Assembly: GCA_050298595.1 (NCBI GenBank)
Contig: JBNKUM010000035.1
Location: forward strand, 1-35,885
Origin: Gammaproteobacteria bacterium
GTDB lineage: Bacteria > Pseudomonadota > Gammaproteobacteria > GCA-001735895
Reading direction: 5' to 3'
DNA length: 35,885 nucleotides
The position numbers and the translations under genes were made by a program. Shown here one piece after another: positions 1 through 35,885 of this stretch; position 1 is the first letter of the stretch; every line of letters begins with the position of its first letter. The notes below the pieces were generated by a model that was not told where the DNA came from, did not search any database, and worked only from the letters and a program-made list of their open reading frames with translations.

Positions 1-4
1 AACA

Positions 5-33
5 TTGACAACTAAAATCAAAAGTCGTAGTTT
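5..33 (+). promoter_or_regulatory. sigma70-type promoter of the truncated transposase copy
   Basis: TTGACA (5-10), 17 bp, TAGTTT (28-33); AAGGAG RBS upstream of ATG at 66. Confidence 0.55.
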
Positions 34-65
34 TTATAACCTCAACAAAACGCAAGGAGCGCATT

Positions 66-167
66 ATGCCTAAAGCCAGGAAAACTCAGGTTTCTATCGA
101 AGCCACACCTTACTACCATTGTATTTCCCGCTGTGTCCGCCAGCTATTAACGGACAACCATAAATAA
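66..167 (+). pseudogene. truncated 5' fragment of a second Y1/RAYT-like transposase
   Basis: Translates MPKARKTQVSIEATPYYHCISRCVR then diverges (QLLTDNHK*); the first 25 codons closely match the N-terminus of 232..1242 (MPQARKTQIAIESTPYYHCTSRCVR). Confidence 0.85.
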
Positions 168-170
168 AAG

Positions 171-199
171 TTGACAATACAGCCCTTCTTTTCTATTTT
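171..199 (+). promoter_or_regulatory. sigma70-type promoter of the intact transposase
   Basis: TTGACA (171-176), 17 bp, TATTTT (194-199); AAGGAG RBS before ATG 232. Confidence 0.55.
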
Positions 200-231
200 C
201 AATGCATTCGTTAATCTCAAAGGAGTGAGTT

Positions 232-1242
232 ATGCCCCAAGCACGGAAAACCCAAATCGCTATCGAATCCACCCCGTATTACCACTGTACCTCGCGCTGT
301 GTCCGTCGAGCCTTTCTCTGTGGGCAGGATGCGAGTAGCGGTCAGGACTATGAACACCGTAGAGGCTGGATTGAGGAGCGTATCCTTAAGCTCGCGACGA
401 TCTTTTCTATCGATGTTGCAGCCTATGCTGTGCTGTCCAATCACTATCATGTGGTTTTACACATAGACCGAGATCAGGCTAGGCATTGGTCTGATAAAGA
501 AATCTGTCGTCGCTGGCTAAAATTATTTTCTGGACAGGCATTAGCTTCACGCTTTGTTAAAGGTGAAGGGCTAGATAGCGCAGAACAACAACGTCTTTCA
601 GAGCTGATCCTGATCTGGCAGCAACGCTTGATGGATATCAGTTGGTTTATGCGCTGCTTAAATGAGTACATAGCCAGAGAGGCGAATAAGGAAGATGAAG
701 TCACCGGCCGTTTCTGGGAAGGCCGATTCAAATCCCAGGCGCTGCTGGATGAAAAGGCGCTAATCGCCTGTATGGCCTACGTCGACCTCAATCCTGTTCG
801 GGCTAAAATGGCCGATACCCCGGAGACTTCAGACCATACCGCCATTAAACACCGTATCAGGCATCTTCAGGATAAGCCTTCACAAAACCCCAACCGAATA
901 GATCAACAACCTGAAGCTCTATTACCCTTTATCGGATACCCAAGAAAGGGTCAGCCGGAAAAGGGATTACCCTTTCGTTACACCGATTATCTGGAACTGA
1001 TCGACTGGACGGGCAGAATCCTGCGTGAAGACAAGCGCGGTGCAATACCAGAAGACAAGCCAGATATACTAGTTCGCCTGAACCTTGATGCAAAGCACTG
1101 GGCTTACCTTGCTCAAGACTTTGAAAGCCCTTTCAAATCATTGGTAGGCACTGCCTACAAGATACGCCAGGCCTGTAAAGAGACAGGGCGTTGCTGGGCA
1201 CATGGTATCAGACGCTGCGCTGATGTCTTTCCGGAGACTTAG
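232..1242 (+). CDS. Y1 HUH transposase (IS200-like / REP-associated tyrosine transposase family)
   Basis: YYHCTSRCVRR N-terminus, HUH motif (VLSNHYHVV), GRFWEGRFKS, catalytic Tyr motif YVDLNPVRA. Confidence 0.9.
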   Translation: MPQARKTQIAIESTPYYHCTSRCVRRAFLCGQDASSGQDYEHRRGWIEERILKLATIFSIDVAAYAVLSNHYHVVLHIDRDQARHWSDKEICRRWLKLFSGQALASRFVKGEGLDSAEQQRLSELILIWQQRLMDISWFMRCLNEYIAREANKEDEVTGRFWEGRFKSQALLDEKALIACMAYVDLNPVRAKMADTPETSDHTAIKHRIRHLQDKPSQNPNRIDQQPEALLPFIGYPRKGQPEKGLPFRYTDYLELIDWTGRILREDKRGAIPEDKPDILVRLNLDAKHWAYLAQDFESPFKSLVGTAYKIRQACKETGRCWAHGIRRCADVFPET

Positions 1243-1428
1243 CCAGCCCCTCTCTCCCAACAATTCAAAATTCCACACTTCGGCATCCGCTCAACGGGCA
1301 ATTATGCTTTGGATTTAGCTGAGCAGATAGTGTTCGGCGAAATCATCGACATTAATCTAGATCTAAATGACTTCCTATTAAATCATTGTGCAAAACTTAA
1401 AATGGCTCGGTTACTTTGACCCTATTTT

Positions 1429-1496
1429 AAAAAGCTGGGTAAAAAGCTGGGTGTCTTTTATATTTTTATATTTTTTAGGGTGTCTTTTATATTTTT
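1429..1496 (+). repeat. short duplications at the transposase element 3' end
   Basis: AAAAAGCTGGGT x2 (1429-1452); GGGTGTCTTTTATATTTTT x2 (1449-1467, 1478-1496). Confidence 0.8.
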
Positions 1497-1510
1497 TACT
1501 CACTTGAACG

Positions 1511-1582
1511 CCATAACGACTAAGCTCAGCCGACACGAAACCGCGCAGCGGTTGAGCGGTCGGCTGGAGCGCCTTGTTGGGC
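1511..1582 (-). repeat. attC site (cassette L4)
   Basis: Minus strand GCCCAAC ... GTTATGG, 72 bp imperfect palindrome (CAGCCGAC/GTCGGCTG). Confidence 0.9.
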
Positions 1583-1586
1583 GACA

Positions 1587-1988
1587 CTACATACAGAAGC
1601 CCGAATACACATATTCTCCGCTACTCGTATAGGTAAATGGTTTCTTCAACCATTTGCGATGATTTGCGACGTACAAATAGCCTACGGCTACATATGGGCC
1701 ATGGCTTTTTGAGACTACATAGTATGAATTGCTATCAGGCTCGTTAATAACTTCGACGGTTTTACTTGGCCTATTGTTGATGAAATAACCGCCCCTTATT
1801 TCCCCGCTTTTTCGTTCGACCGAGAACGTCGAACCAATCTGCTTTTTCAAGTGTCCTGTTTCTGTGACGAGTTCTCCATCCTCGGAGACAGCATGTACAG
1901 ATGTCACAGTGCACTCAAAGCTGTCAACGCCAGCGAAGCTTAGGCTGGGGAGTAGAGATAGCACTATCGTGATTATTGAATATCTCAT
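1587..1988 (-). CDS. secreted hypothetical protein (cassette L4)
   Basis: Start moved to ATG at 1988 (MRYSIITIVLSLLPSLSFA signal peptide, AAGGA RBS); the track start at 2009 lies inside the attC. Confidence 0.8.
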   Translation of the reverse strand: MRYSIITIVLSLLPSLSFAGVDSFECTVTSVHAVSEDGELVTETGHLKKQIGSTFSVERKSGEIRGGYFINNRPSKTVEVINEPDSNSYYVVSKSHGPYVAVGYLYVANHRKWLKKPFTYTSSGEYVYSGFCM

Positions 1989-2003
1989 TTCCTTTCCTTT
2001 GAC

Positions 2004-2108
2004 GCCCAACGCCTAGCATCAGCCGACCATTGTAGCGGTGTGAGGCTTGTGGCATCAGCCACAAACGAAACGCCGCGGAAATGGGTCGGCTGAATGCAAT
2101 TGTTAGGA
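2004..2108 (-). repeat. attC site (cassette L3)
   Basis: Minus strand TCCTAAC ... GTTGGGC, 105 bp, stems CAGCCGACC/GGTCGGCTG and TTGTGGC/GCCACAA. Confidence 0.92.
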
Positions 2109-2115
2109 GCGAATT

Positions 2116-2982
2116 TCACTCCTGACCTTCCTGTAACATTCTTCTGCCTTCTTCTGTCTTGGCTAGCTCTTTAATAGCATCATTAAACTTGCTTTTCTCT
2201 CTTATATGCATCAGCACGGCGCGTCCAAAGTGTGTAATTCTATAACTAGCCACTCCATTCTGTGGCCCTTTCAATAACTCAGGTGTAATTTCCTTGAATA
2301 TCGTTTCAAACATACCCAGCCCTAGAAGCCTGTTAATAGCTGTAACTCTTTCTGTGTTACCCAATACTTCTCCCATAGTACGAGTGCTAGGATGGGGAAT
2401 ATCTCTAATCGATTCTTGAAGTAAATAATACATAGTGACATCAACTGACCTTGACGCATTTTCTACGGAAATACGCCTTCTATCATCAATTGATTTGAGT
2501 GCATTTAACATAAGGCCAACCACTTTCTCAATTGCCCCTTCAATATCATCTGGGTTGTATTTATGTACCCTGACTCCTGATATGTCGAAATCTAATATAT
2601 CGTTATCTGATCTGAGCAATATTACTTCTTCTGGAAGCCTACACGCATGAGCTAAACCTACCTCATACAGTACGTTTGCATTTCTAATTGGTTTATTTGT
2701 TTTTCCGTCAATTGGCAAATATCCGAACGTAGATACATCAGCTATAACTAATCTAGATTCCGAAATATTCTTAACTATTTCTGTAATGAGAGAGTCATTT
2801 TTATTTTCCAAATCAACTCTGTGAGCCTCTAAAGGCTCATTATTTACCAATACTTTAAGAGCGGCCGGGTATATTACTTTTTCCCACCGATCATTAAATT
2901 TCGGATCAAAGCTCATCGCCACAAAAACCATATTGGTCTTTGGGAATGGGGGAAATAAATTCATTAATTCCGCTGGATACAT
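2116..2982 (-). CDS. nucleoside 2-deoxyribosyltransferase-like / TIR-related protein with C-terminal extension (cassette L3)
   Basis: FVAMSF ... HRVD ... IVKNISESRLVIADVS ... NANVLYEVGLAHA motif pattern. Confidence 0.7.
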   Translation of the reverse strand: MYPAELMNLFPPFPKTNMVFVAMSFDPKFNDRWEKVIYPAALKVLVNNEPLEAHRVDLENKNDSLITEIVKNISESRLVIADVSTFGYLPIDGKTNKPIRNANVLYEVGLAHACRLPEEVILLRSDNDILDFDISGVRVHKYNPDDIEGAIEKVVGLMLNALKSIDDRRRISVENASRSVDVTMYYLLQESIRDIPHPSTRTMGEVLGNTERVTAINRLLGLGMFETIFKEITPELLKGPQNGVASYRITHFGRAVLMHIREKSKFNDAIKELAKTEEGRRMLQEGQE

Positions 2983-2998
2983 AAAAACTCTCTTTTGC

Positions 2999-3085
2999 TC
3001 CTAACGCCCTGCATCACTGGGAAATTTAAGCTGCGCAACGAAGTGGAGCTGCTTAAATTTATCTATGTGAATGCGATTGTTAGGC
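2999..3085 (-). repeat. attC site (cassette L2)
   Basis: Minus strand GCCTAAC ... GTTAGGA, 87 bp, stem AAATTTAAGC/GCTTAAATTT. Confidence 0.9.
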
Positions 3086-3086
3086 A

Positions 3087-3569
3087 TTATCCATTTATAA
3101 AGGTTGCTTTCACTCTTTTTGATACGAGCATATATGGAACCCAAACAACAACCATAAATAGTGAGCGCATTAGTTCCTTGATGGTGTCCGGATCAAACAC
3201 TGGTTCATTTGGAAGAACCAATTTAAAAGCAAAGGCATCAGCAACAATAAATATTAAACTAAAGACCGCTAGTCCAATATACCATTTCGGAAAAACCAGT
3301 TTCTTTGAGAAAAACAAATATGCCATATATAGCCAAGCTATTAGTACTCCAATATTAATTATTATTTCACCGATAATAAATGGCCCCCATAGCGGGTTAT
3401 AAGCTTCACTTCCTTGAGTTGTTAAAACCTCCCATGCGCCTGTTGAAAATATTTCAGGGTAAGTTGTCATCATCAGCATCACTAATCTGATAGGTGTAAC
3501 AACAATTCCGATAGCAACTACAATTAACCAGCCGCCGATTCCTTCGAGGTTTTTTTCTTCATTCTCCAT
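3087..3569 (-). CDS. DUF2569 (YdgK-like) membrane protein (cassette L2)
   Basis: GIGGWLIVVAIG N-terminus, four hydrophobic segments, WVPYMLVSKRVKATF C-terminal motif. Confidence 0.8.
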   Translation of the reverse strand: MENEEKNLEGIGGWLIVVAIGIVVTPIRLVMLMMTTYPEIFSTGAWEVLTTQGSEAYNPLWGPFIIGEIIINIGVLIAWLYMAYLFFSKKLVFPKWYIGLAVFSLIFIVADAFAFKLVLPNEPVFDPDTIKELMRSLFMVVVWVPYMLVSKRVKATFING

Positions 3570-3585
3570 ATTTTTCTCCTTTTTT

Positions 3586-3663
3586 GCCTAACGCTGACAT
3601 AAGCGGCCGAGCGATAGCGAGGTCCGGCGACCGCAGGGAGCAAACTTAATGTTTTTGTTAGGC
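3586..3663 (-). repeat. attC site (cassette L1)
   Basis: Minus strand GCCTAAC (overlapping the L1 stop) ... GTTAGGC, 78 bp. Confidence 0.88.
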
Positions 3664-4062
3664 TTTAAGTTCTGCTTCAATAATTTTTCTAAACCTATCA
3701 TCTGCTATTCCAGGCATTGATGATCGACAAAAATCAATCGCATAAGTAATTGTGTCGAAATACTCGTCATTCTCAATTGGATAAAATAAGCCGCACAATA
3801 CAGCCTTCAATGCTTCACCTTGAGGTGTTCCTTTGTGGTTTTTTTCTAAGTCTTCAAATACCAATACTCTGATATTTACCAAATCATTTCCATCAGCTTC
3901 ACCTGATAGGTAGCGGTCAATTACGTCAATGGCATTCTGCCCCGATGGCGGCATTACATTTTTTATCAATTTACAGAATTCAACCACACAACTTAATACG
4001 TGTCGGCCTTTATTCTCGAACAACCTTGGCTCTACTTCTTCAATATAGTCTCTTAGATCCAT
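3658..4062 (-). CDS. hypothetical protein, possibly Imm5-like immunity protein (cassette L1)
   Basis: 134 aa ORF; the NAIDVIDRYLSGEADGNDL helical pattern is reminiscent of Imm5-like domains (weak assignment). Confidence 0.6.
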   Translation of the reverse strand: MDLRDYIEEVEPRLFENKGRHVLSCVVEFCKLIKNVMPPSGQNAIDVIDRYLSGEADGNDLVNIRVLVFEDLEKNHKGTPQGEALKAVLCGLFYPIENDEYFDTITYAIDFCRSSMPGIADDRFRKIIEAELKA

Positions 4063-4073
4063 TTCTTAATGAA

Positions 4074-4146
4074 GCCTAACAGCTGATTATATTACACGCA
4101 CGCATATTGACTTATATTGCACGCACGTATATTGACTTATGTTGCA
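4074..4146 (-). repeat. attI-like site, left array (25-bp direct repeats + GTTAGGC core)
   Basis: Plus strand TTATATTACACGCACGCATATTGAC (4087-4111), TTATATTGCACGCACGTATATTGAC (4112-4136), TTATGTTGCA (4137-4146); the minus-strand core GTTAGGC at 4080-4074 matches the GCCTAAC of the first attC. Confidence 0.8.
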
Positions 4147-4290
4147 TTATAATCTCATTCATAGGTAAATTAATCAATGACCGCTCCATTGGCACACCAG
4201 AGACCTTCACTCTTCAATCTTGAACGACCGCTTCCAGGAAGGGCTGTTCACATCCTGAGCCTCAATGAGTAGTCGTTCCTGAACCAACAT

Positions 4291-5409
4291 TTAGCTGATT
4301 TCAGCAACTAAAAGTCGAGCAAAGGTCTGTAGATTAACAATCTCTTGTAATTTGAACCCACCATTTACTAGTAATTTACGCCATTCGCTTTCTGTGCGTT
4401 CACGTCCTCTCGTACCAATTAGCATTTGCATATCAAAACTGGCAACAGATGGATTAATATTTTGCTCTTCGGCAACAGTATCTATAATCGCAATGGTCGG
4501 TTTATTGGAACGGCATGCTGTACGCAAGTTTCTGAGTACCTGTTCTGCTTGTGTGTCACTCATGGCATGGAAAATGGCAATAAAAAGGTAAATATCATGT
4601 GAGGATTGTGAATCAGGTATAGATTCAAACATATCGCCACTACTGAAGGTGACCCGTGAGAGCAAATCATCTTCTTCTTTTCCTCGCCAATAATCGACTG
4701 CTTTTTCTATCACCTGTGGGCGATCAAATACAACTGCCTTGAGGTTCGGCTGTTGCTTAAGGATAGCTAAAGTTTTCTTGCCATTGGATCCACCAACATC
4801 GATAAGACGGTCAAATCGACTCCAATCGAAATCATTCAGATAGTCTACACCTGTCAGGGCTTCCACCGATTCCATAGCACCCGTAAATAACGCATCGAAG
4901 TGAGGGTGATTATCCATATAATCAAATAGTTCTGCTCCATGGCTTTGTACAAAGGGTACTTCTCCATTACGTAAAGCTGGACCTAGCGATTCAAACCATG
5001 GACGACTCATCTCGGGTGAGTTGTGGAGTAAAATCATATCTCGAACACTTTGCGGATGTTCTTTTTTAAGGCAGTTAGAAAGTTTATTGTTTTGAAAACA
5101 CCGCTCTGATAATTCTTCGAAAACACCAATTGATGCAAGCATACGTAACAATCTGTAAAGGTAATCAGCGTTCAGATTAAGTAGCTCTGCTATATGCTGA
5201 CTCGATTTTTTCTCATCATCAATTATATCTGCTATACCCAATTCGGCTGCTACATAAAGTGCGCGCGATTGCCAAAATGCACTACCTAACTGAATGACTC
5301 TGAATGGAGGGGGCACAAGCTTGTTGGGTAACATGGATAGCCAGTTCCCAAATTTCATGGCTCTTTGAAACAACTTAACCTTTAAAGTATTTCGTTGCAG
5401 TCGACTCAT
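4291..5409 (-). CDS. SAM-dependent O-methyltransferase (methyltransf_2 with dimerisation domain)
   Basis: SRALYVAAELGIAD, LYRLLRMLASIGVF, LIDVGGSNG, GDMF, GRERTESEW motifs. Confidence 0.92.
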   Translation of the reverse strand: MSRLQRNTLKVKLFQRAMKFGNWLSMLPNKLVPPPFRVIQLGSAFWQSRALYVAAELGIADIIDDEKKSSQHIAELLNLNADYLYRLLRMLASIGVFEELSERCFQNNKLSNCLKKEHPQSVRDMILLHNSPEMSRPWFESLGPALRNGEVPFVQSHGAELFDYMDNHPHFDALFTGAMESVEALTGVDYLNDFDWSRFDRLIDVGGSNGKKTLAILKQQPNLKAVVFDRPQVIEKAVDYWRGKEEDDLLSRVTFSSGDMFESIPDSQSSHDIYLFIAIFHAMSDTQAEQVLRNLRTACRSNKPTIAIIDTVAEEQNINPSVASFDMQMLIGTRGRERTESEWRKLLVNGGFKLQEIVNLQTFARLLVAEIS

Positions 5410-5410
5410 A

Positions 5411-6031
5411 TTATTTTTCCTGCGGATTCGCGCTCAATCCTATACTCAAAAGATGTCCATTGAACTTGGCTAATTGTTCAAGTAGATTTTCATCCATCTC
5501 CCGTCCTAGCTCTTCTTCAAACACTTGTTTAATCAGCATGGGCATCATGGCAAGACTAACAAAAGCGATTCTTACAATGTCTGCATCAATACCTTTGTCC
5601 ACTAATCCATGTTGTTTTAACAGTTCAATTTTCTCTCGACCACGTTGTCTACCTCGCTCCAATAGCTGGTTGATAAAGCGTTTCCCAGGCCCTTGATTGA
5701 GCGCTAAAATTTTTAGTATTAAAGTAGGAAATTTCGGGTTTGTGCTCATAGCGCGATAATAAATGCGGAAATAGGCTGTAAACCCTTCGGTGGAAGATAG
5801 CAAATCACTTTCCAGAACGTCGATTAAAGGCTGCAAGGTGCTTCGAATCATTTCCTCATACAGACCTTCCTTGTTACCAAAATAGTAACGGATCATTGAC
5901 ACATTTGTGTTGGCTGCTTCAGCGATCTTACGTGTGGTGACGTGATGGTAATCATCATTTAGAAAATACTGCATTGAAGCATCAATGAGTCTTTGCTGTA
6001 CAGCTATATCATTATTGCTATGTTCTTTCAT
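5411..6031 (-). CDS. TetR/AcrR family transcriptional regulator
   Basis: VTTRKIAEAANTNVSMIRYYFGNKEGL HTH; ends 1 bp before the O-methyltransferase start. Confidence 0.92.
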   Translation of the reverse strand: MKEHSNNDIAVQQRLIDASMQYFLNDDYHHVTTRKIAEAANTNVSMIRYYFGNKEGLYEEMIRSTLQPLIDVLESDLLSSTEGFTAYFRIYYRAMSTNPKFPTLILKILALNQGPGKRFINQLLERGRQRGREKIELLKQHGLVDKGIDADIVRIAFVSLAMMPMLIKQVFEEELGREMDENLLEQLAKFNGHLLSIGLSANPQEK

Positions 6032-6474
6032 ATAGAGAGATTAGCAGCCATCTGAAAATGGTAATAGAAATTTTATTAATCAATATCTGTATTTTGATTG
6101 AACCTGGATTTTGCAGTTGACCTTTAATTTCTGACGAAATGTAATGACAGGATTGAATCAATTATTGAATTTTCTATTTACCCATGGGATTACCGCAAAT
6201 CTATGTTCAACCTCGAATTCGAGGATCATCAGAAATACGTTAATTACAGCTGAATTTGGGTATTTTAGTTTTCCCAATCCCCGAATTGTGTCGAATAAAG
6301 CGTTAAAATTTGATGAAACCAGTAATACTGGAGCAGTTTTTTAATCGCACATTAAGTTTTAAGTATTCTCGACAGTCGCTCCGGTAGAAGGTTACCAACA
6401 CCCTACAGTGCAAGTATTAAAATTTTTTCCTGTCCCTGGTGTTATCTATTAAATGATCGAGTATCTCGGTCAAT

Positions 6475-6765
6475 TTATGTAGTTCCGCCCGTGATAAAAC
6501 TGAGAATTTCCTCTTCCTGTTCCAATAGCTGCTGTATGCTGCGATGTAAATTACCCAGAACGATGTGCTGATTAAATTGAACATATCCTTCTGAAAATGC
6601 GATAAGGCGGTTGTTTTTAACCAGGAATGTTCCATTGGTAGAATTCAAATCCTGCAGATATATACCATTTTTGCTCACGTGAATAGACGCATGATTTCTG
6701 CTTACAGTTGGGTCATCAAGTACTATATCTCCTTGCCTTCCAATCACTAAAAATCGTCCGGGCAT
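6475..6765 (-). CDS. stand-alone FHA domain protein
   Basis: IGR, VSRNHA, DLNSTNGTF conserved FHA motifs. Confidence 0.88.
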   Translation of the reverse strand: MPGRFLVIGRQGDIVLDDPTVSRNHASIHVSKNGIYLQDLNSTNGTFLVKNNRLIAFSEGYVQFNQHIVLGNLHRSIQQLLEQEEEILSFITGGTT

Positions 6766-6933
6766 CTTTAATTTCCAATTTTCTGTGAGTTTTTTCAGGT
6801 GTTCGGAACATATCAGGTTTATCGATTACCCCCCCCACTCAGAATCCATACGTCGGATTTCGAGGCAACCTTGCTCCTGGCGTCCCTGCCTGGAGGCTCT
6901 TGTATGGCATACGTTTCCAGAACCACATCCTGG

Positions 6934-6997
6934 ATACTACGCTCAATGGTTAGGCATATCGGTGAATGGGACACACTGGATTTGTGCGATATTCACA
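6934..6997 (-). promoter_or_regulatory. activator-dependent promoter, copy 1 (tandem TGTGA-type boxes)
   Basis: Minus strand TGTGAATATCGCACA, 7 bp, TGTGTCCCATTCAC, 22 bp, TAGTAT (-10). Confidence 0.65.
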
Positions 6998-7339
6998 TTT
7001 TTATCAGGGAGGTACTGACTGATTAACTTTTCACAATCGAATTTTTCTCTCGCAATTATCCATCTCAATCGACTGCTTGTTGCTATATTCCAAACGCATT
7101 CGTTCTAAATCCCCTGTTTTTTTCTGCCGTATTCAGTGCTTTTGGACACTGAATTGAACAATATCTAAAACGTTTAGTTTATTTGATAAGGTTGGACATG
7201 TTTTTCAATAAAAGGTTGAAGGTGACAATCTATAAGCAGGAAAGTGCCATTGGTTTAGTTCAGTTCACGAAGATAGATAGCTCTCTCCATGCTATTGATC
7301 ATATTGAAAAATTTTCGATAATTTTTTTTGGCTAATTAT

Positions 7340-7422
7340 CTTTCAGATTTATTAACGTCCTTGTCCCAGGCATCCTGCCTGGTATCCCTGGCCAGGCAGG
7401 ATGCCCGGCTTCACTTCCTTGT
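7340..7422 (-). ncRNA. candidate CsrA/RsmA-binding small RNA or leader (GGA-rich); ends approximate
   Basis: Five GGA motifs; perfect 14-bp stem GGCATCCTGCCTGG/CCAGGCAGGATGCC (7369-7405) presenting AGGGA in the minus-strand loop; no ORF of 60 aa or more downstream before promoter copy 1. Confidence 0.45.
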
Positions 7423-7428
7423 GTGGTA

Positions 7429-7492
7429 ATAGTATGGAATATAGGTTGAAAGTTCAGTGAATGGGGTACAGCTTATTTGTGTGATATTCACA
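7429..7492 (-). promoter_or_regulatory. activator-dependent promoter, copy 2 (tandem TGTGA-type boxes)
   Basis: Minus strand TGTGAATATCACACA, 7 bp, TGTACCCCATTCAC, 22 bp, TACTAT (-10); same geometry as copy 1. Confidence 0.65.
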
Positions 7493-7558
7493 TATTTTTC
7501 AACAACTGGTTTTTAAAATCTGATAGTGAGTAGGGACTGATATCAGGGTATAGGGTGA

Positions 7559-8221
7559 CTACCAGGCTTGAGGTAGATCTTTTTTCAGGATGATATGTTT
7601 ATTTTGAGAGTCAATATAACCACCTACGGTTAGATCCTTAAGAATGCGGCTGACCATTTCTCGTGACGAGCCCACCATACTGGCAATATCCTGGTGGGTT
7701 AATCGAATCTGAATGATTCGCTCACCTTCTTCATTATCAGCAAGTTTGTTGAGCGTGTAAGCTACTCGACCATAGACATCGTTCAGTGCCAGGCTCTTGG
7801 TCATTTCTGTTAGATTACGTACTCGCTCAACTAGAAGTCCAAGAAATCTTACCGCCAATTCGGGATGATCCAGCAAGCAGGCCTCGAATTTCACCCTGGA
7901 GAGAAAGGCAACGTGCACCGGTTCAATAGACATGACAGAGGCTGAACGAGGAATTTTTCCTATTATTGCCATTTCCCCAAATATCTCGCCAGGTCCCTGG
8001 ATGTTGAGCACAATCTCTTTACCCAAATCATCCCCTGCATAGATTTTGACTCTACCGGCCAGCAAAACGTACAAGGTATCACTTTCATCCCCTTCATTAA
8101 TCAGCACGCTGTTCTTAGGAAAGTGTTTGTGTACTCCTTTGCTTGCCAAATAGTCGATTTCATCCTTAGTTAATGCTGTAAACGACGACTCCCCCTGTCC
8201 GCCTTCTCCAGGTATAAGCAT
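7559..8221 (-). CDS. Crp/Fnr family cNMP-binding transcriptional regulator
   Basis: GEIFGEMAIIGKIPRSASV cNMP pocket; THQDIASMVGSSREMVSRIL HTH. Confidence 0.95.
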   Translation of the reverse strand: MLIPGEGGQGESSFTALTKDEIDYLASKGVHKHFPKNSVLINEGDESDTLYVLLAGRVKIYAGDDLGKEIVLNIQGPGEIFGEMAIIGKIPRSASVMSIEPVHVAFLSRVKFEACLLDHPELAVRFLGLLVERVRNLTEMTKSLALNDVYGRVAYTLNKLADNEEGERIIQIRLTHQDIASMVGSSREMVSRILKDLTVGGYIDSQNKHIILKKDLPQAW

Positions 8222-8310
8222 AGTTGTTCCTTTAATTAGTTATTATTCGTGAATTTTGTAAACCATCATTATTATATTGAGGTTCTTCGAGGCATAATAT
8301 AACAGAAAAT

Positions 8311-10509
8311 ATGCTTAAAAAATCTACAAACCATCCACCTTATCGTTGGCGTAATGGCATTATTCTTGGCACTTTAATAGCCTTGCTGGGGTTGGCTAGC
8401 CTGATAATTCCACCAATTGCCCGACTGGAACCAGATATTGGCCTTAAATGGTTATTCGTTCTGCGTGGATCACGTCCAGCCCCATCAGATGTTGTTATCG
8501 TTACCATAGATCGTGATTCATCAAAAAAACTTCAACTACCAAATATACCTCGAAAGTGGCCGCGTGGGTTGCATGCAAAGTTAGTACGAATACTGCATTC
8601 AGCGGGTGCTAGCGTAATCAGTTTTGATATGATTTTTTCAGACTATCGAGACCCACAACAGGATAAGGAATTCGCTCAGGCTATGCAGGAGGCAGGCAAC
8701 GTTATTCTGTTTGAATACCTGCAAAGTGAAAATCAGCAATATAGCGGAAGTAAAGGCAATACCGCTATTCACATTGAGCAAAGACTTTTACCAATTCCGG
8801 AATTTGCCCATAGCGCAGTTGCTGTGGCTCCATTTAATCTCCCCAAGATACCTGAAAGAGTCAACCAGGCCTGGTTATTCAAGACTGGTGCGGGAGACCT
8901 GCCGACACTTCCTGTGGTCGCTTTGCATCAACATCTGGCAGCCAATTTTTCACAGCTTAAAAAACAGATTCATGAAATTAGCGATCCAAAAAAATTACCT
9001 GACTGGCTGCGACAAAATCAAGCACCTGAAAGGCCGGATGATTTTGCTAGCAGGCTACATCAATTTTTTCTCAATCATGATGTTTACAGCCGCCAGCTTG
9101 CCGACAGCGTCGAGCATAAAAAAACTGCACTTGGTATTTTACTCAACACGCACCTGCTTGGTAATGGCAGCGGTATTTATCTTGACTTCTATGGTCCGGC
9201 GCGCTCGATTCCGACAGTCCCTTATCATCAGGTCCTGGCAAAAACAAGCCCGTTGGATTTCAAAAACAAAGCCGTTTTTATTGGGTTTTCGGAGCGATTA
9301 CAGCCCCAGCAAAAAGATGGTTTCTATACTGTATTTACAGATGAGGAAGGGCTGGATGTGAGTGGAGTTGAAATCATGGCCACCACTTTCGCTAACCTGC
9401 TGGAAAGAAAAGTCATCAATCCATTGGCTCCACCTTATAATATTCTTCTCATTGCACTGTTTGGTTTGCTGCTGGGTGTATTTCTGTATCGAATAAAAGG
9501 TTCCAAAGCGATTCTTTTTTCAATCCTGATTGCAGGTATTTATCTGGGCACTAGCTACTGGCTTTTTGCCAGTCAATCGCAATGGGTACCCCTGATTATT
9601 CCATTGATGATTCAACTGCCTTTCACTTTGTTACTCGCATTGCTATCACATTATTTAATCAGCCATCGTGAGCGTAGTCGACTACATTACGCTTTCAAAA
9701 AATACGTACCTGAGTATGTTGCTAACACTGCAGCCACGACAGGTTTTGATAGCCTTAAAAGTAAGGCAACAATGTTTGGTGCCTGTCTGGCCACCGATGC
9801 CGTTGAATATACCCCGTTTTCAGAAGCTCAAACACCCAGGGAATTACATGATCATTTAAACGATTATTTCCAGCAACTTTTTATCCCGGTACACCAACGA
9901 GATGGACTGGTGGTGGATGTGATTGGAGATGCCATGCTAGCAGCCTGGGTTGAGGGTAATGAAAAAGATCTGCGGCGCGCTGCCTGTGAAGCTGCGCTTG
10001 AAATTCAGCAAAGATTAAATCAACAACCCCGTTTTCTACCGACTCGTATTGGCCTGCATTGCGGTGAAGTGTCCGTAGGTAATGTAGGTGCTGGCGAACA
10101 TTTTCAGTATCGGTTTGTGGGTGACGTTGTCAATACCTCAACCCGTATCGAAGGCCTGAACAAACAACTGGGTACCCAGATTCTGGCATCTGCTGAAATG
10201 CTGGAAGAGTTAGATGACCTGAACGTTCGAGAAGTGGGGGATTTTCGACTCAAAGGCAAGGGTAAGGCGATCACAATGTATGAACTTAAAAATCAGCCTA
10301 TTCCGCAACAGCATCTGGAATCATTTGATGCTGGACTTAGACAATTCCAGAATCAAAACTGGTCAGCGTCAATCGAGATATTCAGTCAACTGCTCGAAAA
10401 CAACCCGGAAGATGGTCCCTGCCTGTTTTATTTAACGCTTACACAACAATTTCAACGCAACCCTCCGCCAAAAAGCTGGGATGGAGTGGTGAGCATCACA
10501 CTAAAATAA
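8311..10509 (+). CDS. CHASE2-domain class III nucleotide cyclase with C-terminal TPR-like tail
   Basis: WPRGLHAKLV..L...GA.VI.FDM.F CHASE2 motif, GVEIMAT, 3 TM segments, ATD / IGDA / RIGLHCG / GDVVNTSTRIEG / LKGK catalytic motifs. Confidence 0.93.
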   Translation: MLKKSTNHPPYRWRNGIILGTLIALLGLASLIIPPIARLEPDIGLKWLFVLRGSRPAPSDVVIVTIDRDSSKKLQLPNIPRKWPRGLHAKLVRILHSAGASVISFDMIFSDYRDPQQDKEFAQAMQEAGNVILFEYLQSENQQYSGSKGNTAIHIEQRLLPIPEFAHSAVAVAPFNLPKIPERVNQAWLFKTGAGDLPTLPVVALHQHLAANFSQLKKQIHEISDPKKLPDWLRQNQAPERPDDFASRLHQFFLNHDVYSRQLADSVEHKKTALGILLNTHLLGNGSGIYLDFYGPARSIPTVPYHQVLAKTSPLDFKNKAVFIGFSERLQPQQKDGFYTVFTDEEGLDVSGVEIMATTFANLLERKVINPLAPPYNILLIALFGLLLGVFLYRIKGSKAILFSILIAGIYLGTSYWLFASQSQWVPLIIPLMIQLPFTLLLALLSHYLISHRERSRLHYAFKKYVPEYVANTAATTGFDSLKSKATMFGACLATDAVEYTPFSEAQTPRELHDHLNDYFQQLFIPVHQRDGLVVDVIGDAMLAAWVEGNEKDLRRAACEAALEIQQRLNQQPRFLPTRIGLHCGEVSVGNVGAGEHFQYRFVGDVVNTSTRIEGLNKQLGTQILASAEMLEELDDLNVREVGDFRLKGKGKAITMYELKNQPIPQQHLESFDAGLRQFQNQNWSASIEIFSQLLENNPEDGPCLFYLTLTQQFQRNPPPKSWDGVVSITLK

Positions 10510-10668
10510 TATTGAAATCTAATTATTTTGCTAACAAGATTTCACATTATGCAAGAGAAGCGTTAACATTCAATTTGTTAATGGTGTGTTTATCAGGGAA
10601 GAGCAATAAAATTATTTGGTTAAGTCAGGAAAGACTGATAACAAAAATAAATTTATTCAGGAAATTCA

Positions 10669-13600
10669 ATGCAACCGTACCTTCGAATAGCGCCTCAGCT
10701 TTCCCATTATGTATTAAGTGGGATAGTCGTATTCGTCCTGATTTTTCTTCCAGCAAATCAACTCTATGCCGCCAGTTGTGAGTCTGTTGCCAGGCTTGTT
10801 TCACTAGAAGGTTCTATAGAATATAAAACAGTAAATACTGAAAACTGGATTCCAGCAGTACTGGAGCAGGAATTTTGTACCGGGGACGCCATACGCTCTG
10901 GGCGAGATAGTCGAGCGGCACTGCGCTTAATCAACGACACCTTAATGCGCCTTGATCACAGCACTGCAATCATTTTTACTTCTATCACTCAAAAAGAGCA
11001 TTCATTCCTCGATCTGCTCAAAGGCGCACTGCATTTTATTAGCCGGGTACCTCGCAGTCTGGAAGTCAATACTCCTTATTTGAACGCAGCCATTGAAGGC
11101 ACAGAATTTGTCATTCAGGTAAAAGAAGACAGTGCGGAAGTTACTGTGTATGAAGGCAAGGTTGTGGCCAGCAATGCTTCGGGCAGTATTGATTTGATCA
11201 GTAACCAGACGGGGTCAGCAGCATTCGGTCAGGCTCCGATACGGATTGCTGTGGCGCGTCCGCGCGATGCAGTGGCCTGGACCCTGTATTACCCGCCTTT
11301 GCCCGCGCAACAGGATCAGGCGGATAAGCTTGCCCATCAGACCATAGATGCCATTGTCAGGAATGATATAGATCAGGCTGTTACTCTGGCGCAACAGGCC
11401 ATAGCCAGCAATCCACAATCAGCGGCCGCATATATGGCACAGTCCTATATCGACCAGGCTCGTTTTGATATCCCGGCAGCGCTGGAAAATAGTCGCAGGG
11501 CGGCAGATTTAGCGACACAGGATGCTATTACCCAGGCGCGGCTGGCCGAAGTCCTGTTAATGACCGGCGATAGCGAAGCCGCCAGAGCAGTCGCAGAAAG
11601 TGCGGTACAGATTGAGCCGACATTGGCACATACGCAAACCGTGCTTGGCTTTTCCTCTCTACGAGACGTCAACCTGGATGATGCAGAATCCGCATTCAAT
11701 CAGGCAATTCGGCTGGATTCAGCCGCACCTTTACCGCGTCTGGGTTTAGGTCTGGTTAAAATCCGCCGTGGCAATCTCAAAGCAGGCCGGGAAGAGATTG
11801 AAACTTCGGCCCTGCTTGATCCTAATAGTGCCCTGCTGCGTAGTTATATGGGTAAGGCATACTATGAAGAAAAGCGTGGCAAACTGGCATCCGAGCAGTT
11901 TGCCATGGCCAGGGAACTGGACCCCAATGATCCAACCCCATACTACTACGAAGCCATCCTCAAACAGGTTGACAACCGCCCGGTGGAGGCGCTGCAGGAT
12001 ATCGAAAAGTCCATTCAGTTGAATGACAATCGAGCCGTTTACCGCTCCAGGTTACAACTGGATGAGGATGAGGCTGCACGCAGCGCCAGCCAGTCACGCA
12101 TCTATCAGGATCTCGGTTTCGAGCAATTGGCCCTGGTGCAAGGCGTGAAATCAGTCAGCGCTGACCCTGCCAACCACTCCGCTCACCGGTTTCTGGCCGA
12201 CATATATACTTCACGTCGTCGGCACAGTATCGCGCGGGTTAGTGAATTGCTGCAGTCACAACTGCTGCAACCGAATAATATTAATCCGCTGCAACCACAA
12301 CTGGGCGAGGCTAATCTATTCGTTCTGGAAGGGGCTGGCCCGGCTGAAACCGGCTTTAACGAGTTCACCTCGATGTTCTCCAGCAACAAACTGGTTTCGA
12401 ATGTCTCTTTGGTATCGGGAAGCAATGACACCCTGGGTGATGAACTAACCGTCTCTGGGCTAACAGATCAGCTGTCATTCAGTCTTGGCCAATACCACTT
12501 CGAAACGAATGGCTTTAGAGAAAATAATGATGTGCAACACGATATCTATAATGCGTTCTTTCAGTTTACTCCGTCTTCGGCTTCCAGCTTTCAATTAGAA
12601 GTCCGTCACCGAGAGACCGAGAGCGGTGACTTGCGGCTAAACTTTGATCCAGCCATATTCAGGCCCAATGAGCGTAGTGATATCGAGCGGGATTCCTTAC
12701 GCCTCGGCTTTCATCTCAAGCCTGAAGCCAATAGTGATGTCATTGGCTCACTGATCTATGCGGAGCGCAAAGCAACCAGATCGGACAGCATAACTTCTAC
12801 CCCCGTACCTGGAGTCTCTTTGACAACTGCCGATACCTCAGAATATGTTAGTGATTCTTATTCTGCTGAACTGCAGTATCAGTATCGCATGGATCGGCTT
12901 AACTGGGTCCTTGGCGCGGGGTACTTTGATCAAAATCACACCTCGACTGTTGCTCTGATTGAAAGTCTGACTATTGACCCGGACCCTCCCATCACAGAGG
13001 TCTTTGAACCGACGATAACCAGGGGAGGTCCTCGACATGGCAATGCCTATCTGTATTCCAATATTAGATTCAAACCTCACTTTACTTTGACCGCCGGCCT
13101 AACTTACGACTCCTTTGAGGACAACGTTTCAGATGATGACCGGTTTAATCCCAAGCTGGGAGTGATGTGGGAATCGCTCGGTGGAACCACTGTTCGGGCG
13201 GCCTGGTTCAAAACTCTTAGACGCCCCTTTGCCTCGGACCAGACTATCGAGCCCACACAGGTGGCCGGTTTCAACCAGTTCTTCGATGATTTGAATGGTA
13301 CCAGATCAACGCGCTACGGAGCTGCGCTGGAACAACGCATCAATCAATCGTTATTTGTCGGGGTAGAGACCAGTTGGCGGAAGCTGGAACTAAATACAGA
13401 GCAGCAGGATGAGCGGTTACACCGTAGCTATGCCTCCTGGGCCGTGAATGAAAATCTCTCGCTCAATGCGGAGTATCTGTTCGAAGATTTCGATATTGGT
13501 ATTGTAAATGAAAGTTTGTTAAATGATCTGAGGACCCGACGCCTGCCGCTGAGCATGAATCTTATTTGGCCTAACGGCCTCATCGCCAAGATACAAACCA

Positions 13601-13842
13601 GTTACATAGATCAGGAGGTGGTAAAGCTCGATGGGGTCTCGGAGGATGATCAATTCTGGGTCACAGATGCCTCAATCGCCTATCGCCTGTCTGGACGTCG
13701 AGGCATTGTCCGTCTGACGGCAAAGAATATATTCGACAAACAGTTCAACTACCATGACGTCAACTTCAGTTCTGGCGAACCGCTAACTCCCCTTTTTCAG
13801 CCAGAGCGCCAGTTGTCTATTGATTTTACTGTGGCCTTCTAA
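10669..13842 (+). CDS. FecR + TPR + TonB-dependent-receptor-like outer-membrane beta-barrel protein (NsrA-like architecture)
   Basis: N-terminal signal/TM, FecR motif (GDAIRSG...VNTPYLNAAIEGTEF), multiple TPRs, barrel ending in C-terminal Phe. Confidence 0.88.
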   Translation: MQPYLRIAPQLSHYVLSGIVVFVLIFLPANQLYAASCESVARLVSLEGSIEYKTVNTENWIPAVLEQEFCTGDAIRSGRDSRAALRLINDTLMRLDHSTAIIFTSITQKEHSFLDLLKGALHFISRVPRSLEVNTPYLNAAIEGTEFVIQVKEDSAEVTVYEGKVVASNASGSIDLISNQTGSAAFGQAPIRIAVARPRDAVAWTLYYPPLPAQQDQADKLAHQTIDAIVRNDIDQAVTLAQQAIASNPQSAAAYMAQSYIDQARFDIPAALENSRRAADLATQDAITQARLAEVLLMTGDSEAARAVAESAVQIEPTLAHTQTVLGFSSLRDVNLDDAESAFNQAIRLDSAAPLPRLGLGLVKIRRGNLKAGREEIETSALLDPNSALLRSYMGKAYYEEKRGKLASEQFAMARELDPNDPTPYYYEAILKQVDNRPVEALQDIEKSIQLNDNRAVYRSRLQLDEDEAARSASQSRIYQDLGFEQLALVQGVKSVSADPANHSAHRFLADIYTSRRRHSIARVSELLQSQLLQPNNINPLQPQLGEANLFVLEGAGPAETGFNEFTSMFSSNKLVSNVSLVSGSNDTLGDELTVSGLTDQLSFSLGQYHFETNGFRENNDVQHDIYNAFFQFTPSSASSFQLEVRHRETESGDLRLNFDPAIFRPNERSDIERDSLRLGFHLKPEANSDVIGSLIYAERKATRSDSITSTPVPGVSLTTADTSEYVSDSYSAELQYQYRMDRLNWVLGAGYFDQNHTSTVALIESLTIDPDPPITEVFEPTITRGGPRHGNAYLYSNIRFKPHFTLTAGLTYDSFEDNVSDDDRFNPKLGVMWESLGGTTVRAAWFKTLRRPFASDQTIEPTQVAGFNQFFDDLNGTRSTRYGAALEQRINQSLFVGVETSWRKLELNTEQQDERLHRSYASWAVNENLSLNAEYLFEDFDIGIVNESLLNDLRTRRLPLSMNLIWPNGLIAKIQTSYIDQEVVKLDGVSEDDQFWVTDASIAYRLSGRRGIVRLTAKNIFDKQFNYHDVNFSSGEPLTPLFQPERQLSIDFTVAF

Positions 13843-13934
13843 TTATGCGAAAAACATAAAAAGCATGTTCTGTTGAAGTTCCCCTGGTAAAGGTACAGCA
13901 ACAGTTTTATTAATCAGGTTTTACGGAGAAAAAA

Positions 13935-14210
13935 ATGGATAACCATTTCAGCAAAAAAAAATATCTACTTATGACTTTGGGAGTTATTACAGTCGGAGTA
14001 GCTGTCGCGGCTAGTACAATGTTTTATTCTGATTCGACGTTTTATTCTGCTACGTTGCTTTATTCTGCTTCGACACGCCTCTGCTATAAAACGAAAATAG
14101 ATAATGGAGAAAGGTATGCCATCTGCCGTAATCGTTCCTATCCTTGCTATTTCTATTTGGAAAGAGATGGGTGTCCTTGCCCAGACGGCCAAATGTCATG
14201 TCAATTTTAA
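13935..14210 (+). CDS. small exported Cys-rich protein with FYS repeats
   Basis: GGAG RBS, KKK + hydrophobic N-terminus, three 18-bp repeats (14022-14075), six Cys in the C-terminal 42 aa. Confidence 0.65.
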   Translation: MDNHFSKKKYLLMTLGVITVGVAVAASTMFYSDSTFYSATLLYSASTRLCYKTKIDNGERYAICRNRSYPCYFYLERDGCPCPDGQMSCQF

Positions 14211-14869
14211 GTACTGGAATCACTGGTAAGCGCTCGTCCAGGGCCCTGATAAACGACAATGGTTTATATATCTGTCGGCTGGTTTAATAAGGTAAAGGTT
14301 TTGGTGTGGGTTGATATTTAAACTGTCAGGGCCGGACACTTCGGGGAGATAATGGTCGAGCGTGTGGGTATTAGCATGCACTCGAGCAGAATTTTGAAGT
14401 GACAGCAGGCTGAGCAGAACCAGATTGGTCTAATATTTTTATTTGTTCCAGGTTAGAATTTAGCTGATCGATCAGGTAATAGGGTTCGGTCGATTCAAGG
14501 TCAAAGCCTGATTCTGGATTGATCTGTTAATAGCCCGGACTGCGCTTGCGTACAAAGGAGACAGTCGAGCTTGAGCTATTCGTATTTGGTTGTGTCACTT
14601 GACTTAGGTAAGGGTAAATTTATCTCGAGGTACACTGGCTTGACTCCATTCCAAACCGAAGAAGAAATCATCCATATTTTATCCGATGTGAAGATCCTTC
14701 AGGATCTTGAGTTCGAGACAATCAAGGATATTGCCCGCCGTATTCGTACCCTGGATTTAGTGAAGGTGAAACGCTGATTCGCAGAGGTTAGCTCACACGA
14801 CTTATTAAGTTTGACGTCATGCGGCTAGAACAACCTCGATAGCTCGAGATTGTCACCGGATGGAGTGTG

Positions 14870-16141
14870 TCAGGCCTTGTCCAGTGCCTGATCTATATCA
14901 GCAATAATATCGTCGATATGTTCAATTCCGACAGAGATTCTTACCAGATCCTCTGATACACCGGCGGTTGCCAGCTCTTCTGGGCTCAACTGTCTATGCG
15001 TAGTGGTCGCAGGATGACAGGCCAGTGATTTGGCATCACCGATATTCACCAGACGTAGAATCATCTGCAAGGCGTCTATGAATTTAGCGCCAGCCTCCTT
15101 GCCACCATTAATCCCAAAGCTGAGTATGCCGGAAGCCTGCCCATTAGTGATTTTCTGGCAGGTGCTGTGAAATTTACTACCAGGCAGGGCGGCATAATTG
15201 ACCCATGCCACCTTAGGATGGTTTTGCAGGTGCTGCGCCACCTTTAATGCGTTTTCGCAGTGACGTTCCATACGCAATCCCAGTGTTTCCAGCCCCTGTA
15301 ACAACAGGAATGCGCTATGTGGTGCCAGTGCAGAACCGGTATTTCGTAATGGCACTACACGACAACGTCCGATGTATGCAGCAGGCCCCAGCGCTTCGGT
15401 ATAAACAACACCATGGTAAGAAGGATCGGGTTCATTCAACATAGGGAAGCGCTCTTTATTGCCTGCCCAGTCAAATTTACCAGAATCGATAATAATGCCA
15501 CCGATGGTAGTGCCATGGCCGCCGATATATTTGGTCAATGAGTGAATAATGATATCCGCACCATGATCGAAAGCGCGACATAGATAAGGTGTCGCTACCG
15601 TATTATCGACGATTAATGGCAAGCCATGTTTATGTGCGATTTCAGCCAACTTTTCAATATCGACGATATTGCCCGCAGGGTTACCAATCGATTCACAGAA
15701 TACGGCACGCGTTTTATCATCGATAAAGCTTTCCAGTTTTTCGTATTCATCGAATGAGGCCATACGTACTTCAATACCCTGACGCGGCAGGGTATGCGCA
15801 AACAGGTTATAGGTGCCACCATACAGCTGAGAGGTGCTGACAATGTTGTCACCAGTCTGGCTGATTGCCTGAATCGAATAGGTGATGGCGGCCATGCCAG
15901 ATGCCACGGCAAGAGCACCGATACCACCTTCCATTTCGGCCAGACGCTGCTCCAGCACCGCAGTGGTCGGATTCATAATACGGGTATAGATATTACCAGC
16001 AACCTTGAGGTCGAACAGGTCTGCACCATGCTGAGTATCATCAAAGGTATAGGATGTGGTTTGATAGATGGGAACTGCTGCTGCCCTGGTGGTTGCTTCG
16101 GATTCATAGCCATGGTGTAAAGCCAGTGACTCAAGTTTCAT
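14870..16141 (-). CDS. metY: O-acetylhomoserine/O-acetylserine sulfhydrylase
   Basis: PIYQTTSY, GNIYTRIMNPT, HSLTKYIGGHG PLP lysine motif, NIGDAKSL. Confidence 0.93.
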   Translation of the reverse strand: MKLESLALHHGYESEATTRAAAVPIYQTTSYTFDDTQHGADLFDLKVAGNIYTRIMNPTTAVLEQRLAEMEGGIGALAVASGMAAITYSIQAISQTGDNIVSTSQLYGGTYNLFAHTLPRQGIEVRMASFDEYEKLESFIDDKTRAVFCESIGNPAGNIVDIEKLAEIAHKHGLPLIVDNTVATPYLCRAFDHGADIIIHSLTKYIGGHGTTIGGIIIDSGKFDWAGNKERFPMLNEPDPSYHGVVYTEALGPAAYIGRCRVVPLRNTGSALAPHSAFLLLQGLETLGLRMERHCENALKVAQHLQNHPKVAWVNYAALPGSKFHSTCQKITNGQASGILSFGINGGKEAGAKFIDALQMILRLVNIGDAKSLACHPATTTHRQLSPEELATAGVSEDLVRISVGIEHIDDIIADIDQALDKA

Positions 16142-16201
16142 TTTTTTCTTCTCGGTGTGGTTAATGTGGCTGTTGTCAGCACGTTTTTTATATTTCGTCT
16201 T

Positions 16202-17041
16202 TTATATTTCCAGGTTGTCTATCAGGCGGGTAGTCCCCATTTTGGCTGCAACTAGAATAACCAGAGGGTCGCTGGGTAGTGCCGGTTTGAGGGTTCGCTG
16301 ATGGCAAATAGCGACGTAATCGACTGCAAATCCATTTTGTTGCAGGGTAGACTTCATCTTGAGACTGAGCGCAGTATAATCGTTTTGCCCTGATTTAATC
16401 TGTGCGACAGTTTCTGTCAACTGTTGATGAATCAGCACAGCCTGCTTACGCTCAGTATCATTCAGATATTGATTGCGCGAGCTCATCGCCAGTCCATCGC
16501 TGGCACGCACAGTCTCAGCGCCAATGATCTCTATGTTCAGGTTGAGATCACGCACCATTTTTTCGACCATGCGCCATTGCTGGTAATCCTTTTTTCCAAA
16601 TACTGCGATATCGGGATTGGTGAGATTGAATAGCTTGAGTACGATAGTGCTTACTCCTGTCAAATGCCCAGGTCGAAATTCACCTTCATAGCTTTCGGTA
16701 ACGCCAGTAACCTGTACCTTGGTGATATTTTCCTGACCCTGCGGATACAGCTCTGCATCGTCTGGCAGGTACACCAGATCGCAGCCGTACTCCATCAGAA
16801 ATCGGCAGTCTTTTTCCAGTGTGCGTGGGTATTTGGAGAGGTCTTCATGCGGCCCAAATTGCATAGGGTTGACGAAAATACTGCTGATCATCTTGTCTGA
16901 CTGCGCTCTGGCAGTACTCAGTAAAGACAGGTGACCATCGTGTAAATTACCCATAGTGGGCACGAATGAGATCTTATTGCCCTGTAGTCTCCATTGCTGG
17001 ATCTGGGCGATGAGTTCTTTATTGTTATTGACTCGTAGCAC
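16202..17041 (-). CDS. panC: pantoate--beta-alanine ligase
   Basis: VPTMGNLHDGH, FVNPMQF, FGKKDYQQ, GLAMSSRN, TRLIDN. Confidence 0.97.
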   Translation of the reverse strand: MLRVNNNKELIAQIQQWRLQGNKISFVPTMGNLHDGHLSLLSTARAQSDKMISSIFVNPMQFGPHEDLSKYPRTLEKDCRFLMEYGCDLVYLPDDAELYPQGQENITKVQVTGVTESYEGEFRPGHLTGVSTIVLKLFNLTNPDIAVFGKKDYQQWRMVEKMVRDLNLNIEIIGAETVRASDGLAMSSRNQYLNDTERKQAVLIHQQLTETVAQIKSGQNDYTALSLKMKSTLQQNGFAVDYVAICHQRTLKPALPSDPLVILVAAKMGTTRLIDNLEI

Positions 17042-17058
17042 TAAACTGCCTGTGTTAT

Positions 17059-17877
17059 TTAGCTAAAACAATGGGTTTGGTCAGGGAAGATACCATTTTT
17101 CACTTCTGTGACATAGCCCTGGATTGCTCCCTCAATATTCTGGTGAAGCGGCATGTAGTCCTTGGAAAAACTGGGTTTCTTACCTTCTGTGATGCCTAGT
17201 ACATCCTGTAGTACCAGAATCTGTCCATCGCATTCGGGTCCCGCACCGATACCAATCACGGGAATCTGCAGTAAATGGGTGATTTCAGCGGCTAACGTGG
17301 CGGGTACACATTCCAGTAATAACAGGTCGGCACCAGCTTCCTGCAATTGCAGCGCCGCATCTTTCATTTCAACGGCACTGTTGTGATCGCGTCCCTGTAC
17401 TCGATATCCACCCATCTTATGCACCGACTGCGGTTGCAGACCAATGTGTGCGCAAACCGGAATGTTAAATTTGCTCAGAGTTTCGACTGTTTTTATCTGG
17501 GTGATACCGCCCTCCAGTTTGACGACCTGAGCGCCGGTGTTCTGGATCAGTCGGCTGGCATTATCCAGCGCCTGTTGTTGCGAGTTAAGCGAACCAAAAG
17601 GCATGTCGAGAATTAGCAGAGCATGCTCCAGGCCCCTGGCTACAATAGTTCCATGATATTCAATATGCTCTATAGTTACCGGTAGCGTGGTGTCGTGCCC
17701 CTGAATAACCATACCCAGTGAATCACCCACCAGCACAACCTCTACACCCGCTCTCTCCATCAGGCGTGCAAAACTGTAATCATAAGCTGTCAGACAGGCG
17801 AATTTTTCACCTTCCTGCTTCATCTTACACAGTTGCGGAATGGTGACTTTCTTTTCCAGTGGTTTGGGTGTGTACAT
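17059..17877 (-). CDS. panB: 3-methyl-2-oxobutanoate hydroxymethyltransferase
   Basis: LTAYD, LVGDSLGM, DMPF, VKLEGG, IGIGAG. Confidence 0.97.
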   Translation of the reverse strand: MYTPKPLEKKVTIPQLCKMKQEGEKFACLTAYDYSFARLMERAGVEVVLVGDSLGMVIQGHDTTLPVTIEHIEYHGTIVARGLEHALLILDMPFGSLNSQQQALDNASRLIQNTGAQVVKLEGGITQIKTVETLSKFNIPVCAHIGLQPQSVHKMGGYRVQGRDHNSAVEMKDAALQLQEAGADLLLLECVPATLAAEITHLLQIPVIGIGAGPECDGQILVLQDVLGITEGKKPSFSKDYMPLHQNIEGAIQGYVTEVKNGIFPDQTHCFS

Positions 17878-17942
17878 ACTATAGGCGTCTTAAGTTGGTA
17901 AAAATATTGCGCTGCACAAAGTCGCATGCGAGGTTATTTTTG

Positions 17943-18443
17943 TCAAATGCTTTCTGGTAAGCGATTGATTCGCATTGGAGGGGCATGCTTGATCATGTAA
18001 TCGACACTACCGAGGCCCGCGATATAGAGGTCTCCACTAATCTCGCGTAAGGGTTGCAAAACAAATAAACGGTTTTGCATTTCTGCATGCGGTATGGTCA
18101 GGTGCGTATCATTCATGTGTAACTCACCATATAAAAGGATATCCAGATCCATGGTGCGTGGTGCCCATTTCAATCCTGCAGAACGCTGGCGATAAAAAGC
18201 CTGCTCAATCGCCTGTAGTTCCAGCAGTAACTCGGTGGGTTTAAGTGTGGTTTTCAGGCAGGCCACGGCATTGATGTAATCTTCCTGCTCGATATCGCTG
18301 ATGGCTTCGGTTTGATACAGCGAGGAATGTTGTAGTAACTGGCTATCACGAACCTGATCCAGATAAGAAAAGGCATCAATTACCTGCTGCCTGGGATCAG
18401 CCAGATTGCTGCCGATACCGATATAAGCTTTAACTGCTTGCAT
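17943..18443 (-). CDS. folK: 2-amino-4-hydroxy-6-hydroxymethyldihydropteridine diphosphokinase
   Basis: YIGIGSNL, WAPRTMDLDILL, LTIPH, RLFVLQPL. Confidence 0.96.
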   Translation of the reverse strand: MQAVKAYIGIGSNLADPRQQVIDAFSYLDQVRDSQLLQHSSLYQTEAISDIEQEDYINAVACLKTTLKPTELLLELQAIEQAFYRQRSAGLKWAPRTMDLDILLYGELHMNDTHLTIPHAEMQNRLFVLQPLREISGDLYIAGLGSVDYMIKHAPPMRINRLPESI

Positions 18444-19743
18444 TTGTCGTGTTGCGAGGTTTTCTTCTTCGTCTTGGGCGATGGCCAGGTTTACGCCTGG
18501 GCCCTGCTGGCTGAATTTCTGCTGCCGGTTGTTGGGTCTGAAAATCGGTCCACCATTGACATAGCTGATGAGTGGTCAGGCCTACCATGGACTGGATACA
18601 GAAAAAATCGTAGGCCGCACGAAAATTTGGATGATTGAATAATCGCTGTGGCTGTTTGCCACGGATATTGCTAAAGCGTGGTTGCATGGTCCAGATGTTT
18701 TTAGCGATTTGACTGAATCTTCTGGGGACTGCAATGGTTTGTACCTGCACCGCAAAGACTTCACTGGAGGCACTCTGCAGTGCGAGTGAGGTGGCCACTT
18801 TTTCAGATTGAATCTGGATTGCTCGCTGCTGCACAAGAGGCCAAAGCAGGCTGGCAAAGATAAATGCCGGAGATACCGGTTTTTCTTCCTGTATTCGAGT
18901 GTCGGTGTTCACCAGCGCCTGCTCAATAAAATCCAGCATCGCTTCGGTGGGGTCAGATTTAAGGTATTCATCCAGCGCCGGGAACAGGAATTGAAATAAC
19001 TCGAATTCACGTAACATCTGGTAGGCCTTGAGTGCATGGCCTGAGTGGAATATCTTGAGTATTTCATCGTAAAGACGTGCTGAAGGGATGTCCTTGAGTA
19101 AATACCCCTGCTCATAAATGGCTTCTGCAGCCTGGGTTTCGATAGTGAATCCGAGTTTGGCGGCAAAGCGAATGGCTCTTAGCATACGCACAGGGTCTTC
19201 GGCATAACGTGTTGCAGGGTCACCAATCAGTTTAAGGCTTTTTTGCTGGATATCAGCAAGACCATTGGCATAATCGAGTATTGAAAAGTCGTGGATATCG
19301 TAATACAGCGCGTTGACGGTAAAGTCTCGACGTAGAGCATCTTCTTCAATATCACCAAAAGTATTATCACGTACGATGCGCCCATCATCGTTGAGTTCAG
19401 TTTTATCGGAGTCGGGTGCATGCGCCCGAAAGGTGGCAACTTCGATGACCTCGCGGCCAAAATGTATATGCGCGAGTCTGAATCGACGCCCGATCAGTCG
19501 ACAGTTTCTAAATAGCCCGCGCACCTGGTCCGGTGTCGCATCGGTAGCGATATCGAAGTCTTTGGGCTGTTTGCCAAGTAAAACATCTCTGACCCCACCA
19601 CCAACCAGACAGGCCCTGTAGCCTGCTTCATCAAGTCGGTATAATACCTTAAGCGCCGCATTCGAAATCTGGCGGCGGGAAATACTATGTTCAGGTCTGG
19701 GTACGATGTTTAACTGTGTGTTTGGGTGCTTACCTTCAGTCAC
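18430..19743 (-). CDS. pcnB: poly(A) polymerase I
   Basis: LVGGGVRD, PKDFDIAT, LIGRRFRLAH, RRDFTVNALYY, EDPVRMLRA; Arg-rich tail. Confidence 0.97.
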   Translation of the reverse strand: MTEGKHPNTQLNIVPRPEHSISRRQISNAALKVLYRLDEAGYRACLVGGGVRDVLLGKQPKDFDIATDATPDQVRGLFRNCRLIGRRFRLAHIHFGREVIEVATFRAHAPDSDKTELNDDGRIVRDNTFGDIEEDALRRDFTVNALYYDIHDFSILDYANGLADIQQKSLKLIGDPATRYAEDPVRMLRAIRFAAKLGFTIETQAAEAIYEQGYLLKDIPSARLYDEILKIFHSGHALKAYQMLREFELFQFLFPALDEYLKSDPTEAMLDFIEQALVNTDTRIQEEKPVSPAFIFASLLWPLVQQRAIQIQSEKVATSLALQSASSEVFAVQVQTIAVPRRFSQIAKNIWTMQPRFSNIRGKQPQRLFNHPNFRAAYDFFCIQSMVGLTTHQLCQWWTDFQTQQPAAEIQPAGPRRKPGHRPRRRRKPRNTTNASS

Positions 19744-19875
19744 AAAAGTTATTTGAAATCATAATTGTTGGCATCATAGCATTTAAGCGCGATGAAAAAA
19801 CCTATTAGGGCCTGTTAACACTAATTTAATTATCACTGCTGGAGACCATTTTCCCTCCAGCGGCTTTAGATCACT

Positions 19876-21756
19876 TTAGTCGTCGCTTTCCAGTTCTTCC
19901 CAGCGTTGATATAACTGCTCCAGTTCCTGTTCCAGAGTGCTTAGCTGCTGGGTTGTTTGAGAAATTTTATCGGCAGCCTGCTGATAAAATCCGGGATCAG
20001 CCATATCGTTTTGCAGTTGCGAGACCTGTTGCTCGAGTTTCTCAATTTTTCTCGGCAGGGTTTTGAGCTCTTTCTGTTCATTAAAGCCGAGTTTTTTGCG
20101 CGCTTTCTGGGGTTTTGCTGGCGTTGGTTTGCTGCTGCTGGCAGCAACGGGTGCAGCAACATCGGGTAGCTTGCGTTGACGAAGCCAGTCCTGATAACCA
20201 CCTACATATTGGTTGACCTGGGCGTTACCTTCAAACACGAAACAATAGTCCACTACATGATCGATAAAACTACGATCATGGCTGACCAGTAGCAGGGTGC
20301 CTTTGAAGTCTGTTAACAGCTCTTCCAGTAACTCCAGCGTGTCTATATCCAGATCGTTGGTCGGTTCATCCATAATCAGGAAATTAAATGGGCGCGTAAA
20401 CAGCTTGGCCAGCATCAGGCGGTTGCGCTCGCCACCTGAGAGTATGCTGGCAGGTGCATTGGCGGTTTTGGCGCTGAACAGAAACTCTTTCAGGTAACCG
20501 ATAACGTGTTTACTGGTACCATTAACTTCAATCTTGTCAGTGCCATCGGCGATATTGTCACGCACCGATTTCTGTAGATCCAGTGCGTCCCGGTGCTGGT
20601 CAAAATAGGCAACTTCCAGCTTGGTGCCGGTTTTGATATGACCGCTTTGTGGCTGGATTTCGCTCAATAGCAATTGAATCAAGGTCGATTTACCACAGCC
20701 ATTGGGTCCGATAATACCAATCTTGTCACCACGCATGATGGTACAGGAGAAATTATTGACTATCGGCTGTTGCTCCCATTTAAAGCTTACACCTTCCGCT
20801 TCTATGACTATCTTGCCCGAGATCTCGGCCTGATTGGCAGATAGCTTTGCAGCACCCAGCTGTTCGCGCCTTTGACTGCGTTCATTGCGCATCTTTTCCA
20901 GTGCTCGCACACGGCCTTCGTTACGGGTTCTACGTGCCTTAATGCCCTGACGGATCCACGCTTCTTCCTGCGCCAGCTTTTTGTCGAACAGGGCATTGGC
21001 GGTTTGCTCGGCATCCAGCATCTGTTGTTTGGCCGTCAGGTATTTCTCATAACTGCCGGGCCAGCTGGTTAACTGTCCTCGATCCAGGTCGATAATGCGG
21101 GTGGCTAGACTTTGCAGAAAAGAGCGGTCATGCGTGATGAACAGGATCGCACCATTGAATGATTTGAGGAATTCTTCCAGCCACAGGATGGACTCGATAT
21201 CCAGGTGGTTGGTGGGCTCATCCAGCAACAATAAATCAGGTTTTGAAACCAGTGCCTGTGCCAGCAGGGTACGCCGCTTGAGTCCACCAGATAGAGAATC
21301 AAAGGCTTCTTCTGCGGGCAAAGATAGCAGTGAAATGGTGGCACTGATAGTTTGCTCCAGATTCCAGCCGTTGTGTGCTTCGATTTGCTGTTGCAATACA
21401 TCCATTTGTTTCAGGGCATTTGGGTTATCTGCCACCGACATGGCGGCGTGATGCCAGTCCTTGATGATCTTGCCCATTTCACCGACACCCTCGGCCACGA
21501 CATCGTACACCGTACCTTCAATAGAGGCGGGCACATCCTGACGTAATTCGGTGACTCGGGTGTCACGGCTATAAATAACTTCGCCTTCATCTGGCTTGAT
21601 CTTTTTACCTAACAGCTTTAACAGGGTGGATTTTCCCTCGCCATTACGACCCACCAGACAGATACGTTCGCCCTTATCGATGCTCAGGTTTGCATGGTCG
21701 AGTACCGGTGCTTCGCCGAAACTATGGTAAAGGTCTTTGATGGTGATCAGGGGCAT
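19876..21756 (-). CDS. uup: ABC-F family ATPase Uup
   Basis: Two ABC cassettes, EEAWIRQGIKARRTRNEGRVRAL linker, C-terminal coiled coil. Confidence 0.95.
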   Translation of the reverse strand: MPLITIKDLYHSFGEAPVLDHANLSIDKGERICLVGRNGEGKSTLLKLLGKKIKPDEGEVIYSRDTRVTELRQDVPASIEGTVYDVVAEGVGEMGKIIKDWHHAAMSVADNPNALKQMDVLQQQIEAHNGWNLEQTISATISLLSLPAEEAFDSLSGGLKRRTLLAQALVSKPDLLLLDEPTNHLDIESILWLEEFLKSFNGAILFITHDRSFLQSLATRIIDLDRGQLTSWPGSYEKYLTAKQQMLDAEQTANALFDKKLAQEEAWIRQGIKARRTRNEGRVRALEKMRNERSQRREQLGAAKLSANQAEISGKIVIEAEGVSFKWEQQPIVNNFSCTIMRGDKIGIIGPNGCGKSTLIQLLLSEIQPQSGHIKTGTKLEVAYFDQHRDALDLQKSVRDNIADGTDKIEVNGTSKHVIGYLKEFLFSAKTANAPASILSGGERNRLMLAKLFTRPFNFLIMDEPTNDLDIDTLELLEELLTDFKGTLLLVSHDRSFIDHVVDYCFVFEGNAQVNQYVGGYQDWLRQRKLPDVAAPVAASSSKPTPAKPQKARKKLGFNEQKELKTLPRKIEKLEQQVSQLQNDMADPGFYQQAADKISQTTQQLSTLEQELEQLYQRWEELESDD

Positions 21757-21873
21757 GGGTGGATGTCGATAATTTTGAAGCGCGCATTATAGATGAATTT
21801 TACGCTGTGGTGTTTTTGTTTAATGTAGCTTGATGCAGGATAAGGCTAAAAGCTGACTCAGCAGGATTCTGAT

Positions 21874-23715
21874 TCAACGAAACGTTTTTATAAACTGTTG
21901 AATCGGCATGGGACGATGAAACAGGTACCCCTGAAACTCCCGGCAGCCTCGGTTTTTTAACAGCTCAAATTCTGCGCTGGTCTCAACACCTTCGGCAATG
22001 ACCTTTAGATTAAAATGGTTAGCCATCGAGAGGATGATTTCAACAATAGCGGCATCATTCGGGCTGCTATCAACGTTGTGAATAAATGTACGGTCAATCT
22101 TGATGCGGTCTACAGGCAATTGCTTGAGATAAGCCAGTGACGAATAGCCAGTGCCAAAATCGTCGATGGAAAACCTTACACCGATCTCTCTTAACCTCAT
22201 CATCTTTGTGATCGTTGTCTCTACATCTCCAAGCAGCGTGCTTTCGGTGATTTCGAGTTCCAGGCTGGTCGGAGAGACCCCGCTGTGCTCCAGTATAGAT
22301 ATGACTCTTGATACGAAGTCTGCCTGGTGGAAATGTTTGGCGCTAAGGTTGACGGCGATAAGCGGGTTGTCGCAGATGACCTTTTCCTTTTTTAGTAACT
22401 TGATCATTTCACAGGCTTTTATTAATACCCAGTCACTCAGGGTCACAATAAAGCCCGATTCTTCAGCCATAGGTATGAATGCCGCAGGAGAAATCAGGCC
22501 TTTTTCAGGATGTTGCCATCGAATTAAGGTTTCCGCTCCAATACAATCACCGTTGGCGTCTACCTGAGGTTGAAGATAGAGTTCAAATTGATCCTTATTG
22601 AGAGCATCGCGCATCTCTGTATCCAGGTTTAATCGCTGCTCTATTTCAGCGGTCATAGATTCTTCATAAAAGTGCACGGTGTTTCGACCCAGCTGCTTTG
22701 CTTTTTGTAAAGCAGAGCTGCCCATGCTCATAATTGTGTCGGGGCTACCACTCTGCGCATTAAAAACCACAATGCCGATACTGGCTGCAACCGATATATA
22801 GCGTTCATTAATTCGGTTTGGACTTTCAATTTCCATTAACGCTTTACGAGCAAGATCGATAGCTAACTGTTTTCCTGATTCATCAGTTTCCACAATATTT
22901 GAATACAATATGCCGAACTCATCGCCTCCCACCCTGGCAATGCTTCTGTATGTGCTTTGTTGAACCGATAGTCGGCTGGCTATTTTTTTAAGTACGCTGT
23001 CTCCAAAAAAGTATCCTAGTGAATCATTGATATCCCTGAAATTATCCAGGCCAATATATAGCAACAGGCTAAACGGTTTTTCAGCATTATCTGTTTTATT
23101 AGCCCTGTCTATTTTAAGTTGTAAATGTCTTCGATTGGGTAAGCTGGTCAGGTCATCATGGTAGGCTAAATACTCAATCCGTTTCTCGGCGATTGATCTT
23201 CTTTGCATTTCCACCACAATACGCTCATGCTCCATAGCTGCCTGGCATCCTTTATCCAGACGTTCAAATACGGGAACCAGTGCATAGATCAGTTCTTCGG
23301 GTAAGGGGGCGACGGCTCGTTCAAGAATCAATACCCCTGAATGTTCCAGTGGATAGGTATGATAGTAAAGCTCATTATCTTTAAAGAATTGTGTTCTAGT
23401 GTGGGGAACGGGGTCCTGAAAATATGCAGTCAGCCACTCACCCAGGCCCTGTGTTTGCAGCAGATTCTTTGCATTACCTGATGGCATGAAAAAATAAAAC
23501 GACTTTTCCGGGCCCTGGTGAGATTCAACAGGAATGATGTCTTCATCATTATAATGTCTGAAATAATAAATGCGGCGAATAGAAAGTCGACGTAAACAGA
23601 CTTTCATGAAGTGACGAAGCAAGGGGATCAACTGTGGATTCAGGCCTATATTCATCGCCAGTTCATGCTGAATCGACATCAGGCTCAAGGTATCCATCTG
23701 ACGGCCTGTAGTCAT
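21874..23715 (-). CDS. GGDEF-EAL diguanylate cyclase/phosphodiesterase
   Basis: AYHDDLTSLPNR, ARVGGDEF, ETLIRW, DDFGTGYSSL, AEGVET. Confidence 0.95.
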   Translation of the reverse strand: MTTGRQMDTLSLMSIQHELAMNIGLNPQLIPLLRHFMKVCLRRLSIRRIYYFRHYNDEDIIPVESHQGPEKSFYFFMPSGNAKNLLQTQGLGEWLTAYFQDPVPHTRTQFFKDNELYYHTYPLEHSGVLILERAVAPLPEELIYALVPVFERLDKGCQAAMEHERIVVEMQRRSIAEKRIEYLAYHDDLTSLPNRRHLQLKIDRANKTDNAEKPFSLLLYIGLDNFRDINDSLGYFFGDSVLKKIASRLSVQQSTYRSIARVGGDEFGILYSNIVETDESGKQLAIDLARKALMEIESPNRINERYISVAASIGIVVFNAQSGSPDTIMSMGSSALQKAKQLGRNTVHFYEESMTAEIEQRLNLDTEMRDALNKDQFELYLQPQVDANGDCIGAETLIRWQHPEKGLISPAAFIPMAEESGFIVTLSDWVLIKACEMIKLLKKEKVICDNPLIAVNLSAKHFHQADFVSRVISILEHSGVSPTSLELEITESTLLGDVETTITKMMRLREIGVRFSIDDFGTGYSSLAYLKQLPVDRIKIDRTFIHNVDSSPNDAAIVEIILSMANHFNLKVIAEGVETSAEFELLKNRGCREFQGYLFHRPMPIQQFIKTFR

Positions 23716-24860
23716 TTACTGAGCCCTCCAATCACGGTGGTTTTGTTCAGGAACTGGATGTTGCCCTGTGAGTTATTCGCTATTTCACCAATCGATAATA
23801 CGCCTATGATTTTTGCTTTTTCAGGCAGTTTTTTTCGAATATTTTCAAGTTCCAGATGAAATTGATCAGCAAAGATTAATTTACGCGAAACGCAGTCGAC
23901 GATAAATATGTATCGCTCTTCATCAGTGTCATAGATGGGGGAAAGCTTTTCACACAATTGCGCAGCGGCCTGACCGGCTGCTGAGATTAACTGCTCTTCA
24001 TCGGCATGCAGGACATAAACCATCGCATTGCTTGGGACAGTACCTGCGCATTCAATAGAGGTGCCCTTACAGGAAATTAGATCGCGTACCAGATACTCAC
24101 ACTCCAGTTGTTCCAGGCCAATGGGGTATTGACTTGAGGTATTAAAAAAATTGTCTGATTCAAAAACATTGTTAGAGTGTTGCTCCAGGATGTCTTTATA
24201 AAAGGGTAGAGCAGGCTGAAAATTGATATCATGAATTTGATTGTTTTCAGCTCTGGTTACTAAAAAGGGCCCGGCAACAGCTTCCCAGCCATGGCGATAA
24301 CAGGTGGTAAAAGAGGGTGACTGGAAGATTAAAAGCGCGGCATTGTCCCAACCACCTTCAGCAGTGAAGATATTGGGCCTGGAGGAGAAATCATGGTACC
24401 CGCTGCCGCAGCCGAGAATATTCATATCAGGCCCTACCTGGTCGAACAGGCAGCTTATGAAATCATCCACGCCACTGGATAAACCATCAATAAAGAGTAA
24501 GGCATTGTTGGTGGGTGCTTCCCTGTTTAGCCTGTTCGATAACACATTGCACAAATCATTTTCAGGTTTATTGATTTCGTTAATTAGAAATACCGACCCT
24601 GCTGCTTTCAATCCACAGATAAGAGTAGCCCCTGGGTATAGGTCGGTTTCGTGTATTACTGCGGGTAAAACAACGGCTGCTGAAGGTACAGGCTGGGCTT
24701 TCAATAGCGCAGGTAGAGAATTAAAGTCGATATCACTTTCGCTACCAATCAACAGCAAAAGCGCCTCAGGATCTTTCTGCAGGGCGATAGTAATAGCAGA
24801 TTGTATGCCTTCTAGCGTTCCAGAAGGGGAAAGCTGAATACTGGTGAAATATTGGGTCAT
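23712..24860 (-). CDS. FIST-domain sensory protein (NosP-like)
   Basis: LLFIDGLS, HGW...GPFLVTRAENN, YPIG, DCVSR, GVLSIGEI; 4-bp overlap with the GGDEF-EAL gene. Confidence 0.88.
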   Translation of the reverse strand: MTQYFTSIQLSPSGTLEGIQSAITIALQKDPEALLLLIGSESDIDFNSLPALLKAQPVPSAAVVLPAVIHETDLYPGATLICGLKAAGSVFLINEINKPENDLCNVLSNRLNREAPTNNALLFIDGLSSGVDDFISCLFDQVGPDMNILGCGSGYHDFSSRPNIFTAEGGWDNAALLIFQSPSFTTCYRHGWEAVAGPFLVTRAENNQIHDINFQPALPFYKDILEQHSNNVFESDNFFNTSSQYPIGLEQLECEYLVRDLISCKGTSIECAGTVPSNAMVYVLHADEEQLISAAGQAAAQLCEKLSPIYDTDEERYIFIVDCVSRKLIFADQFHLELENIRKKLPEKAKIIGVLSIGEIANNSQGNIQFLNKTTVIGGLSK

Positions 24861-24949
24861 TGGTGAAATTATAAAATTTCTTTGTCAGAGTATACCTCCC
24901 CATATCGATCTTGCCGGTCTTTTTCCCTCAACTGTAGATGATTGTCAGT

Positions 24950-25972
24950 CTACCAGTCTTCCGGTTTGCCTACATTGATGTTTATGCCCTGAGACAATAA
25001 CTCCTGCTGTCGTTGACGTGACAGATCCAGATAGCTGGTAAACTTCAGGTGGTTATTGTCCAGCGCCATGCGAATGACATTACCAAAATGGAATGGATAG
25101 AGCATAGATTCAACGCGAGATACCTCCTTGCCCTCATCGAATAGCACAATACCGGGACGGTAGCTCATAGCCAGGTCTGCAGCCAGTTTAAGCGGGGTTG
25201 TCGGTTTGCCGTCAAAACCTGTAATTGGCTTATCAGATTTAGCATCCAGCCGGATCAGAGTCAGTCGCTTGAGCAGTTCACGTATTTCAGGGCGTTGCAT
25301 CATCTTTTTATGGAAATGGTCACACTCATTGCAATCATTGTCTTCAAACAATAAGGCGACAGGGCCCTGTAGTGTGCTTAAATCGGTGGCGGATTTGATC
25401 AATGGGTCCTGGATGAATTGATATTGCCCATACTGCATATGTGTGCGTTTGAAGTCGCTGAAACTGCTGTTCAGGTAAGCTTTGCTTTGGACAAAATCCA
25501 GAGCCTGTTTAAACGCTTCAGGAGAACGATAGCCATTCAGTCGCAATACAGTCTGGTTTTTATTATTCAAAAAGATGATAGTTGGGGTGTATTGAATCTT
25601 GAGATAGCTGGACAAAGCCCTTTCGGTAGTGTTGAGGTCTTCTGACATTGCTATCTCACGGTCTCCACGGATATTGATGGCGATACTGTCGAAGTTTTGC
25701 TGAATCTGGCTTTTCAAGGGTTCCTTATTGAAGTTCTCGCTCAACATGCGATTGCAATAAGGGCAAGCATTCAAATGAAAGAATAGCAGTACGTGCTTAT
25801 TACTATCAGCGGCTTCCTCCACATCATCGGCAATTTCGAGAAAAGACTGCTTAAACCAGTCGGGTATTTCGTAGGCAACGCCTCCCGTCACGCGACCGGT
25901 TTCGGCTGCAGATAGCGCCTGAGAGCTGAAAATCAGAAGAAATATGATGAAATGAGAGGTTTTTTTTAACAT
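24950..25972 (-). CDS. periplasmic double thioredoxin-fold protein (SoxW-like)
   Basis: Signal peptide, PDWFKQSFL, CPYC, YTPT cis-Pro loop, second domain CNEC. Confidence 0.8.
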   Translation of the reverse strand: MLKKTSHFIIFLLIFSSQALSAAETGRVTGGVAYEIPDWFKQSFLEIADDVEEAADSNKHVLLFFHLNACPYCNRMLSENFNKEPLKSQIQQNFDSIAINIRGDREIAMSEDLNTTERALSSYLKIQYTPTIIFLNNKNQTVLRLNGYRSPEAFKQALDFVQSKAYLNSSFSDFKRTHMQYGQYQFIQDPLIKSATDLSTLQGPVALLFEDNDCNECDHFHKKMMQRPEIRELLKRLTLIRLDAKSDKPITGFDGKPTTPLKLAADLAMSYRPGIVLFDEGKEVSRVESMLYPFHFGNVIRMALDNNHLKFTSYLDLSRQRQQELLSQGININVGKPEDW

Positions 25973-26040
25973 GTCAGTCTTGAGTTTTTGTTATACGCCA
26001 ATGATGATATAGAAGACTAACAAAAAATAGGCTTTATTCC

Positions 26041-26688
26041 ATGTGTGGACGATTTGCGTTACAGGCGAATGCGGAACAGATAGCAGAATACCTCGCTACT
26101 GAAGTGCCAGAGCTTTATATGCCGAGGTTTAATATAGCACCAACAACACCGGTACTGGCATTAACCGCAAGCGAACTGACCTTTTTTAGCTGGGGTCTGG
26201 TGCCCAGTTGGTCCAAGGATGTCAATATAGGTAGCAGAATGTTTAACGCACGTGCCGAAACGATTAATGAAAAACCATCTTTTAAAAATGCCTATAAACG
26301 TCGACGCTGCCTGATTCCGGCCAGTGGGTTTTATGAATGGAAGGCCGAGCAGGGCGGCAAACAGCCGTATTTTTGTCATCTTGAGCGGCCTATATTCAGT
26401 TTTGGCGCGATCTGGGAGCATTGGTCAGACAGCATGGGTAACGAACTGCAAAGCTGTTCTATTATCACACAGGAATCGGCCGGGGCAATGCGAGAGCTGC
26501 ACGACCGAATGCCGCTGGTGATCCCGGAAAATCTACGCGATTTATGGCTGGATCACAGTGACGAGAGCACCGAAAGAGCCGATTATTGTCTGCATCACTC
26601 AGACTCTGACTTCAGCATGTATGCGGTGAGTAAGAAGGTCAGCTCGGCGCGTAACGATAGTCCGGATCTGGTGCAAAAAATGGAATAA
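26041..26688 (+). CDS. SOS response-associated peptidase (SRAP/YedK, abasic-site protection)
   Basis: MCGRF N-terminus, FNIAPT, WGLVPSW, NARAET, GFYEW, HDRMP. Confidence 0.95.
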   Translation: MCGRFALQANAEQIAEYLATEVPELYMPRFNIAPTTPVLALTASELTFFSWGLVPSWSKDVNIGSRMFNARAETINEKPSFKNAYKRRRCLIPASGFYEWKAEQGGKQPYFCHLERPIFSFGAIWEHWSDSMGNELQSCSIITQESAGAMRELHDRMPLVIPENLRDLWLDHSDESTERADYCLHHSDSDFSMYAVSKKVSSARNDSPDLVQKME

Positions 26689-26837
26689 ACCGTATATTTA
26701 GTGCGACATATATAGACAAATAAAATATTAGCAGAAAAGAAAACCAGGAATTACATAGACCTTTTCGTCTACAATCAACAAAAACAACTATAAGCAGACA
26801 GGCCATAATCAGTGCTGCAATAACATAAGTGGGGAAT

Positions 26838-28439
26838 ATGGTTTTTTTTAAAATCTTTCTCAAGCTGATACTGTTGTTCGGTATTCTGCTTGCAGTTGTA
26901 GGCCTGTATTTCTATGACAAACACTCGCCGGGACCTGAATTAGAGCAGGAGTCCTTTACGGTAAATGATGTTACCGGTCTTAATTCTATCCATGTTGCCA
27001 GCATCGTCCAGCCACTATCCGAGCAGGAAATTGTCGATGCTATCACCAGCAGCAGCGGCCCCATATCTATCGGTGGCGCTCGCTTCAGTATGGGAGGGCA
27101 GAGCGCCTATCCTGACAGCCTTCACTTTGATATGCGCAGTTTTGATCAGGTGGTTGATTTTGATCCCAAGAAACGCCTTGTCACCGTTCAGTCAGGGATA
27201 ACCTGGAGGAAGTTACAGGAATTTATCGACCCGTATGACCTGTCGGTGAAAGTCATGCAGGATTTTAATAACTTTACTGTGGGCGGGTCGTTAAGTGTTA
27301 ATGCACATGGACGCTTTGTAAGAACTGGAGCCATTATCAATTCAGTAAAGTCCTTCAGGATTATACTCGCCAGTGGGAAGGTATACGAAGCCAGCAAGAC
27401 AAATAACAGCTCGCTGTTCTATGGTGCTATCGGTGGTTATGGTGGGTTAGGCGTAATAACCCACGTGACTCTGGAGCTGGAGCAAAATATCCCCATCGAG
27501 CGACAGGTGACTCAAATTGAATTTCATAGCTTTACTGAGCACTTTCGTAAAAATATCCAGTATGACGACAGTATAGTTTTGCATAATGCCATCCTCTATC
27601 CCCCGAGTTATGAATCCGTACTGGATATAAGCTGGCGAAAAACAGATAAACCGCTGACTGAAAAAGCACGCCTTCACGATAAAAAATCGATGTCGATCTG
27701 GAAAAATATAGCGGTTGATATGATGTCTGAATCTAATCTGCTGAAACGATTGCGCAAAAACCTGATAGACCCAATGATCTATAACGATGATGCAGTGGTC
27801 TGGCGCAACTATGAAACCAGTTACGATCTGCACGACTTTGGTTTCATCTCTACCAATGATCAAACACTGGCGCTCAGGGTCTATTTTGTGCCAATAGAAG
27901 AATTTGAAATCTTTGTGCTTAAGATGCGTGACATCTTTATTCGTACCGACGCCAGTATTTTGAATATCTCAATCCGCTATATCCCGCAGGATACAGGCAG
28001 TTTGTTAGCCTGGGCCAAAACCGATGTGTTTTCATTTACCATTATTTATCATCTGGATAAAACCCCGCAGTCGATGGAAAAAACTCGTGACTGGTCATCG
28101 AAATTGATACAGGCAGCGGTTGATTCTGGTGGTAGTTATTACATGCCGTTTCAAATTCACGAAACTACAGAACAGTTTGCCCAGGCCTATCCAGATGCTG
28201 GATATTTTTTCAGATTAAAAGAACAGGCAGATCCAGGCAATCGCTTTAATAATATGTTGTGGCTAGAGCATTACGCAAAAAATACTGCTGCCAAATCCGC
28301 CTACTACGCAGCAAAGAAGGAAGCATTAAAAGCTGATCAAGACAAGCAGTCCGAACCATCTGCTGCCTTAGAGCAAGCGGATCAATCTGAAAACGCACAA
28401 ATCATACAAACCGAAGCAGAGCTTGAAACTCAGCAATAG
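26838..28439 (+). CDS. membrane-anchored FAD-binding oxidoreductase (VAO/PCMH family)
   Basis: GGARFSMGGQ, TVGGSLSVNAHG, GGYGGLGVI, DPGNRFNN; ATG 26838 preferred over GTG 26829. Confidence 0.88.
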   Translation: MVFFKIFLKLILLFGILLAVVGLYFYDKHSPGPELEQESFTVNDVTGLNSIHVASIVQPLSEQEIVDAITSSSGPISIGGARFSMGGQSAYPDSLHFDMRSFDQVVDFDPKKRLVTVQSGITWRKLQEFIDPYDLSVKVMQDFNNFTVGGSLSVNAHGRFVRTGAIINSVKSFRIILASGKVYEASKTNNSSLFYGAIGGYGGLGVITHVTLELEQNIPIERQVTQIEFHSFTEHFRKNIQYDDSIVLHNAILYPPSYESVLDISWRKTDKPLTEKARLHDKKSMSIWKNIAVDMMSESNLLKRLRKNLIDPMIYNDDAVVWRNYETSYDLHDFGFISTNDQTLALRVYFVPIEEFEIFVLKMRDIFIRTDASILNISIRYIPQDTGSLLAWAKTDVFSFTIIYHLDKTPQSMEKTRDWSSKLIQAAVDSGGSYYMPFQIHETTEQFAQAYPDAGYFFRLKEQADPGNRFNNMLWLEHYAKNTAAKSAYYAAKKEALKADQDKQSEPSAALEQADQSENAQIIQTEAELETQQ

Positions 28440-28489
28440 CAGAGTAATATCAGCCCCGATACGGTTAAAGATAAAAAATGGAGTAAACA

Positions 28490-28876
28490 ATGCGCATCTT
28501 ACACACCATGCTACGAGTCGGCGATCAGGATCGCTCGATCAAGTTTTATACCGAAGTTTTAGGTATGAAGCTAATTCGTCAAACAGACTACCCTGAAGGG
28601 AAATTTACCAACACCTTCATCGGCTATGGCGATGAATCCGAACAGGCGACAATAGAATTTACCTATAACTGGGATACCGACAGCTACGACCTCGGCAATG
28701 GCTATGGACATATCGCGCTAGAGGTCGATGATGTGTATGCAGCCACCGAGGAGATCCGCAAACGAGGTGGCAAGATCATACGCGATGCCGGGCCAATGAA
28801 TGCAGGTACCACCATAATCGCTTTCGTCGAAGACCCCGATGGATATCAGATAGAGTTGATTGGCAAAAAGTCCTGA
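28490..28876 (+). CDS. gloA: lactoylglutathione lyase (glyoxalase I)
   Basis: [32 protein letters not shown]. Confidence 0.97.
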
Positions 28877-29018
28877 TCGATATTTGGGGTTTTGGAGTGG
28901 TAACACACGCTATGGGAGATGGATTAACTGTAAATTGTTAAAAAATAGGAAAAGGAAAATGAGGAGTGAGGAGAGGTTGATTCAGTATCATAAGAATCAG
29001 GGAATGCTGCGGAAATTT

Positions 29019-29092
29019 TGCAACATAAGTCAATATACGTGCGTGCAACATAACTCAATAATTGTGCGTGTCAAATAATCAAGCTGTTAGCT
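29019..29092 (+). repeat. attI-like site, right array (25-bp direct repeats + GTTAGCT core)
   Basis: TGCAACATAAGTCAATATACGTGCG (29019-29043), TGCAACATAACTCAATAATTGTGCG (29044-29068), ATAATCAAGCT then GTTAGCT (29086-29092), complementary to AGCTAAC of the first attC. Confidence 0.8.
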
Positions 29093-29114
29093 GCAAAACA
29101 GGAATGGGAAGATT

Positions 29115-29903
29115 ATGCCAACTTATGATGTAGTCATTTCTTTCGCTGGAGAAGATAGAGAAATAGCATCCTCCATTGCCTCAAATCTCGTTACGAGAGG
29201 GGTTAGTGTTTTTTATGACGAATATGAGCAGGCCAACCTATGGGGAAAAGACCTGTATGTTCATCTAACAAAAATATACAGAGATGAGTCAAAGTTCTGT
29301 TTGATGATGATTTCAGAAAATTATGCAAAGAAACAATGGACAAATCATGAGAGGAAAGCTGCTCAGGCTAGAGCATTCCAAGAAAATAGTGAGTATATTC
29401 TTCCACTTCGATTAGATGATGCAGAGATAGAAGGAATACTAAATACGACTGGTTACATTGATTACCGGAACGTATCTTTAGAGCGTATCGTAAACCTCCT
29501 ATCGGAGAAAATAATTGAATATAACAAGGATAATGGCATTACATACGATATTGTGAAGGCAGAAACAGTCTTTGAAAAAGCCATTGATTTCAAGGGTGAT
29601 CGTCCTTTCCGAGATAGTGACATGAATACCGAGTGCCCGGCTTGTGGCACCAAACAGAACCTCTCTGAGGCAACTCTATCACTTGATGGTGATGATACTA
29701 TTTATTCTTGTAAAAACGGGTGCCAACCATTAGCGGTTATAAGTCGTCCCGGTATGGTTGCATGGCCTGGAAGAGGATTTAGGCTTCAAGACTATGTAGT
29801 GAGAAATATCAGGGATATTGTTATAAAAACAGAGAGTATGGGAGCTCCTTTACTTATACCAGCTAGCAAAGCTGCTTTAATGAAGGTGAGGCCCAGCAGC
29901 TAA
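29115..29903 (+). CDS. TIR-domain protein with C-terminal Cys cluster (cassette R1)
   Basis: YDVVISFAGEDR, VSVFYD, WTNHERKAA (catalytic Glu), ILPLRLD; CPAC...CKNGC. Confidence 0.9.
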   Translation: MPTYDVVISFAGEDREIASSIASNLVTRGVSVFYDEYEQANLWGKDLYVHLTKIYRDESKFCLMMISENYAKKQWTNHERKAAQARAFQENSEYILPLRLDDAEIEGILNTTGYIDYRNVSLERIVNLLSEKIIEYNKDNGITYDIVKAETVFEKAIDFKGDRPFRDSDMNTECPACGTKQNLSEATLSLDGDDTIYSCKNGCQPLAVISRPGMVAWPGRGFRLQDYVVRNIRDIVIKTESMGAPLLIPASKAALMKVRPSS

Positions 29904-30008
29904 CAATTGCATTAACCGGAGCTATCTCCGCGGTGTTTTTTGTGTGCTAAAAGAGCATAGCACACAAAAAACACTACTACAGTAGCCCGGTTATGCTGAG
30001 CGTTATGC
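29898..30008 (+). repeat. attC site (R1)
   Basis: AGCTAAC ... GTTATGC, 111 bp, long stem GTGTTTTTTGTGTGCTA/TAGCACACAAAAAACAC. Confidence 0.93.
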
Positions 30009-30028
30009 ATAAAAATACGGAGAAGTGA

Positions 30029-30496
30029 ATGTATCAGAGACAAGCCCTTGCTTTAGGGTCTTTAGTTTTCCTTGTGATTGTCGGATTAATTACAGTAATT
30101 TTAGCGTTTTGGGCATGGCCTAAATATAACGTGTATAAAATGGAATTGAATGGTAGAGCAGCCTTGAAAGAAGCAGAGTGGTCAAAGCAAATTTTGATTG
30201 AAGAGGCCAAAGCGAGAGAGCAAGCAGCTCTTATGCAAGCAAAGGCAAAAGTTACTCTAGCTGAAGCAGAAGGAAAAGCAAAAATTGTCCGTGCAAAAGC
30301 TGAGGGCGCAGCAGATATTGAAAGAGCCAAAGCAGCCGCAGAAGCAAATAGAATTATCGGAGAGTCACTCAAAAACAATGAAGAGTATCTTCGTTATATC
30401 TGGATTAAAGGGCTTCAAGATGGAAAGGGGGAACGCATTTATATTCCAACTGAAGCAGGACTTCCCATTTTAGAGGCAGGTAAGGCAGGCAAGTAA
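30029..30496 (+). CDS. membrane-anchored coiled-coil protein, SPFH/band-7 C-terminal-like (cassette R2)
   Basis: N-terminal TM, AEAE/AKA-rich coil, YLRYIWI, IYIPTEAGLPILEA. Confidence 0.75.
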   Translation: MYQRQALALGSLVFLVIVGLITVILAFWAWPKYNVYKMELNGRAALKEAEWSKQILIEEAKAREQAALMQAKAKVTLAEAEGKAKIVRAKAEGAADIERAKAAAEANRIIGESLKNNEEYLRYIWIKGLQDGKGERIYIPTEAGLPILEAGKAGK

Positions 30497-30497
30497 T

Positions 30498-30549
30498 GCA
30501 TGAAACATGATAATGAGACCCGGGGGTCTCGTTTATCATTCTGTTAAGC
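30498..30549 (+). repeat. atypical short cassette junction site, copy 1
   Basis: GCATGAA-ACATGATAATGAGACCCGGGGGTCTCGTTTATCATTCT-GTTAAGC, 52 bp. Confidence 0.85.
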
Positions 30550-30570
30550 GTTCTCAGGAGTCAGAGTTCG

Positions 30571-31038
30571 GTGGAATATAAAATAGTAGATGAAGAAAAA
30601 TCCAACGATGTCGCAAAGTTGGCTGTTTGCCTAACCAATGAAATTATAGAAAGAACGGGCATTAAGCACTTTGATGTGGATATTCCTTTAGCAGAAAAAC
30701 TGTGCAAGAAATTTATGGAGCAGGGTATATACACTGTAGTTGCTGCATTTAATAACGATCGGATCGTGGGATTCGGAGCTTTATGCGAAAGCCATTCGCT
30801 TTACGCAGAAGGCACATTTGGAAGTATTCAAGAATTTTATGTATTGCCAGAATTTCGGTCGAAATCAATTGGCAAAGAGTTACTTGAAAGCCTTGTTAGT
30901 TACGCGAAATCCAGGCAATGGGTAAGGCTTGAGTTATGTACTCCGCCAATCCCAGAGTTTGATAGAACAGTTTCGTTTTATAAAGAAAATGGTTTTGAAA
31001 TAACCGGTGGTTACAAAATGAAGTATACAGTCGCTTAA
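30571..31038 (+). CDS. GNAT family N-acetyltransferase (cassette R3)
   Basis: EFYVLPEFRSKSIGKELL acetyl-CoA motif, FYKENGF. Confidence 0.9.
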   Translation: MEYKIVDEEKSNDVAKLAVCLTNEIIERTGIKHFDVDIPLAEKLCKKFMEQGIYTVVAAFNNDRIVGFGALCESHSLYAEGTFGSIQEFYVLPEFRSKSIGKELLESLVSYAKSRQWVRLELCTPPIPEFDRTVSFYKENGFEITGGYKMKYTVA

Positions 31039-31082
31039 AATATTATAGCTAGACAAGAAGCTTGTTAATACAACAGTTATGA
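31033..31082 (+). repeat. atypical short cassette junction site (divergent)
   Basis: GCTTAAA ... GACAAG-AAG-CTTGTT hairpin ... GTTATGA, 50 bp; the left box mirrors the GTTAAGC that opens R3. Confidence 0.65.
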
Positions 31083-31097
31083 GCGGAGTAACCACAA

Positions 31098-31586
31098 ATG
31101 GAATTTATAGTCGATAGCGCCGAAAATCTTGACGTGTCAGATGATGAAATATTTGATCTGCTGTCACAAGTTTACGTGCAAGCAGGTTTTGCTTCTGCTG
31201 AGATAGCCAAAACAGTATTTGATCCAGTCAAGGTTAGAGATAGAGGGGCGCTTATTGTATCTCAGGAAATATCAGAAAATGAATTTTCTGGAATGGTGAT
31301 TGTTGTTCCTCCAAAGTCACAAGCCATTGTGAGGGCTAAAGAAAATGAATGTGAAATGCATTTGTTGGGCGTTAGGCCTAAGTATAGAGGGCATGGGCTC
31401 GGTCGTAGGCTGGTGAGTAAAGCTATTGATTTTGCAACGGATAAAAATTGGTCAAAAATGATCTTGTGGACTCAAAAGTCAATGAAAGAAGCTCAGAATC
31501 TGTATGAGTCATCTGGGTTTGTTCGATCCGGGGAGATGACAAAAAATGGCATTGAGTTTTTTGTTTATGAGAGAATATGCACATGA
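31098..31586 (+). CDS. GNAT family N-acetyltransferase (cassette R4)
   Basis: LGVRPKYRGHGLGRRLV, AQNLYESSGF. Confidence 0.92.
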   Translation: MEFIVDSAENLDVSDDEIFDLLSQVYVQAGFASAEIAKTVFDPVKVRDRGALIVSQEISENEFSGMVIVVPPKSQAIVRAKENECEMHLLGVRPKYRGHGLGRRLVSKAIDFATDKNWSKMILWTQKSMKEAQNLYESSGFVRSGEMTKNGIEFFVYERICT

Positions 31587-31631
31587 AAATAAATAGCGAG
31601 ACAATCGGTTTCGTTATCGCAACTGTCAAGC
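31581..31631 (+). repeat. atypical short cassette junction site (divergent)
   Basis: ACATGAA ... ATAGCGAGAC/GTTTCGTTAT hairpin ... GTCAAGC, 51 bp; GTCAAGC mirrors the GCTTAAC that closes R5. Confidence 0.65.
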
Positions 31632-31644
31632 ACCCGGTAAAGTT

Positions 31645-31986
31645 ATGAGCGTTATCAATATTGACATCGCAGATCACTATAAATGGGGGAATGGATCAGA
31701 TGGGTGGCATCTTTTAAAATCTGACTCGCTTAGCATAATTCAAGAAAGAGTATCACCTGGTGAGTGTGAGCTGCGCCATTACCACAATAACTCACAGCAA
31801 TTCTTTTACATACTATCTGGTGTCGCTCACATTGAGATATCGAGTGAGGTTCATGAAGTAAGCAAAGGAAACGGTCTCCATGTTCCAGCCAAGGAGCCAC
31901 ATCAATTAATGAATTAAGGAAATGTTGATCTTGTTTTCTTGGTGGTGTCAGAGCCTAAGAGTCACGGCGATCGAGTCAATGCTTAA
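31645..31986 (+). pseudogene. cupin-domain gene with in-frame TAA at 31915-31917 (cassette R5)
   Basis: HYH...QFFYILSG and HVPAKEPH cupin motifs; the frame continues after the stop as GNVDLVFLVVSEPKSHGDRVNA*, ending in the attC. Confidence 0.85.
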
Positions 31987-32040
31987 CAAGCGCGTTAAAT
32001 GCGACGCTCGTTCCTCGCGCACTTTATGCGGGCGTTAGGC
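31981..32040 (+). repeat. attC site (R5)
   Basis: GCTTAAC ... GTTAGGC, 60 bp canonical short attC. Confidence 0.9.
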
Positions 32041-32059
32041 AATAGAAGGAGTTTTTGCT

Positions 32060-32410
32060 ATGCAAAAGGAAATATTCCAAGAAATAACTGATAGCGTTAT
32101 AGGCTCGTTGCCAAATGAATGGTTGGAATTCATTGTTAAATATCAGGTCGAGGGAAACCAAAGCCAATTCTTAAATAGCTATCTAGTTTTGGAGAATGAG
32201 AAACTAACAGAAAAATCAATCCCATCAATAACCAATTTGGATGTGCTTCTTAGGCGACTTCAAGACGAGGTTGCAATCGGAAATAAAGAAAGGTTTACAG
32301 AATGCATCATTCACGTGAAGGCAAGCGGTGAGTTTGATGCAAACTATTCTTACGAACCTATTGATTGGGACAAGCTAGATTTAGGTTGGAATTTTAGAGA
32401 AAATGCCTAA
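32060..32410 (+). CDS. YezG/DUF600-like immunity protein (cassette R6)
   Basis: EIFQEI...LPNEW, LLRRLQ, FTECIIHVKASGEFDANYSY pattern. Confidence 0.65.
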   Translation: MQKEIFQEITDSVIGSLPNEWLEFIVKYQVEGNQSQFLNSYLVLENEKLTEKSIPSITNLDVLLRRLQDEVAIGNKERFTECIIHVKASGEFDANYSYEPIDWDKLDLGWNFRENA

Positions 32411-32456
32411 AACATGATAATGAGACCCGGAGGTCTCGTTTATCATTCTGTTAGCT
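32405..32456 (+). repeat. atypical short cassette junction site, copy 2
   Basis: GCCTAAA-ACATGATAATGAGACCCGGAGGTCTCGTTTATCATTCT-GTTAGCT, 52 bp. Confidence 0.85.
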
Positions 32457-32464
32457 TGTAAATA

Positions 32465-32857
32465 ATGAATAGCGTAATCATACATTTCAAAGGCCCAAGC
32501 TACGAAGAAATTGAAAGTAGAGCTAAAGATATCAAAATTATCGATGGTTCTTGTTCATCTGAGGAAGGCGAAAATTTTCAATTCTGGCGATATGAAGATT
32601 ACAAAACAGAATATGCCCCCGAGGAAAAATCAATAGTTGAGAATTCAATCGGTGGTAAACCGACAGCAAGCTTTCAACTGTTGTGTCGAACTTCATGTGG
32701 GCGCTTTGCACTAGATAAAATGATAAAACTATTTTCAATCGTAGAAGGTGTTATGGATGATGATAATGATGGTTACTGGCAACTCAAACAGATGAAAAGT
32801 GCATATTTGAATAGTTCGGCATCGAATATATACAACTTAAATGAACACACAAGCTAA
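32465..32857 (+). CDS. hypothetical protein (cassette R7)
   Basis: 130 aa ORF filling the cassette; stop lies within the attC AGCTAAC. Confidence 0.75.
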   Translation: MNSVIIHFKGPSYEEIESRAKDIKIIDGSCSSEEGENFQFWRYEDYKTEYAPEEKSIVENSIGGKPTASFQLLCRTSCGRFALDKMIKLFSIVEGVMDDDNDGYWQLKQMKSAYLNSSASNIYNLNEHTS

Positions 32858-32911
32858 CCAGGTGCTACACTCGGACTCGCTACCGCTCGCCGGTGAGCGC
32901 AAACGTTAACT
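32852..32911 (+). repeat. attC site (R7)
   Basis: AGCTAAC ... GTTAACT, 60 bp. Confidence 0.88.
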
Positions 32912-32926
32912 ATAGAAGCAGGAACG

Positions 32927-33718
32927 ATGAAATATCGAATATTAGGTTTAGTTTTTATGCTGTTTTCGATTGGAGGGGTAGTGGCTCAGGAAATTGTATA
33001 TAAAGACAGTGAAGGGAATGTCCTAACCAAGTCAGAACTAGAAAACTATTCAGGAGAAGCAAATTGGGAAATATCTCTTGGAAAAAGCATTTCAAGTAAA
33101 GCAAAAGAGCTACATGCCGAAGCCAGGAAAATGGGTCAACAAGGTGAGTACGATAACTCAATAGAGCTATTGAGAAAAGCCTCTGATCTAGAGCCTAAGT
33201 GGGCTTATCCAATCTACGATATGGCTTTCACATATATGCTAAAGAATAATTATGAAAAGGCGCTCGAACTATATCGTAAAGTAGATAAAATGGAATCTAG
33301 GGGATTTTTTACTACGAAAACAGCAATATATACTTTAGAAGGAGAGAGTAGCGGGAAGTACCCAAAAGGGCTCTATATGGCTTACCTAAGTCTTGAGTGG
33401 ATGGACAAGAAGGAAAAATCAGAACTGATATTGAAGCTGATTAATAACTTTCCAAACTATGCGGCTGCATGGAAAGAACTTGCCGCTTTAGCTGGAAATG
33501 ATGAAACTGCAATGCAGGCCATTGAGCAAGGATTAAGCGCTAACCCCGATGCGGAAACGTACGGATTATTAATGATTAATAAAGCTTTGGTTCTTAGCAG
33601 AGGCGGAGAACAAGACAAGGCGATCTCAATGTTAGGGGCGCTTGGCACAAATAGTAAATCAACCATCGCAACAGTAATGTTGGCTAAAGAAACCATTGCA
33701 AACTTACTGAGTAAATAA
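32927..33718 (+). CDS. secreted TPR-repeat protein (cassette R8)
   Basis: Signal peptide MKYRILGLVFMLFSIGGVVA; TPR patterns (GEYDNSIELLRKASDLEP, YEKALELYRKV). Confidence 0.85.
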   Translation: MKYRILGLVFMLFSIGGVVAQEIVYKDSEGNVLTKSELENYSGEANWEISLGKSISSKAKELHAEARKMGQQGEYDNSIELLRKASDLEPKWAYPIYDMAFTYMLKNNYEKALELYRKVDKMESRGFFTTKTAIYTLEGESSGKYPKGLYMAYLSLEWMDKKEKSELILKLINNFPNYAAAWKELAALAGNDETAMQAIEQGLSANPDAETYGLLMINKALVLSRGGEQDKAISMLGALGTNSKSTIATVMLAKETIANLLSK

Positions 33719-33719
33719 T

Positions 33720-33782
33720 AGTTAACAAGGCCATCAATTTGATGGCGCAGAAGCCGCGCCACAAATTATGGCGTCATTATGT
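33720..33782 (+). repeat. attC site (R8) with mutated core (ATT instead of GTT)
   Basis: AGTTAAC ... ATTATGT, 63 bp, stem TGGCGC/GCGCCA. Confidence 0.85.
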
Positions 33783-33798
33783 GTAAGTAGATGGGACT

Positions 33799-34134
33799 AT
33801 GATTAAATCGAAAAAGATAGATAAGGCCAATTCGTTTTTTAAAGAATGGGATGGTTCTGATGCCGAATTTAATCACTTTGTCGATTCTATGAGTAATAGA
33901 TTTACTATTGGCGTATATAAAGAAGGCTTAGAGCCTACCGGTATTAGTTTTTCTGCATGCCAATTTATCCAGGGTCCGACCTTCTGGAAAAATATGCGTC
34001 TACGATGTAGTGCAGTAGAGTATGACGGAGTTGATTGTTTTAAGGTTTGCGATGAAGCTGCTGGTTTCAAAGTGATAGTCGGATCTGGTATCACAGGTGG
34101 AGGCATTAATTTTAGTGTCACTGTTAGCGAATAA
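33799..34134 (+). CDS. hypothetical protein (cassette R9)
   Basis: 111 aa ORF filling the cassette. Confidence 0.75.
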   Translation: MIKSKKIDKANSFFKEWDGSDAEFNHFVDSMSNRFTIGVYKEGLEPTGISFSACQFIQGPTFWKNMRLRCSAVEYDGVDCFKVCDEAAGFKVIVGSGITGGGINFSVTVSE

Positions 34135-34136
34135 TC

Positions 34137-34188
34137 ACATAAAACATGATAATGAGACCCGGGGGTCTCGTTTATCATTCTGTTATAA
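34137..34188 (+). repeat. atypical short cassette junction site, copy 3
   Basis: ACATAAA-ACATGATAATGAGACCCGGGGGTCTCGTTTATCATTCT-GTTATAA, 52 bp. Confidence 0.85.
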
Positions 34189-34196
34189 TTAAGTTA

Positions 34197-34886
34197 ATGT
34201 TTGAACTACCATCAGATAGGGAAATATTAGATGCTATAGATGAGAATAATATCTCAATTTTAGCTGGCCTTTGCATGCCGTTAGCAAAAACACATGATAA
34301 CTGGAGATTTTCTCAGGATATTTGCGTCAAACTATCAGTACATAATGATCCTTCTATAAGAAGAGATGCTATTTTAAGTTTATCCTTGATTACTTTATTT
34401 CATCATAAAATTGAAAAGAACATTATCAAACCAGTTCTTTTAAATAGCTTAGAAGATAAAGATCAAAAAGTCAGAGAAGCAGCGCAAACTGCCATTAATG
34501 ACATAAACAATTGGATGAATTGGCATATCGGCAATGCTCAAAAAAATAAACGAAAAATAAAACCAATAAAAGAGCAAAATAATATTAATAAACCAAGAAT
34601 TAAATTTTCATTTGAAGGTAGTCTGCTGCAAGCGTTAATATCTATTTCCTTCGAGTTTGAAAACTGCGGCAAGGTAGGGGATATCCTTTATAGTACGAGT
34701 GGTAGTAAAAAATCCTTCAAGCTAAATGACAATGATTTTATATGCGTTTATAAAGGCTTGCTTAGAGCTATTGAAAGCCATCGATATCCTAATAAAAGTG
34801 GTAAAGAATACAATTCTGTAAAAGAATTAATAAAAATATTTGAGCAATTGCATCTTGAGCAGAGGTATACTGAAATACAATTATAA
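34197..34886 (+). CDS. HEAT-repeat-containing protein (cassette R10)
   Basis: HNDPSIRRDAILSL and EDKDQKVREAAQTAI HEAT motifs; start moved to ATG 34197 because 34146 lies within the junction site. Confidence 0.75.
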   Translation: MFELPSDREILDAIDENNISILAGLCMPLAKTHDNWRFSQDICVKLSVHNDPSIRRDAILSLSLITLFHHKIEKNIIKPVLLNSLEDKDQKVREAAQTAINDINNWMNWHIGNAQKNKRKIKPIKEQNNINKPRIKFSFEGSLLQALISISFEFENCGKVGDILYSTSGSKKSFKLNDNDFICVYKGLLRAIESHRYPNKSGKEYNSVKELIKIFEQLHLEQRYTEIQL

Positions 34887-34968
34887 CAAGCACTTTAAAA
34901 CGGACGCGTGGCACCAGTGTGCCGCTTCTTCATCGCCATGGCGCGTGCCGTTTAAGTGAGCGTTAGGC
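34881..34968 (+). repeat. attC site (R10)
   Basis: TTATAAC ... GTTAGGC, 88 bp, stems CACTT/AAGTG and AAACGG/CCGTTT. Confidence 0.9.
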
Positions 34969-34991
34969 ACGGTCAAAGGAGTAATATTTTT

Positions 34992-35453
34992 GTGAAGTTA
35001 TTAGCAATTTCAGCTTTAGTGTTTTTAAGTATTGGATTAAATGGAAAGGCCATGAGTGAAGAAGTAGAGAGTCAGTCATTAGAAAAAAGCGATGTAACGG
35101 AAATTTCTACCCCTCTAAAAGAGGCATTTGCTAAAGCTAGAAAAGAAAGAAATGCAGCAATAAGTCTGGTGGAATTTTGGAAGACGGATGTATTTGTAAT
35201 CGTTGAAAAGGCATCCGACACACATTTCTACCCTGCTTTCACTCGGTCACCAAATAAAGAAAAATGGGCAGTAACTGTTGCGGAAAAAGAAGAATGGCTC
35301 AAAGCTGACAAATGGCCAAAAATGAAGTTGTCTGGCGGGCAAATTATTCAAATGCTTGGTGAAGACAAGGAAATAGTTATAGTTTACCCAGATGGCGGTG
35401 ATTATATTACGAGCAATCAGTTATCATGGATCAGAGAGCAGTTAAAAGAATAG
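34992..35453 (+). CDS. exported hypothetical protein, SseB-N-like (cassette R11)
   Basis: AAGGAG RBS before GTG 34992, signal peptide; KLSGGQIIQML...IVIVYP pattern (weak family call). Confidence 0.65.
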   Translation: MKLLAISALVFLSIGLNGKAMSEEVESQSLEKSDVTEISTPLKEAFAKARKERNAAISLVEFWKTDVFVIVEKASDTHFYPAFTRSPNKEKWAVTVAEKEEWLKADKWPKMKLSGGQIIQMLGEDKEIVIVYPDGGDYITSNQLSWIREQLKE

Positions 35454-35560
35454 CGAGGCCTTAAAAAGTGTATCTCCACCCAGGGGCAACAAGTAGGTTC
35501 GTACTTGGTAAGTGGGCTAGGGTTTATCATGAGAATTTTGAGTTTCTTGCAAGGTCGCTG

Positions 35561-35669
35561 GCCTAACAATGGCAATTGAGAGGGACATGCTCTCCCCAGC
35601 GTTTCGTTTGTGGCTTGATGCCACAAGCCTCACACCGCTCCGGCAAGCCTCTCATTGCTGGCGTTAGAT
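35561..35669 (+). repeat. attC site (R11)
   Basis: GCCTAAC ... GTTAGAT, 109 bp. Confidence 0.92.
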
Positions 35670-35681
35670 GTATAAAGGAAA

Positions 35682-35885
35682 ATGAAAAATATATTTATAC
35701 TTATTGCCTTATTTAGTATGTCATTTGTTTCTATGGCTACCGATAAACAAATGACAATGGACCCGAATAAAGTCAAATATAATAATTATGTTCATAAAGA
35801 GTTACCTGCTTCTTTATTGCCTAGAATAAAAGCAACTACTGACGTCTTCGAAATCGTAGATGGCATTTCGTATGAAAATGCTATT
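35682..35885 (+). CDS. secreted hypothetical protein, truncated by the window end (cassette R12)
   Basis: AAGGA RBS, MKNIFILIALFSMSFVSMA signal peptide, open to the end of the window. Confidence 0.75.
   Translation, partial: MKNIFILIALFSMSFVSMATDKQMTMDPNKVKYNNYVHKELPASLLPRIKATTDVFEIVDGISYENAI

What the first reader, a model, noticed from the sequence alone, without database searches (positions are those of the whole stretch)
4074..29092. Twin integrase-less attI-like landing pads in inverted orientation, each heading its own cassette array and bracketing 25 kb of core genes
Seen: the reverse complement of 4074-4146 (TGCAACATAAGTCAATATACGTGCG TGCAATATAAGTCAATATGCGTGCG TGTAATATAATCAGCT GTTAGGC) aligns with 29019-29092 (TGCAACATAAGTCAATATACGTGCG TGCAACATAACTCAATAATTGTGCG TGTCAAATAATCAAGCT GTTAGCT). 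The first 25-mer is identical and similarity stops outside this ~70 bp. In both cases the GTT core is complementary to the RYYYAAC of the first cassette's attC, as expected after integration at G/TT. The neighbours are an O-methyltransferase gene (~145 bp away) and gloA (~140 bp away), with no intI or recognisable remnant. Known: attI normally sits beside intI and can carry accessory direct repeats; integrase-less arrays (CALINs) are usually attributed to loss of intI or to insertion at secondary sites. Inference: this genome may run a distributed integron, in which a compact attI module is copied to several loci and served in trans by one integrase.
Basis: partly seen in the sequence, partly recalled or inferred. 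Interest (0 to 1): 0.85.

Follow-up and report, generated by a model that had tools for sequence, protein, structure and literature searches.

The report
Many integrase-less attI landing pads
The two inverted 70-base repeats are two of about sixteen copies of an integron attachment site (attI) spread through this genome without an integrase gene beside them, most of them heading a string of captured gene cassettes, which offers one concrete origin for the many "orphan" cassette arrays seen in bacteria.

Summary
Window 4074-4146(-) and 29019-29092(+) share a module of two 25-nt direct repeats plus a crossover box ending AGCTG|TTAG, and both head textbook cassette arrays.

It is not a twin. The genome holds 16 loci of the module on 14 contigs, and relatives in two genera hold up to 14 or more each.

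The module behaves as an attI:
- In 31 of 45 evaluable copies, the 7 bases at G|TT are the exact complement of a word within 3 kb downstream, as expected for the first cassette's attC. Permuted control: mean 5.
- The sister species has the module at the same gloA locus but a different first cassette, diverging exactly at G|TT.
- One cassette lies both behind an attC in the window's right array and as first cassette behind another module (97.7% identical, homology starting at GTT).
- In three relatives or metagenome contigs, a homologous module sits about 40-50 nt from a divergent intI.

No intI lies on the window's contig. The cognate IntI lineage is truncated in this genome, so service in trans by a resident integrase and the way the module spreads remain inferred.

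Verdict: a new variant of a known kind, a distributed multi-attI integron. It bears on the origin of CALINs.

The parts
4074..4146 (-). Left attI module core. Direct repeat 4146-4122, direct repeat 4121-4097, simple site TGTAATATAATCAGCTG|TTAGGC at 4096-4074. Crossover lies between G 4080 and T 4079.
   Evidence: The junction word GTTAGGC is the complement of GCCTAAC, the start of the first attC.
4147..4194 (-). Left arm of the left module (..GGAGCGGTCATTGATTAATTTACCTATGAATGAGATTATAA). Conserved in most integrase-less copies. Holds a promoter-like geometry TTGATT-N17-GAATAT with TG before the second hexamer, pointing at the cassettes (inferred).
   Evidence: recurrent left boundary at -91/-92; arm motif in 33 of 60 copies, promoter-like geometry in 26 of 60. 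The consensus promoter scan did not flag it.
4195..4270 (-). 'U' repeat upstream of the left module. A separate dispersed repeat with small hairpins.
   Evidence: also on C55 (3 times), C16, C40, C28, C15, C86, C8, and behind the 3' ends of intI at the starts of C26 and C70.
1511..4079 (-). Left cassette array, 4 cassettes. ORFs 3658-4062, 3087-3569 (DUF2569), 2116-2982, 1587-2009. attC sites 3586-3663, 2999-3085, 2011-2108, 1511-1582.
   Evidence: Each cassette start complements its own attC start. The covariance-model hits are by construction for these training sites.
28981..29018 (+). Diverged left arm of the right module (TTGATT-N17-GGGAAT, plus an 11-nt insertion).
   Evidence: alignment. 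Shared with the G001 ortholog. Fails the strict arm motif.
29019..29092 (+). Right attI module core. Direct repeat 29019-29043, direct repeat 29044-29068, simple site TGTCAAATAATCAAGCTG|TTAGCT at 29069-29092. Crossover lies between G 29086 and T 29087.
   Evidence: The junction word GTTAGCT is the complement of AGCTAAC at 29898. The sister species diverges exactly here.
29087..35885 (+). Right cassette array, at least 12 cassettes, running off the contig. Contents: TIR-domain protein, unknown, 2 GNAT acetyltransferases, cupin, YezG-like immunity protein, unknown, TPR, unknown, HEAT-like, unknown, partial. attC sites 29898-30008, 30498-30549, 31033-31082, 31580-31631, 31981-32040, 32405-32456, 32852-32911, 33720-33782, 34136-34187, 34881-34968, 35561-35669.
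   Evidence: attC 29898-30008 folds with z = -7.3. The five short sites (50-52 nt) rest on inspection and on the start/attC complement rule only.
35664..35885 (+). Cassette 12 of the right array. It is also the first cassette behind the module on contig C64.
   Evidence: 97.7% identity over 221 nt. Homology begins at GTT, with an attC to the left in the window and the attI module to the left on C64.
4291..28876 (.). About 25 kb of ordinary chromosomal genes between the modules. Not part of the element. Includes O-methyltransferase, TetR, Crp-type regulator, CHASE2 cyclase, FecR/TonB-type protein, Cys/Met PLP enzyme, panC, panB, ABC-F, SRAP, FAD-binding protein, glyoxalase.
   Evidence: GC is 0.44-0.51 here against 0.37-0.40 in the arrays.

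Best explanation
Each repeat is a complete, double-stranded attI-type recombination site of a lineage-specific integron. It has one to two (rarely more) 25-nt direct repeats that carry the word ACATAAG, read by analogy with attI1 as accessory integrase-binding sites. These are followed, in 25-nt register, by a simple site ACATAATCA(A)GCTG|TTAGG in which strand exchange takes place between G and TT.

In this genome and its relatives the site exists mostly without intI, usually with a conserved left arm. It has multiplied to about 16 loci per genome. An integron integrase supplied from elsewhere inserts excised cassettes (attC x attI) at each copy, so the genome carries many small arrays instead of one: a distributed integron.

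Shown:
- site anatomy;
- copy number;
- G|TT as the junction with cassettes;
- cassette turnover at one orthologous site;
- one cassette shared between an array and another module;
- homology to intI-adjacent sites in relatives.

Inferred:
- integrase binding to the repeats;
- which integrase acts, and whether it still does;
- promoter function of the left arm;
- how the site spreads to new loci.
For: 1. Copy number. 13 matches of the 25-mer with up to 3 mismatches in G000, 0 for the reversed control. nhmmer finds 16 loci on 14 contigs at E<1e-3. 12 of 61 related genomes hold it, including 7 of 13 other genomes of the genus and 4 of 19 of a second genus. Pattern scans add 33 loci in genome contigs and 9 in metagenome contigs.

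2. Junction. Among 53 distinct copies, conservation is 0.79-0.98 for AGCTGTTA and falls to background from +4. In 31 of 45 evaluable copies the word GTTNNNN has its exact complement within 3 kb downstream. Permuted words give a mean of 4.96 and a maximum of 12 in 1000 trials; the reversed word gives 7. In G000 this is 9 of 14.

3. Orthologous site. G001 is 92% identical through gloA and carries the module at the same place, with an unrelated first cassette from exactly G|TT. Six other relatives inspected have no module there.

4. Cassette sharing. The same cassette (97.7% over 221 nt) lies behind attC 35561-35669 in the window and behind the C64 module.

5. intI adjacency in relatives.
   - G023:C6: module 107-197(-) and an intI ORF from 237(+).
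   - G001:C168: a diverged module about 50 nt from the intI start.
   - Metagenome locus L116: the same arrangement, IntI 80% identical to that of G023.

6. The modules do not fold (z +1.0 to +1.4 on both strands), unlike attC 29898-30008 (z -7.3). This fits a duplex attI, not an attC.

7. The attC model built from the window also finds sites next to the complete integron on C89.
Against: - No copy in G000 abuts intI.
- The IntI lineage linked to this attI type is only a fragment here (C101:62708-63418, residues 41-277). In G023 and G001 its reading frame is interrupted before the catalytic tyrosine, so no evidently functional cognate integrase was found.
- The intact IntI of C89 has an attI with other repeats.
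- G004 holds 5 module matches but no TIGR02249 match over the cut-off.
- 14 of 45 copies fail the complement rule. The attC model found no site behind C22(+), C22(-), C101, C8 or C109, so some copies may be empty or decayed.
- The left arm is present in only 33 of 60 copies, so a single origin for all integrase-less copies is not shown.
- Integrase binding and recombination were not and could not be tested.
- The cassette shared with C64 lies at the ends of two contigs, so part of its identity could reflect assembly collapse.
Confidence: 0.8

Rival explanations
1. Each array is the relic of a once-complete integron whose intI was deleted independently in place. There would be no spread of an integrase-less site and no present activity.
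For: The genome is littered with IntI fragments and a stop-bearing copy: C99 with 2 stops, and C101, C100, C53, C77. Homologous intI-linked modules exist in relatives. 27 of 60 copies lack the left-arm motif and have unrelated upstream sequence.
Against: - None of the 15 G000 copies with a junction has an IntI match beside it.
- 12 of 15 G000 copies share the same left arm and the same boundary at -91/-92. The arm also occurs in distant metagenome copies but in neither of the 2 intI-linked copies tested. This points to descent from an already integrase-less ancestor.
- Only 3 of 17 module loci of the sister genome mapped next to a G000 module locus (L059 at gloA on C35; L041 downstream to C85; L048 to C100). 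I first took L041 for the ortholog of C31, from the first-cassette sequence printed, but BLAST maps it to C85 and C30. The flanks of L042 and L057 map to C118 and C110, where G000 has no module.
- The gloA locus has no intI or module in the 6 other relatives inspected.
Confidence: 0.1
2. The module is the end of a transposon or MITE-like element (the direct repeats being transposase-binding sites), and the cassettes are incidental cargo or neighbours.
For: Multi-copy, about 92-117 nt, with subterminal direct repeats. A MITE and a dispersed 'U' repeat lie beside many copies. A REP-associated-tyrosine-transposase-like ORF lies at window 232-1242 (40 bits, below the cut-off of 80).
Against: - Similarity ends at G|TT, inside a GTTRRRY-type box.
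- The next bases match the following attC's start in 31 of 45 copies, which is the signature of integron integrase.
- There is no second inverted end, and no transposase consistently nearby.
- Three homologs sit in the canonical position beside intI.
Confidence: 0.04
3. The module is a non-coding cassette or an unusual attC, and the true chromosomal insertion point lies at its left edge.
For: It ends in a GTTAGG box as an attC does. An imperfect inverted repeat (TTGATTA ... TAATCAA) lies inside it (read).
Against: - There is no RYYYAAC partner upstream.
- Both strands fold worse than shuffles (z +1.0 to +1.4).
- No GTT lies at the -91 boundary.
- The same site lies beside intI in relatives.
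Confidence: 0.03
4. The duplication is an assembly or binning artefact.
For: This is a draft genome of 119 contigs. Several copies lie near contig ends.
Against: - The copies differ in sequence and have unique flanks.
- An independent assembler's contig bridges gloA, the module and the first cassette.
- Relatives carry the module at an orthologous locus.
Confidence: 0.01

Closest known systems
attI1 of class 1 integrons (simple site L/R plus accessory direct repeats DR1 and DR2; architecture recalled, not taken from any call)
   Same: Duplex site with its crossover at G|TT in a GTTRRRY box. An inverted L-like box (CATAAT) lies a few bases upstream, and direct repeats carrying the same word lie further upstream. 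Cassettes enter here, and the first cassette's start complements its own attC.
   Different: The repeats are 25 nt long and in strict 25-nt register. The sequence is unrelated to attI1. Most copies have no intI beside them. There are about 16 copies per genome. Integrase binding is untested.
[quoted passage not shown] 2016, PMC4889954; passages read)
   Same: Both window arrays meet the definition: at least 2 attC sites and no intI on the 35.9-kb contig. That paper reports that 95% of CALINs have no recognisable intI pseudogene nearby, which also holds here.
   Different: That work located attI only by exact match to classes 1-3, so it says nothing about attI at the head of CALINs. Here the arrays are headed by a conserved, multi-copy attI.
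attG / SALIN route: cassette insertion at non-att genomic sites (bioRxiv 10.1101/2022.09.11.507474; passages read)
   Same: It explains integrase-less cassettes dispersed in chromosomes through an integrase acting away from its own platform.
   Different: attG sites are unrelated genomic sequences, mostly holding single cassettes. Here the target is a dedicated, conserved module of about 92-117 nt with repeats, reused at many loci.
Delta-attI-type gene cassettes of mobile integrons (Sci Rep 2026, PMC12901181; abstract and outline read)
   Same: It shows that attI sequences can occur in more than one copy and recombine away from the canonical position.
   Different: Those are partial attI sites inside one plasmid-borne array next to intI1. 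They are not whole sites heading separate chromosomal arrays.
Sedentary chromosomal integrons such as the Vibrio superintegron (recalled)
   Same: Chromosomal, with cassettes of mostly unknown or defence-like function and lineage-specific attC families.
   Different: Those have one platform and one long array. Here there are many platforms without intI and short arrays (4 and at least 12 cassettes in the window, 1-3 detected elsewhere).

Membership tests
attI site of an integron | Crossover at G|TT within a GTTRRRY-type box; cassettes joined exactly there | tested here: met
   AGCTGTTA is conserved at 0.79-0.98 and conservation is lost from +4 in 53 copies. The complement rule holds in 31 of 45 copies against a control mean of 4.96. 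The ortholog diverges at G|TT. A shared cassette starts at GTT.
attI site of an integron | Lies next to, and upstream of, a divergently transcribed intI | tested here: not met
   No TIGR02249 match on C35 or beside any of the 16 G000 loci. Met only for homologous sites in G023:C6, G001:C168 and metagenome locus L116, that is 1 of 33 genome-contig loci and 1 of 9 metagenome loci.
attI site of an integron | Recombined as duplex DNA; no attC-like hairpin needed | tested here: met
   Folding z-scores of +0.99 to +1.41 on both strands of both modules, against -7.3 for attC 29898-30008. This is consistency only.
attI site of an integron | Bound and recombined by its integron integrase (simple site plus accessory repeats) | not testable with these tools
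   Needs EMSA or footprinting and in vivo attI x attC assays.
Integron cassette array | ORFs separated by attC sites (R''-L''...L'-R'), with each cassette start complementary to its own attC start | tested here: met
   15 sites read in the window, with the rule met along both arrays. The model built from 10 of them finds sites behind the complete integron on C89 and in clusters on C18, C62 and C93. The five short sites rest on inspection alone.
CALIN | At least 2 attC sites with no integron integrase nearby (4 kb in IntegronFinder; PMC4889954) | tested here: met
   No IntI match on the 35,885-base contig. IntegronFinder itself was not available.
Complete integron | intI, attI and at least one attC in one locus | tested here: not met
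   Not met for the window. Met elsewhere in the genome: C89 has intI 72502-73446(-), its own attI crossover near 73848, and attC sites at 74746, 76184 and 77088.

The most novel reading that the evidence does not exclude
An integrase-less attI platform (promoter-like left arm, 25-nt repeats, simple site) is an evolved, self-standing unit. It multiplies within genomes of this gammaproteobacterial family and lets one or a few integrases, resident or transient, load cassettes at more than a dozen chromosomal sites. Each site would have its own first, expressed position. This would be a distributed integron, and a general, so far unrecognised origin for a class of CALINs.
Probability: 0.45. Interest if true: 0.85.

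Novelty: new variant of a known kind. Interest (0 to 1): 0.72.

Why it matters
CALINs are about as common as complete integrons, and their origin is an open question. Most have no intI remnant nearby (PMC4889954; 10.1101/2022.09.11.507474).

Here a whole class of them is headed by a recognisable, conserved, multi-copy attI. Three consequences follow.

- It gives a third route besides intI loss in place and insertion at non-att sites.
- It removes the single-array bottleneck in which only cassettes near the one attI are expressed.
- It predicts integrase-driven inversions between inverted copies. Both same-contig pairs in this genome face outward (window and C22).

It also gives a sequence-only recipe for finding new attI sites: multi-copy modules whose similarity ends at G|TT and whose next bases complement the following attC.

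My three literature searches found no paper holding the phrases 'multiple attI', 'orphan attI' or 'several attI'. The library covers open-access papers and preprints only, so this is weak evidence that the idea is not in print.

Tried and rejected
- A home-made attC scanner that demanded complementary outer boxes failed. It missed the known sites, because in an array the outer half of R' belongs to the next cassette (one search hit the time limit). It was dropped in favour of a covariance model.

- The model R1 is built from 10 window sites and is over-fitted. Outside the window it scores real-looking sites weakly, and only 150 of 759 genome candidates were scored. Array sizes elsewhere are therefore lower bounds.

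- The hairpin check inside one search was too strict, returning 'None' for nearly all sites. It is not used.

- The sigma-70 consensus scan did not flag a cassette-directed promoter in either module. The promoter reading of the left arm is my own inspection plus the regex count.

- Rfam gave no match in the window at gathering scores.

- I first took the U repeat beside the 3' ends of intI at the starts of C26 and C70 as evidence that the module arose by deletion of intI between short repeats. That reading was weakened when U proved to be a dispersed repeat, and those intI ends are of the C99 type, not the cognate lineage.

- The gene that follows gloA in G010 lies on C100:121782-123163 in G000, with no attC hit in 108000-123200. 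The distal end of the right array could not be found.

- Empty-site versus filled-site comparison for two G001 modules (L042 against C118, L057 against C110) showed where similarity ends, but not the far boundary of the insertion. The mode of spread stays open.

- Laid contigs showed joints and loose ends at 29019, 29053, 29085-29090 and at the short attC sites. By their mismatches these are other copies of the repeats, for example the C64 locus, not variants of this locus. They are not used as evidence of excision.

- Complex prediction, structure prediction and the large protein searches were not used, because no claim needs them.

No supplementary files were opened; the supplements of PMC4889954 may list genomes with many CALINs that bear on novelty.

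It was sent again with that field added and nothing else changed.

Full report
**Observation.** The repeat finder reports arms of 63 nt at 89%. The 25-mer occurs 3 times in the window at up to 3 mismatches, against none in 100 shuffles. The flanking ORFs are an O-methyltransferase (4291-5409, -) and a glyoxalase (28490-28876, +), 145 and 143 nt away.

Outside each module lie small ORFs separated by attC sites. I read 4 attC sites on the left (minus strand) and 11 on the right. Each cassette begins with bases that complement the start of its own attC, for example TTAGGC with GCCTAAC and TTAGCT with AGCTAAC. This is what integration at G|TT leaves behind. The cassettes encode a TIR-domain protein, two GNAT acetyltransferases, a cupin, a YezG-like immunity protein, TPR and HEAT-like proteins, DUF2569 and several proteins with no family. 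The 25 kb between the modules holds ordinary genes, including panB and panC. Its GC content is higher than that of the arrays.

**Not a twin.** In the whole genome (G000; the window is contig C35) the 25-mer matches 13 times at up to 3 mismatches, and the reversed control matches 0 times. A profile of the module finds 16 loci on 14 contigs at E<1e-3. Most copies have one 25-nt repeat; both window copies, C64 and C22(-) have two. Most copies also share about 48 further bases upstream, the left arm, which the left window copy has and the right one has only in diverged form. Pairwise comparison shows a recurrent left boundary at -91/-92 from the junction. Beyond it lie different things: a dispersed 'U' repeat, a MITE, or unique sequence.

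A second same-contig pair, C22 at 12.4 kb (-) and 26.9 kb (+), also faces outward. The left window copy is closer to the C64 copy than to its 'twin'.

**It is an attI.**

1. Junction. I collected 53 distinct copies with a recognisable junction, 15 from G000 and 38 from relatives. Anchored on G|TT, the word AGCTGTTA is conserved at 0.79-0.98 and conservation falls to background from +4. In 31 of the 45 copies with at least 600 nt downstream, the exact complement of the 7-base word GTTNNNN occurs within 3 kb. Permuting the words among loci gave a mean of 4.96 and a maximum of 12 in 1000 trials; the reversed word gave 7.

2. Orthologous site. The sister species G001 is 92% identical across the gloA region and carries the module at the same place. 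From exactly G|TT onward it has an unrelated first cassette. The six other relatives I inspected have no module behind gloA.

3. Cassette sharing. The cassette behind attC 35561-35669 at the end of the window is also the first cassette behind the C64 module. Identity is 97.7% over 221 nt, and the homology starts at GTT. That is the product expected when a cassette excised from an array is reinserted at an attI at another locus. The caveat is that both contigs end inside this cassette.

4. intI adjacency. A homologous module lies about 40-50 nt from the start of a divergently transcribed intI in three places:
   - G023:C6;
   - G001:C168, with diverged repeats of the CATATCACAATAT kind that also occur in the G000 copies on C8 and C22(-);
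   - metagenome locus L116.
   This is 1 of 33 genome-contig loci and 1 of 9 metagenome loci.

5. Folding. The modules do not fold better than shuffled sequence on either strand (z +1.0 to +1.4). An attC control gives z -7.3. They are not attC sites.

6. Model check. The attC model built on window sites also finds sites behind the complete integron on C89 and in clusters on other contigs.

**Anatomy.** Reading toward the cassettes, the module has three parts.
- A left arm (..GCCAGGAGCGGTCATTGATTAATTTACCTATGAATGAGAATATAA). Its TTGATT-N17-GAATAT with a TG before the second hexamer looks like an extended -10 promoter aimed at the cassettes. This is my inspection; the consensus scan did not flag it.
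- One or two 25-nt repeats, TGCAACATAAGTCAATATnnGTGCG.
- The simple site TGTCACATAATCA(A)GCTG|TTAGG.

The word ACATAA recurs at 25-nt spacing in the repeats and in the simple site. There it faces the GTTAGG box as an imperfect inverted partner. This mirrors the layout of attI1 with DR2, DR1, L and R (recalled).

The arm motif is present in 33 of 60 copies with enough upstream sequence, and the promoter-like geometry in 26 of 60. The two intI-linked copies in that set have neither. In G000, 10 of 15 copies match the motif, and C100 and C26 miss it by one base each.

**Integrases.** G000 has three TIGR02249 matches over the cut-off:
- C89: 466 bits, no stops, with its own attI and cassettes;
- C75: 374 bits;
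- C99: 361 bits, two stops.

It also has many fragments. None is on C35 or beside a module. The attI regions of C89, C53 and C75 carry other repeats. A decayed intI fragment at C100:91205 has a divergent attI-like region that shares ATTAATTTACCTAT and an AAGCTG|TTAGGC crossover with the module.

The IntI next to the module in G023 has an N-terminal extension of about 150 aa. Its nearest G000 homolog is the truncated C101 fragment, 63% identical over residues 41-277. In both G023 and G001 this IntI carries two short insertions in the catalytic C-terminal region, and the second shifts the frame. I therefore found no evidently intact cognate integrase. G004 has 5 module matches and no IntI over the cut-off. 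Service in trans is plausible, but which enzyme acts, and whether it still does, is open.

**Distribution and turnover.** The module is found in 12 of 61 related genomes searched. That is 7 of 13 other genomes of the genus, 4 of 19 of a second genus of the same family, and 0 of 25 genomes of other families. Record titles of the pattern hits call most of them Gammaproteobacteria MAGs.

Of 17 module loci of the sister genome, three mapped next to a G000 module locus: L059 to gloA on C35, L041 (downstream) to C85, and L048 to C100. I first took L041 for the ortholog of C31, from the first-cassette sequence printed, but the BLAST maps its downstream sequence to C85 and C30. The flanks of L042 and L057 map to C118 and C110, where G000 has no module. 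At C118, G000 has an attC-like half-site where G001 has the module. The copies are therefore gained, lost or moved on the timescale of species divergence. How a copy reaches a new locus I could not determine.

**Rivals.**
- Independent in-place loss of intI fits the many intI fragments and the copies without the arm. It does not fit the shared arm and boundary, or the absence of intI remnants beside any copy.
- A transposon-end reading fails on the integrase signature at the junction and on the intI-linked homologs.
- An attC or non-coding-cassette reading fails on folding and on the missing R'' partner.
- An assembly artefact is excluded by distinct flanks, a bridging contig from another assembler and the ortholog.

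**Comparison with the literature.**
- Cury et al. (PMC4889954; passages) defined CALINs and found that 95% lie away from recognisable intI pseudogenes. They located attI only by exact match to classes 1-3.
- Loot et al. (preprint 10.1101/2022.09.11.507474; passages) proposed insertion at non-att sites as a source of isolated cassettes and small CALINs.
- A 2026 paper describes partial attI sites inside mobile-integron arrays (PMC12901181; abstract).
- A 2026 preprint on cassette recovery (10.64898/2026.03.17.712381; passages) treats attI as a single site per platform.
- None of my three searches returned a description of multi-copy integrase-less attI sites. The library is open-access only.

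**Verdict.** The trans-acting integrase and the mechanism of spread remain inferred. I rate it a new variant of a known kind. It would interest integron specialists because it makes the origin of one class of CALINs directly testable.

Noticed in passing
L029 (G023:C6) 237-1704; L034 (G001:C168) 3270-1781: The IntI lineage linked to this attI type has an N-terminal extension of about 150 aa. In both genomes (55.6% aa identity) it also has two short insertions in the catalytic C-terminal region. The second is 53 or 56 nt (both 3n+2), carries a TAG and two small palindromes, and puts the catalytic tyrosine out of frame. Its core word occurs at 5 other places in G000: two just downstream of the C75 intI/attI, one about 120 nt from an attC hit on C53 (C53:1039-1120), and C9 and C74. 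This could be a shared pseudogene state, a small mobile hairpin element, or a bypassed or excisable insert.
   Followed up: partly
G000 C85, C31, C8, C32, C100; L031 (G001:C146) 900-1070: A MITE of about 170 nt with ends CAGGCTGTGTGAAAAC...GTTTTCACACAGCCTG sits at or near the same point (-91) upstream of several modules. Either it prefers this target or it was copied along with the module.
   Followed up: partly
window 4195-4270; G000 C55 (3 copies), C16, C40, C28, C15, C26:135-226: 'U' is a dispersed repeat of about 90 nt made of two hairpin-like halves that each contain GGAGCGGTCATT-like words. It lies upstream of many modules, and also directly behind the terminator of intI 3' ends at the starts of C26 and C70.
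   Followed up: partly
window 232-1242 (+) and 54-139: A 336-aa ORF at the far end of the left array is weakly similar to REP-associated tyrosine transposases (40 bits, cut-off 80; no Pfam hit). The 5' end of a paralog lies just upstream (direct repeat D2, 77%).
   Followed up: partly
L031 (G001:C146) 344-700(-); L030 (G012:C106) 9419-9826; G000 C100:159519: In two relatives the module junction reads G|TTGAACTAAACCGCTTTGCGGTAGC and is followed by a tyrosine-recombinase gene that is not an integron integrase (47 bits to TIGR02249, cut-off 265). G000 C100 has the same junction word GTTGAAC.
   Followed up: no
window 30495-30546, 32402-32453, 34134-34185: Three near-identical (92-100%) short attC-like sites of about 52 nt (AAACATGATAATGAGACC...GGTCTCGTTTATCAT). 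They form a second attC class beside the long ones, and two further short sites are looser. The long-site model does not detect them.
   Followed up: partly
G000 C118 about 68340-68410, compared with L042: At a locus where the sister genome has a module, G000 has an attC-like 3' half (..GAGTCCAGGCG|TTAGAGC) directly after the shared flank. This array is headed by something other than the module.
   Followed up: no
G000 C22:12408-12528(-) and 26929-27047(+): A second outward-facing inverted pair of modules, 14.4 kb apart, arranged like the window's pair. Both same-contig pairs in the genome have this arrangement.
   Followed up: no
L112 1087-1190 and 502-573 (minus strand): A metagenome contig carries two modules in tandem about 600 nt apart, that is, a single cassette flanked by two attI-type sites.
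   Followed up: no
window 29115-29903 and 2116-2982: The first cassette of the right array encodes a TIR-domain protein (TIR_2, 66.6 bits). One left-array cassette has a faint match to a CAP12/Pycsar TIR domain (16.6 bits, below cut-off). These may be phage-defence cassettes.
   Followed up: no

Follow-up and report, generated by a model that had tools for sequence, protein, structure and literature searches.

Hairpin cassette junctions that may derive from attI in chromosomal arrays of an uncultivated gammaproteobacterial genus

Organization of the right array

The window (the whole stretch of gammaproteobacterial DNA that was analysed, 35,885 nucleotides) carries in its right part a cassette array with 11 junctions, six of which are canonical attC sites and five of which, N1 to N5, are not (Table 1). 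All ORFs and all canonical sites of the array are co-oriented, and gene annotation showed no other recombinase gene in it. The array opens at a type-1 attI-like start, with gloA upstream and no intI nearby. Nine copies of this start in the genome share a conserved upstream region of ~95 nt, each leading into a different cassette, and different cassettes also follow it in public runs X5 and X8.

To score the junctions we used two covariance models, R1 and R2, which were home-made and trained on this genome's canonical attC, as distinct from the published IntegronFinder model. All six canonical sites were found on the + strand (R1, 15.6-44 bits; R2, 27.9-40 bits), whereas the five non-canonical junctions gave no match to R1 or R2 on either strand with filters off and E≤10. 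This agrees with a sequence-only reading of the window, which had set these five junctions apart as a second site class and proposed the covariance-model check. That reading largely holds, and is partly confirmed, as an observation; the interpretation it offered is partly supported. At the odd junctions, the ORF stop codons fall inside or just ahead of the left box. None of the odd sites was flagged by a terminator scan.

Table 1. Features of the right array, with coordinates counted from the first nucleotide of the window.
Feature	Position	Strand	Remarks
Type-1 attI-like array start	29019-29086	+	two 25-nt direct repeats, then crossover GTT at 29084
Canonical attC	29898-30008	+	R1 27.9 bits, R2 40.1 bits; extra bases on left arm
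N1, main-type hairpin junction	30498-30549	+	missed by canonical attC models
Probable composite three-ORF unit	30545-32034	+	from the G↓TT of N1 to canonical attC 31981-32040; N2 and N3 inside
GNAT ORF	30571-31038	+	Pfam; in composite unit
N2, diverged hairpin junction	31033-31083	+	without AAC; weak fold; nearest to type-2 array-start hairpin on contig C85
GNAT ORF	31098-31586	+	Pfam; in composite unit
N3, diverged hairpin junction	31581-31631	+	without AAC; right box GTC; nearest to type-2 array-start hairpin at C85:162658
Cupin ORF	31645-31917	+	Pfam; in composite unit
Canonical attC	31981-32040	+	R1 44 bits, R2 39.2 bits
N4, main-type hairpin junction	32405-32456	+	loop variant with one A; left box mirrors own cassette's opening box 6/6
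Canonical attC	32852-32911	+	R1 39.7 bits, R2 36.9 bits; left-arm extras at positions 9, 13, 17
Canonical attC	33720-33782	+	right box ATT rather than GTT; R1 31.1 bits, R2 27.9 bits
N5, main-type hairpin junction	34137-34188	+	left box mirrors own cassette's opening box
Canonical attC	34881-34968	+	R1 17.4 bits, R2 33.6 bits
Canonical attC	35561-35669	+	R1 15.6 bits, R2 32 bits

Structure of the main-type hairpin junctions

Canonical attC sites are folded bottom-strand substrates with an R box, an unpaired central spacer, an L box with extrahelical bases, and a variable terminal structure. N1, N4 and N5 are 92-94% identical over 52 nt, as near-identical as had been reported, and represent one invariant 44-nt hairpin site (the main type). 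N1 opens with a left box in which the R'' arm of the cassette itself is followed by AAC. Inner stems, a 4-nt loop and a bulge on the right arm come next, then TCT, and the site closes with G↓TT and the first bases of the next cassette. The main type and N2 have GTTRRRY as right box and G↓TT as cassette boundary; the right box of N3 reads GTC.

In 13 of 13 cassettes the left box reverse-complements the box that opens the cassette and then continues with AAC. Read in canonical register it ends AA-A, versus AA-C in canonical attC, and the remainder mirrors the opening TTRRRY; the register triplet fixed by box complementarity is AAA in all 13. Left and right boxes match at 69 of 91 mirror positions across these cassettes, against 44.2 for re-paired boxes, and none of 20,000 re-pairings reached 69; shifting the register by two lowers the count to 29/91. 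The left boxes had been described as ending in AA instead of AC while otherwise mirroring the opening box, and these counts bear that out. The further claim that the AAC triplet is missing is correct for N2 and N3 but not for the three near-identical copies, which carry AAC 2 nt inward of the canonical register, abutting the inner stem.

In main-type sites a single extra base sits on the right arm, whereas the left arm has none; two metagenome variants retain this bulge with a different bulge base. Unpaired bases thus lie on the right arm, as first noted, in the three copies and both variants, but N2 departs from this with its extra bases on the left arm. The main-type sites fold better than shuffled sequence on both strands (z from -3.0 to -4.7), with minimum free energies for the three copies of -9, -9.8 and -9 kcal/mol on the top strand and -9, -10.4 and -9 kcal/mol on the bottom. 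Only one pair, a T-G that closes the inner stem at its base, is specific to their top strand; it is C-G in one metagenome variant, stem and bulge being kept across variants. The folding asymmetry proposed earlier is therefore structural and not energetic, since the two strands have similar energies. The central spacer has 5 nt on the left and 6 nt on the right, with three positions able to pair, and the letters of the inner stem show no co-variation among the main, type-2 and C30 variants.

According to the available text of PMC5027507, the L'' arm of canonical attC (left, top strand) carries the extrahelical bases, near positions 16 and 23-24 and separated by 6 bp. Among 66 canonical matches, left-arm extras outnumbered right-arm extras in 53, equalled them in 5 and were fewer in 8, a count in which seed orientation outside the window was partly set by this same feature; the left-arm extras peak 8-9, 13 and 16-17 nt after the box. 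A second extrahelical base is absent from the hairpin sites because the loop begins at its place.

Distribution, neighbours and orientation

A 33-nt core of the site occurs seven times in this genome (reversed control pattern, 0), each time inside a cassette array, and is present in only 7 of 79 genomes of the family. The three main copies in the window are identical to 50 others across genomes. The 55 non-duplicate copies have 36 different upstream flanks, consisting of 35 cassette ends and one attI flank. All 55 lie at a cassette boundary or array start and end in G↓TT followed by variable TTRRRY-type bases.

The attI flank has three different right neighbours in four genomes, plus others in G074:C30 and run X5, while each of the 13 internal flanks present in at least two genome bins has one constant right neighbour. 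The right-hand neighbour thus changes between genomes only at the intI-proximal copy. Comparison of the flanks across genomes, suggested as a check on reassortment, accordingly gave a positive answer at that copy and a negative one at 13/13 internal flanks. The idea that the junctions are attI-like internal entry points comes closest in identity, the 42-45 nt site having the same sequence as the attI-position site, but is not supported as to function, given the constant neighbours of the internal copies.

The hairpin sites are co-oriented with canonical attC at 12 of 12 related loci and on 4 of 4 contigs of this genome. Canonical cassettes downstream begin exactly at the right-hand G↓TT (boxes mirrored 9/9 for the cassette opening at 32450); where a cassette has a canonical attC at its opening end and a hairpin site at its closing end, its boxes still mirror each other, in 12 of 13 rows. 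With the right-hand G↓TT intact and downstream cassettes starting there, the junctions would act as ordinary cassette boundaries in array orientation.

In run X8, one contig, compared here through two 30-letter loose-end consensus strings, carries the cassette 2 ORF with 13 differences over 500 nt, and there a canonical attC comes after it; the change from one site to the other lies within the left box. The hairpin site thus takes the place of an attC after an ORF in an otherwise normal array.

The copy beside intI

In locus L027 (G073:C128), a C99-type intI starts 165 nt away from a site identical to the hairpin core with its A-run and TCTG; N1 matches this site at 100% from the A-run to G. 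In the genome of the window, a hairpin site appears to lie beside the C99-type intI as well, by contig-end overlap between C99 and C110 and not by a spanning read: C110 is 100% identical to the intI-proximal region of L027 over its first 87 nt, bases 1-828 of C99 match the adjoining intI side at 87.5%, and the two contig ends share one 28-nt palindromic gap.

Other genomes of the genus hold four C99-type intI orthologues. The three read beyond L027 (G074, G075 and G076) all have a hairpin at the attI position, making four relatives with L027. It is a small variant of the main type in G074 and G075. In G076, whose intI has 70% amino acid identity, it is a type-2 hairpin, and the first cassette ends in an identical second copy with little complementarity between its left and right boxes. 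The intI-to-hairpin arrangement therefore extends over four genomes, two integrase lineages and two hairpin variants, and array starts in L023 and on C30, which lack an integrase, likewise retain the intI-to-hairpin sequence with diverged hairpins. Internal main-type copies are identical to the intI-proximal copy from the A-run to G, and the two type-2 copies in G076 are identical to each other.

The 165 nt between intI and the site contain no opening box that mirrors the left box. A related half-site forms a palindrome between intI and the hairpin. The C99-type intI is a pseudogene on C99, with in-frame stops or truncation in every genome examined.

From its position beside intI in four genomes and its variable right neighbour, the intI-proximal hairpin site is predicted to be attI. 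The 3' end of the odd sites had been noted to resemble the attI-like end at 29066-29086, a likeness that stands and extends much further than the sequence-only reading saw.

Diverged junctions and a probable three-ORF unit

N2 and N3 fold no better than shuffled sequence on either strand (N2, z -0.39 and -0.50; N3, z -0.32 and -0.81); in N3, two G-T pairs are possible on the top strand only. N2 aligns to N1 better than all 5000 shuffles and all 892 control windows. Both score higher against the type-2 variant of C85 than against the main type (22 versus 6 for N2, 19 versus 6 for N3; p≤0.001).

The outer boxes of the unit that encloses N2 and N3 mirror each other 7/7. In public runs other than the likely source, N2 is bridged by contigs of runs X5, X6 and X8 and N3 by X6; in run X5 the composite unit sits after the attI flank rather than after cassette 2. 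On this sequence evidence, N2 and N3 probably lock the GNAT, GNAT and cupin ORFs into one unit. The earlier suggestion of excision-locked junctions that make multi-gene cassettes fits these two sites, given their weak folds, the GTC in one of them, the mirrored outer boxes and the bridging contigs.

Discussion

We consider it somewhat more probable than otherwise that all five non-canonical junctions are attI-derived, a reading that includes a type-2 origin for N2 and N3 and the fused unit between N1 and the next canonical attC. They are best read as attI-type cassette junctions, which would make them the chromosomal equivalent of what class 1 and 2 integrons carry as delta-attI cassettes (PMC12901181, in its available sections). 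In the C99-type integrase lineage of this genus, the attI region would end in a short hairpin, TCT and the crossover G↓TT, and ~42 nt of it, from the A-run to G, would have replaced the attC of many cassettes. In each affected cassette the original left arm, RYYYAA, would remain and run straight into attI sequence starting AAC, and because of this joint the canonical C seems lost and AAC lies two bases inward. The loss of the same C in five sites had been taken to argue against random decay; that conclusion stands on other grounds, because the bases following RYYYAA would be attI sequence and not mutated attC.

Most likely, an integrase would have recombined the left edge of attI with the R'' box of a canonical attC, as in the model proposed for delta-attI cassettes. 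The low complementarity of the internal type-2 copy in G076 suggests that this exchange may not account for all copies. Conservation of the region between intI and the hairpin, together with the diverged hairpins that mark other array starts, leads us to infer descent from attI to cassettes rather than from attC to attI. N2 and N3 would descend from the second, type-2 hairpin attI variant and, with most pairing lost, would probably no longer recombine, fusing two GNAT genes and a cupin gene as one mobile unit. The 44 identical bases common to all copies could also allow homologous recombination to reshuffle cassettes.

As far as the available sections of PMC12901181 go (citing Partridge et al. 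2000, 2009), delta-attI cassettes show the same replacement of attC by a part of attI ending at G↓TT, likewise have the junction after the cassette's own left arm, likewise occur mixed among canonical cassettes in arrays, and have likewise been proposed to arise by exchange between the attI left (L) box and attC R''; activity with IntI1 is described there. The attI part retained is mostly 14-18 nt in those cassettes, versus ~42 nt with a hairpin here. Here, unlike there, at least 35 different cassettes are involved; their arrays are chromosomal, mostly lack an integrase and belong to an uncultivated gammaproteobacterial genus, and each of two attI variants would be the source of internal copies.

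A credible, if unlikely, alternative is that the hairpin sites are a lineage-specific family of minimal attC sites, recombining as folded bottom strands; the intI-side copy would then be either an attC left behind by a lost first cassette or an attI replaced by attC. The geometry is canonical (left arm: 7-nt box, 5 nt, inner stem; right arm: 6 nt, 7-nt box), and the strong R''/R' complementarity is a requirement of folded attC, so the sites may simply work as attC. Such a family is also consistent with the folding of both strands, the metagenome variants that preserve stem and bulge, co-orientation at all related loci and the placement of ORF stop codons. Against it stand the intI-to-hairpin arrangement, kept across genomes, integrase lineages and hairpin variants, the missing mirrored box upstream of the intI-side copy, and the failure of canonical models to find the site. 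Moreover, the bulge lies on the arm opposite the canonical extrahelical bases, and 52 nt is below the 57-141 bp range given for attC (canonical arm and range as in the available text of PMC5027507).

It is improbable that the sites are a non-integron repeat lodged among the cassettes, whether a REP- or MITE-like element, an intrinsic terminator or a palindromic operator that a DNA-binding protein would recognize. The inner stem never co-varies, as expected for a sequence-specific protein site, and a related half-site makes a palindrome beside intI, but the terminator scan flagged none of the sites, the core is confined to few genomes of the family and here to cassette arrays, and all 55 copies end at a cassette boundary or array start.

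We regard as very improbable the proposal that the sites are functionally inverted attC, whose top strand mimics a canonical bottom strand and is cleaved in the left box. The bulge does lie opposite the left-hand AAC, only the top strand can form the T-G pair, and according to the available text of PMC5027507 strand choice shifts when the extrahelical bases are inverted. Yet downstream canonical cassettes start at the right-hand G↓TT with perfectly mirrored boxes, mirroring persists in cassettes that open at canonical attC, all ORFs and canonical sites are co-oriented, the left AAC is out of register, and the strands are equal in folding energy. The earlier notion of top-strand-recombining sites is thus not supported, given the co-orientation and the right-hand starts of downstream cassettes. 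Under the preferred attI-derived reading, the register A in place of C would take from the top strand the nucleotide needed to match its partner, which could offset the bulge on the 'wrong' arm; partner sites need identity only at the first nucleotide of the triplet, according to the available part of PMC2811028.

Independent decay of canonical attC, or use by a different recombinase as had also been suggested, is hardly to be entertained: N2 and N3 do fold like shuffled sequence and the genome has other tyrosine recombinases (weak TIGR02249 matches), but the three main copies have 50 identical counterparts across genomes, the alignments of N2 and N3 to hairpin variants are significant, and the array contains no other recombinase gene. 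The suggestion of another recombinase found no support.

The hairpin sites share with canonical attC their position at the 3' end of the cassette ORF, array orientation, the right box GTTRRRY, complementary boxes, the overall 7-5 / 6-7 spacing and an imperfect hairpin. They differ in the register triplet (AAA versus AAC), the single bulge on the right arm, a spacer that may be partly paired, and the length of 52 nt, and they are missed by canonical-trained models. With the attI of studied integrons such as attI1, the site shares a position beside and divergent from intI, the crossover G↓TT and a variable first cassette to the right. attI1 consists of accessory direct repeats and a duplex simple site, whose L and R boxes are separated by a few bases. 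The left element here ends in an A-run followed by AAC and may resemble the attI1 L box; the putative left and right elements are ~40 nt apart and split by a palindrome, so that only folding could join them. We know of no studied attI whose left and right elements are split in this way. As in the attC families of sedentary chromosomal integrons such as VCR, one near-invariant site follows many unrelated ORFs of a lineage. In VCR-type chromosomal integrons the repeat differs from attI; here, unlike there, the hairpin repeat is the sequence of the attI position, mixed with heterogeneous canonical attC in one array.

Canonical attC models miss five junctions of the right array

The source genome (5.49 Mb, 119 contigs) carries the window as the whole of its contig C35. 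The right cassette array runs on the plus strand from 29084, directly after gloA, to the contig end, and its eleven short ORFs encode products that include a TIR-domain protein, two GNAT acetyltransferases, a cupin, a YezG-like immunity protein, and TPR/HEAT proteins. No integrase gene is present within the window; those found on other contigs of the genome are listed in the table.

We used covariance models made from the genome's own sites: R1, from an alignment (A1) of 13 canonical attC sites, and R2, from an alignment (A2) of the 42 R1 matches. Because RNAalifold returned no pairs for the MAFFT alignment of the 13 canonical sites, an 11-pair structure was given by hand. Run on 28800-35885 with filters off and E≤10, the models found six canonical junctions, all on the plus strand (15.6-44 bits with R1, 27.9-40 bits with R2); at this cutoff neither of these home-made models matched the junctions at 30498, 31033, 31581, 32405, or 34137 on either strand, as expected from the sequence-only reading, which had set these five apart from canonical attC. 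Rfam, at its gathering threshold, gave no match in the window. A strict regular-expression attC finder missed even the window's sites, and a fold-filtered version served just to locate arrays; genome copies of the core described below were located by blastn. Because models trained on canonical attC miss such junctions, automated annotation of this group that relies on them might fuse neighbouring cassettes or cut arrays short.

The left array (1511-4146, minus strand) has four canonical attC behind a type-1 attI-like start, which is hairpin-free and has direct repeats, and contains no hairpin-type junction. In the right array, the canonical attC at 33720-33782 has ATT rather than GTT as its crossover triplet (33776-33778), as do two other canonical sites of related arrays (L051 and L052). 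The cupin ORF (31645-31917) aligns to positions 4-58 only of the 70-position Pfam Cupin_2 and stops ~60 nt ahead of the attC; it may have been cut off by a premature stop.

Integrase genes, left-array attC sites, and attI-like elements of the source genome
Feature	Contig	Position	Strand	Remark
Integron integrase gene	C89			intact; 466 bits
Integron integrase gene	C75			374 bits
Integron integrase gene	C99	136-1020		one TGA and one TAA in frame
Canonical attC, left array	C35	1511-1582	-
Canonical attC, left array	C35	2004-2108	-
Canonical attC, left array	C35	2999-3085	-
Canonical attC, left array	C35	3586-3663	-
Hairpin-free attI-like	C35	29019-29086
Hairpin-free attI-like	C35	4076-4146	-
Hairpin-free attI-like	C8, C22, C31, C64, C85, C86, C100, C101
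Type-2 or other hairpin attI-like	C85	162560-162700	+	heads integrase-less mini-array
Type-2 or other hairpin attI-like	C85	~167593-167634	-	heads integrase-less mini-array
Type-2 or other hairpin attI-like	C85	253795-253840	-	heads integrase-less mini-array
Type-2 or other hairpin attI-like	C32	507-633	-	heads integrase-less mini-array
Type-2 or other hairpin attI-like	C97	9072-9169	-	heads integrase-less mini-array
Type-2 or other hairpin attI-like	C30	~15072-15281	-	heads integrase-less mini-array

Structure and register of the main-type sites

Three of the five sites (30498, 32405, and 34137; the main type) are near-identical, as had been read from the window by eye, and their 33-nt core is repeated seven times in the source genome (three times in the window, twice on C110, and once each on C102 and C111). 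The first of them is 52 nt long (30498-30549). Compared with shuffled sequences, main-type sites fold with z scores of -3.0 to -4.7, and their energies are -9, -9.8, and -9 kcal/mol on the top strand and -9, -10.4, and -9 kcal/mol on the bottom strand. Since both strands fold equally well, the top-strand folding asymmetry proposed earlier is structural rather than energetic: it consists of one unpaired base on the right arm and one T-G pair that is possible on the top strand alone.

Of 66 canonical matches, 53 have more extra bases on the left arm than on the right, 8 have more on the right, and 5 have as many on one arm as on the other; these bases peak 8-9, 13, and 16-17 nt past the box, in agreement with the published positions 16, 20, and 23-24. 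Main-type sites, in contrast, have their sole bulge on the right arm, an A facing the crossover G, and a spacer that is partly able to pair. Two metagenome variants keep the right-arm bulge with another bulge base, and in one of them the T-G pair is C-G. Main-type sites combine the correct array orientation with a bulge on the arm where the rule does not place it, and so provide a test of current ideas about strand choice.

Left-box register was determined for 13 cassettes with a main-type site at the end and a known junction upstream, which is a canonical attC for 12 of them and a further hairpin site for the thirteenth. In all 13, the bases ahead of the conserved block reverse-complement the box with which that cassette opens. 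The boxes mirror each other at 69 of 91 positions, compared to a mean of 44.2 for re-paired boxes, and none of 20,000 re-pairings reached 69; with the register moved by two positions, which brings the AAC of the site into the canonical place, only 29 of 91 matched. Thus, the arm belonging to the cassette ends in AA, and the conserved block after it starts AAC where a canonical site has just C, which accounts for the left boxes without the canonical C that had been noted earlier. Measured from this register, main-type spacing is canonical (a 7-nt box, 5 nt, and the inner stem, then 6 nt and a 7-nt box), following the rule given for attC (PMC5027507).

The main-type site is the attI-position sequence beside a degraded integrase gene

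An exact-pattern scan of species-representative genomes returned 41 stretches, nearly all in bins named 'Gammaproteobacteria bacterium', with one copy in a bin labelled Marinilabiliaceae. The core is present in 7 of the family's 79 genomes, the source genome counted, and a reversed control pattern in none of the 79. The 55 non-duplicate copies have 36 upstream flanks, and 35 of these are the ends of different cassettes. The 36th, at locus L027 on contig C128 of the related genome G073, is instead a 165-nt region between the start of an integrase gene of the lineage found on C99 and the hairpin, which is followed by the first cassette and then a canonical attC. In the source genome, the first 87 nt of C110 match the L027 attI flank and site at 100%, C99 1-828 matches the adjoining intI side at 87.5%, and the ends of C99 and C110 lie 28 nt apart, within a palindrome.

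Searching the family with the L027 integrase fragment identified four further orthologues in the genus (the source genome, G074, G075, and G076) and one at 45% identity in another genus. A hairpin site occupies the same position beside intI in G074, G075, and G076. The first two have small variants of the main-type hairpin; G076, whose integrase is 70% identical, has a second hairpin variant (type-2), and its first cassette ends in another, identical copy of it. All C99-type intI genes examined (on C99, G074:C30, G075:C35, G076:C339, and G073:C128) are truncated or have in-frame stops, mostly TGA. Despite this degradation, the attI flank and hairpin are 100% conserved between the source genome and G073.

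To the right of the intI-proximal copy, four genomes show three different neighbours; G074:C30 adds a fourth and the public sequencing run X5 a fifth. All 13 internal flanks seen in at least two bins, in contrast, keep a single right neighbour. These are the behaviours expected of an attI and of stable internal junctions, respectively. The flank reassortment that had been suggested as a check is therefore seen at the intI-proximal copy and not at these internal flanks. The attI-like 3' end noted from sequence proved to be the key: main-type sites have the attI-position sequence. A role for the internal copies as frequent entry points is not supported, given their constant neighbours. For most chromosomal integrons, attI sites are reported as not known (PMC4889954). 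This lineage supplies a sequence-defined attI candidate with an unusual hairpin.

A palindrome of ~33 nt lies between intI and the hairpin attI (L027 5540-5575; C99 1-30). Its half-site resembles the arms of the hairpin sites, and two contigs of the source genome end within it; the palindrome may serve the integrase or a regulator as an accessory site.

Origin of the hairpin junctions

In run X8, a 2722-nt contig has the cassette 2 ORF (97% identical, with 13 differences over 500 nt, aligned to window 30002-30501) with a type-2-like hairpin before it and a canonical attC after it; the two sequences diverge inside the left box. The same gene therefore exists with either site type, and the switch falls at the joint of cassette arm and conserved block. 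This pattern matches the delta-attI cassettes of class 1 and 2 integrons, in which attC is replaced by a part of attI ending at the crossover (PMC12901181); for this reason we regard the five hairpin sites as probable attI-type junctions. Delta-attI cassettes are proposed to arise by exchange between the attI L box and attC R'', and IntI1 both excises and inserts them (PMC12901181). The junctions described here differ in that the retained attI part is ~42 nt long and palindromic, is attached to dozens of cassettes in chromosomal arrays, and comes from two attI variants. A non-exhaustive keyword search of the literature yielded no description of hairpin attI or of attI-type cassettes in chromosomal integrons.

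An integrase presumably made the joints between arm and attI, and the sites may still be excisable. In IntI1 assays the sole requirement on the triplet was the same first nucleotide in both partners (PMC2811028), so a top strand presenting A to a partner's C would be predicted to fail. The A of this register may thus shield the site from top-strand use, and such failure could compensate for the bulge, which lies on the arm that usually signals the wrong strand. Against site activity stand the degraded state of the C99-type integrases and the 44 identical bases, which permit homologous recombination.

Integron biology has yet to settle how cassettes gain their recombination sites. In this lineage, at least 35 natural cassettes have an attC apparently exchanged for the candidate attI at one fixed point in the left box. 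The ORF in run X8, which still has its canonical attC, and its homologue in cassette 2 form a natural pair that differs in the type of site. Until now the attI x R'' exchange has been argued from a small number of clinical delta-attI cassettes; here the model becomes testable on a large natural set. A further idea, which we consider speculative and on balance unlikely, is that the folded, attC-like hairpin itself serves as attI, so that both insertion partners would be structured single strands and the left edge a second cleavage point for swapping attC for attI. If so, cassettes could be re-tagged, and perhaps created, by a natural route through this left edge, and this would explain both one invariant site on dozens of unrelated ORFs and the many dispersed integrase-less arrays of the source genome, each opening with an attI-like element.

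Among competing explanations, a stand-alone family of minimal attC sites is the serious one, to which we assign a low but real probability; it overlaps the attI-type reading because an attI-derived site may work as attC. That the sites are a repeat foreign to integrons, such as a terminator or protein operator, is improbable, and a terminator scan flagged none of the five. Random decay of canonical attC, or the action of another recombinase, is highly improbable: identical copies across genomes rule out decay for the main type, bearing out the earlier view that these sites are non-random. Recombination through the top strand, also proposed earlier, is just as hard to sustain. Hairpin sites and canonical attC matches lie on the same strand in all 12 related loci having both (of 14 searched, two had no canonical match) and in 4 of 4 contigs of the source genome. 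The G|TT of a hairpin site is the exact start of the canonical cassette that follows, whose own attC carries the mirrored bases (9 of 9 where the cassette opens at 32450). The exchange point is thereby located at the right end, where an ordinary attC has it. Together with the mirrored left boxes, these observations count against an inverted site and against top-strand use.

The diverged sites are candidate relic junctions

The sites at 31033 and 31581 align to the main site with scores above those of every one of 5000 shuffles and 892 control windows taken from the array. They score higher against the type-2 hairpins of C85, which head integrase-less arrays (22 and 19, respectively), than against the main type (6 and 6; p≤0.001), and on both strands they fold like shuffled sequence (z -0.3 to -0.8). 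Neither has AAC, and the right end of 31581 reads GTC. The left box of the attC at 31981, a canonical site, mirrors the opening box after 30543 at 7 of 7 positions, and contigs from runs other than the likely source run (X1) bridge 31033 (X5, X6, and X8) and 31581 (X6). These features suggest that the two sites no longer recombine and, in a small sample, that they are relic junctions within a three-ORF unit; in run X5, the whole unit stands behind the attI flank in place of cassette 2. The idea of excision-locked junctions that build multi-gene cassettes fits 31033 and 31581. The run comparison rests on the covered stretches of X5, X6, and X8, with the small-share runs X7 and X9-X11 left out. 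Joints whose shorter side is <30 letters (29053>34137, 29085>35663, and 34188>34903) and a joint in X6 that goes back between identical cores were also omitted, because repeats or cycles in the contig graph may cause them.

Dispersed attI-like array starts

Both arrays of the window open with the hairpin-free attI-like element. We found nine copies of this element, which has a conserved upstream region of ~95 nt and ends in a crossover GTT; weaker matches occur on C102 and C32. Each copy is followed by a different cassette and, where searched, by 1-2 canonical attC, with no intI nearby in the regions searched. It is unusual for a single genome to have so many attI-like array starts scattered across it.

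Type-2 and other hairpin elements also head mini-arrays, and the sequence upstream of them matches that between intI and the hairpin in G076:C339. Two of those on C85 face each other, ~5 kb apart. A tblastn search with the C89 integrase (E≤1) found no intI remnants beside the integrase-less hairpin starts (L023, C30, C85, C32, and C97), the one match being of 14 residues and at chance level. Directly upstream of several attI-like elements (on C8, C85, C100, and C30) lies a MITE-like repeat of ~170 nt with terminal inverted repeats, which adjoins a shared boundary motif.
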